DNA from: Acaryochloris marina MBIC11017
GTDB taxonomy: Bacteria; Cyanobacteriota; Cyanobacteriia; Thermosynechococcales; Thermosynechococcaceae
NCBI RefSeq assembly: GCF_000018105.1
Contig: NC_009925.1
Coordinates: 6,300,001-6,332,000 of the forward strand
DNA length: 32,000 nucleotides
Reading direction: 5' to 3'
In this document: piece by piece, positions 1 through 32,000 of the stretch
Numbering within the stretch: position 1 is the stretch's first letter
Layout of the letters: every line of letters starts with the position of its first letter
The notes under the pieces: model-generated
The model's database searches: none
Told to the model about the DNA's origin: nothing
The model's input: only the letters and a program-made list of their open reading frames with translations
Made by a program: the position numbers and the translations under genes

Positions 1-1
1 G

Positions 2-184
2 AAGGGGAAATGCGCTCAGTGCGGCATGTTCTTCCGAGAAGAAGATTTACTTGAAGTGGATCACATTCTCCCTACATCAATGGGAGGATTGGACGTATAC
101 AAGAATCTTCAACTACTACACAGACATTGTCATTATGTTAAAACGGCCAAGGAGAAGTCCTCTCAGGCCAAATGGTATGTATGA
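2..184 (+). CDS. Group II intron reverse transcriptase/maturase, C-terminal HNH endonuclease domain (5'-truncated by the window edge)
   Basis: Frame-2 translation is KGKCAQCGMFFREEDLLEVDHILPTSMGGLDVYKNLQLLHRHCHYVKTAKEKSSQAKWYV*. It shows the CxxC...DHIxP...HxxCH pattern typical of the En domain of intron-encoded proteins, and intron domain V follows directly. Confidence 0.85.
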   Translation, partial: KGKCAQCGMFFREEDLLEVDHILPTSMGGLDVYKNLQLLHRHCHYVKTAKEKSSQAKWYV

Positions 185-203
185 CAAGCACCAAGCCACT
201 GAG

Positions 204-237
204 GAGCCGTGTAAATCGAAAGATTTACGCACGGTTT
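204..237 (+). ncRNA. Group II intron domain V (catalytic hairpin)
   Basis: The sequence GAGCCGTGTAAATC GAAA GATTTACGCACGGTTT has an AGC catalytic triad near the 5' base, a GAAA tetraloop, and is about 34 nt long. Confidence 0.85.
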
Positions 238-278
238 TGAAGCCAAGTCGGAGGAGTGATCCTCCGGCTTAGGTTAAC

Positions 279-1097
279 CATGTCGAGAAAAAATCCGTGT
301 GTATCTACTCGCAACTGAAGAAGTGTTCTTCCTCGGAGGTGGCCTTTATGGTGAAGGGCGTACTTCGCCACTGTACGCAAATGTCCGTGAATAAAAGCTA
401 TGTGGATACCCATGGCCAAAGCGAGGTGGGGTTTGCCTTTTGCTATTTGCTGAACTTTCAGCTGATGCCCCGCTTCAAGGGCATCAACAAGCAGAAGCTC
501 TATTTACCGATGTCCGGGCAGAAGAAGAAGTATGTCTATCTCAAGGCGATTGTGAAGCGCCCCATGCGTTGGGATCTGGTGCGGGAGCAATATGAGCCAA
601 TGATCCAGTTCACCACCGCAATGAAGCAAGGGACCGCCGAACCTGAAGCGATTCTGAGTCGGTTCACTCGCAACAACATTAAGCACCCCACCTATCTTGC
701 TTTGGCTGAATTAGGCCGAGCTATCAAGACCATTTTCCTGTGCCAGTATTTGCACGATGAAGCCTTACGGCAAGAGATCAATGAAGGTTTGAATGTGATT
801 GAAAATTGGAATAGTGCCAATGACTTCATCTTCTATGGCAAGAATGGTGACTTTGCCAGTAATCAAACGGCGATGCAAGAGCTGTCCATGCTTTGCCTGC
901 ACCTACTGCAAATCAGCCTGGTTTACATCAATACTCTAATGATTCAAAAAGTACTTTCTGAACCCACGTGGATGAATCGTATGCAGGAAGAAGATTTGAG
1001 GGCGTTAACGCCGTTGTTTTACCTTCATATCAATCCTTATGGACGTTTCCGCCTCAACATGAATGAGCGTCTGGTGATTGAAAACTTGGCTGCGTAG
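279..1097 (+). CDS. tnpA: Tn3-family transposase, C-terminal part (3' exon; gene interrupted by the group II intron)
   Basis: The translation carries Tn3 DDE-domain hallmarks (SSEVAFMVKGVLRHCTQ...YVDTHGQSEVGFAFCYLLNFQLMPRFKGINKQKLY...RNNIKHPTYLALAELGRAIKTIF...NGDFASN). The frame is open from 273 and the intron 3' end is at 278. Confidence 0.9.
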   Translation, partial: HVEKKSVCIYSQLKKCSSSEVAFMVKGVLRHCTQMSVNKSYVDTHGQSEVGFAFCYLLNFQLMPRFKGINKQKLYLPMSGQKKKYVYLKAIVKRPMRWDLVREQYEPMIQFTTAMKQGTAEPEAILSRFTRNNIKHPTYLALAELGRAIKTIFLCQYLHDEALRQEINEGLNVIENWNSANDFIFYGKNGDFASNQTAMQELSMLCLHLLQISLVYINTLMIQKVLSEPTWMNRMQEEDLRALTPLFYLHINPYGRFRLNMNERLVIENLAA

Positions 1098-1244
1098 GGA
1101 GTAGCTGTAATGAGGTTGCTGAGTTGGGGCCCATCTCCACAAGGCAACCTTTGCTCCAATATCGAGTAGTACAGCGACAAAAAATACTTAAGCAAAACTT
1201 ATTGATTAGCGGTAAATTTGCCCTGTTTTGAGGGGTGATTTGGT

Positions 1245-1493
1245 TTGATTGCCCCTGGTGTCAGCAACCCTTCAATTGGGCCTAGTAGCGAAGACAAATT
1301 GGAAGCATTAAAACAAGTCAAAGAACTTGCAAAAGCAAGCCAGAATTCAGATGAAGGTACTATGAAAAAATTAGCTAAAAGAGCAATGACAATGCTTAGA
1401 GGAATTCTTTCAAGCCTATCTGACGGAGTAAAGTTGGTTCAAGAGTGTAAAAACCTATTACCAGTAATTGCTTCTCTTCTAGGCATAAGTTAG
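1245..1493 (+). CDS. Hypothetical small protein or gene remnant; start uncertain (TTG at 1245, first ATG near 1363)
   Basis: This is an ORF only, AT-rich, with no recognisable motif. It lies just downstream of the Tn3 transposase gene. Confidence 0.25.
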   Translation: MIAPGVSNPSIGPSSEDKLEALKQVKELAKASQNSDEGTMKKLAKRAMTMLRGILSSLSDGVKLVQECKNLLPVIASLLGIS

Positions 1494-2254
1494 ACAAGAG
1501 TCATTAGCTTTAGCGACCTTTTCATCCCATTGATAGATAAATGCCATTCAGCCAAGTTTGTCTCACTATGTCTGCATCCTAGTTTATTCTCTAAACAAAG
1601 GCTTTGGTTATCATAGCTGAACGAAGAAAGATTTCCCATAACCTTCATTGTCGTTGGAACGCACCTGCATTAATAAACCCCGGACAGGGGGAGACCTTCC
1701 GGGGCAAGAGACTTTCTCGCTGTTAAAGCGATAGCTTACCTCTGGCTATAGCTTGCCAAACCAACGTAAAGAAGCTGTAAAAACATCACAATCTGGTCGA
1801 GTTTTGTGTCCACTCGATGACCTATTACGAGTGCTTCAGAGTGATAGTCTTACCCCAACTACCTCCACACTATCCCTGAAGGGTTTGATTGGTACACAGA
1901 AAAGTGCTTGGCGAGATGCAGCCCTTAGCATCAAGACCCATGTGGGAGCTATGGAGCAGCAAGCTACGTAACCTTTCCCAAAATTCTCCTCCGATCCTCC
2001 CCTGGGTTGGAGGGGATTCATTTTTTGTGTGTATTCCTGAATTAAAGGCCATATTCTTAGATGATATCTACATCAACGTCAGGATTTTAGATGCAGAGAC
2101 GGTCAAGAATTTAGAACGTGTTGAAGAGTTAGAGCAATTATACAGAGAAGCCAATTAAAGAGGACTTGGGAGAAGAGTGCCTGCTATACAAAATGGTATG
2201 GCGGTTAACCGTCCGAAACAGCGATCCATTCGTCTTGTATTTGTAACGTAGGGA

Positions 2255-2671
2255 ATGTTCGTTTTGAAAGAAATTACACGCATTAATCATGTTGGTCTTC
2301 GAGTCAGAGATCTATCCATTTCCCAAGCCTTTTACGCAAAATTGGGATTCGAGTTTATTGCAGGGCCAATCGGGCCAGAACCTGTGGCCATTATGGAGCA
2401 TCCGTCTGGCGTGAATATCAATTTCATCCTCAATACCTCTGACAATGCTGTGTCAGACAATATATTGATGGATCACCCAGAAAAGCATGCCGGGTTCACC
2501 CATATCGCTTTGGAAATTACTGATCCAGATCAAGTCGAGCAGCACCTCGAAAGCCTGGGAATTAGAATAACGGAGCGAGTTGAATTTGGCGGAGCAAGAT
2601 TCTTCTTTATCCGCGACCCAGACGGCAATGTACTGGAATTTCACAAACCAGCTTCCCAGAATGAATCGTGA
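2255..2671 (+). CDS. VOC family protein (glyoxalase / bleomycin-resistance / dioxygenase fold)
   Basis: INHVGLRVRDLSISQAFYAKLGFEF...HIALEITDPDQVEQHLESLGIRI...FFFIRDPDGNVLEFH is the classic paired beta-alpha-beta-beta-beta VOC pattern. Length is 138 aa. Confidence 0.85.
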   Translation: MFVLKEITRINHVGLRVRDLSISQAFYAKLGFEFIAGPIGPEPVAIMEHPSGVNINFILNTSDNAVSDNILMDHPEKHAGFTHIALEITDPDQVEQHLESLGIRITERVEFGGARFFFIRDPDGNVLEFHKPASQNES

Positions 2672-2740
2672 GTCAAATCCTCATAACAAGAAAAGACTGA
2701 GAACCGTCGCAAAAATGTAGGGTGTTAAGGGCGTTACTCC

Positions 2741-3628
2741 CTAGCCTGCTCGATAAACTTTCGGTGTCATCCCCGTCATCTGCCGAAATTTTCGGCCAAA
2801 CTGGCTGTGGCTATTAAAGCCACACTCCAAAGCGATCTCCACAATAGGTTGATTGGTACGTTTCAGTAGTGTCTTAGCCCGTTCCACTCGTTGCAGCATC
2901 AGATATTGATAGGGAGATCGCCCCAGGGATTGCTTGAATAACCGACCAAAATGAAACTGGCTGATATCCACTAACACTGCCAAGTCAGCCAGGGTGATTT
3001 CATTTCCCAAATGGGCGTCGATATAGTCTAGAACCTTTAAAAGTTGACGTTGAGGGAGTCCACCTTCGTAGGTCGGCAGCTCAGGTCGATTGGTCACGTG
3101 ATGCCGTAGCAAATGGACGGCTAACACATTGGCCAACGAGTCAACATATAAGTTGCTGCCCAATGATCCACCCTGGAGTTCGGCCAAGAGCATTGTAGCG
3201 ATCGCCTCAATTTGAGGATCACGAGCCTGGAATGCGGAGATAAGTTCAATGCGATCGCCATTCTGCCCCAGGGCCTCCTCCGCCACTTGGCGCAAAAAAG
3301 CATCTTGAAGCCGCATTTGCACAATATGAACATCTCCATTTGCCTGGGTTGTCAACCTCGTGTCTGCTGGGGTAATCAGCAAATCACCCTTGCTATAGAG
3401 TCCGGTATGTATAAGCCCCTCTTGACGATGAACAAATTTAAACGGACGCGGCGATAGGAACAGTCCAAGGGTATGTTCGTTCGGATAACTCCACGCATCC
3501 GCGCTCGCGTCATTGCGGCAGACATGGCGAGCATGCCGAATCGCTAACGGCCCCCATTGTTGGGTTATATGCCATTCAGCTTGTGCAGACTTTTCCGATA
3601 AGAAACACGGGGTTTGAGACATGGGCAT
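2741..3628 (-). CDS. AraC family transcriptional regulator
   Basis: The C-terminal double HTH reads ITLADLAVLVDISQFHFGRLFKQSLGRSPYQYLMLQRVERAKTLLKRTNQPIVEIALECGFNSHSQFGRKFRQMTGMTPKVYR. The N-terminal part looks like a ligand-binding domain. Two HIP1 sites lie within the gene. Confidence 0.9.
   Translation of the reverse strand: MPMSQTPCFLSEKSAQAEWHITQQWGPLAIRHARHVCRNDASADAWSYPNEHTLGLFLSPRPFKFVHRQEGLIHTGLYSKGDLLITPADTRLTTQANGDVHIVQMRLQDAFLRQVAEEALGQNGDRIELISAFQARDPQIEAIATMLLAELQGGSLGSNLYVDSLANVLAVHLLRHHVTNRPELPTYEGGLPQRQLLKVLDYIDAHLGNEITLADLAVLVDISQFHFGRLFKQSLGRSPYQYLMLQRVERAKTLLKRTNQPIVEIALECGFNSHSQFGRKFRQMTGMTPKVYRAG
3198..3258. repeat. Two HIP1 palindromes (GCGATCGC) at 3198..3205 and 3251..3258
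   Basis: These are exact octamers read in the sequence. HIP1 is a hallmark of many cyanobacterial genomes. I noticed none in the 17-31 kb block, but I did not scan exhaustively. Confidence 0.7.
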
Positions 3629-3821
3629 CTACAGCGATACGTTACCAACCTGGCATTGTGAACAAACTGACAGCGCTCCTGCTCTGAGGCATATCACCTA
3701 AGTCTAGCGTCCTGAAAAAACTCAATAGCAAGAATGTGCCAAGTTAGCGGGAATTAGATAGCTGAGCAACCATACTTCCCCTAAATTAAGGGCAAATAGA
3801 CGAGTTCACGATTCAGACAGC
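3629..3821. promoter_or_regulatory. Divergent intergenic region between the AraC regulator and the membrane-protein/oxidoreductase pair
   Basis: The call rests on position only: 193 bp between divergently oriented genes. No operator was identified. Confidence 0.3.
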
Positions 3822-4253
3822 ATGATGAAGTCAAGCCTTAGAAACACAGATTCAGAACGCAAGTCTTTACTCTCAACATTGTGGATATTTATTCTTGTAA
3901 ACATGGTCAATGCCGACATTTTGGGAATGTTGCGACCTGGATACTTAGACTTTTTAGACCGGATAAGTCAGCAACTCACAGGAAGTACGGTGCTGTTGTT
4001 TGCGGTATTCATGGAGGTCGCAATCTCCATGGTTCTCCTTTCTCGTGTCTTAGCTTACAAAGCCAATCGGTGGGCGCACTTCATCGCCATTCCGCTCACG
4101 ATCCTGTGGGTTGTTGTACCTGCCCTCCTGCCGTCCTTGGGAGAGACGACCCCACTGTCCTACGTATTTTTCGCTTCGGTAGAAGTGGTAACGATGGTAT
4201 TCATGTTCTGGTACGTGTGGCAATGGCCCCAGCCAGAGAGAAGATATAACTAG
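3822..4253 (+). CDS. Small integral membrane protein (about 4 TM segments; resembles DUF6326-type proteins)
   Basis: Hydrophobic segments are LLSTLWIFILVNMV, VLLFAVFMEVAISMVLL, HFIAIPLTILWVVVPALL and VFFASVEVVTMVFMFWYV. The gene is divergent from the AraC gene and lies upstream of the oxidoreductase. Confidence 0.65.
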   Translation: MMKSSLRNTDSERKSLLSTLWIFILVNMVNADILGMLRPGYLDFLDRISQQLTGSTVLLFAVFMEVAISMVLLSRVLAYKANRWAHFIAIPLTILWVVVPALLPSLGETTPLSYVFFASVEVVTMVFMFWYVWQWPQPERRYN

Positions 4254-4329
4254 CTCTAGTAGAATCAATCACCTTTGACAGCCATATTCCTCTGAAATTT
4301 TTCATTTTCTACTGGAAGAGAGAGGCATC

Positions 4330-5304
4330 ATGAAAGCAATTGTCTTATCTAACTATGGATCTCCAGATCAGCTTGAGCTGAAAGACATTGAAAAGCCCAT
4401 ACCCAAGGATGGTGAGGTCTTAGTCAAAGTCCACGCCACCACGATCAACGACTGGGATTGGTGTCTTGTCAGAGGCAGCCCCTTTTACATTCGGTTGTTC
4501 TGTGGCTGGCGAAAACCTAACATCCGAGTCCCCGGTGTAGAGATGGCCGGACAGGTCGAGACTGTGGGTCAAAACGTTATCGAGTTTCAACCGGGTGATA
4601 CCGTCTATAGCGATATTTCCGAGAGTGGGTTTGGTGGCTTTGCGGAGTACGTATGTGTGCCGGAGACTGCCCTGGCTCCAATGCCCGAGGGCATGACTTT
4701 TACTGAGGCAGCAGCGATTCCCCATGCCGCAATGTTGGCAATCCAAGGGTTAATTGATGCCGGACAGTTGCAGCCAGGTCAAAGACTCCTGATCAACGGG
4801 GCGGGTGGTGGTGTGGGGACCTTGGGAGTGCAAATTGCCAATGCAGTTGGAGTTCAAGATGTAACTGGCATCGATCGTGCCAGCAAATTTACCCTGATGC
4901 GCTCAGTTGGGTTTACTCACACCATCGATTACACCCAAACTGATTTCACGACAGGTCAAGAGCGGTATGACGTGATTTTGGATACCAAGACAAATCGTTC
5001 CCCGTTCAAATATCTATCAGTACTTAATCCTGGGGGCACTTATGTGACCGTTGGCGGTTTAACGCCACGACTATTCCAGGTGCTGTTGTTCGGGCCAATG
5101 ATCCGCTGGTTGACCCAGAAGAGTGTGCGTTTGGTTAGTCTTCGACCGAATAAAGATTTGGCCTATGTAAACGAGCTTTGGGCAGCAGGGCAATTGAAAC
5201 CAGCGATTGATGGTCCCTATTCTATGAATGAGGTTCCAAGGCTTATTCAGTATTTTGGTACAGGTCAGCATCAAGGCAAGGTCGTTGTGACCCATGAATC
5301 CTGA
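4330..5304 (+). CDS. NAD(P)-dependent medium-chain dehydrogenase/reductase (quinone-oxidoreductase / zinc-type alcohol dehydrogenase family)
   Basis: It has a GroES-like N-terminus (GEVLVKVHATTINDWD), the Rossmann motif LINGAGGGVGTLGVQIA and the C-terminal GKVVV motif. Length is 324 aa. Confidence 0.9.
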   Translation: MKAIVLSNYGSPDQLELKDIEKPIPKDGEVLVKVHATTINDWDWCLVRGSPFYIRLFCGWRKPNIRVPGVEMAGQVETVGQNVIEFQPGDTVYSDISESGFGGFAEYVCVPETALAPMPEGMTFTEAAAIPHAAMLAIQGLIDAGQLQPGQRLLINGAGGGVGTLGVQIANAVGVQDVTGIDRASKFTLMRSVGFTHTIDYTQTDFTTGQERYDVILDTKTNRSPFKYLSVLNPGGTYVTVGGLTPRLFQVLLFGPMIRWLTQKSVRLVSLRPNKDLAYVNELWAAGQLKPAIDGPYSMNEVPRLIQYFGTGQHQGKVVVTHES

Positions 5305-5610
5305 ACTAATCAAGTCATTATTTTGGTAGAGCTGGAGGCAAAGGCAACCGATCGTTTGCTAGAACAGACTTCTCCCTCTCATCTCCTCGTCCCAGCTCTG
5401 TAACCACATAGGCCGTTTCTCCTCCATATCACTCTGTCGTTCTCGGCCTCGGTCGATAAACCTTGCCATCAATCCTCCCCAGCTCACACAAAACATCATT
5501 GAGATCGCACACAACCCCCAAGCCCATGTTCCTCCCAATGAAATAACCTCCGATCAACCCAACGACAAGGCAGCAACCCATCAGAGTCACCCCCTGCCAT
5601 CGGTCCCGGT

Positions 5611-6195
5611 TCAGTCTGAGCTTGAGTCTTTCGGTTCGTGAGAGCGTCGTGCATTCTCCACGACTTGATTGAGGATGTCGTCTACCTGCTGCTCCGTGAC
5701 GAGCGGTTCGGGCTGGTAGTCGTTTCCCAACTTCCCCAGGCCATCGTTTAGCCCCCGGTAGAATGCCCCATCCACGACCTTGGCCGCTAGTTCCTGGTTA
5801 TGTTGGATCCTCCCTTCCATCCCTTGAGCAATTTGCAAGCCCGCATCATAGGACCGTTGGGCGGGGATTGATAGGTTGTGTGCTGGATTGTTGCCCGTAT
5901 GGTTACCTGCATCGGTGCCTGCATGGTTACCCACATTGTTACCTGCAACCATATCGCCGTGCTGCACGGAAGTTAATGCGGAACTCTCTTGTTCAAAAGC
6001 TGCATTCACACTCTCTTTGCGCTCCTCCCAAGCCTGGTTGAGTGCATCGTAGTCTTTGATTTCGCCACTATCGACCCAACTTCGGACAACACCGATGGAG
6101 TATGCGGTCTGTTGCTTGAACTTTGTCCCATTCGGTTTTAGCCCCATTGCCTTAAGGGTGTTTGCTAGTTCCTCCTCTGAATTATTAGACGACAA
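5611..6195 (-). CDS. Hypothetical protein with a low-complexity G/N/H-rich centre; start uncertain (TTG at 6195)
   Basis: This is a 194-codon ORF with no recognisable domain. The frame stays open about 100 nt upstream of the TTG without an ATG. Confidence 0.4.
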   Translation of the reverse strand: MSSNNSEEELANTLKAMGLKPNGTKFKQQTAYSIGVVRSWVDSGEIKDYDALNQAWEERKESVNAAFEQESSALTSVQHGDMVAGNNVGNHAGTDAGNHTGNNPAHNLSIPAQRSYDAGLQIAQGMEGRIQHNQELAAKVVDGAFYRGLNDGLGKLGNDYQPEPLVTEQQVDDILNQVVENARRSHEPKDSSSD

Positions 6196-6377
6196 TCGAG
6201 CTGACGGATCAATGACGATGTCACGTCGGCTATAGCTATGAAGAAACCAGGCATCCCCTGAGAAGGATAAAACTAGATCTCAATTCCCTAGAAATGATGT
6301 GTGAGATCGCGTTTCTAGAATTCAATCTCAAGAAAAAAGACACTTTTTACATCCCTAATCAATAGAGGGCTGTACAA

Positions 6378-8114
6378 GTGCCTAACAAAAGAATTGATTC
6401 CTATCATACTCGTGTTTATATGAACGGAAGAGACCTCGGCTTGAAACAAGCTGAAGCAGCTTACATTGCCGAAATATCTACAAGAACCGGACAACGAATT
6501 GAGGCCGGCACCCATCAACCTAATCGCGGCCGCCTTCAGGACCAACGCACCGTTCCCGACCCCTTAGCTGATGTGTGGGAAGACGAGCTAGAACCAATGC
6601 TGCGTCGAGACCCGCGTCTCAAACCCATGACTCTGTATGAGTATCTGCAGGATAAGTATCCAGGCCAGTATCCCCAAGTCCTGCGGACCTTGCAACGTCG
6701 GGTGAGAACGTGGAAAGCCTTGCATGGCCCGAGCCCCGAAGTGATGTTTGAATTGCGTCATGAACCCGGGGTACAAGGGTTCTCCGATTTTACAGAACTC
6801 AAAGGCATCACGATTACCATTGCCGGTCAACCCTTTGAGCACCTGATATACCATTACCGTCTGGGATACAGCGGCTGGCGATATGCCCAGATCATCCAAG
6901 GAGGCGAAAGCTTTGTTGCCCTCTCAGAAGGATTGCAAAATGCCTTTGCAGCCTGTGGAGGTGTCCCCCAACAGCATCGTACTGATAGTTTGAGTGCAGC
7001 CTATCGCAACATGGGCGGCCGCCGGTCCAAAAACCTCACGCGTTTGTACGACGAACTGTGTGACCACTATCGGCTAGAACCCACTCGTAACAACAAAGGT
7101 ATTGCCCATGAGAACGGCTCCATCGAGTCTCCCCATGGCCATCTCAAAAACCGAATTAAGCAGGCGATCTATCTGCGCGGCAGTGCAGATTTTACGAGCG
7201 TTGCTGAGTATCAAGCCTTAATTGATGCACAGGTCGCCAAGTTGAATCAGCAGTGCCAAACCAAGTATGAGCAAGAGAAAGACCATCTACAACCCTTGCC
7301 CAAATATCGAACCCCTGACTATGAAGTGCTCACCGCTAAAGTCAGCAAACGCAGCACCATCGATGTTCGCTGCATTCTATACACCGTCCCTTCTCGACTG
7401 ATTGGTCGTCAATTGGAACTGCATCTCTACCACGACCGGATTGTCGGCTATCTGGAGCGACATCCAGTCGTGGAATTGCCGAGGAAGCGTGTCAGTGGCA
7501 AAGGCAAACGTCGCGACCGTTGCATCAACTATCGCCATGTCATTGGTTCAATGCGATTGAAGCCTCGTGCTTTTATCTATTGCACCTGGCAATCAGACCT
7601 ACTTCCCAATCCTGAATACCGCCAAATCTGGGAACAGCTCAAAGCCCAATTTGACCTGGAGCAGGCTGCCAAGATCATCGTGGAAGCCCTGTATATTGCT
7701 GCGGTTCAAGATAAAGAACAGGCCGTAGCAGTGTACTTACAGCAGCAACTCCAGGCATCCAGTCTCACCCTCAATCGCCTGAAAAAACAGTTTGAGCCGC
7801 CTCAGATGAAGCAGGTTCCTGACCTCAGCATTGAACAACATTCACTTGAACTTTATGACAAACTCCTCCCCTCCTGCTCAGTCCCCGCTGAGCCCCTACC
7901 AGCACCTGAGCCTCTATCTAAAAAAGCTCAGGCTCTCCCACATGTTGACCCATTGGGAATCTATCGAATCCCAAGCTATGCAGGAAAACTGGTCTTATGC
8001 GGAATTCTTACTAGCCTTGTGCGAAACGAAGGCCCAAAGAAGAGAACAAGCTCGGCTAAAACGTGCTCTCACCGAAGCCAGGCTCCCAAACGCAAAAAGT
8101 TTTACCAACTTTGA
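6378..8114 (+). CDS. istA: IS21-family transposase IstA; the start may be the ATG at 6421, and the C-terminal ~85 codons overlap istB and look like read-through
   Basis: It has an N-terminal HTH (GLKQAEAAYIAEISTRTGQRIE), a DDE core (FELRHEPGVQGFSDFT...HRTDSLSAAY...NNKGIAHENGSIESPHGHLKNRI) and the typical C-terminal ...LELYDKLL. Confidence 0.85.
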   Translation: MPNKRIDSYHTRVYMNGRDLGLKQAEAAYIAEISTRTGQRIEAGTHQPNRGRLQDQRTVPDPLADVWEDELEPMLRRDPRLKPMTLYEYLQDKYPGQYPQVLRTLQRRVRTWKALHGPSPEVMFELRHEPGVQGFSDFTELKGITITIAGQPFEHLIYHYRLGYSGWRYAQIIQGGESFVALSEGLQNAFAACGGVPQQHRTDSLSAAYRNMGGRRSKNLTRLYDELCDHYRLEPTRNNKGIAHENGSIESPHGHLKNRIKQAIYLRGSADFTSVAEYQALIDAQVAKLNQQCQTKYEQEKDHLQPLPKYRTPDYEVLTAKVSKRSTIDVRCILYTVPSRLIGRQLELHLYHDRIVGYLERHPVVELPRKRVSGKGKRRDRCINYRHVIGSMRLKPRAFIYCTWQSDLLPNPEYRQIWEQLKAQFDLEQAAKIIVEALYIAAVQDKEQAVAVYLQQQLQASSLTLNRLKKQFEPPQMKQVPDLSIEQHSLELYDKLLPSCSVPAEPLPAPEPLSKKAQALPHVDPLGIYRIPSYAGKLVLCGILTSLVRNEGPKKRTSSAKTCSHRSQAPKRKKFYQL

Positions 8115-8673
8115 CTTTAGCCATTGTCCCCAGCTCAATCCTGCTCCCTTGATGCAATTAGCCGCAGATCCGGGTTGGTTGGAGCGCGCCGAGAACTGCC
8201 TTATTTTGGGACCCTCGGGCGTTGGAAAAACACATCTGGCCACTGGAGTGTCCAAAAAGATGCTGGAATTCGGTAAGCGGGTGAAGTTCTTTGCAGCCAA
8301 CGCATTGGTTCAACACTTGCAACAGGCGAAGCTCCAACTGCAGCTGCATCCAATGCTCAAAAAACTGGACCGCTATGATCTGTTGGTCTTGGATGACTTG
8401 GGCTATTGCAAAAAGTCGGAAGCGGAAACGTCCGTTCTGTTTGAATTAATTGCGCATCGCTATGAACGAAAAAGTTTGTTGATTACAGCGAATCAACCCT
8501 TCAGCCAATGGGATGACATTTTCACTGATTCGATGATGGCGGTGGCTGCCATTGATCGCTTAATTCATCATGGCTTGATTATCAAAATTCAAGCCGATAG
8601 TTATCGGCGCAAATCAGCGACTCAGAGAACGGCTCAAACTCAGTCTCCACCTCAAAAATCCCAGTCCAAATAA
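7855..8673 (+). CDS. istB: IS21-family helper ATPase IstB
   Basis: Walker A is LILGPSGVGKTHLA and Walker B is DLLVLDDLGY. It also has ...LFELIAHRYERKSLLITANQPFSQWDDIF...AAIDRLIHHG. I chose the ATG at 7855 over the TTG at 7831. Confidence 0.9.
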   Translation: MTNSSPPAQSPLSPYQHLSLYLKKLRLSHMLTHWESIESQAMQENWSYAEFLLALCETKAQRREQARLKRALTEARLPNAKSFTNFDFSHCPQLNPAPLMQLAADPGWLERAENCLILGPSGVGKTHLATGVSKKMLEFGKRVKFFAANALVQHLQQAKLQLQLHPMLKKLDRYDLLVLDDLGYCKKSEAETSVLFELIAHRYERKSLLITANQPFSQWDDIFTDSMMAVAAIDRLIHHGLIIKIQADSYRRKSATQRTAQTQSPPQKSQSK

Positions 8674-8686
8674 TCGAGCGATCACT

Positions 8687-8902
8687 GGTTGTCATTTCGA
8701 TCACGGGTTGTCGTTTTGTTCTGAAGGTATCGTATGAGGTCTGAAAAAGAGCTAACGCAAAGGGAGTGTACGCCAAATAATACGGTCCAAATTTGGGGGT
8801 TGATCCGCCTTGTGGTTGTCGCGACATCGCCTATGGGGTTGACATCCAATAGAGGAGCGTTACTTTAAAAACTTTGCGCAATTAGTTGGCCGATTGGTTG
8901 TC
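8687..8902 (+). repeat. Four copies of the GGTTGTC heptamer downstream of istB (8687, 8706, 8814, 8896)
   Basis: The copies were read directly. IS21-family ends usually carry multiple short transposase-binding repeats. The fourth copy lies outside the tentative right end, so the assignment is uncertain. Confidence 0.35.
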
Positions 8903-9132
8903 TCAGATCCCGGCCAAAGTAAAAGTGATCGCTTATTGAGCATGTTTCTTCAGCATTACTTCACTTTCAAGCCCCTTGCTTTGATGGAGCTACTTACGAC
9001 TTCGTATTTATCTCAATCTCGTTCAGCAGGAACTGGCAAAGGTTAGAGGTGTACACACTCCATAGGGGGCGTATTAGGATCCGTTCCAGCATCAGATAAG
9101 GTCATTGTTTTACGAAGCAGTAGCTTCTCATC

Positions 9133-12100
9133 CTAAGGACAACTAGCCACATTCGTAAAAGGAGCAAGCGGGGTGCCAGGAGGAACCAAAGTGCCATCAA
9201 AGCTGAAGGTGGCATTGTTATTGTCGGTACTGACAGTGGCTAAATTCACCACTTGGAATGTGTTACTTCTGGAGTTCAGGTTGAAGTCATTACCTCCCAA
9301 ACCTGCGAAGTTAGGGTTGCTGCTGAGATTGCCTGAAATCGTTGTGCAGATGGGATTGCCGCCATTATTATCAATCTGCACACTGTTTTGTCCAGCTTGA
9401 GAAATTGTGTTGTCCGAAATCGTGGTGCTGTCCAAGCTGCTGTCATCGTCTATACGCACATTGATGCCATCTGCATCTTCTCCTTGGGTGGAGAGAGTAT
9501 TGTCCGAGATGGTGGCGCTACCCAAGCTGCTGTCATCGTCTACACGCACATTGATGCCATCTGCAAAGTCTCCTTGGGTGGAAATGATATTGCCCGAAAT
9601 CGTGGTGCTGTCCAAGCTGCTGTCATCGTCTATACTCACATTGATGCCATCTGCAAAGTCTCCTTGGGTGGAGAGAGTATTGTCCGAGATGGTGGCGCTA
9701 CCCAAGCTGCTGTCATCGTCTACACGCATATTGATGCCATCTGCAGAGTCTTCCTGGGTGGAGACGGTATTGCCCGAAATCATGGCGCTGCCCAAGCTGC
9801 TATCAGGTCGTATACTCACATTGATGCCATCTGCGAACTCTCCTTGGGTGGAAATGGTATTGCCCGAAATCGTGGCGCTGTCAATCCTTCCGCTGGTGGA
9901 GATGGTATTGCTAAATGTGCCACCTCTTGACGTACGAACATTGATTCCCTGAGCAAAGTCTCCCTGAGTAGAGATGTCGTTGCCTGCAACTCTAACGCTG
10001 CCAATGCGTCCACCATTGAGGGTGCTATTTATGGTGGTATTTACAAATTCGGTTCTGATTGAAGATTCAATATTGATTCCATCTGCAGAGTTCCCCTGAG
10101 TAGAGATGTCGTTGCCTGCAACAGTAATGTTGTCAATACTCCCAGCGGTGATGGTGGTGTTGCTAAAGCTGCCCCGAATCGGGACGGTCAGTTGAATGCC
10201 ATCCGACCCATCCCCAACCGTAGAAATGGTATTGCCTGAAATGGTAGCAGTGCCCAGTTTGGCAGCCCCTGTCTCACTGAGGACGGTGGCCAGAATTCCT
10301 TGGGCATCCGTACCTGAAGTAGTAATGATGTTGCCTGCAATCGTGGCACTTGTTAAAGTGACATCTTCGAGGTCGATTTCAATACCGTGGGCTCCATCGG
10401 TGAGAAATTCGGCGCTTGATTCAGTGGTGTTAGTCGTGTTCCCGCTAGTGGCAATCTGGTTGTTGATAATTTCAGCGGAGCCACTGACATTCTGCAAACG
10501 GATACCTCCGGTATCGTCTCCACTCACTACAATCTGATTGTCCTGTACCGCTACATTCTGAACATTGTTAGCAAAGATGCCGCGATTGCCTGCTAAGGGT
10601 GAAATGTTCATGCCTGCCACTGTTGTGTTGTTGCCCAGCACGACACCATCTCCACCCGTGTCGTTAATGCTACTCCCTGGTAACCCGATAATCCGCACCG
10701 TACCCATGGTTGGATCAACATTGGAAATATTGATACCTACTGCCGCTGGATTGGTGATGTTGACTGTCGTATTACTGAGGTCAAATACACCGCTAATGTC
10801 ATTGAGCGTGATGCCATTGGTGGCTGAGTTGGTGCTAGTGAGAGTACTGTCCGTCACAGTGGCATTGGCGATATTCGTAGCCTGCAGCGCTGGACCGTCG
10901 GTACTGTCCACTGTCAACCCTGATAGGTTGATGGACTCGGTATTGTTCTGCAGTAGAATTCCCGCTTGATTGCCCGTGGTGGTAATGGTGCCGCCATTGG
11001 TGGCTGCCACATTGACGATACCGCCATTGGTGGCATTAAATCCGATGCCTGTGGTGGTATCAATATCCAATCCCCCATTAAAGGCCACCGTACTGCCCGT
11101 ATTATTGGTCAGGTTCACCCCAGGAGCCGTACTCGTATTAGCCGTAACGAAGCCATTAAAGGTGGTAGTGCCCCCTGTTTTGTCAGTGATATTAATGGCA
11201 CTTGCAGGATTGGTTTGAGTAATGGTGCCGTTATAGGTAATCGTGCTTGTCCCCCCTACAACATTAAACGCCGCATTCGTGGCATTGGTAATCGAGCTAG
11301 TGGCATCAAAGGTAAAGGTGCCATCACCGTCTGTAATCTCTAGGCCGTTATCACCCGCATTCGTGATATCCACATTCGTTGCCGTAATCGTGCCTGCTGG
11401 ATTAGCAAACTGGAGACTATCCCCACCTGAATTAGAGATATCGACATTAGTGAGCGTTGTGGTCCCAGTGGCATTGAGGATCTGGATGGCGGGACCTGTG
11501 GCGTTGGTGCTCACGACGTTGGTTAAGGTCGTGTTGGTGGCATTGACGATGACATCTGTGGCGTTGTTGTTGAAGACCACATTATCAATGGTGGTGTTGG
11601 TGGAGGGGGTGATCTGAATCCCAGCCACGGTGAAGTTCCCGAGGCTGCTGTTGCGGATAGTGGTGTTGGTGGCACCTGTGACGGCAGCAATTCCTCTGGG
11701 AGCAGTGTTTTGTCCGTTGAAGGCAAGACCGTCAATGGTGTTGTTATTGGCGAGGGTGAGGACGTTGTTGTTGGCACCATTGACCAATTGGGGCTGTCCC
11801 ATATCCAAGACGGTGACTGAACCCAGATTGGGGACAGTGAACACAAAGTTGGGAGTGGTCCCTACTCCTAGGGCCTGTTGTCCTGTTTTGAGGGTGAGGG
11901 AATTGCCTAGACCCGTTTGGGTATCGATAGTGCCTGCATCATCTAAGAAAAATAAAACATCATTCGCTTGGGTAATGGAGCTAGTGGCCTGGGCAACCGT
12001 CAAGGGATTATCTTGAGTGCCATCACCAGCCGTGCCGTCACCATTGACAAAGAAGATATTAATCGGTTGTCCTGTGGCAGGATTAAGGACAACTTGAGAT

Positions 12101-13566
12101 GTGATAGCAGCAGTTTGTGGTCCCAGCGGAGAGAGGGTGCCTTGTCCAGCCACCGCCGCTTGAAGTTCGGTGAGGGAGATGGGGCGGTTGATGTCCTGAG
12201 CAAAGGTGGTGATTTCGTAGTGGCGTTCAATGGGGCGGCGGGCTAACCGCTGGGTTAGGCTCAAAGGTTCAGATCGTTGGGGGCCACCAAAGGGAATTCC
12301 GAGGCGGACAAAGCCTTCGAGTTCGGATCCACGGGTTTCATCGAAGCGGAAGCGGCTGCCGACTTGGAGGAGTCCCCCATTCATACCTAAAGGGTCTTGG
12401 ACTTCGAGTTGGGCACGGGCCATGGGGCCATCGATGCTGAGGGTTTCGCTGCTATCGAAGAAGAAATAGCCACCAAACAGACCAAGACTGACTTTGTCAC
12501 TAAAGTGGTGACGATGGCCCGCTTCAAAGTCAAAGCCAGCTAGGGCTCGTTCACGGGCTTCTAGGGTGAAGATTTGTTGGACGATGTTGGTGCCGAGGCC
12601 ATTGGCTCTAGGCTCGATGCCGAGGACGCCATTGACGGTGCGTTGACCCACCACATTGGAGTTGCTGCCAGGGAGATAACCATTGACTCTAAACTCAAAT
12701 TTCTTGCTAATGAGTTCGACTCCGAGGCTACCTTGGTGATACTGAAAGTCGTTTTCGCTACGTTTGGTGTCGTAGAAGGCATGGGTACCCAGGATCCAGG
12801 GATTCTCTTCGGAGGTGTTGAGGACGCGACGATAGGCGAGACCGAGGTTTCCCATGAAGGTTTCGTTACTGCCTGCTTCAAAGTGAACATCGGCAAATGC
12901 AAAGGATTTCTCGTCTTGGAAGAAGGGGAGTCGGAGGTTGAGCACACCAAATTGACGGCGGGTACTGCCTCGAAATTCAGCATCGACAAAGTAGGGGATG
13001 CCGAGGTTTTCTGCAGGGGGTGTTGAGGTTTTAGCCTCTTCTTGAGAGATAGGGGTGTTCTTTGAAGGGTCTGATTGAGGCAGTCCAGATTCTGCTTGGG
13101 TGAGGGGTAAGGACGTAACTTTAGGCGAGGGGAGGGATGAGGGCGTCTCTGGACTAGTGCTAATCGTCTGGTCAATGCTAGTCCATCCCGCTTCTGTTAA
13201 GGTACGGGGTGGATGGAGCAGATCTGGTGTTGAGGGCTCTAAAACGGAACGATTATTCTGTGGCTCGACCGTGGGGAGTGTCATCTCTGGTTGAAGGTGA
13301 GATGTCTTGAGCAAGAATCTAGGAGTGGGTGTTAAGGTCAGGTCTAAATCACCCAGGGGAGTGACATGGACAGTGATGGGAGCAGGTGTGGCTTCTAGCT
13401 TAGGTAGAGAAGCGGTTAGGGGCTGTTCAGAAGGGGACGAGGCAAGGTCTATCTGTTCAGCTATAGCTGTGAGGGGCCAGATACCAGAAATTAATAGACT
13501 TAAAACTATAGTCTGACCAACCCCTAAGAAAAAATTTGCATTGGCAAAAGTACGGCGAGCCATCAT
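9133..13566 (-). CDS. Inverse-autotransporter-type outer-membrane adhesin with a parallel beta-helix passenger and C-terminal 30-aa tandem repeats
   Basis: It has a signal peptide (MMARRTFANANFFLGVGQTIVLSLLISGIWPLTAIA) followed by a P/S/T-rich linker. Amino acids ~190-455 resemble the intimin/invasin beta-barrel (FMGNLGLAYRRVL...WILGTHAFYDTKRS...SLGVELISKKFEFRVNGYLPGS). About 1000 aa of NxT/G-rich beta-helix-like repeats follow (NATNTTLTNV..., ISGNTISTQGDFADGINV...). Confidence 0.8.
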   Translation of the reverse strand: MMARRTFANANFFLGVGQTIVLSLLISGIWPLTAIAEQIDLASSPSEQPLTASLPKLEATPAPITVHVTPLGDLDLTLTPTPRFLLKTSHLQPEMTLPTVEPQNNRSVLEPSTPDLLHPPRTLTEAGWTSIDQTISTSPETPSSLPSPKVTSLPLTQAESGLPQSDPSKNTPISQEEAKTSTPPAENLGIPYFVDAEFRGSTRRQFGVLNLRLPFFQDEKSFAFADVHFEAGSNETFMGNLGLAYRRVLNTSEENPWILGTHAFYDTKRSENDFQYHQGSLGVELISKKFEFRVNGYLPGSNSNVVGQRTVNGVLGIEPRANGLGTNIVQQIFTLEARERALAGFDFEAGHRHHFSDKVSLGLFGGYFFFDSSETLSIDGPMARAQLEVQDPLGMNGGLLQVGSRFRFDETRGSELEGFVRLGIPFGGPQRSEPLSLTQRLARRPIERHYEITTFAQDINRPISLTELQAAVAGQGTLSPLGPQTAAITSQVVLNPATGQPINIFFVNGDGTAGDGTQDNPLTVAQATSSITQANDVLFFLDDAGTIDTQTGLGNSLTLKTGQQALGVGTTPNFVFTVPNLGSVTVLDMGQPQLVNGANNNVLTLANNNTIDGLAFNGQNTAPRGIAAVTGATNTTIRNSSLGNFTVAGIQITPSTNTTIDNVVFNNNATDVIVNATNTTLTNVVSTNATGPAIQILNATGTTTLTNVDISNSGGDSLQFANPAGTITATNVDITNAGDNGLEITDGDGTFTFDATSSITNATNAAFNVVGGTSTITYNGTITQTNPASAINITDKTGGTTTFNGFVTANTSTAPGVNLTNNTGSTVAFNGGLDIDTTTGIGFNATNGGIVNVAATNGGTITTTGNQAGILLQNNTESINLSGLTVDSTDGPALQATNIANATVTDSTLTSTNSATNGITLNDISGVFDLSNTTVNITNPAAVGINISNVDPTMGTVRIIGLPGSSINDTGGDGVVLGNNTTVAGMNISPLAGNRGIFANNVQNVAVQDNQIVVSGDDTGGIRLQNVSGSAEIINNQIATSGNTTNTTESSAEFLTDGAHGIEIDLEDVTLTSATIAGNIITTSGTDAQGILATVLSETGAAKLGTATISGNTISTVGDGSDGIQLTVPIRGSFSNTTITAGSIDNITVAGNDISTQGNSADGINIESSIRTEFVNTTINSTLNGGRIGSVRVAGNDISTQGDFAQGINVRTSRGGTFSNTISTSGRIDSATISGNTISTQGEFADGINVSIRPDSSLGSAMISGNTVSTQEDSADGINMRVDDDSSLGSATISDNTLSTQGDFADGINVSIDDDSSLDSTTISGNIISTQGDFADGINVRVDDDSSLGSATISDNTLSTQGEDADGINVRIDDDSSLDSTTISDNTISQAGQNSVQIDNNGGNPICTTISGNLSSNPNFAGLGGNDFNLNSRSNTFQVVNLATVSTDNNNATFSFDGTLVPPGTPLAPFTNVASCP
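9411..9860. repeat. Five tandem 90-bp repeats (30 codons each) within the adhesin gene; alternate units are most similar (180-bp higher order), and degenerate copies continue to about 10200
   Basis: Unit starts read at 9411, 9501, 9591, 9681 and 9771, with the next at 9861. Units 1/3 and 2/4 differ at only a few positions. Confidence 0.9.
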
Positions 13567-13743
13567 GATTCCTCAAATACCTTTCAGAACAATCTCACTT
13601 GCAGTAATCTGTAGCTTGGGGCAAGCCTATCTCCATAAAAAATGGTAGATAGACATCGTTCAATCAATATCCACAAAATAGTTTCATGGGAGCAGCTTAG
13701 TTGAGTCAGTGCTAAGAACTGACAAGTCGCCTCCCAGCACAAC

Positions 13744-14200
13744 TTACCCTTGGATAAAGAAAATATGTCGATATTCTATATTTCTTGATAAAAAAGAGTC
13801 CTTGAAACCGTTATGTGGAAACTCCTCTAATGAAAACGATAAAGTTTTTGCCTTGGTGAAATTCGCTACTGCCTGTGTACTGAAACTCTTAGCCTTGATC
13901 TCAATAATGAAGGCATGGTAGACGAAGCGATCTATTGCGGCTACCGTCATCGAAGAATCACAGAAAATACACTACCGCGTTGAGAAAGGATGATTAGCTG
14001 TAATCTTGAAAGAACGACGCTCATACCGATGAACAATAAGCTCAGACTGTATAGATGTTTCATCATCCGTCTTTATGTCATAGCCAATTTCATCAAGGAT
14101 GAATAACTCAAAGTGGTCCAGCTTAGCTAGAGTTGAAGCTATTGTTACGACAACAGGTACTGACCCAAGTCGAAAGAGCAGATTGCTGAGAGGATTGGAG
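13744..14200 (-). pseudogene. istB (IS21 helper ATPase) pseudogene, 5'-truncated with an in-frame stop
   Basis: The minus-strand translation is ...LAKLDHFELFILDEIGYDIKTDDETSIQSELIVHRYERRSFKITANHPFSTR*CIFCDSSMTVAAIDRFVYHAFIIEIKAKSF. It aligns to the intact IstB at 8350..8620. There is no Walker A region, and the stop falls where the conserved Trp is. Confidence 0.8.
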
Positions 14201-14278
14201 CTTTGCTAGGTCAGGAGCGGGTGAGTAAGGTTTGGGGGTGATGAGAGTGTTTAGATTTTTGTGTAAGCAGCAGTGTAT

Positions 14279-15438
14279 TCAATAGTTGAATCGTGTTGGG
14301 AACAGAATAGCAAAATGGGACAGCGCCGCCTTCCAATTCAGAATTGGTCTGGTCCATCGCTTCGAAATATTCCTCATCGCTAGAAACATCAATTTGTAGA
14401 CAGACTCTTCATTAGGGAAAACCGCTTTGGTCTTAATCACCTTTCTCAGTGAGCGGTTGAGCGACTCAATGGCATTGGTGGTGTAGATAACCTTACGGAT
14501 GGCCATTGGGTATTGAAACAACGGGGCAACATTATCCCAATGTCGTATCCAGATTTGGCTAATGCCAGGATACGTCTCGTCCCATTTATGGGCAAATGCA
14601 TCCAACGCAGCCTCAGACTCTTCCAAAGTGGCCGCTTGGTAAATGGGCTTGAGGTCTGCAGCTACGGCTCGACTTTCCTTCCACGGCACATGGCGAAGGC
14701 TATTACGAATAAGATGGACAATACAAACCTGCACCTGGGTCTGAGGGTAGACCGACTCAATCGCTTGAGGAAAACCTTTGAGTCCATCACAGCAAGCAAT
14801 CAAGATATCCTGAGTTCCTCGATTTTTAAGGTCTGTGAGCACCGAAAGCCAGAATTTTGCTCCCTCTCGTTCAGCGGCTCCTATCCATAATCCCAACAGT
14901 TCCTTGTTGCCCTCCACAGTCACTGCCAAAGCGACATAGACAGCTCGCTTGCTGACTTGACCATTGACTTTGATGTTCACATACAGCGCATCAAGATAGA
15001 CAATCGGATACACCTCATCCAGCGGCCTTGAACGCCAGTCTTTGACCTCTTCCATGACGCTATTGATGACGTCACTAATCAGAGCTTCAGAGATATTGGC
15101 CCCATACAGCTCCACCAATTGGGCTCGAATATCACGGGTGGTCATGCCCCGAGCATATAAGGCGATGATTTTCTCATCGAGCCCTGCGATGCGTCGCTGG
15201 CCTTTAGGCACCAGGACAGGCTCAAACTCGCCGCAACGGTCACGAGGAATCGATAGGTCCATCTCTCCTTGTTCAGACTGGACGGTCTTTTTCGAGTAAC
15301 CATTGCGACTATTTCTGGGGCCATTAGAATTCTCATCACCTGACTGATCGTTGGAGGATTGCTGCAGGTGATGAGTCAATTCACCTGCAAGGGCTCGTTC
15401 CACTAGGCGTTTGCTGAGTCGTTTAAGCAGTCCTGATT
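14279..15438 (-). pseudogene. IS256-family (mutator-type) transposase, codons about 31-416, separated from its first 30 codons by the IS4 insertion
   Basis: Motifs include ...ESGLLKRLSKRLVERALAGELTHHLQQ...YPIVYLDALYVNIK...ILIACCDGLKGFPQAIESVYPQTQVQVCIVHLIRNSL...IYTTNAIESLNRSLRKVIK. Confidence 0.9.
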
Positions 15439-16921
15439 CAATGGCACTGACTTAAGAAGTCAGGAAAAAGCTACAAGTCTTGATAGATATAGGATCAAGA
15501 CTTGCACGCCATAAACTTCTGCCTTTCACTATGTCTGAGTCAGCCGAAATTCTCAAGCAGCAATTTTCCCAAAGCCTGGGTTTACCGTGGACAGATATCC
15601 TTCCAGCCTCAAGGTTAGAGGAACTCCTGAAAGAAGAAGCATTCTCCTATCGCAACCGGATATATAGCCCCATCGTTACGCTGTGGGCCATGCTTTACCA
15701 AGTGCTATCAGCCGATAAAAGCCTTCGTAACACAGTCAAATGCATCACGACTTGGCTCACAGCGGCTGGCATCCAACCGCCCTCATCTGATACCGGAGCC
15801 TACAGCAAAGCCAGAAGTCGCTTTCCAGAGTCACTGTTGCAACGTTTAATTCCCGAAAGCGCTGAGTGCTTAGCGCAACCCCTCTCCCCAGAGCACCTCT
15901 GGTGTGGTCGGCCCGTCAAGGTCTACGACGGAACCACCGTGTTGATGGCTGATAGTGCGGCCAACCAAGCATCATATCCACAACATGGCAATCAAACAGC
16001 AGGCTGTGGTTTTCCCATCGCTCGCTTGGTAGTGTTCTTCTGCTTGGTTACCGGTGCAGTGGCGTCAGCTTGTATTGCCTCCTGGGACACCAGTGAAATT
16101 GTCATGAGTCGTTTGCTCTATCAAGACCTTGAGGTCGGTGATGTGGTCATGGCGGACCAAGCTTATGGCAGCTATGTTGATCTAGCCATCATTCAACAAC
16201 ACAGGGCTGATGGAGTGTTGCGTAAACATCATGCTCGCAAGACTGATTTCCGCAAAGGCAACAAGCATGGCATTGGTGATCATCAGGTGACATGGCATAA
16301 GCCAGCCCAACGGCCTGAGCACATGAGTGAGCAAGATTTTGCCCTGATTCCTCAAACATTGGTCGTTAGAGAGGTGTGTTTGCGCTTATCCCTTAAGGGC
16401 TTTCGCGACCAGCACATTATTGTGGTGACGACGCTGCTGGATGCTCAACGCTACAGCGCTGGGCAACTGACTCGCTTGTATGGCTGGCGTTGGCCAGTGG
16501 CGGAAGTCAATCTGCGCCATCTCAAAACCACCTTAAAAATGGAGATGCTCAGTGCCAAAACTCCGGATATGGTGCGCAAGGACATTTGGGTACATTTGTT
16601 GGGCTATAACCTACTCAGAAGTCTCATGGAACTTGCGGCACCGCTAGCAGATAATGCTAGAACTCAACTGTCTGTGCAAGGAGCACGACAACACTTCAAT
16701 CAGATGCTTGCTTTGTTGGCGACAGCCAACCGTGCGACCAGAAAGCGGTTGTTTACTCATCTACTTGAGACCATGGCAGCCGATCTATTACCCTCTCGAC
16801 CGAATCGGCACGAACCGAGAGTCGTCAAACGCAGACCCAAATCTTTCCCGCGAATGCGACAACCTCGCTCTGCTCTCAAAGCTAAGCTAGCTGTTTGATT
16901 GAGCTTAAGTCAGTGCCATTG
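15439..16921 (+). mobile_element. IS4-family insertion sequence (1483 bp) nested in the IS256 transposase gene
   Basis: Perfect 18-bp terminal inverted repeats are CAATGGCACTGACTTAAG (15439..15456) and CTTAAGTCAGTGCCATTG (16904..16921). A perfect 10-bp target duplication AGTCCTGATT lies at 15429..15438 and 16922..16931. Confidence 0.95.
15531..16898 (+). CDS. IS4-family DDE transposase
   Basis: DDE-type motifs are VKVYDGTTVLMADS, GDVVMADQAYGSY and the Y-x2-R-x3-E-x6-K signature in YGWRWPVAEVNLRHLK. I preferred the ATG at 15531 over the TTG at 15480. Confidence 0.9.
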   Translation: MSESAEILKQQFSQSLGLPWTDILPASRLEELLKEEAFSYRNRIYSPIVTLWAMLYQVLSADKSLRNTVKCITTWLTAAGIQPPSSDTGAYSKARSRFPESLLQRLIPESAECLAQPLSPEHLWCGRPVKVYDGTTVLMADSAANQASYPQHGNQTAGCGFPIARLVVFFCLVTGAVASACIASWDTSEIVMSRLLYQDLEVGDVVMADQAYGSYVDLAIIQQHRADGVLRKHHARKTDFRKGNKHGIGDHQVTWHKPAQRPEHMSEQDFALIPQTLVVREVCLRLSLKGFRDQHIIVVTTLLDAQRYSAGQLTRLYGWRWPVAEVNLRHLKTTLKMEMLSAKTPDMVRKDIWVHLLGYNLLRSLMELAAPLADNARTQLSVQGARQHFNQMLALLATANRATRKRLFTHLLETMAADLLPSRPNRHEPRVVKRRPKSFPRMRQPRSALKAKLAV

Positions 16922-16931
16922 AGTCCTGATT

Positions 16932-17022
16932 CGCCCAGAATATCTTCCGGTTGAGGGTTCTCTCCGATGAGTTCATCTAACAGTTCATCGACTCGATTGG
17001 GAGCTTTTTTCTTTCTAGACAT
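16932..17022 (-). pseudogene. IS256-family transposase, first 30 codons (MSRKKKAPNRVDELLDELIGENPQPEDILG)
   Basis: Joining 17022..16932 to 15438..14279 (removing the IS4 element and one TSD copy) restores one uninterrupted 416-codon ORF. Confidence 0.85.
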
Positions 17023-17111
17023 CGTACGGTCTCCTGATGTGTTTGGATCCTAGACCGCTTACACAAAACTCTGAACAGTCCCGGGTGATAGGAGCCGATT
17101 ATGTTCAAGTT

Positions 17112-17519
17112 CTATCTGGTACAAAGCAGATCCATAATACCGATAAAGTCTTGATACTCTTTGCCTTCAAGCTTTGTTTTTTGAGGCACACTAATATTAC
17201 TTTGCGTGTTTTTAGTGTCTTCAGTCGTCATCTTTAAATTTGAACGAAATACTCTCCGAGCTGCACAGTGGACTTCATAATCACCCTTTGCTAGAACAGA
17301 CTCTCCATTCTCCCGATAAAACATCGAAAGACGAGCCTTAATCACACTCTCTCCCGAGAGTTTAATTCTCTTGAAACTATGCGACTCCATATCAACTCTG
17401 GCCTCAGTGGTTCCAGATGTCGAGCTAAACAGGTTTTCCCAAGGACTTGCGAGTGTTGGTTTTGCGGATACGAAGCAGAAGAGAATGGAAAGACCTAAAA
17501 GGGAGGTAGACCTAAACAT
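17112..17519 (-). CDS. Hypothetical small secreted protein
   Basis: It has an N-terminal signal peptide (MFRSTSLLGLSILFCFVSAKPTLA) and no recognisable domain. Confidence 0.5.
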   Translation of the reverse strand: MFRSTSLLGLSILFCFVSAKPTLASPWENLFSSTSGTTEARVDMESHSFKRIKLSGESVIKARLSMFYRENGESVLAKGDYEVHCAARRVFRSNLKMTTEDTKNTQSNISVPQKTKLEGKEYQDFIGIMDLLCTR

Positions 17520-17825
17520 AGATTATGAGTATTTTTGATGATGTGAAAGAAAGTGCTCCGAACAATAATGCTACCTGAAAAGTAATTTAGAAACGTTATC
17601 CCAATTCAAATAGGTTTGGGGTAGCCCGGAAACAGTCTACTGGGGAGGTCATACACATAATCCATCCTAGCGTGCCCAAATTAAGGGAGTATTAGATCAT
17701 AAGGGATCATAAGGATGAAACATAAGCCATTAATGAGTCTTCATCCCCAATAAGCCTTTCCCTAGCTGGTATTGACATCCTCTTCCAGCCAACCTAACGA
17801 AATGGCTAGAGATCCGCTGCGTCAA

Positions 17826-17971
17826 ACTGACATATTTAGGTTAATAACAGTAGCTCAAACAAAAATAGCAGAGGAGGAGAATACAAGTAACCTTCTCAAT
17901 TAAGGAAGCTTATTATAAGAACTTATAACTACGCTTATAAGAAACGCGCTTCCCAGTCTGTACATACCCGT
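17826..17971 (+). promoter_or_regulatory. Conserved upstream leader shared with 28030..28117 (putative promoter and 5' UTR of DUF4157 paralogues 1 and 3)
   Basis: ACTGA(C/G)ATATTTAGGTTAATAACAGTAG...AGAATACAAGTA...TTAAGGAAGCTT aligns by eye between the two loci. The homology continues into the coding regions. Confidence 0.5.
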
Positions 17972-19429
17972 GTGCCTCGACCGTCTGAAGTCAAGTCATC
18001 AGTGCAGCCTCCGCTTCAGGCAAGGTCGAATGAAGAGGATTTAGCTGAACATGCTGAGCGATTGAAAAAGTTTCAGCGGCTGGGTAGTTCGATGATACAA
18101 ATGGGTCCACCCAGACTTGATAATAATAAGACCAATTCAATACAACCCAAACCTTGGATTCAGAGGAAGCTAACACTTGGAGAACAGGGAGATAAATATG
18201 AACTGGAAGCAGATCGGGTTGCATCTCATGCGGTTCAACAGATCAATGCCCCTGCTTCTAAACCATCAAATCTAGAGCAGTCAGTGCATCATCTAGAGTC
18301 TGCTATTAGTAGTGCAAGAGGTAGTGGACAGCCATTGGATGCGAAATTGCAACAGTCAATGGGTCAAGCGATGGGTGCAGATTTTAGCGGAGTGAGGGTC
18401 CATACCGATGCTCAGTCTGATCACTTAAATCAATCGATTCAGGCCAGGGCATTTACAACGGGTCAAGATGTTTTCTTTCGAGAAGGGGCTTATCAGCCGG
18501 GGAATCGTGGAGGGCAAGAGTTGATTGCCCATGAGCTAACTCATGTAGTGCAACAGGATGAAAATTCTCTGTCATCTATATCTGAATCATCACATTCTAA
18601 ACAGGTCAAACCCAGCAAAACTAACAGAGAGCAACAAATAAGTCTCAGCGTAAATCATGTTTCGCCCAAACATATCAACATTCAACGTGTAGTTACAAGT
18701 ATTGAATGGAGTGATGCAAAGGAAGTTCAAACTCTTGAAGTTGAGGGGCGACCTCCAGGAACTCAAGGAGCTCATACAACAGCATTTGTTGTTTTTGTAC
18801 AAGGTTTACGTAATCGCTTATTTAAGAAAAATTTTTCTGATGTTCTCAAAGAGCTTAAGACAATGACTGCTGAGATCAAGAATCTACCAGGCTTTTCTCA
18901 AAGCACAAAATATATGCAAAATTTTGTCAAAGATGCAGTCGATAATCTTATTAATAATATTGACACTGCTATTTTAAATATAGGAACAACATCTGAAATT
19001 AAATATACTCAAATTATTCAGGAATTTTGCAATCAGTATCTTAGAGCTAGGAACCAAGTTCACTTTACTGCTGATAAGGATGTAAAAGGATCTTCACCTT
19101 TAGGGGAAGCAGCTAGTAACAAGGTTTTAGTTGAGTATGTAGCAGGATATATTGAGGATCCAACCGACGCAGATGCTTCAGCTAAAGCAATAGCAAAACA
19201 GAGCTTTAAGTTATTTGATTGGAAGGTTACAAAGAAATTGAAACCTGATATTGTGGCTCAACATCTTATCTCTATCGACCAGGCATTTCCAGGGATAATC
19301 CCACTTAGGAAAAAGATAGTCGCTAAATTTCTTTTACTTGTTAGTAAAAAGTATCGTAGAGAGTCAGATTCATTTGATAGGAAGGTAAAAGACATCTTAA
19401 CTGGTCAACCACTTCCTTGGATCGTTTAA
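17972..19429 (+). CDS. DUF4157 (HExxH, eCIS-associated type) domain protein, paralogue 1, with an orphan ~290-aa C-terminal module
   Basis: Motifs are PWIQRKLTLGEQGDKYELEADRVA and GQPLDAKLQQSMGQAMGADFSGVRVHTDAQSDHLNQSIQARAFTTGQDVFFREGAYQPGNRGGQELIAHELTHVVQQ (HELTH at 18530..18544). The start is a GTG, because the ancestral ATG seen in paralogue 3 is ATA here. Confidence 0.8.
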   Translation: MPRPSEVKSSVQPPLQARSNEEDLAEHAERLKKFQRLGSSMIQMGPPRLDNNKTNSIQPKPWIQRKLTLGEQGDKYELEADRVASHAVQQINAPASKPSNLEQSVHHLESAISSARGSGQPLDAKLQQSMGQAMGADFSGVRVHTDAQSDHLNQSIQARAFTTGQDVFFREGAYQPGNRGGQELIAHELTHVVQQDENSLSSISESSHSKQVKPSKTNREQQISLSVNHVSPKHINIQRVVTSIEWSDAKEVQTLEVEGRPPGTQGAHTTAFVVFVQGLRNRLFKKNFSDVLKELKTMTAEIKNLPGFSQSTKYMQNFVKDAVDNLINNIDTAILNIGTTSEIKYTQIIQEFCNQYLRARNQVHFTADKDVKGSSPLGEAASNKVLVEYVAGYIEDPTDADASAKAIAKQSFKLFDWKVTKKLKPDIVAQHLISIDQAFPGIIPLRKKIVAKFLLLVSKKYRRESDSFDRKVKDILTGQPLPWIV

Positions 19430-19623
19430 AGAAGATGTATACAAAAAACAAGAATTGTGAATGGTTTAGTGAATTGTATATCTCACAGAATATATGGCGC
19501 TTTCTAACATAAGAAGTAACGCATTTAAAGCATAAGGTGGTCAACACCTCGACGATCTTAACGGGTCTTTGGATAAAACCCATTATCATTGCTGTGGACA
19601 CGTTTGTAACTCTTCTTTAATAA

Positions 19624-19866
19624 GTACGGTACCAATTCTGGATCACCATCGAAGGTAGTGGTAAGCCATTCATCAAAATTTCGTTTGAAACGCCCGAGTT
19701 TTGCTTCGAGTGCGCTTTGGAGTTAGAGAATACGTTCGATGTGTTGCAGGTTTTAAGTCTGCGGCCAGGGGAAACTCTCGAGCGGATTGAGGAGATGATC
19801 GGGGTGTGGTTGGATCGGGAGCGGGTGGCGAAGGTTTGGGGGTGGGAAATCCTTAAAGTGCGGTAA
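19624..19866 (+). pseudogene. 3' two-thirds of the conserved ~285-bp unit (compare 31682..31891); no start codon
   Basis: Its translation VRYQFWITIEGSGKPFIKISFETPEFCFECALELENTFDVLQVLSLRPGETLERIEEMIGVWLDRERVAKVWG... aligns to the end of ORF 31247..31891. A TAA lies immediately upstream at 19621. Confidence 0.75.
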
Positions 19867-19955
19867 ATATTTCTATTTGGATTTCTACCGTAAGAAATTT
19901 TTCCGTGAGTTTAGGATTAAAAGTATGTGATTCGGTTTCAGATGGGAGACTGTTG

Positions 19956-21842
19956 ATGAAGCGTACTCATGCTTATAAGCCAGAAAAATCTAAGTCACAA
20001 CCGATACCTCAACCAATATCATCAGATCAAGCTCAATCAGCAACACCAGTTCCTCCCCCCCTTCAAGCCAAAACAAATGAAGAGGGTTTGGCTGAATGGA
20101 AAGCTCAACAAGAGAAGTGGGAAAGGTTTGGAACGCCTTGGAAAGATAAGGTTCCCAATCCATCCGGAGAATTGGTACAACCCTGGATTCAGCGGAAGTT
20201 AACCCTTGGACAACCGGGAGATAAGTATGAACAGGAAGCGGATCGGGTTGCTTCCCAGGTAGTACAGCAAATTAATGCCCCTTCTTTATCTCAATTCAAT
20301 CAAGGGCAATCTGTACAGCAAGAGAAAGAACTGGAAGGTGAGATGCAAGCGAAAAGTCTTCGTGCTGCTATCCAGCGCCGTCAAGCAATGACAAATGAAG
20401 AAGTATCATCAGATTTGGAGTCTACTATTAATAATGCTAAGGGCGGTGGACAGCCATTGGATGTTGGATTGCAACAGTCAATGGGTCAGGTGATGGGTGC
20501 TGATTTTAGTGGTGTGAGGGTGCATACAGATCCCCAGTCCGATCAGTTAAATCAATCAATTCAGGCGCGGGCATTTACAACAGGTCAGGATGTATTTTTT
20601 CGAGATGGAGCCTATCAGCCAGGAAATCGCGGAGGGCAAGAGCTAATTGCCCATGAGTTAACCCATGTGATTCAGCAAAATAATTCAACAATTCAAAGGA
20701 AAGGAGGTCAGGGAAGGTTTGGGAAACAAAAAAATATGAATCGTCTTCCCAGTAATCTTCAGATTGGAATAGAGTCCCTTTCGGGAATTTCAACAGACGA
20801 CATAACAGTCCACCATAACTCTGGTGAACCCGCCAAAGTTCAGGCTTTAGCTTATACGGAAGGTACTGATATCTATCTTGCGCCAGGTCAGGAAAAACAT
20901 CTTTCTCATGAAGCTTGGCATGTTGTACAACAAAAACAGGGGCGGGTTAGACCAACAACACAAGTGGGAGGTGTTGCCGTTAATAATAATCCACAACTAG
21001 AACGAGAAGCAGATGTGATGGGGGAGCAGTCAAAAAGAGTAGGTAATTTTAGTAAATCTAAAGCAATTAAAGTCAGTAATACCATTAATCAACGAGAGAA
21101 ATCATTGCGACGAAAACCATCCTCCTCGCCAATCATTCAGCGCATGGTAGGAATGAACTCTAAAGGAATTAATAACGAGATCAAGAGTTTGACGAGTGAT
21201 CCTAAGAATATCCTGAAACTGACTGAAGCCTATACATTTATGCAGCATATCTCCTGGGCTCATAATATTGTTGGAGGGCAACTTTTTGACATGAGTGACC
21301 CTAAATTCAATAACATTGGCAAGAGTGAAAATTTAATTCTTGTGGCTCATGGTCTGGAGGGGCAATCAGGCCCATATGATGGTGCCACAATTGCTGGATT
21401 TTTAGCAGATAAAAATACAGGCGTTCCGCTAGATTGGGAAGGAAATGTATATATAACTTCCTGCTATTCAGGAGCAGGAGCTTCTCCATTAGTGAAGCAA
21501 GTAGCAGAAAGCTTAACTGTTCTCGGGAGAGATAAAATAACTGTAACAGGCTATGCAGGAACAACCGTTACTCATAAAGAATTTGATGAAGTTATTTTTG
21601 TTGTTGATCCTAAAAAAGAAAAAGAGTTTAAGAAGATTTCAGATTCTGTTTCACTTAAGTATAAGCACTTGTTTACTGAGTGGTATATGAAAATACAGGG
21701 TTTGAAACCTAGTAATGTTCTTGAAATGGCGGATTACACATCAAATCTTACTGCTGCGGCATACAAAGAAATGGTAGAACAGGCTGCTAGTCAAGATATC
21801 TTCTTAGATGAAGATCATGGAGAAGTGTCTAGTACTTCTTGA
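19956..21842 (+). CDS. Tandem DUF4157 domain protein, paralogue 2, with a C-terminal caspase-like (clan CD-like) His/Cys domain
   Basis: The first DUF4157 has HELTH at 20652..20666. The second is ISTDDITVHHNSGEPAKVQALAYTEGTDIYLAPGQEKHLSHEAWHVVQQKQGRV (HEAWH at 20907..20921). The C-terminus has NLILVAHG (His 21348) and NVYITSCYSGAG (Cys 21462). I chose the ATG at 19956 (GGGAGA 8 nt upstream; MKRTHAYK matches MRTHQYAHK of paralogue 3). Confidence 0.85.
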   Translation: MKRTHAYKPEKSKSQPIPQPISSDQAQSATPVPPPLQAKTNEEGLAEWKAQQEKWERFGTPWKDKVPNPSGELVQPWIQRKLTLGQPGDKYEQEADRVASQVVQQINAPSLSQFNQGQSVQQEKELEGEMQAKSLRAAIQRRQAMTNEEVSSDLESTINNAKGGGQPLDVGLQQSMGQVMGADFSGVRVHTDPQSDQLNQSIQARAFTTGQDVFFRDGAYQPGNRGGQELIAHELTHVIQQNNSTIQRKGGQGRFGKQKNMNRLPSNLQIGIESLSGISTDDITVHHNSGEPAKVQALAYTEGTDIYLAPGQEKHLSHEAWHVVQQKQGRVRPTTQVGGVAVNNNPQLEREADVMGEQSKRVGNFSKSKAIKVSNTINQREKSLRRKPSSSPIIQRMVGMNSKGINNEIKSLTSDPKNILKLTEAYTFMQHISWAHNIVGGQLFDMSDPKFNNIGKSENLILVAHGLEGQSGPYDGATIAGFLADKNTGVPLDWEGNVYITSCYSGAGASPLVKQVAESLTVLGRDKITVTGYAGTTVTHKEFDEVIFVVDPKKEKEFKKISDSVSLKYKHLFTEWYMKIQGLKPSNVLEMADYTSNLTAAAYKEMVEQAASQDIFLDEDHGEVSSTS

Positions 21843-21891
21843 AGGCTATGTTTTTTAGTGAATATTTCCTGAACGTTTGTTCATTATCTAA

Positions 21892-21985
21892 AAGAATTTA
21901 GTTCAGCAGACTAAGCAAAAAGACCAGCTTGAGTATCTGACCGTTTCCCGAAGCAATTCAGAGAAATTCTAGATCACTGTGGAGC
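21892..21985 (+). pseudogene. 5' third of the conserved ~285-bp unit (compare 31607..31700), with TGG to TAG at 21970
   Basis: KNLVQQTKQKDQLEYLTVSRSNSEKF*ITVE aligns to KNLVQQTKQNGQLEYLAVSQSSSGHFWITVE of the full copy. Homology fades after about 21985. Confidence 0.7.
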
Positions 21986-22536
21986 ACCAGTGTATAAAAT
22001 AAATCCTTTATTGATGGGAGCAGCTAAAGGCTCGAAACCAATAAATAATGACCTCAATAACCAGTTTCATTTACGAAAAACTCTCACTTTATCACTAGAC
22101 GTCATCGCAACTTAAATCGCATTGCAATCGGCGGTAACTAATTCTTCTCTAAAAATCGGAAGATATGCCTTGGAATAACAGGTTATATCCCGAATAGTCG
22201 CGTTTATATCTTGTCCAATAGACATAAGAGTATGCTTATTTATCTGAATATAGAATCGTAATTCCATGACCGAATCTAATCTGGGTATCGACCGTAAGCA
22301 TAGACATAAGAGTCTCTTAAATTCATTCTATAAATAGAAATTACTTGTTACATACGCTAAGGGTTTTATCGTTTAGACTCAGGATTAAAACAATTTCTCA
22401 AATCAAACTCATATGATATTTAATTGAAAATCTGATTTTGAGATGGCATCCTAGATCTCTCAAAAAAGTCTTCTATCAGATCCATCACAATCATTTTATT
22501 AAGATGCATATTTCTTGAAATTACGGGGGTATCTTT

Positions 22537-23913
22537 ATGAATCAAAATAATGGTCCAAACTGGGACTATATCGTTAGAGATGGATGCAGGATCTACCAGT
22601 CTGGAAGCCATATTGACGGGAACTTCATCCGAGTTTATACACCCGAGGAGATTCCCTCAAAGAAAGAAAAAATAAAAGCAATCATCTATTTGCATGGCTT
22701 TGCATTATGCATGCCCAAATTCTATCAAGACCACATTTTGTCACTGGTTAAACAAGGCTACATTGTCTTTTTCCCCGATTTTCAAAGAAGTGACTATCCA
22801 GATGATGTTGAAACTGAAAAGATTTGCAAAGAAACCTACAACAAAAATGATTTTGGTTTCTGGTTAACCGCCTCAAGCAAAGTCGTGACAACAACCCTGA
22901 AGCCACAAAAGACCTTCGAGCGCAGGATGGTCTATCGGGATGACCAATTATCCAAAAAAGAGCAAGATAGTATCTGCGGTAGTTTTGAGGAACCTAGCTT
23001 ATCAAGATATCGCCAGGTCTCTATTGCCTTGGTTGTTTTATTGGGTTTACTCAATTTAATTGCTTGGTTCCGAAAAAATTACGGTAAAAACCTAATAAGG
23101 TTGATCTCAACGGTTGGGTGGAGTTTAGCTGAAAAACCCCCTGAATGGATTAAACATGCCATGACCTTGACGGAGAATGCATGGAGGCAAATCTGCTCGG
23201 ATAATCCAAAATTGGCTCCAGACAACATTGAGTTTTATGTGTTTGGTCATTCTCTGGGTGGATTACTCGCCTTAAGCTGGCCCTACTATGTCCAAGAAGA
23301 AGGCAAACACTTATTAGCACCCAAACAAATTCTGGTTGCGGATCCGGCCCCAAGCACTGAAATGGGGATTCCCTGGTTTGGAATTTTGATCTTGAAATTA
23401 TTTAGATCTCCCTTTGCAAGAGAACCCATAACGATTAGCAAAACAGGTCCAAAGTTAAACGTCCCTGTTGGCATCATGCATGGAGCTGATGACAAGCTGG
23501 TCAAACCGCAAACTTGGGTCGAAGGGAAACCCTCTAACTTTCATCAGATTGCTAGCACCGATAAGGCCATTTATTTTTCCCTCTCCAACCAGAAGAATGA
23601 TCCACCTCTGATTGCCTTCCACAACCAGGCAGTAACGGATACAACGTATTTTGATGATGATCTATTTGATAATTTTGGTGGCGTTAAAGATGGGCCAAAT
23701 GCTTACAATGGCGAATTTATCTGGCCAGGGTTTGATTTTGTTCTCAGTGGACAGGCAAGTGCAAATCAACTGCTCACGAGATTTCCTTTACACAAGATTC
23801 AGGTCACGGATACCTTACCTGACAACAGCAGTCTATTCAGTCGGCCCCTCATCCGAGTTGCAACTGCCCTAATAGCTTTGGGGGTTGGCTACTGGTTATT
23901 GCGAGGGGTCTAA
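22537..23913 (+). CDS. Membrane-associated alpha/beta hydrolase (chlorophyllase / PAF-acetylhydrolase-like motifs)
   Basis: KAIIYLHGFALCMPKFYQDHILSLVKQGYIVFFPDFQ is an oxyanion-region pattern. The nucleophile elbow is FGHSLGG (Ser codon 23251). There is an internal hydrophobic segment (VSIALVVLLGLLNLIAWF) and a C-terminal one (VATALIALGVGYWLL). Confidence 0.75.
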   Translation: MNQNNGPNWDYIVRDGCRIYQSGSHIDGNFIRVYTPEEIPSKKEKIKAIIYLHGFALCMPKFYQDHILSLVKQGYIVFFPDFQRSDYPDDVETEKICKETYNKNDFGFWLTASSKVVTTTLKPQKTFERRMVYRDDQLSKKEQDSICGSFEEPSLSRYRQVSIALVVLLGLLNLIAWFRKNYGKNLIRLISTVGWSLAEKPPEWIKHAMTLTENAWRQICSDNPKLAPDNIEFYVFGHSLGGLLALSWPYYVQEEGKHLLAPKQILVADPAPSTEMGIPWFGILILKLFRSPFAREPITISKTGPKLNVPVGIMHGADDKLVKPQTWVEGKPSNFHQIASTDKAIYFSLSNQKNDPPLIAFHNQAVTDTTYFDDDLFDNFGGVKDGPNAYNGEFIWPGFDFVLSGQASANQLLTRFPLHKIQVTDTLPDNSSLFSRPLIRVATALIALGVGYWLLRGV

Positions 23914-23995
23914 AATTTGTTCGATTCCTAGGGCCGGACAAATTATCGCCTACAGATTCTCAGCTCAGGCAGACACAAAGGGAGTGGTTAAGATC

Positions 23996-25555
23996 ATGAA
24001 ATTCCTCAACAATATTTTCAATACACTCCTTTGTCGGTTGACCTCCATAGTGCTGATAGGTTTACTGAATTTGTTGGGTGTGCAAATTCAACCTGTTGTC
24101 GCAGGACCTAACAATAGCCCTTGTACATCTTCCAATCCACAATTGGCCCAACCATGGTGTATACCCACTACATTGACCCTAAGTTCTACTGATGCAGATC
24201 AAGAGCAGTACGAATACTATGACTTTATTTGGAGAACCTTCATTGCGCTCAATTGGCCGAATGTTCCCATCACCGTCGAGGGTAATCAGATCGTTGAGGG
24301 GTTTCGAGGAGAGCCCGATCCGACGATCAATATTTTGGACCAGCAAGGTAATGGGCCTCTCAAACAATCGGTTTGGGAAAATTATCGTGAACCCAGCTCT
24401 GAAATATTTCTCCCACCTGAAGATTGGGATAACTATCCAGAATGGAATACACCCAGACCACCAGTGGCTGATAGACCAAATAATCAGCGGTTCTTGAAAA
24501 ATTTTGATGGCTTAGTGGAGTACGCCGCTGATATTAACCAGCCTTATTTTTATCCCAATTTAACCGGGCCATTAATCGATCAAGCGGGCAACTTTGTTCG
24601 CTATGAAGTTGCCACCAATCAAGCCTTTTTTACCTATATTCAGCACTCTCGCTACTATGATACCCAGCAACAAAAGGAAGACGTAGCGCGTTCCATTGAG
24701 AAACCAAAGGATAAACAGTCAGGTTTCAAACGTCCTCCCTATGGAGATGAGGCATACCTCCGAAATCTCAAACCCTTTGCCAAGCAGGGCTTTATTGATG
24801 TGAAAGCAGCTTGGCGAGAGCTGAAGGAAGACGATCCTCTTGAGCGTTACTTACATCGAACCTTGGTCGTCGATCATCAAGGAACCCAAAAGATGATGGG
24901 ACTGGTTGCCTTGCATGTTTTTAGATACACCTTGATTGACCAAAATGGCAAGATCACGCCAGGGTATGTTGGCGCTACCTTTGAACAGGTAGATAATGTG
25001 GAATCGAGTCCGGGTATAAAACCGTCTTTTAATACGGGGTCCAAACCATCTGAGGTTCAAAAAACCTTCGGTTTTTCTGGGGATATCCCCACCACCGCTT
25101 CCAAAGATAACCCTAAACCTCAATCACCAGTGTCAATCTATCGAGTGACACCTATCCCTGGTAGCGACGTCTTTTGCCCACCCCCTAACCAAACGCAAAA
25201 ATGCCCCCCAGCTCTTAGCGTTGCCGCCATTAATGCAAAGTATCAAGAACAGCTCCAGCCTTCTGTTTTTTCCTATTACCAACTGATTGGTACTCAGAAT
25301 AAGCGTCCTGATCGGCCACTCGATTTTTCCAACCCATCAAACCGTCAGTTTAACGGCCATGAAGGCCCAATTACTGGGGTCTATACCAATACAAACAATT
25401 TAATCAATACAGCTCTCGAATCATACACACAACAAAATTTTTCCTGCATCTTGTGTCACTCTCAAGCCCGTCCCCAAGGTGTTCCCAAAAAGTCATTTGA
25501 GGATGATCGCTTCAAAATCATCACCTTTATGTTGAATATGGCTCACGATAAGTAA
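23996..25555 (+). CDS. Secreted protein of unknown function with a single C-terminal CXXCH motif (paralogue A)
   Basis: It has a signal peptide (MKFLNNIFNTLLCRLTSIVLIGLLNLLGVQIQPVVAG) and an AAAGGGAG Shine-Dalgarno sequence 11 nt upstream of the ATG at 23996. CILCH is at 25445..25459. It shares several motifs with 25811..27133. Confidence 0.75.
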   Translation: MKFLNNIFNTLLCRLTSIVLIGLLNLLGVQIQPVVAGPNNSPCTSSNPQLAQPWCIPTTLTLSSTDADQEQYEYYDFIWRTFIALNWPNVPITVEGNQIVEGFRGEPDPTINILDQQGNGPLKQSVWENYREPSSEIFLPPEDWDNYPEWNTPRPPVADRPNNQRFLKNFDGLVEYAADINQPYFYPNLTGPLIDQAGNFVRYEVATNQAFFTYIQHSRYYDTQQQKEDVARSIEKPKDKQSGFKRPPYGDEAYLRNLKPFAKQGFIDVKAAWRELKEDDPLERYLHRTLVVDHQGTQKMMGLVALHVFRYTLIDQNGKITPGYVGATFEQVDNVESSPGIKPSFNTGSKPSEVQKTFGFSGDIPTTASKDNPKPQSPVSIYRVTPIPGSDVFCPPPNQTQKCPPALSVAAINAKYQEQLQPSVFSYYQLIGTQNKRPDRPLDFSNPSNRQFNGHEGPITGVYTNTNNLINTALESYTQQNFSCILCHSQARPQGVPKKSFEDDRFKIITFMLNMAHDK

Positions 25556-25712
25556 ATAAGTAAGGCCAAGACTGGCCTACTGATCACTTTTTCCAATAGC
25601 AAAGGTTGCTGTTGGAAGACTGTCTAGGCTTCAACTTCCAGACTCAATACCTAAGTGAAACCGTATGATGTGTTTACCGAAACCGGCATTAAATTTTCTA
25701 TGGCCTGATTTG

Positions 25713-25744
25713 AGCACCCAGCAATAGGTTTGATACTGGGTGCT
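25713..25744. terminator. Perfect 9-bp stem-loop between the convergent genes (AGCACCCAG - 14 nt - CTGGGTGCT)
   Basis: The stem-loop was read directly. No U-tract follows on either strand, so terminator function is only suggested by its position. Confidence 0.3.
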
Positions 25745-25810
25745 GGGGTCATTGCTAGTTCGTTTTGCAGAAGGCTTCAAGAAAATGAACTGCTCAAGTC
25801 GATCAGGGTA

Positions 25811-27133
25811 TTACTGAGCTTCACCTAACAGAAAACTAAAATCTGCTGATTGATTATCAGTCGTTTTAGCCCCTTTATGACAACCTAGGCAGCTTGATTG
25901 GAATCCAAAAGGAGAACCCTTCTGGATAAACGTTTCCAGAGTTGTATTAGCCAGAAATGGCGGTGTGCCTTGAGGGGCACCACCCGTCGCCCACTGAGTT
26001 CCAATCAACTCATAGTTGGCCCACACTGAATCCCCCAGTAGTTGTTGGTAATAACGATTCAATTCAGGAGCAGAAGACTCAATAGGAGTGGTCCGAATGA
26101 CTTGCACAGGTGAATTGATGGGAATACCATCTGGATTAAGCTCCTGATAAGGTTTACTAGCAGTCTGTACATTGGGTTTGCACTGAGGACCTTCACAGTT
26201 AGGGTTATAAAAGGAATGGGGTTGCTTTAAACCTTCCGTCTTAATTGTTGGTGCATTATCGACTTGTTCAAAGGTGGACCAAAACCAAGAATTCTGCGAA
26301 GGAGTTTTGTGGATGATATGCATTCCCACTAAGCCGAGCGTTACAGGATTTTTACCAGGACTAGTAGTTTCTTTATTGTCGTTATAGACAATGCCTTGTG
26401 TCGTGTAGAATCGACCCTTATCAATTTCCTGTTGACTCAAAACCTTCCAAGCGGCTTTTATCTCCATCGATCCTGTTTTACCGCAGGGTTTATCACCACA
26501 TGGGCTTGGACTAGATTGAGAACCATCAGGGAAATTAATAGCTTTCCCTTGCTGACCAGCTTGGTTCCAAAGATCATTGCTGACAACGTAGTTATATTCA
26601 TCCAAATTAAGACGTTTTTCCGACCGAACTAATCTCTGATTCTGATCCGTAAGGACACCCCCCACAGCTTCATCAATATCAGGGAATTGCTCCTGTAAGT
26701 TGGCAGAAGCCTTTGAAATGTGTTTAAAGACCTTAGGCCCTTTCAGTTTTTGTGAACACCATTGCTGAGGCGTAGACCCAGAACTCACAAAGACATTTGT
26801 ATCCTCTGAAAAAGTTTCCCACTCGGTAGGGCCATCCCCAGTGAGGATGCTTTTCTCAACATCAGGTTCGCACTTATTTAAATTGGCAGGCCAATTCATC
26901 GCGATAAAGGAGTTCCAGGAAAAGACATCCACATCACTTTGGAATTCACCAAACCTAGGGCATGCATCTGTTGGTTGTTGGGCGAGTTCTGCCGAAATTA
27001 CCGTAGGACAAGTGGAACCTAGACAGGGGGAATTAGTATTACATTCTTGAGGAATAGCTTGGACCGGATCTGATACTAAGAAGATTAAAACTGTCGAAGA
27101 AATTGCAAGAGCCAAGTGGGACAAAGTATTCAT
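25811..27133 (-). CDS. Secreted protein of unknown function with a single C-terminal CXXCH motif (paralogue B)
   Basis: It has a signal peptide (MNTLSHLALAISSTVLIFLVSDPVQA). CLGCH is at 25877..25891. It shares FxWxxFIA(L/M)NWP, KAAW(R/K), TFEQVDN and Y(Q/E)LIGTQ with paralogue A. Confidence 0.8.
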   Translation of the reverse strand: MNTLSHLALAISSTVLIFLVSDPVQAIPQECNTNSPCLGSTCPTVISAELAQQPTDACPRFGEFQSDVDVFSWNSFIAMNWPANLNKCEPDVEKSILTGDGPTEWETFSEDTNVFVSSGSTPQQWCSQKLKGPKVFKHISKASANLQEQFPDIDEAVGGVLTDQNQRLVRSEKRLNLDEYNYVVSNDLWNQAGQQGKAINFPDGSQSSPSPCGDKPCGKTGSMEIKAAWKVLSQQEIDKGRFYTTQGIVYNDNKETTSPGKNPVTLGLVGMHIIHKTPSQNSWFWSTFEQVDNAPTIKTEGLKQPHSFYNPNCEGPQCKPNVQTASKPYQELNPDGIPINSPVQVIRTTPIESSAPELNRYYQQLLGDSVWANYELIGTQWATGGAPQGTPPFLANTTLETFIQKGSPFGFQSSCLGCHKGAKTTDNQSADFSFLLGEAQ

Positions 27134-27184
27134 ATTTCAAAGAACCAAACTCAGTATCTATTCAATGAATAAAATTATGTGTAT

Positions 27185-27607
27185 CTAGTACCCAACTTTT
27201 GAGGTTTTAATAGGCTTAATGCATTGGCCTACGACAGGACTATAGGTTGAGCCTTCAGGACATTCGCATGCACTGGAATTTCCACATTGATTAATATCTT
27301 GAGTACAAATCCCTTGCGGTTTTGTAGCACAACGACTTTTGACTTCAACCCCAGTACCGTCAGCTAGAGCAATATCATCGATGAGACATTTTCCAACAGA
27401 AGAATTATATGAATAGCCTTGTGAGCATGCACAAACACTGGGGTTACCACATGCATTGATGTCACGGGTACAAACTCCAGTAGGTTCTTGTATACAGGGT
27501 CCAATAGGTTTTGCGGATGCTACTGGAGAATATACTAATAGAAGTATGCTCAGCAGTAAGGTGCTGACTATTTTTAAGACTTTTTCAGTTGAGAAATTTT
27601 GACGCAT
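27185..27607 (-). CDS. Small secreted cysteine-rich protein with two EGF-like repeats
   Basis: It has a signal peptide. The two repeats are C-x7-C-x6-C-x5-C-x-C-x12-C (CIQEPTGVCTRDINACGNPSVCACSQGYSYNSSVGKC and CATKPQGICTQDINQCGNSSACECPEGSTYSPVVGQC). It ends 51 bp upstream of paralogue B on the same strand. Confidence 0.7.
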   Translation of the reverse strand: MRQNFSTEKVLKIVSTLLLSILLLVYSPVASAKPIGPCIQEPTGVCTRDINACGNPSVCACSQGYSYNSSVGKCLIDDIALADGTGVEVKSRCATKPQGICTQDINQCGNSSACECPEGSTYSPVVGQCIKPIKTSKVGY

Positions 27608-28029
27608 AGTCTATCTCCTCATCAAAAAAATAGGTATATTTAGGATATTAATATCAATAATTTCCTATAATTTATTTCTATAGCTTCAGCTATATAATTC
27701 TCAAACTAGTCAATTTTTGCGAACTAAATTATCAAGGAAATTTATTTTCATCAGTATGAGTATTTAGTTATAGTCATCCATCTTATGAAATCAGTCGACT
27801 CAATGGATTAATGCTCAATTTTTGGTGAGATTCGAAGTTATTCTATGTATTAAAAGTGAATATGACAATATTATAAATTTTAACTAAATAGCTCTGAGCT
27901 AAATCTAGATTTTTATCTTTGGTCTTATAGATTCATATGCTGTATTTTTGAAATATCATATTTTACCTATATTCAGCTCAATTTTTTGGAAAATTAGCGT
28001 TTAGAAAGATATCAAAAATAAAGTTCTAG

Positions 28030-28117
28030 ACTGAGATATTTAGGTTAATAACAGTAGGAAAAACAAAATAAATGCGGGAGAGAATACAAGTAGCCTATTG
28101 AAATTAGGAAGCTTGTA
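28030..28117 (+). promoter_or_regulatory. Conserved upstream leader shared with 17826..17917
   Basis: See feature 17826..17971. It sits at the end of a ~510-bp, very AT-rich divergent intergenic region. Confidence 0.5.
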
Positions 28118-31066
28118 ATGAGAACTCATCAGTACGCTCATAAGAAACGAGCTTCCCAGTCTGTCCGTACCCCAGTCTCTCGACCTACTGAAGTCCAGGC
28201 ATCAGTGCAACCTGCTCTGATACAGGCGAAATCGAATGAAGAGGGACTGGCTGAACATGCTGAGCGGTTGAGGAAGTTTCAGCGGTTGGGTAATTCAATG
28301 ATGCAAATGGGTCCACCCAGACTTGATAACGATACGACCAGTTCATTACAACCACAACCTTGGATACAGAAGAAGCTGACGATTGGGAAGCCAGGGGATA
28401 AGTATGAACAAGAGGCAGATCGAGTTGCATCTCAAGTGGCTCAACATATCAATGCCCCTACTTTTAAAGAAAACAGTATGAGGGAGTCGATTCAGCGCGA
28501 GAAAGACTTAGAAGGTGTAATGTGCGCGAGAGGTTTTCAAGCTGCCATCCAGCGAAAGCAAGCAATAGAAAGTGGAGAAGCATCACCTGATTTAGAGTCT
28601 GCTATCAGTAGTGCGAGGGGCTGTGGACAGCCATTGGATGCAGGACTGCAACAGTCAATGGGTCAGGCGATGGGTGCAGATTTTAGTGGTGTGCGGGTGC
28701 ATACGGATGCCCAGTCAGATCAATTGAATCAATCCATTCAGGCAAGGGCCTTTACGACGGGACAGGATGTATTTTTTCGTTCAGGAGCTTATAAACCCGG
28801 AAATCGAGGAGGCCAGGAGTTGATTGCTCATGAGTTGACTCATGTGATGCAGCAGAATGGAAAGATGGTGCAGCGACAAAGTGAATGTGAAGAAGAACTC
28901 TTGCAAAGCAAATTTGCTGCTGGTAGGATGCCGACTCAACTCCAAACTACCCACACTCCTAGTGAAAACCGCACGGGGATGCTGGATGCTTTGAATGCGG
29001 AGGATGATGCTTCTTACCAGTGTTTAGCCGGCACTACAGGAACAGCAGCAGTTACTCAAAAAAGTTCTGACCTCAGTCCTGCCTCTCAGTGGGATTTTGC
29101 TAAATATAAAAACGGATTCACATCAGATTTTAATGCAAACGTGCCTATTCAAGCGAAGATCGTTGTAAGTAAGGAACAAATCACCTATCCCGATTGGGAA
29201 AATGCTTACAAGGGGCTAAAGCAGAGCACATCTTTAACTCTGAGTGGAAAATTTACAGATAAAGATGACTGGATGATCCGTTTTGTTTTGTATGCAATGG
29301 ATCAGGAAAACGAAAAATTTGTGAACTTTATGAATTTTGAGGCAGTTGTACTCGATCGAATAACTAAAGGCTGTTGTAACGCTACCCGTCATCGAATTTT
29401 AAGTGGTTTGGAAATCAATAATGACTTTGAAACTCTTTATAATGCATTAACTTCCAGGCAATTTTTCGGAGCCGATGTTGGGAAAGAGACCACTCCCAAG
29501 GAAGCGAAAAATATCTTTAAAAATGCTCTACAGCAAGGTTATCGAAGATTTGATACAGCTTCAATATACACTATGGAAGGTGGAGGATCCACTCTTGAGG
29601 CTTTAATGGCAGCAGCCAAAGAGCTGACAATTTCTCGGGAAGAACTGACCATTCTTTACAAAGTCAAGCCAGAAAAAGGGAAATCTATTGATGGGCAAAT
29701 GGAGAGTTCTAAGAACGCCCTGAGTAATCTTCCTGATATTCTCATGCTGCATGAAATAGATGACATTGAGAAAGCAAAAAAGGATTTAGGGGATTTAATT
29801 GAACTGGTAAAGATAGGAAATTCTAAAGCAGTTGGTGTGAGCAATGTCAACGCAATTTACCTTGATATACTTTACCAATTTTCTCTTCAGAAGCAAGTTC
29901 CAATCACCTATGTCGAAAATCGTTTCACTCCTTATTATCCTGACACAGAGGTCCGGGATTACTGCAAAAAAAATGGTATCAAATATTTAGGTTTTGGGAT
30001 CATCGGAAGCGCACAAAAAGGGGTTTGTGAAAACGATGGACAAGGGCTTCCCTCACAGTATCTTGTTGCATTGATGGATCCTCGTCTCCAGAAACTTGCC
30101 GAGAAATGGGGTCTGAAGAATGAGGCTTCAAATGGGGTAGGTGAATTGCTTTATGCCTGGTCTGCTCATAAAGGAGTGGCTCCTGTGGCTTATTCAAGTG
30201 ATCCTGGACGACAAGCAAAAAATTATGCTGCAAAGAATATCCGACTAACCCGTAAGAACCTAGCAGAAATTGATGCAATCGTCTTGAAGCCTCGGAATAT
30301 CGAAGAAAAAGAATGGGGGGACTCAGAATCTGAAGTAGCTCTCAAGAGTTTATTTGCTTCACTAACACATCCTACTGCCTGGTTTTTGATGAGTGAAGTA
30401 TGTGATTCTGGAGGTGGCAAATTGGTCAATGCCATTGCAATGAGGATTATTGACGAGTTTAAAGAAAGTAAGAAGCAAAAAGAAAAACTTCAAAACTTTG
30501 TTTGGAATTTTATGCGTTTCGCTGCGGATCTGCAAGCTAAGGCAAATCCACAAAGAAAAAAATGGTTCAGTAGTATGAAAGGGCTTTTTCGAGCAATGAG
30601 TGAGGCTGCCCAAAAGTCACCCAAGATATTTGACTTGAGTTATGAATGGGCTATGCGATCTAGTGAAAAAGGAGGCGATGCTCAAAATGCTATTCAGCGA
30701 GTTGAACAGGTTTTAAACGGAGAGTATGTGCCCTCACATGATCCATTGACAGAAAGTGGCAAATCTAACCTTGAGGAAAAGAAAAAAAAGGATGAATTGA
30801 AGGCACTATCCATAAAGGAGGCTAAATTTGAGAAAGTTAGCTTAACTGAGACAATAGAAAATCTAACTATACAAGAGGTAAATAAACAATTTACTCCGGA
30901 AGATGAATCATACAAAATTTTTATGTGGATACCCGATCTGATGAAGATGCAAATTAATGGTAAATCAATCGATGGAACGATTGTCTTGAGCAGGAAGGAA
31001 AAAATAAGATACAAGATCTACGTTCAAAGCAAAAATCCCAAACTCTATCGTTTGGAGAAAATTTAG
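28118..31066 (+). CDS. DUF4157 (HExxH) domain protein, paralogue 3, fused to an aldo/keto-reductase-like domain and an orphan C-terminal region
   Basis: The N-terminal ~250 aa are collinear with paralogues 1 and 2 (HELTH at 28829..28843). About 29455..30290 is AKR-like (GYRRFDTASIY...ILYKVKPE...ILMLHEID...KAVGVSNVN...PITYVENRFTPYYPD...YCKKNGIKYLGFG...LLYAWSAHKGVAPVAYSSDP). Confidence 0.85.
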   Translation: MRTHQYAHKKRASQSVRTPVSRPTEVQASVQPALIQAKSNEEGLAEHAERLRKFQRLGNSMMQMGPPRLDNDTTSSLQPQPWIQKKLTIGKPGDKYEQEADRVASQVAQHINAPTFKENSMRESIQREKDLEGVMCARGFQAAIQRKQAIESGEASPDLESAISSARGCGQPLDAGLQQSMGQAMGADFSGVRVHTDAQSDQLNQSIQARAFTTGQDVFFRSGAYKPGNRGGQELIAHELTHVMQQNGKMVQRQSECEEELLQSKFAAGRMPTQLQTTHTPSENRTGMLDALNAEDDASYQCLAGTTGTAAVTQKSSDLSPASQWDFAKYKNGFTSDFNANVPIQAKIVVSKEQITYPDWENAYKGLKQSTSLTLSGKFTDKDDWMIRFVLYAMDQENEKFVNFMNFEAVVLDRITKGCCNATRHRILSGLEINNDFETLYNALTSRQFFGADVGKETTPKEAKNIFKNALQQGYRRFDTASIYTMEGGGSTLEALMAAAKELTISREELTILYKVKPEKGKSIDGQMESSKNALSNLPDILMLHEIDDIEKAKKDLGDLIELVKIGNSKAVGVSNVNAIYLDILYQFSLQKQVPITYVENRFTPYYPDTEVRDYCKKNGIKYLGFGIIGSAQKGVCENDGQGLPSQYLVALMDPRLQKLAEKWGLKNEASNGVGELLYAWSAHKGVAPVAYSSDPGRQAKNYAAKNIRLTRKNLAEIDAIVLKPRNIEEKEWGDSESEVALKSLFASLTHPTAWFLMSEVCDSGGGKLVNAIAMRIIDEFKESKKQKEKLQNFVWNFMRFAADLQAKANPQRKKWFSSMKGLFRAMSEAAQKSPKIFDLSYEWAMRSSEKGGDAQNAIQRVEQVLNGEYVPSHDPLTESGKSNLEEKKKKDELKALSIKEAKFEKVSLTETIENLTIQEVNKQFTPEDESYKIFMWIPDLMKMQINGKSIDGTIVLSRKEKIRYKIYVQSKNPKLYRLEKI

Positions 31067-31246
31067 GCACAGGTGGGTTAAAGGTAATTTTATAGCTCAG
31101 ATCTTATCCTCAAAAGCTACACGGGAAAGAATACGGTAGCTTGGTAGCCCCGTGACTTTAGTTCGAGTTGGAAAAGCGACTCGAGCGACTTTAGTCGCAT
31201 TAAGCATGGTGAGGGCCATGGCAATATTGAATGGCATTGTCCCCTC

Positions 31247-31891
31247 ATGTTGATAGCTGAATATTTACTGATGACTCCCCAACTCATCTCACTGAAGCCC
31301 AAACCACCAGCCCAAGCCAAGCTGACACCCTCGATAAGCATCGAAGCAACCCCCACATACCCAGACAAGGCATCATTCTCAACCATCGACCGGAAAGATG
31401 ATCTTCCAGTGAAGTGCAAGGCAGCTCCAGAGATTGAAGACGATGATCGCACTACTGGCACCACCACCAGATACGACCAAAGTGAACCCACCGACACACG
31501 GAGAACCCAGCGAGGGTATTCAGCTCGACAAATACCAGGAAGAGTCAGACCTCCCAGAGTATCCAGAGAATTTGAATCCAAATTCCACGCACTCGAGTGC
31601 AGGCAGAAGAATCTGGTTCAGCAGACTAAGCAAAATGGGCAGCTTGAATACTTGGCCGTTTCCCAAAGCAGCTCGGGACACTTCTGGATCACCGTCGAAG
31701 GCAGTGGAAAGCCATTCATCAGAATTCCATTTGATACAGCAGAGTTTTGTTTCGAGAGCGCGTTGGAATTAGAGGACACGTTCGATGTGTTGCAGGTGTT
31801 GAGTCTGCAGCCAGGGGAAATTATTGAGAGAATCGAGGAGATGATTGGGGTGTGGCTGAATCGGGAGCGAGTGGCGAGATGTTGGGGTTGA
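31247..31891 (+). CDS. Hypothetical protein; only the last ~95 codons (31607..31891) are conserved in the partial copies at 19624 and 21892, and the true start is uncertain
   Basis: The ORF is open from 31247, but its N-terminal 120 codons are low-complexity and compete with other frames. The conserved part is KNLVQQTKQNGQLEYLAVSQSSSGHFWITVEGSGKPFIRIPFDTAEFCFESALELEDTFDVLQVLSLQPGEIIERIEEMIGVWLNRERVARCWG. Confidence 0.4.
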   Translation: MLIAEYLLMTPQLISLKPKPPAQAKLTPSISIEATPTYPDKASFSTIDRKDDLPVKCKAAPEIEDDDRTTGTTTRYDQSEPTDTRRTQRGYSARQIPGRVRPPRVSREFESKFHALECRQKNLVQQTKQNGQLEYLAVSQSSSGHFWITVEGSGKPFIRIPFDTAEFCFESALELEDTFDVLQVLSLQPGEIIERIEEMIGVWLNRERVARCWG

Positions 31892-32000
31892 TTGGGACTA
31901 GTCTGGATGGAGCTAATTTGATTGTGATTAATCTATGTGGGACTAATCTCGAAGAGGCTAGGAAAATACTCCTGTTGAAATTAGGGAATCAAATACCTAG
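31879..32000 (+). CDS. Possible pentapeptide-repeat protein, N-terminal fragment (runs off the window)
   Basis: The ATG at 31879 overlaps the end of the previous ORF. The translation MLGLIGTSLDGANLIVINLCGTNLEEARKILLLKLGNQIP contains A(N/D)Lxx-like pentapeptides. It is not in the supplied ORF track because it is truncated. Confidence 0.3.
   Translation, partial: MLGLIGTSLDGANLIVINLCGTNLEEARKILLLKLGNQIP

What the first reader, a model, noticed from the sequence alone, without database searches (positions are those of the whole stretch)
17826..31891. Three-member family with a shared DUF4157/HExxH N-terminal module and unrelated C-terminal modules
Genes at 17972, 19956 and 28118 share about 200-250 N-terminal residues: PWIQ(R/K)KLT(L/I)G..GDKYE.EADRVAS...GQPLD..LQQSMGQ.MGADFSGVRVHTD.QSD.LNQSIQARAFTTGQDVFFR.GAY.PGNRGGQELIAHELTHV.QQ. 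This is the DUF4157 signature.

All three diverge completely within a few codons after HELTHVxQQ (about 18556, 20680 and 28860):
- Paralogue 1 continues into an orphan ~290-aa domain.
- Paralogue 2 continues into a second DUF4157 plus a His/Cys domain.
- Paralogue 3 continues into an aldo/keto-reductase-like domain plus an orphan tail.

The conserved 5' parts are noticeably GC-richer than the variable 3' parts. None of the three has a signal peptide; all begin with a short basic N-terminus (M(K/R)RTH.Y..K).

A constant N-terminal 'trafficking/processing' module with swapped C-terminal 'cargo' is how polymorphic toxins are built. DUF4157 has been reported as an N-terminal marker of effectors linked to extracellular contractile injection systems. 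No injection-system or immunity genes are visible here, so the delivery route and targets of this cluster are open.
Basis: partly seen in the sequence, partly recalled or inferred. Interest (0 to 1): 0.8.

Follow-up and report, generated by a model that had tools for sequence, protein, structure and literature searches.

The report
Polymorphic DUF4157 injection-type effector genes
Three neighbouring genes of the cyanobacterium Acaryochloris marina join one conserved front end (a disordered leader plus a DUF4157 zinc-protease-like domain) to three unrelated back ends; this is the already described design of toxins carried by phage-tail-like injection machines, and the main new item is that one back end belongs to an undescribed protein domain family.

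Summary
Three genes (17915/17972-19429, 19956-21842, 28118-31066) hit Pfam PF13699 (eCIS_core = DUF4157) at E 1e-32 to 1e-42. They share about 215-245 N-terminal residues and diverge within a few codons of HELTHVxQQ.

Zhang et al. 2012 described "PVC-metallopeptidase + variable toxin" polymorphic toxins. They cited the aldo-keto-reductase toxin of Acaryochloris marina itself, which is the type of paralogue 3. AlgoCIS cargo Cgo1/Cgo2 has the same leader-DUF4157-cargo plan.

What this work adds:
- The window is A. marina MBIC10699 chromosome, and a fourth member lies on plasmid pREC3.
- The copies are old (dS about 1) and under strong purifying selection (dN/dS 0.03-0.07).
- No cargo is an orphan. 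Paralogue 1's cargo belongs to an unannotated domain family of about 250 aa. 26 of 68 members carry DUF4157. The AlphaFold model is confident (pLDDT 92) and has no match in PDB.
- Paralogue 2's cargo has an orthologue beside a CIS tube gene in Pseudanabaena.
- A [ILVM]QR motif marks the leader/cargo junctions across the family.

No injection genes lie near the window. Published tables list sheath and baseplate genes elsewhere in A. marina. I could not test this strain's chromosome.

The parts
17826..17914 (+). About 90 nt of 5' untranslated/promoter DNA shared by P1 and P3 (partner 28030-28117)
   Evidence: blastn 81% identity block 17826-18262 vs 28030-28468; alignment of the upstream regions
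17915..19429 (+). Paralogue 1 (P1). The ORF is open from 17891. ATA at 17915 aligns with the ATG of P3. The first standard start is GTG 17972 (485 aa).
   Evidence: Pfam PF13699 E 1.6e-32
17915..18331 (+). P1 hydrophilic, disorder-prone leader (subtype A) with PWIQRKLT and GDKYELEADRVA motifs
   Evidence: alignments; GRAVY -1.03, 61% disorder-promoting residues; motif coordinates
18332..18565 (+). P1 DUF4157/eCIS_core domain ending in HELTHVVQQ (18530-18556)
   Evidence: Pfam residues 121-198 of the 485-aa form
18674..18688 (+). P1 junction motif INIQR, directly before the cargo domain
18689..19426 (+). P1 cargo: unannotated ~250-aa domain (beta-hairpin plus nine helices). Conserved GRPxxxxGxHTTA(W/F), LPG, LQxxxxxYLxxRNxxP, GxGE, D, QHL and P.
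   Evidence: representatives search; jackhmmer; conservation; AlphaFold2 pLDDT 92.1, pTM 0.90; no PDB or BFVD match
19624..19866 (+). 80-codon ORF downstream of P1, homologous to the 3' third of ORF 31247-31891
   Evidence: blastn 84% over 209 nt; dN 0.096, dS 0.699
19956..21842 (+). Paralogue 2 (P2), 628 aa from ATG 19956 (MKRTHAYKPEK...), leader subtype B
   Evidence: Pfam PF13699 E 6e-42, two copies
20454..20684 (+). P2 first DUF4157 domain (HELTHVIQQ 20652-20678), followed by STIQR (20685-20699)
20745..21023 (+). P2 second DUF4157 domain (HEAWHVVQQ 20907-20933), followed by LEREADVMG
   Evidence: Pfam two stretches; 67% identical to the second DUF4157 of the pREC3 paralogue
21129..21143 (+). 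P2 junction motif PIIQR before the terminal cargo
   Evidence: same junction (APVIQRMVG) in Pseudanabaena P0122
21144..21839 (+). P2 terminal cargo, predicted alpha/beta, with invariant LILVAHG (21333-21353) and ITSCYSG (21453-21473). Fold not established.
   Evidence: homologues P0121 (92%) and P0122 (65%); low-confidence model, pLDDT 59; no fold match
21892..21984 (+). 31-codon remnant of the same multi-copy ORF family, downstream of P2
   Evidence: blastn 78% over 92 nt vs 31607-31698; tblastn
28030..28117 (+). P3 copy of the 5' untranslated DNA shared with P1
28118..31066 (+). Paralogue 3 (P3), 982 aa, leader subtype A
28631..28861 (+). P3 DUF4157 domain (HELTHVMQQ 28829-28855), followed by KMVQR (28862-28876)
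   Evidence: Pfam residues 172-248
28877..29140 (+). P3 low-complexity linker
   Evidence: no homologues found; region lies between the junction motif and the start of the conserved cargo unit
29141..31063 (+). P3 cargo unit: pre-domain (VPIQAK-IVVSKEQ...), aldo/keto reductase (29483-30280; D-Y-K-H motifs FDTASIY, ILYKV, LMLHE), helical tail and small C-terminal beta domain
   Evidence: Pfam PF00248 E 7.6e-24; the same unit in P0125, P0127, P0130 and P0142, two of them with an HExxH front end; motif coordinates
31247..31891 (+). 214-aa ORF of a multi-copy, Acaryochloris-only family. Fragments of it follow P1 and P2.
   Evidence: 39 places on 17 Acaryochloris plasmids

Best explanation
The three genes encode modular effectors of the 'PVC/eCIS-type polymorphic toxin' kind, in Acaryochloris marina MBIC10699.

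Each protein is built in this order:
1. A basic, hydrophilic, disorder-prone leader of about 90-160 residues. There are two subtypes, and the leader contains PWIQ(R/K)KLT and GDKYEQEADRVA.
2. A DUF4157 zincin-like domain ending in HExxHxxQQ.
3. One or two [ILVM]QR junction motifs.
4. A cargo that differs in each gene.

Proposed mechanism (inferred):
- The leader targets the unfolded protein into the tube lumen of a contractile injection system encoded elsewhere in the genome.
- The DUF4157 domain acts on the protein itself, most likely releasing or maturing the cargo near the QR junction.
- The cargo then acts in the target cell.

The three cargoes are an uncharacterised helical domain with conserved R/H/E/D/H residues (P1), a second DUF4157 plus an alpha/beta domain with a His/Cys motif pair (P2), and an apparently active aldo/keto reductase unit (P3).

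The gene family diversifies by recombination that re-pairs leaders with cargoes.

Shown here: domain identities, breakpoints, selection, cargo families, and CIS linkage of a P2-cargo orthologue in Pseudanabaena. Inferred: loading, delivery, cleavage, toxicity and target.
For: Domain identity and breakpoints:
- Strong PF13699 hits, and an HExxHxxQ signature in all four DUF4157 copies.
- Sharp shared breakpoints and unrelated cargoes.

Selection:
- The DUF4157 core has dN/dS 0.03-0.07 at dS 0.9-1.3. The copies are therefore old, functional and not homogenised.

Leader:
- Its composition fits published eCIS loading sequences: hydrophilic, disorder-promoting, no Sec signal (PMC11297309; bioRxiv 10.64898/2026.05.27.728243).
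- The leader also occurs without DUF4157 in an Acaryochloris MAG protein whose C-terminus is a DUF5636 domain.

Family and cargoes:
- 2743 relatives, nearly all cyanobacterial among those that carry a name. Some carry GH-E, Tox-HDC, YkuD or DUF4258 cargo.
- The same cargo (86-90% identical) sits on leader subtype A in P0001 and on subtype B in P0003/P0006.
- The P2-cargo orthologue P0122 lies in an array of three DUF4157 genes beside a Phage_T4_gp19 tube gene and XisH/XisI.
- The P1-cargo family has 26 of 68 members with DUF4157.
- The P3-type AKR unit recurs behind HExxH front ends.

Literature:
- Zhang et al. 2012 list the AKR unit as Tox-Aldo-ketoreductase and cite A. marina.
- Anabaena tCIS and AlgoCIS carry DUF4157 cargo.
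- A. marina has expressed sheath and baseplate genes.
Against: - No CIS structural or AAA+ gene lies in the 32-kb window or in the 13 kb downstream of it.
- Acaryochloris relatives of these genes are also not next to CIS genes.
- Geller et al. scored 0 of 2 Acaryochloris genomes as eCIS-positive.
- Cyanobacterial tube and sheath queries find nothing on Acaryochloris plasmids, including those of this strain.
- The chromosome of this strain could not be searched.
- In AlgoCIS, DUF4157 is dispensable for loading, and its HExxH is dispensable for Cgo1 toxicity. Its role is therefore unproven.
- No cargo-specific immunity gene was found.
- P1 lacks a canonical start codon at the leader's start, and the same region is disrupted in its orthologue P0124.
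- Toxicity of any of the three cargoes is untested. An aldo/keto reductase is not an obvious toxin.
Confidence: 0.72

Rival explanations
1. These are CIS-independent DUF4157 proteins. They are released by lysis or another secretion route, or they act inside the producer cell (for example in programmed cell death or phage defence). The link to injection systems is only ancestral.
For: - No CIS genes lie near any Acaryochloris family member examined.
- The genus was scored eCIS-negative by Geller et al..
- Many cyanobacterial relatives sit alone or in toxin/antitoxin islands.
Against: - The leader has the features of CIS loading sequences.
- A P2-cargo orthologue is CIS-linked in Pseudanabaena.
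- Sheath and baseplate genes are reported in A. marina.
- Cyanobacterial CIS loci can be split between distant sites, which would defeat operon-based detection. In Pseudanabaena ABRG5-3 the tube/baseplate genes lie at about 6-22 kb of the plasmid and the sheath gene at about 72 kb.
Confidence: 0.15
2. The DUF4157 domain is itself the weapon, a metallopeptidase toxin. On this view the C-terminal parts are targeting or accessory domains rather than cargo.
For: - Zhang et al. note that some DUF4157 copies at C-terminal positions probably act as toxins.
- P2 and the pREC3 paralogue carry a second DUF4157 copy in a cargo-like position.
Against: - The first DUF4157 copy is always N-terminal and near-invariant, while the C-termini are swapped. 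This is the polarity of processing or trafficking modules.
- The cargoes include an AKR with an intact catalytic tetrad and a domain with conserved polar residues.
- Cgo1 toxicity did not need HExxH.
Confidence: 0.07
3. These are decaying remnants of an effector arsenal whose injection system was lost, that is, pseudogenes in an IS-rich junk region.
For: - The window is dense in transposases: Tn3 fragment, IS21, IS256 and IS4.
- P1 has lost its ATG.
- Only fragments of the flanking ORF follow P1 and P2.
Against: - All three reading frames are intact over 485-982 codons.
- dN/dS is 0.03-0.07 at near-saturated dS.
- Exact copies of P3 occur in several independent assemblies.
Confidence: 0.04
4. 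These are ordinary paralogous metalloproteases whose C-termini simply diverged beyond recognition.
For: All share one N-terminal domain and lie within 13 kb of each other.
Against: - Homology ends abruptly at the same codon in all three.
- Each cargo has its own homologues elsewhere, fused to other front ends.
- GC content shifts at the junction.
- The same cargo is found on different leader subtypes.
Confidence: 0.02

Closest known systems
PVC-secretory-system polymorphic toxins with N-terminal PVC-metallopeptidase (Zhang, de Souza, Anantharaman, Iyer, Aravind 2012, PMC3482391), including 'Tox-Aldo-ketoreductase'
   Same: [quoted passage not shown]
- Several such genes per genome, and frequent lack of adjacent immunity genes.
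- Occasional second metallopeptidase copy.
- The paper names a TIM-barrel aldo-keto-reductase toxin from Acaryochloris marina (gi 158339325).
   Different: - This is a different strain (MBIC10699) and a three-gene chromosomal cluster, plus a plasmid copy.
- P1's cargo matches none of the toxin families in Pfam.
- The [ILVM]QR junction motif and the two leader subtypes do not appear in the passages of that paper that I read.
AlgoCIS cargo proteins Cgo1/Cgo2 of Algoriphagus machipongonensis (PMC8894135; bioRxiv 10.64898/2026.05.27.728243)
   Same: - Disordered N-terminal domain, then DUF4157, then differing C-terminal domains.
- Paralogues within one genome share the leader.
- The proteins are loaded into the tube lumen, and the leader is required for loading.
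   Different: - Cgo1/2 are encoded inside the CIS gene cluster, whereas the genes here are not.
- No sequence comparison with Cgo1/2 could be made, because their sequences were not at hand.
- Loading is untested here.
Alr3311/Alr3312, putative effectors of the thylakoid-anchored CIS of Anabaena sp. PCC 7120 (PMC8894136)
   Same: Cyanobacterial DUF4157 proteins proposed as tube-lumen cargo. Nostocales relatives of the window's front end are abundant.
   Different: - Those genes flank the tCIS cluster.
- A tCIS has not been shown in Acaryochloris. Only annotated sheath and baseplate genes are reported.
eCIS-associated toxins (EATs) of Geller et al. 2021 and Danov et al. 2024
   Same: DUF4157 at the N-terminus, a hydrophilic disordered 'eCIS signal', diverse and mostly unannotated cargo, and often no immunity gene.
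   Different: - 88% of EATs lie within ten genes of an eCIS operon, and these genes do not.
- Acaryochloris was scored eCIS-negative.
VgrG2b C-terminal DUF4157 metallopeptidase effector of the Pseudomonas aeruginosa T6SS (Wood et al. 2019, PMC6899460; seen only in the search list and in citations, not read)
   Same: It has the same Pfam domain and is associated with a contractile injection machine.
   Different: There the domain is the C-terminal toxin fused to a spike protein. Here it is the N-terminal constant module of free-standing proteins.

Membership tests
Pfam PF13699 eCIS_core / DUF4157 (PVC-metallopeptidase) | Profile match above the curated gathering score | tested here: met
   111-142 bits against a cut-off of 22 for all three proteins; two copies in P2
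Pfam PF13699 eCIS_core / DUF4157 (PVC-metallopeptidase) | HExxHxxQ zinc-binding helix | tested here: met
   HELTHVVQQ, HELTHVIQQ, HEAWHVVQQ and HELTHVMQQ
Pfam PF13699 eCIS_core / DUF4157 (PVC-metallopeptidase) | Third zinc ligand (Glu on a further helix), as in the HExxHxxQ-E signature of Zhang et al. | tested here: inconclusive
   An E(Q/L/R)EAD motif lies about 110-140 residues upstream of the first HExxH in each protein, and 26 residues downstream of the second copy's HExxH in P2. No model of the domain was built, so the ligand is not assigned.
PVC/eCIS-type polymorphic toxins (Zhang et al. 2012) | Constant N-terminal peptidase module joined to unrelated C-terminal domains by recombination | tested here: met
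   Sharp common breakpoints; unrelated cargoes; the same cargo on two leader subtypes; GC shift at the junction
PVC/eCIS-type polymorphic toxins (Zhang et al. 2012) | Cognate immunity gene directly downstream (typical of classical polymorphic toxins, often absent in the PVC type) | tested here: not met
   The only conserved downstream ORF is the same for all three cargoes and is a multi-copy genus-wide family. There are no Pfam or NCBIfam immunity hits.
CIS cargo / eCIS-associated toxin (EAT) | Hydrophilic, disordered N-terminal loading sequence without a Sec signal | tested here: met
   GRAVY -0.94 to -1.11; 61-68% disorder-promoting residues; maximum hydrophobic window 0.23 or less. This rests on composition only; no disorder predictor was run.
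CIS cargo / eCIS-associated toxin (EAT) | Encoded within about ten genes of CIS core genes | tested here: not met
   No sheath, tube, baseplate, spike or Afp15-type AAA+ ATPase gene (the only AAA-type hit is the IstB helper ATPase of the IS21 element) lies in the window or in 13 kb downstream.
CIS cargo / eCIS-associated toxin (EAT) | A contractile injection system is encoded in the same genome | not testable with these tools
   - The chromosome AP026075 could not be searched.
- The strain's plasmids lack sheath and tube genes.
- The literature lists AM1_0271 (sheath) and AM1_6406 (GpW) in other A. marina strains.
- Geller et al. scored 0 of 2 genomes of the genus.
CIS cargo / eCIS-associated toxin (EAT) | Physical presence in the tube lumen and toxicity to a target | not testable with these tools
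   This needs particle purification, mass spectrometry and expression assays.
Aldo/keto reductase superfamily (P3 cargo) | Profile match and catalytic tetrad Asp-Tyr-Lys-His | tested here: met
   PF00248 scores 84.7 bits against a cut-off of 24. The motifs FDTASIY, ILYKV and LMLHE are conserved in P0125, P0127, P0130 and P0142. The tetrad was assigned by motif position, not by a structural alignment.
Caspase-like (clan CD) peptidase / Tox-Caspase (P2 terminal cargo) | His-Gly and Cys each following a hydrophobic beta-strand in an alpha/beta fold, recognised by profile or fold match | tested here: inconclusive
   VAHG and SCYSG are invariant in the three sequences and follow predicted strands. 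There is no Pfam hit at E up to 10, no PDB sequence hit, and no fold hit from a low-confidence model (pLDDT 59).

The most novel reading that the evidence does not exclude
The [ILVM]QR motif is the processing or joining signal of DUF4157 effectors. It recurs 13 residues after HExxH and immediately before the first cargo domain, but never between tandem cargo copies. The DUF4157 zincin would cut there to free the cargo. If so, the long-open question of what DUF4157 does would become directly testable with P1-P3. A separate possibility is that P1's cargo is a new enzymatic effector fold spread across many DUF4157 proteins.
Probability: 0.3. Interest if true: 0.65.

Novelty: new member of a known kind. 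Interest (0 to 1): 0.4.

Why it matters
The cluster is a compact natural set of four effectors in one strain. They share a leader and DUF4157 domain and carry different cargo, in a culturable chlorophyll-d cyanobacterium that was isolated from an ascidian.

It offers three testable things:
1. A defined candidate cleavage or junction motif ([ILVM]QR) for the unexplained DUF4157 domain.
2. An undescribed cargo domain family with a confident predicted structure, no solved relative, and conserved Arg/His/Glu/Asp/His residues.
3. A case where effectors lie far from any injection genes. This bears on how many such 'orphan' effectors genome surveys miss when they require contiguous operons.

The general architecture is already textbook for the field.

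Tried and rejected
1. **Genome-collection scan with the N-terminal alignment.** The tool chose very specific leader patterns and returned only two Acaryochloris MAG loci. The window's own genome is not in that collection, so family size and CIS presence in this genome could not be read from it.

2. **Sheath query against the protein database.** The 120 rows shown were all Nostocales-type sheaths with at least 78% identity. The search says nothing about Acaryochloris.

3. **Concatenated-cargo query.** The exhaustive HMMER search was needed to find relatives of the P1 and P3 cargoes.

4. **Function of P1 cargo.** Nothing informative came from Pfam at E up to 10, the PDB sequence search (its only E<0.001 matches, designed PPR repeat proteins with no passing domain, are repeat artefacts), the PDB profile search (vinculin at E 0.018 is helical noise) or Foldseek against PDB and BFVD.

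5. **Fold of P2 cargo.** The model was too weak and the fold search was meaningless. The caspase-like reading rests on motifs only.

6. **The conserved ORF downstream of all three genes as immunity protein, chaperone or adaptor.** I rejected a specific partnership. The ORF is the same regardless of cargo and occurs at 39 places on 17 Acaryochloris plasmids, most of them without a DUF4157 gene. It may still supply homology for recombination.

7. **Recent duplication or gene conversion as the cause of the shared 5' parts.** Rejected, because dS is about 1.

8. **Walking upstream of the window.** This returned only short Logan contigs.

9. **NCBIfam** added nothing.

Full report
**Source of the window.** An exact-protein look-up of the 982-aa product places the window on record AP026075.1 of assembly GCA_024347835.1. 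A full-text search ties AP026075 to the chromosome of Acaryochloris marina MBIC10699, a chlorophyll-d cyanobacterium (PMC9324425). The strain was isolated from an ascidian.

The window is rich in mobile elements:
- a Tn3 transposase fragment (297-1097)
- an IS21 pair (6378-8673)
- an IS256/Mutator transposase (14279-15403)
- an IS4-type ORF (15480-16898), assigned from its sequence only; no family search was run on it

**The observation.** Three + strand ORFs hit Pfam PF13699 far above the cut-off of 22 bits (111.9, 142.1 and 111.2 bits). PF13699 is now named eCIS_core and was formerly DUF4157.
- P1: 17972-19429 as listed. The frame is open from 17891.
- P2: 19905-21842, with the likely start at ATG 19956.
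- P3: 28118-31066.

P2 has two copies of the domain. P3 also hits the aldo/keto reductase family (PF00248, 84.7 bits).

blastn fixes the shared DNA:
- P1/P3: 17826-18262 vs 28030-28468, and 18291-18564 vs 28590-28863 (81-83% identity).
- P1/P2: 18150-18257 and 18296-18546 of P1 match 20179-20286 and 20418-20668 of P2 (82-84%).
- P2/P3: 20177-20681 vs 28354-28858 (77%).

Homology therefore stops at about 18564, 20681 and 28863.

Other checks:
- The parts beyond the breakpoint are unrelated. The best pairwise BLASTP E-value is 0.006, over 37 residues.
- GC is 0.455-0.483 in the shared modules and 0.358-0.411 in the cargoes.
- There is no signal peptide, and the first 20 residues are basic.

- P1 has ATA at 17915 where P3 has ATG, so it lacks the canonical start. 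Its orthologue in another assembly (P0124) is also called from a different, downstream start.

**Age and constraint.** For the 88-codon DUF4157 core, dS is 0.93-1.35 and dN is 0.04-0.07, so dN/dS is 0.03-0.07. The copies are old, are not being homogenised, and are under strong purifying selection. This rules out recent duplication and argues against pseudogenes.

**The family.** The N-terminal 249 residues of P3 find 2743 proteins at E up to 1e-5. Nearly all of those that carry a name are cyanobacterial. Some of the listed relatives carry known polymorphic-toxin domains behind the same front end:
- PF14410 GH-E
- PF15656 Tox-HDC
- PF03734 YkuD
- PF14076 DUF4258

I compared 13 close members, mostly from Acaryochloris. 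The regions after HExxH fall into eight unrelated groups. P2 and the plasmid paralogue share only a second DUF4157, so there are at least nine distinct terminal cargoes.

The leader comes in two subtypes:
- Subtype A: ...NEEGLAEHAERLxKFQRLG..., found in P1 and P3.
- Subtype B: ...NEEGLAEWKAQQEKWERFG..., found in P2.

One cargo is 86-90% identical between a subtype A protein (P0001) and subtype B proteins (P0003, P0006). This shows exchange of modules.

An Acaryochloris MAG protein (L005 9929-11473) has the first ~63 leader residues but neither DUF4157 nor the rest of the shared module. It ends in a DUF5636 domain. The leader is therefore a module of its own.

A fourth member lies on plasmid pREC3 of the same strain (NZ_AP026078.1 213382-215100). 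Its front end is 80% identical to that of P3. It has two DUF4157 copies and yet another C-terminus.

**The cargoes are not orphans.** An exhaustive HMMER search of 1.84 billion representative proteins was run with the P1 cargo, the P3 linker and the P3 tail. It gave 74 hits.

*P1 cargo.*
- It belongs to a domain family of about 250 residues with 68 representative clusters.
- 26 of the 68 carry DUF4157, and no other Pfam family recurs among them.
- 45 of the 68 proteins hold two tandem copies of the domain.
- Conserved positions are GRPxxxxGxHTTA(W/F), LPG, LQxxxxxYLxxRNxxP, GxGE, an Asp, QHL and a Pro.
- With a 27-sequence alignment, AlphaFold2 gives pLDDT 92.1 and pTM 0.90. The model is a beta-hairpin followed by nine helices.
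- Foldseek finds nothing in PDB (best E 0.11, TM-score 0.28 or less) or in BFVD.
- Profile and sequence searches of PDB and Pfam give no credible match; the E<0.001 PPR rows have no passing domain.
- This is a candidate new effector domain. The conserved polar set suggests an enzyme or a metal site, but that is inference.

*P2 terminal cargo.*
- Its homologues are P0121 (92% identical) and P0122 of Pseudanabaena sp. BC1403 (65%).
- P0122 lies in an array of three DUF4157 genes with XisH/XisI, next to a Phage_T4_gp19 tube gene and a 2174-aa neighbour.
- The related Pseudanabaena plasmid has tube, VgrG, PAAR, gp25 and baseplate genes at that place.
- Invariant VAHG and SCYSG follow predicted strands. 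This resembles caspase-like peptidases, but the model is weak (pLDDT 59) and no profile or fold match supports the idea.

*P3 cargo.*
- The real unit starts at VPIQAK-IVVSKEQ (29141). It comprises a short pre-domain, the reductase, a helical tail and a small C-terminal beta domain.
- The same unit occurs in P0125, P0127, P0130 and P0142. P0127 and P0142 have HExxH front ends.
- The Asp-Tyr-Lys-His motifs are conserved in all of them.

**A junction motif.** [ILVM]QR occurs 2, 4 and 4 times in P1, P2 and P3, against about 0.5 expected from shuffling. In each protein one copy sits 13-50 residues after HExxH, and one sits directly before the cargo.
- In the 120 listed relatives it occurs 487 times against 43 +/- 6.5 in shuffles. 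The mode is 13 residues after the first His of HExxH.
- In the P1-cargo family it precedes the first or only copy of the domain in 48 of 68 proteins. It precedes the second tandem copy in 0 of 45. The background rate is 8% of 30-residue windows.

The motif therefore marks the boundary between the constant part and the cargo. I did not find it described in the papers read. It may be a cleavage site for the DUF4157 zincin or a conserved joint for recombination. Neither possibility is shown.

**Delivery.**

Evidence against a nearby or plasmid-borne CIS:
- No CIS gene lies in the window or in 13 kb downstream.
- None lies next to the Acaryochloris relatives examined.
- A cyanobacterial tube protein and a sheath protein find no Acaryochloris plasmid. 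The same collection does hold this strain's plasmids.
- A supplementary table of Geller et al. 2021 scores 0 of 2 Acaryochloris genomes as eCIS-positive.
- Two other CIS papers' supplements do not mention the genus.

Evidence for a CIS elsewhere on the chromosome comes from expression tables for A. marina MBIC11017 and MU13 (PMC11633204):
[quoted passage not shown] - Both are induced in low far-red light.

Cyanobacterial CIS genes can be split between distant loci. In Pseudanabaena ABRG5-3 the tube/baseplate genes lie at about 6-22 kb of the plasmid and the sheath gene at about 72 kb. That arrangement would escape operon-based surveys. I could not search this strain's chromosome, so this step stays inferred.

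**Comparison with what is known.** Zhang et al. 2012 defined the PVC-metallopeptidase, with its HExxHxxQ-E signature, as follows:
- It is the constant N-terminal module of polymorphic toxins exported by phage-tail-like systems.
- It is probably an autoproteolytic releasing peptidase.
- The systems often lack immunity genes and sometimes have a second copy of the domain.

They list 'Tox-Aldo-ketoreductase' (Bacteroidetes, cyanobacteria) and cite an Acaryochloris marina protein (gi 158339325).

Later work:
- Geller et al. 2021 and Danov et al. 2024 made DUF4157 a marker of eCIS toxins.
- AlgoCIS Cgo1/Cgo2 and Anabaena Alr3311/3312 are DUF4157 cargo.
- A 2026 preprint shows that the disordered leader is needed for loading and DUF4157 is not.

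The finding is thus a new member of a known kind, and paralogue 3's type was already described.

**Other conserved DNA.** A 209-nt stretch after P1 (19633-19840) and a 92-nt stretch after P2 (21892-21983) match the ORF after P3 (31247-31891). The sequence is coding, with dN/dS of about 0.1. It belongs to a family found at 39 places on 17 Acaryochloris plasmids and nowhere else in the plasmid collection. It is therefore not a specific partner of these genes.

**Verdict.** Novelty is modest. The interest lies in the P1-type cargo family, the junction motif, and the fact that the effectors lie far from any injection genes.

Noticed in passing
window 17891-17974: P1 keeps the leader's reading frame, but ATA (17915) replaces the ATG of P3. 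The next standard start is GTG 17972, which would drop the basic first 19 residues. The orthologue P0124 is also called from a different start in a shifted frame.
   Followed up: partly
window 31247-31891; fragments at 19624-19866 and 21892-21984; L006 12348-12545; L016 8090-8431, 13368-13709, 17843-17989: This is a multi-copy ORF family found only in Acaryochloris, at 39 places on 17 plasmids. It is under purifying selection (dN/dS about 0.1) and has no Pfam or NCBIfam match. Copies or fragments follow all three DUF4157 genes. Its function is unknown; it may be portable homology for recombination or part of a mobile unit.
   Followed up: partly
family-wide; window 18674-18688, 20685-20699, 21129-21143, 28862-28876: The [ILVM]QR motif is enriched about 11-fold in DUF4157 relatives. 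It sits 13 residues after HExxH and directly before the first cargo domain, but never before a second tandem copy.
   Followed up: yes
L016 (NZ_AP026078.1 213382-216181) and L006 10001-12256: The plasmid-borne fourth paralogue is followed directly by a polyprenyl synthetase family gene. So is its relative P0007 on a 5.88-Mb A. marina chromosome (CP064923.1). This may be a conserved effector/partner pair or a split cargo.
   Followed up: no
window 23885-25555 (+) and 25811-27133 (-): These are two divergent paralogues (26% identity, E 3e-21), each with a signal peptide and a C-terminal CxxCH haem-binding-like motif. Neither has a Pfam or NCBIfam match. They lie between P2 and P3 with a Cys-rich secreted 140-aa protein (27185-27607) and an alpha/beta-hydrolase with a C-terminal hydrophobic tail (22537-23913). 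The block is kept intact in other assemblies (L002).
   Followed up: partly
window 9133-13566 (-): This ORF encodes a 1477-aa protein with an inverse-autotransporter beta-domain and long right-handed beta-helix repeats with near-identical 'ISTQG(D/E)xADGINV' units. It is probably a surface adhesin.
   Followed up: no
L005 9929-11473 and 14147-14500 (Acaryochloris MAG): A protein with the first ~63 residues of the leader but without DUF4157 (or the rest of the shared module) ends in a DUF5636 domain. A T6SS Tdi1_C immunity-like gene lies 2.7 kb downstream.
   Followed up: partly
L009 (NZ_AP017564.1 5952-20963) and the same record at about 71940-73631: On the Pseudanabaena sp. ABRG5-3 plasmid, the CIS tube, VgrG, PAAR, gp25 and baseplate genes lie about 50 kb from the sheath gene. 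Surveys that require a single operon would miss a split cluster like this.
   Followed up: partly
window 6378-8673: The IS21-type istA-like ORF (6378-8114) and the istB ORF (7831-8673) overlap by 284 nt in different frames. In a Logan assembly the region is called as one 764-aa product. This suggests a frameshift or an assembly difference.
   Followed up: no

Follow-up and report, generated by a model that had tools for sequence, protein, structure and literature searches.

The 32-kb window analyzed here is a stretch of Acaryochloris marina MBIC11017 DNA that carries three DUF4157 genes. The middle gene is flanked by two parts of a repeat in circularly permuted order, which overlap around a TTCT(G/A)GATCAC core, and a fuller copy of the repeat follows the third gene. 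Is the segment around the middle gene a mobile cassette that entered the locus by recombination at the core, or did the permuted order arise in another way? A preliminary description of the locus had likened the segment to a cassette. The features concerned are listed below in window coordinates; "unit gene" is our name for a 206-codon Acaryochloris gene, and eCIS_core (PF13699) is the domain formerly called DUF4157.

14168..14241, plus strand: third remnant, unit gene nt 548-621, with the stop codon kept as its end
17972..19429, plus strand: P1, DUF4157/eCIS_core protein gene 5' of fragment A
19430..19632, no strand: left flank, from the P1 stop codon to fragment A
19633..19845, plus strand: fragment A, 5'-truncated remnant of the unit gene, nt 409-621, codons 137-206
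19846..19955, plus strand: spacer between remnant A and P2, conserved together with the remnant and the P2 N-terminus in four other Acaryochloris replicons
19956..21842, plus strand: P2, DUF4157/eCIS_core protein gene with two eCIS_core domains, mosaic
21890..21984, plus strand: fragment B, internal remnant of the unit gene, nt 335-429, both ends truncated
21985..22536, no strand: right flank, from fragment B to an alpha/beta-hydrolase gene
28118..31066, plus strand: P3, DUF4157/eCIS_core fused to an aldo/keto reductase domain
31271..31891, plus strand: intact unit gene, 621 bp, 206 aa; A and B are partial copies of this gene

Identity of the repeated sequence

The copies were aligned in three ways. 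A repeat finder paired piece A (19633-19844) with 31679-31890 at 83% identity and piece B (21892-21983) with 31607-31698 at 78%, and gapped local alignment returned the same ends. An nhmmer profile built from ten full-length unit-gene copies matched fragment A (19633-19844) as gene nt 409-620 (E = 7.6e-68) and fragment B (21890-21984) as gene nt 335-429 (E = 1e-21; counterpart 31605-31699). It also detected a third fragment, missing from the preliminary description, at 14168-14240 (gene nt 548-620, E = 2e-6); this remnant, which the repeat finder placed in family D9, ends 37 bp before an IS256-family transposase ORF (14279-15403, minus strand). All three methods bear out the positions first given for the repeat halves around the middle DUF4157 gene, and the three core coordinates are likewise right: TTCTGGATCACC lies at 19636-19647 and 31682-31693, and the variant TTCTAGATCACT at 21967-21978. 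The permuted order is real, as is the overlap: by precise alignment both fragments contain nt 409-429 of the gene, some 21 bp that include TTCT(G/A)GATCAC and correspond to codons 137-143. Over nt 412-429, A and B are identical at 13 of 18 positions. The region is 99.99% identical to the chromosome of strain MBIC10699 and 99.8-100% identical to independent Logan contigs, indicating that the arrangement is not an assembly artefact.

What the preliminary description called a ~285-bp unit is not a unit. It is the 3' 46% of the 621-bp ORF at 31271-31891, and 31607 appeared to be its start because fragment B happens to begin there. The majority of Acaryochloris plasmids carry the ORF in conserved form, from its ATG through its stop codon (about 80% amino-acid identity). 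It is found almost only in Acaryochloris, with one or several copies on nearly every plasmid, and the family is small, a profile search of 1.8 billion proteins having yielded only 52 relatives. Pairwise comparison of full copies gave dN/dS values of 0.05-0.14 at dS values of 0.28-0.77. Judged by these values, the unit gene is a multi-copy and probably functional gene under strong purifying selection; the conserved ORF and the selection on it rule out a non-coding repeat.

The unit protein has no Pfam match. Its AlphaFold model (mean pLDDT 59) predicts a disordered N-terminal half followed by a C-terminal domain composed of a helix, three strands, and two helices, and a fold search with this low-scoring model gave only weak dsRBD-like matches (probability 0.33). 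The core corresponds to codons 138-141, within predicted strand E138-144. Residues W139, I140, and T141 hardly vary among the copies, and E143 and G144 not at all. The core is therefore coding sequence for a near-invariant F/Y-W-I-T motif inside a predicted beta-strand, and the overlap resembles a conserved core only because that motif is encoded there. We also considered whether the short forms that start at the core are a stand-alone gene for the C-terminal domain. This was rejected, since the break falls inside the predicted beta-strand and the short forms in fragment A and in the related loci L009b and L010 have upstream in-frame stops or no canonical start.

Both fragments in the window are decayed. 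In fragment A the stop codon is mutated from TGA to TGG, which leaves the frame open to 19866; in-frame stops lie immediately 5' (19621-19623), and a canonical start codon is lacking. Fragment B has an in-frame TAG (21970-21972) in place of the Trp codon within the core, and an in-frame TAA (21889-21891) overlaps its first two bases. The full copy closest to A is on plasmid pREC1 of MBIC10699 (92.7% identity, dS 0.16), versus dS 0.77 to the window's own full copy. The best matches of B are likewise plasmid copies (88.6% to L003), versus 78% for the window's own copy. Fragments thus are not most similar to the neighboring full copy, which suggests that they were imported. The divergence of A from full copies is of the coding type (dN/dS 0.05-0.38), as expected if the fragments were cut recently from functional copies.

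These distances bear on the simplest local scenario, a tandem duplication of a unit gene plus toxin gene within the chromosome, followed by decay of the redundant units. Such a duplication would account for the direct orientation of all unit copies in the window and their periodic layout, and for the N-terminal blocks of P1, P2, and P3, which are 63-82% identical before the proteins diverge. However, A lies far from the window's full copy and near a plasmid copy, B too is closer to plasmid copies, and an upstream region common to P1 and P3 (repeat families D8 and D12) is absent from P2. We consider this scenario very unlikely.

Break points, flanks, and the proposed recombination site

If the core were a recombination site, unit fragments should end there. 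Break points were compared across 22 distinct related loci. Sixteen fragments retain the gene's 3' end, with 5' ends at nt 33, 223, 242, 267, 409, 411, 421, 460, 480, 490, 522, 548, 548, 555, 558, and 575, and further pieces span nt 428-504, 470-594, 237-277, and 2-588. Fragments range continuously in length between 46 and 589 bp. A 21-bp stretch holds four 5' ends (nt 409, 411, 421, and 428) plus the 3' end of B (nt 429), where about one end would be expected, although P is only about 0.07-0.09. A hotspot simulation requiring at least three of the other end points in nt 405-440 gave P = 0.07, and the core is not a significant break hotspot at that value. Moreover, no inverted repeat of at least 7 nt was found at or around any of the three copies of the core TTCTGGATCAC. 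A coding motif with no inverted repeats and scattered ends around it does not behave as the recombination site first proposed. The end points are those of a widespread repeat with scattered truncation points, the very outcome that the preliminary description had named as contrary to its own idea. Its alternative, a tandem array trimmed twice at the same spot, survives in part: an array trimmed from two sides comes close to what the comparisons indicate.

The 3' end is kept by 16 fragments and the 5' end by only one. This 16:1 asymmetry is inflated, since the N-terminal half is poorly conserved and short 5' fragments from it escape detection more easily.

The flanks were searched for traces of an unoccupied site. 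The left flank (19430-19632) has no relative in any searched collection, plasmids included. In the right flank only 22032-22120 has a relative, an 89-bp piece beside a transposase fragment on plasmid pREC2 that begins 47 bp past B; against plasmids, the right-flank region matches through fragment B and this one piece only. An IS end adjoining B was considered on the strength of the 89-bp match, which proves nothing. Neither the joined-flank pattern nor the right-flank pattern alone had a match in metagenomes. The sister strain MBIC10699, the only genome found with the same locus, has the identical filled arrangement, and the empty site that a cassette should leave was found neither there nor among plasmids and metagenomes. 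An ORF running across the hypothetical empty site was set aside, the open stretch of 75 aa having a chance probability of about 0.18 by rough estimate. Among species-representative genomes, a first scan gave no match and a second only three divergent loci, all from metagenome-assembled genomes.

Pfam scans covered 24 of the larger ORFs of the window, among them every ORF longer than 200 aa, as well as several sub-ranges. The scanned sequences contained no domain of a tyrosine or serine recombinase, phage integrase, or resolvase; the only mobile-element domains in them were those of DDE transposases (Tn3, IS21, IS256, and IS4). Integrases are likewise absent from the modules of the related loci, and Rfam, promoter, and terminator scans of the region gave nothing relevant.

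In its full form the cassette proposal starts from a circle that joined P2 to a unit piece (nt 335-621). A site-specific recombinase would have cut this circle at the core, and the opened circle would have entered the DNA separating P1 from the hydrolase gene as a 2.35-kb mobile gene cassette with one core per end. The permuted order, with nt 409-429 at both junctions, fits this proposal, as do the length of the segment (19633-21984, 2352 bp, a multiple of three) and the three other fragments that begin within 20 bp of the core. Direct unit repeats around toxin genes elsewhere could also yield circles by recombination. Against these points, the core lacks inverted-repeat arms and encodes a conserved motif, its two copies in A and B mismatch at 5 of 18 positions, the window holds no tyrosine or serine recombinase gene, and the sister strain is filled. 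Insertion right behind a DUF4157 gene, moreover, fits an array rather than core-directed entry into unrelated DNA. Together with the comparisons of toxin genes given below, this makes the proposal highly improbable.

Toxin modules on other Acaryochloris replicons

All three proteins match PF13699 (P1, E = 1.6e-32; P2, E = 6e-42 with two domains; P3, E = 2.8e-32). P2 is annotated as a protein of 628 aa in the sister strain (AP026075), its maximal ORF starts at 19905, and an exact-protein look-up returned no record for it. The C-terminal domain of P1 has no relative in the plasmid collection. P3 ends 204 bp 5' of the intact unit gene. P2-type N-termini with different C-termini occur in strains CCMEE 5410, S15, and NIES-2412 (81-92% amino-acid identity), the N-terminal block common to P2-type genes extending to about 20678. 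The C-terminal block (20396-21853) is 90.7% identical to Logan contig L020, which joins a P3-like N-terminus to the C-terminus of P2 and has no B fragment downstream. The presence of this C-terminal half behind another N-terminus indicates that P2 is a mosaic.

The junction upstream of P2 is shared with other replicons. Positions 19639-20678 form one block with L018 (86.6%), 19720-20678 align to L017 (89.6%), and 19638-20681 align to the S15 plasmid locus L004 (83.7%); in L010 the toxin gene is preceded by the same spacer motif as P2. Before the P2-type toxin gene, L018 has the full-length unit, L004 nt 33-621, L017 nt 490-621, and L010 nt 558-621. These alignments indicate that the link between the unit 3' end and a P2-type toxin gene is ancestral. 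They also dispose of the 2.34-kb segment as a discrete cassette, since the homologous unit-toxin junction has other left ends in these four replicons (nt 1, 33, 490, and 558) and the C-terminal half of P2 exists without B in L020.

Similar layouts recur. The order in L010 is fragment, toxin gene, polyprenyl synthase gene, and fragment (nt 411-619), and that in L017 is fragment, toxin gene, CdiI_5 immunity gene, and fragment (nt 555-620); L011 and L012 have similar layouts. No ORF of at least 45 aa lies between P2 and the hydrolase gene, the position at which the CdiI_5 gene follows the P2-type toxin gene in L017. A unit copy or fragment lies within about 1.5 kb of the DUF4157 gene at 9 of the 11 loci examined. 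DUF4157 genes in Acaryochloris behave as exchangeable modules bracketed by unit-gene copies.

We therefore favor, with a probability of roughly 0.6, the reading that A and B are independent and fairly recent remnants of two different unit-gene copies (the comparison of their parentage being limited to the ~25 codons of B) in a polymorphic-toxin array built by recombination between replicons. The periodic layout would be a DUF4157 toxin gene, with or without a cargo or immunity gene, followed by a unit-gene remnant. In the order of events that we infer, the ancestral synteny would be a P2-type toxin gene behind a full unit gene, an order that strain NIES-2412 retains. In the lineage of the window, P1 DNA with its 203-bp tail would have been joined to the unit gene at nt 409, with loss of codons 1-136, leaving A. 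B would be the rest of another unit copy 3' of P2, eroded from both sides. The modules may have been assembled by homologous and illegitimate recombination between replicons, and the 21-bp overlap of A and B would be a coincidence of two break points. That coincidence counts against our reading, two independent breaks within 21 bp around one gene having a prior of ~0.1-0.2 by our own estimate. Such a process has been proposed before to account for the exceptional number of duplicates in Acaryochloris, recA-mediated homologous recombination between elements being the suggested route (PMC3156569).

The stop-codon boundary and known systems

A sharper boundary than the core lies at the other end of the unit gene. 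In 55 pairwise comparisons of full copies, homology ends -5 to +11 bp from the stop codon, the exception being a copy that has lost its own 3' end. This holds even between copies that are 95% identical, and upstream the homology extends for 72-1410 bp. In L001, L003, L009, L011, and L016 a directly oriented 3' fragment lies downstream of a full copy, and the order full or partial unit, module, and 3' fragment is found in L010, L017, L011, L001, L009, and L016; at these loci direct repeats of the gene 3' end flank inserted DNA. Fragment B and the L012 fragment are exceptions in lacking the 3' end. The stop-codon boundary is a stronger pattern than the core. Random decay accounts poorly for both the 3'-retention bias and the stop-codon ends, and both hint at a directed process.

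One such process would be capture at the stop codon of the unit gene (...GGTTTGGGGGTGA): modules inserted serially, each bringing or duplicating a 3' unit piece, in the manner of islands at tRNA genes, of e14 at icd, or of single-crossover integration of circles that carry a 3' fragment. A would then be the scar of one insertion and B that of another, with its 3' side cut away afterwards. All 55 full-copy pairs end near the stop codon unless the 3' end is lost, and this regularity speaks for capture, as do the 16 to 1 retention of the 3' end, the five loci with a full copy and a downstream direct 3' fragment, the fragments not derived from the adjacent full copy, and unit sequence near 9 of the 11 DUF4157 loci. 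However, no integrase is consistently adjacent and none is in the window, a fixed crossover would not yield continuous lengths of 46-589 bp, the 3' end is missing from B and the L012 fragment, and the asymmetry is inflated by poor detection of short 5' fragments. Sharp boundaries could also be maintained by gene conversion limited to the homologous stretch. We consider capture a possible but rather unlikely origin of A and B. The broader claim, that the stop-codon end truly serves for gene capture on plasmids and chromosomes of Acaryochloris, with modules inserted there in tandem, seems to us more doubtful still.

In tRNA-gene islands, and in e14 or phage 21 at icd, integration takes place into the 3' end of a gene and that end is duplicated. 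The unit-gene loci resemble these in having a full gene followed by direct-orientation 3' pseudo-fragments with one 3' boundary. In contrast, there is no associated integrase at the end of the insert and no fixed crossover (fragment starts being continuous over nt 409-575), fragment lengths vary widely, and the modules are 0.5-3 kb. Integron cassettes share with the array gene-sized units in the same orientation, a recurring separator, and a short stretch common to the junctions. Here, however, the core has no attC-like imperfect palindrome, the window has no integrase gene, and the separator is a coding fragment with variable ends; neither an adjacent IntI gene with attI nor identical boundaries or empty sites were found.

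CDI cdiA-CT/cdiI and Rhs arrays are polymorphic toxin loci with displaced orphan modules. As in those arrays, the N-terminal region is conserved and the C-terminal domains attached to it vary, at least one relative has an immunity gene immediately after the toxin gene (CdiI_5 in L017), and modules on the same strand are split by truncated conserved pieces usable as homology for swapping. Unlike in CDI and Rhs loci, the truncated pieces come from a separate neighboring gene rather than from the toxin gene, the context is not one of two-partner secretion, T6SS, or Rhs, and the N-terminal marker is DUF4157. The conserved N-terminus with swappable C-terminal domains that marks polymorphic toxins is seen in P1-P3, their relatives, and L020.

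As described by Geller et al. (2021, PMC8213781), toxins associated with extracellular contractile injection systems (eCIS) carry DUF4157 at the N-terminus, with a long and variable C-terminal part behind it. P1, P2, and P3 all have this architecture, with an N-terminal PF13699 domain. The scanned ORFs of the 32-kb window include no eCIS structural genes; none has a sheath, tube, baseplate, or spike domain. Repeat-bounded modules are not described in PMC8213781. The unit gene also fits the paralogue expansion of Acaryochloris (Miller et al. 2011, PMC3156569) in having paralogues on different replicons under strong purifying selection, although the abstract of that paper makes no mention of the unit-gene family or of a DUF4157 link.

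A DUF4157 cassette system would have meant a novel type of mobile element, which the evidence does not support; the array looks like ordinary recombination debris. If the capture reading were true, the unit gene would be an integron-like or icd/e14-like platform with no recognizable adjacent integrase, at which each insertion leaves a 3' unit fragment, A being one scar and B another, later eroded. In either case, the locus shows a highly duplicated cyanobacterium assembling and reshuffling arrays of putative injected toxins, and it identifies an uncharacterized gene family, nearly confined to Acaryochloris, whose stop codon borders a variable region in almost all of the replicons examined.

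A split protein-coding repeat around P2

The arrangement considered here lies around P2, the middle one of three genes encoding DUF4157 (eCIS_core) proteins. Positions in the intact repeated gene, called the unit gene, are given as nt.

14168-14241: third unit-gene fragment, nt 548-621, up to the stop codon
17972-19429, + strand: P1, DUF4157 gene
19633-19844: fragment A, nt 409-620, profile E = 7.6e-68
19956-21842, + strand: P2, DUF4157 gene with two eCIS_core domains
21890-21984: fragment B, nt 335-429, profile E = 1e-21
28118-31066, + strand: P3, DUF4157 gene
31271-31891, + strand: unit gene, intact, 621 bp, 206 codons

A repeat finder matched 19633-19844 to 31679-31890 (83%) and 21892-21983 to 31607-31698 (78%), and gapped local alignment gave the same ends. 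A nucleotide profile made from ten full-length unit-gene copies and scanned across the window recovered both pieces plus the third fragment, which is absent from the preliminary description and whose stop codon is 37 bp before an IS256-family transposase ORF (14279-15403, minus strand). The order around P2 is unit 3' part, gene, unit 5' part, with nt 409-429, including the core TTCT(G/A)GATCAC, common to A and B. The permuted split repeat with a shared core was thereby borne out. An assembly artefact is ruled out because window 16922-32000 is 99.99% identical to the chromosome of the sister strain MBIC10699 (AP026075) and Logan contigs from independent runs match the region at 99.8-100%.

The repeat had been taken for a unit of ~285 bp, but the repeated element is a 621-bp protein-coding gene. 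The window's full copy sits within an ORF, and a plasmid collection search delimited the repeated stretch as 31271-31896, a 621-bp ORF running from ATG through the stop codon. Twelve Acaryochloris plasmids carry one or more copies at 77-85% identity and two further plasmids carry divergent ones; the plasmid annotations call the product a hypothetical protein of ~206 aa. Protein searches found relatives in Acaryochloris only, plus two Logan sequencing-run assembly sequences; a profile search found just 52 among 1.8 billion representative proteins, and no Pfam domain was present in ten relatives scanned. Between full copies dS is 0.28-0.77 and dN/dS 0.05-0.14, which marks the gene as functional and kept by purifying selection.

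The AlphaFold model (mean pLDDT 59) has an N-terminal half predicted to be disordered and a predicted C-terminal domain of helix 99-122, strands 127-132, 138-144 and 147-154, and helices 157-170 and 181-205. A fold search gave weak matches only, the best of them (probability 0.33) to double-stranded-RNA-binding domains. The core corresponds to codons 138-141 (F/Y-W-I-T) in the second predicted strand, where the protein is most conserved: W139, I140 and T141 are nearly invariant, E143 and G144 fully so. In B the core's Trp codon is TAG. As the core encodes this conserved motif, its conservation needs no DNA-level explanation.

Break points and the proposed cassette

The core had been proposed as a recombination site bounding a ~2.34-kb gene cassette. 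The same nucleotide profile was applied to 28 fetched loci, 22 of which were distinct related loci, from strains S15, 'Moss Beach', CCMEE 5410 and NIES-2412, the sister strain MBIC10699, three metagenome-assembled genomes and one Logan contig. Fragments keeping the 3' end begin at nt 33, 223, 242, 267, 409 (A), 411, 421, 460, 480, 490, 522, 548, 548, 555, 558 and 575, and pieces without it span 335-429 (B), 428-504, 470-594, 237-277 and 2-588. The stretch nt 409-428 is the left edge of this wide spread and no isolated peak; by simulation, at least three of the other end points fall in 405-440 with P = 0.07, and four end points share some 30-bp window with P = 0.48. No inverted repeat was found flanking the core, and no tyrosine or serine recombinase gene is encoded in the window. 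With break points this scattered, the core is not supported as a recombination site; across the loci scanned the element is a repeat of wide occurrence truncated at scattered positions, which the preliminary description had itself named as refuting its idea.

The 2.35-kb segment is conserved as a unit nowhere among the relatives compared, since these stop at 20678 or, in Logan contig L020, match the C-terminal part without B. Four other replicons align as one block with the unit 3' end, the spacer (110 bp) and the N-terminus of P2:

L018, NIES-2412 contig: full unit, nt 1-621
L004, S15 plasmid: nt 33-621, with transposase genes adjoining
L017, CCMEE 5410 contig: nt 490-621
L010, S15 chromosome: nt 558-621

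This shared block indicates that the A-to-P2 link is ancestral, A deriving from a full unit gene upstream of a P2-type toxin gene, and that the left end of A (nt 409) is one of five truncations that differ between lineages. Homology of the four relatives to P2 runs to 20678, where the conserved DUF4157 region also ends, and their C-termini differ from that of P2. The C-terminal 1.46 kb of P2 (20396-21853) is 90.7% identical to L020, which has a P3-like N-terminus and, past the stop codon, unrelated sequence without B. This joining of a P3-like N-terminus to a P2-like C-terminus shows that toxin genes recombine within the conserved DUF4157 region. With relatives differing in left end, C-terminus and presence of B, the segment does not hold up as a cassette.

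Nothing in the plasmid collection or fetched loci is related to the left flank (19430-19632), and the right flank has a single match there, 22032-22120 (89 bp), beside a transposase fragment. This stretch, 47 bp past B, is 79% identical to sequence of MBIC10699 plasmid pREC2, ~100 bp upstream of the transposase fragment there, and could be an IS-end remnant. A pattern joining both flanks and a right-flank pattern had no match in metagenomes. The search thus gave no empty site, and the only other genome with the locus, MBIC10699, is filled identically, bar one IS4 element. This IS4-family element (15440-16921, 1482 bp including an 11-bp duplication) is precisely missing from otherwise 99.9% identical sequence, which makes it a recent insertion polymorphism. 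Mobile elements are plentiful in the window, with a Tn3 transposase fragment, IS21, IS256 and IS4 elements and a group II intron domain. The intron domain (Rfam RF00029, 48 bits; 202-278) is immediately upstream of a Tn3-family transposase ORF (297-1097), itself truncated.

The stop-codon boundary and the source of the fragments

A stronger pattern than the core emerged from 55 pairwise comparisons of full unit-gene copies with 1.5-kb flanks (window 31271-31891, L001-L005, L009 and L015-L018). Homology ends -5 to +11 bp from the stop codon in 55 of 55 pairs, bar copies that lost the 3' end, and does so even between 95%-identical copies; upstream it extends 72-80 bp, in some pairs ~450-1410 bp. 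Because homology always ends there, the stop codon opens a variable region on every replicon examined, and the junction looks like a real recurrent recombination boundary. In the profile scan 16 fragments kept the 3' end and only one the 5' end, an asymmetry to which detection bias may contribute, the 5' half being less well conserved. A dedicated insertion mechanism at the junction seems unlikely; recombination limited to the homologous stretch may leave the same boundary. Right after the window copy's stop codon, 31892-32000 encodes in another frame a pentapeptide-repeat-like peptide (SLDGANLIVINLCGTNLEEA), a region weakly linked by tblastx to a pentapeptide-repeat gene of L002.

Most differences between full copies and the fragments A, B, L009b and L010 are at synonymous sites (dN/dS 0.05-0.38), so these fragments were cut fairly recently from functional copies. 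Generally the adjacent full copy is not a fragment's closest relative: A is nearest to the plasmid pREC1 copy (92.7%, dS 0.16) and distant from the window's own (dS 0.77), and the nearest matches of B are other plasmid copies. These distances argue against simple local tandem duplication and fit exchange between replicons, a process proposed for the unusually large number of Acaryochloris duplicates (PMC3156569).

A probable array of DUF4157 toxin genes

DUF4157 marks toxins tied to extracellular contractile injection systems, whose C-terminal toxin domains are variable (PMC8213781). A unit copy or fragment lies within ~1.5 kb at 9 of the 11 DUF4157 loci examined, the exceptions being L013 (IS-truncated) and L019.

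Layouts at related loci (unit nt in brackets)
L010: toxin and then polyprenyl synthase, between fragments (558-620) and (411-619)
L011: a divergent full copy, then a hypothetical gene, the toxin and polyprenyl synthase, closed by a fragment (522-620)
L012: toxin followed by a hypothetical gene and a fragment (428-504)
L017: toxin and then a CdiI_5 immunity gene, between fragments (490-619) and (555-620); full copy further on

From left to right the window holds the fragment at 14168, two IS elements, a minus-strand ORF of 135 codons, P1, A, P2, B, four further ORFs, P3 and the full copy, so that A is at once downstream of P1 and upstream of P2, and B downstream of P2. This fragment-toxin-fragment layout is the architecture of a polymorphic-toxin array.

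The polyprenyl synthetase gene between DUF4157 gene and unit fragment in L010 (1648-3903) and L011 (13470-16182) is an unexpected conserved 'cargo' partner of a toxin-type gene in two Acaryochloris replicons. In P3 (982 aa) an N-terminal DUF4157 is fused to an aldo/keto reductase domain (PF00248, E = 7.6e-24); as the C-terminal 'cargo' of a putative injected toxin, such a domain is unusual. Elsewhere in the window, ORF 9133-13566 (minus strand, 1477 aa) encodes an inverse-autotransporter beta domain and beta-helix; it contains tandem repeats (9317-10347) of five 90-bp copies, then diverging 120-132-bp periods.

The preliminary description was accurate in what it observed, and its reading of a cassette with a core is not supported. 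We favor, with a probability of about 0.6, that two copies of the multi-copy unit gene left A and B as independent remnants within an array of DUF4157 toxin modules built by recombination. The 21-bp overlap between A and B would then be a coincidence (prior roughly 0.1-0.2), which seems striking only because it falls on the unit gene's most conserved codons.
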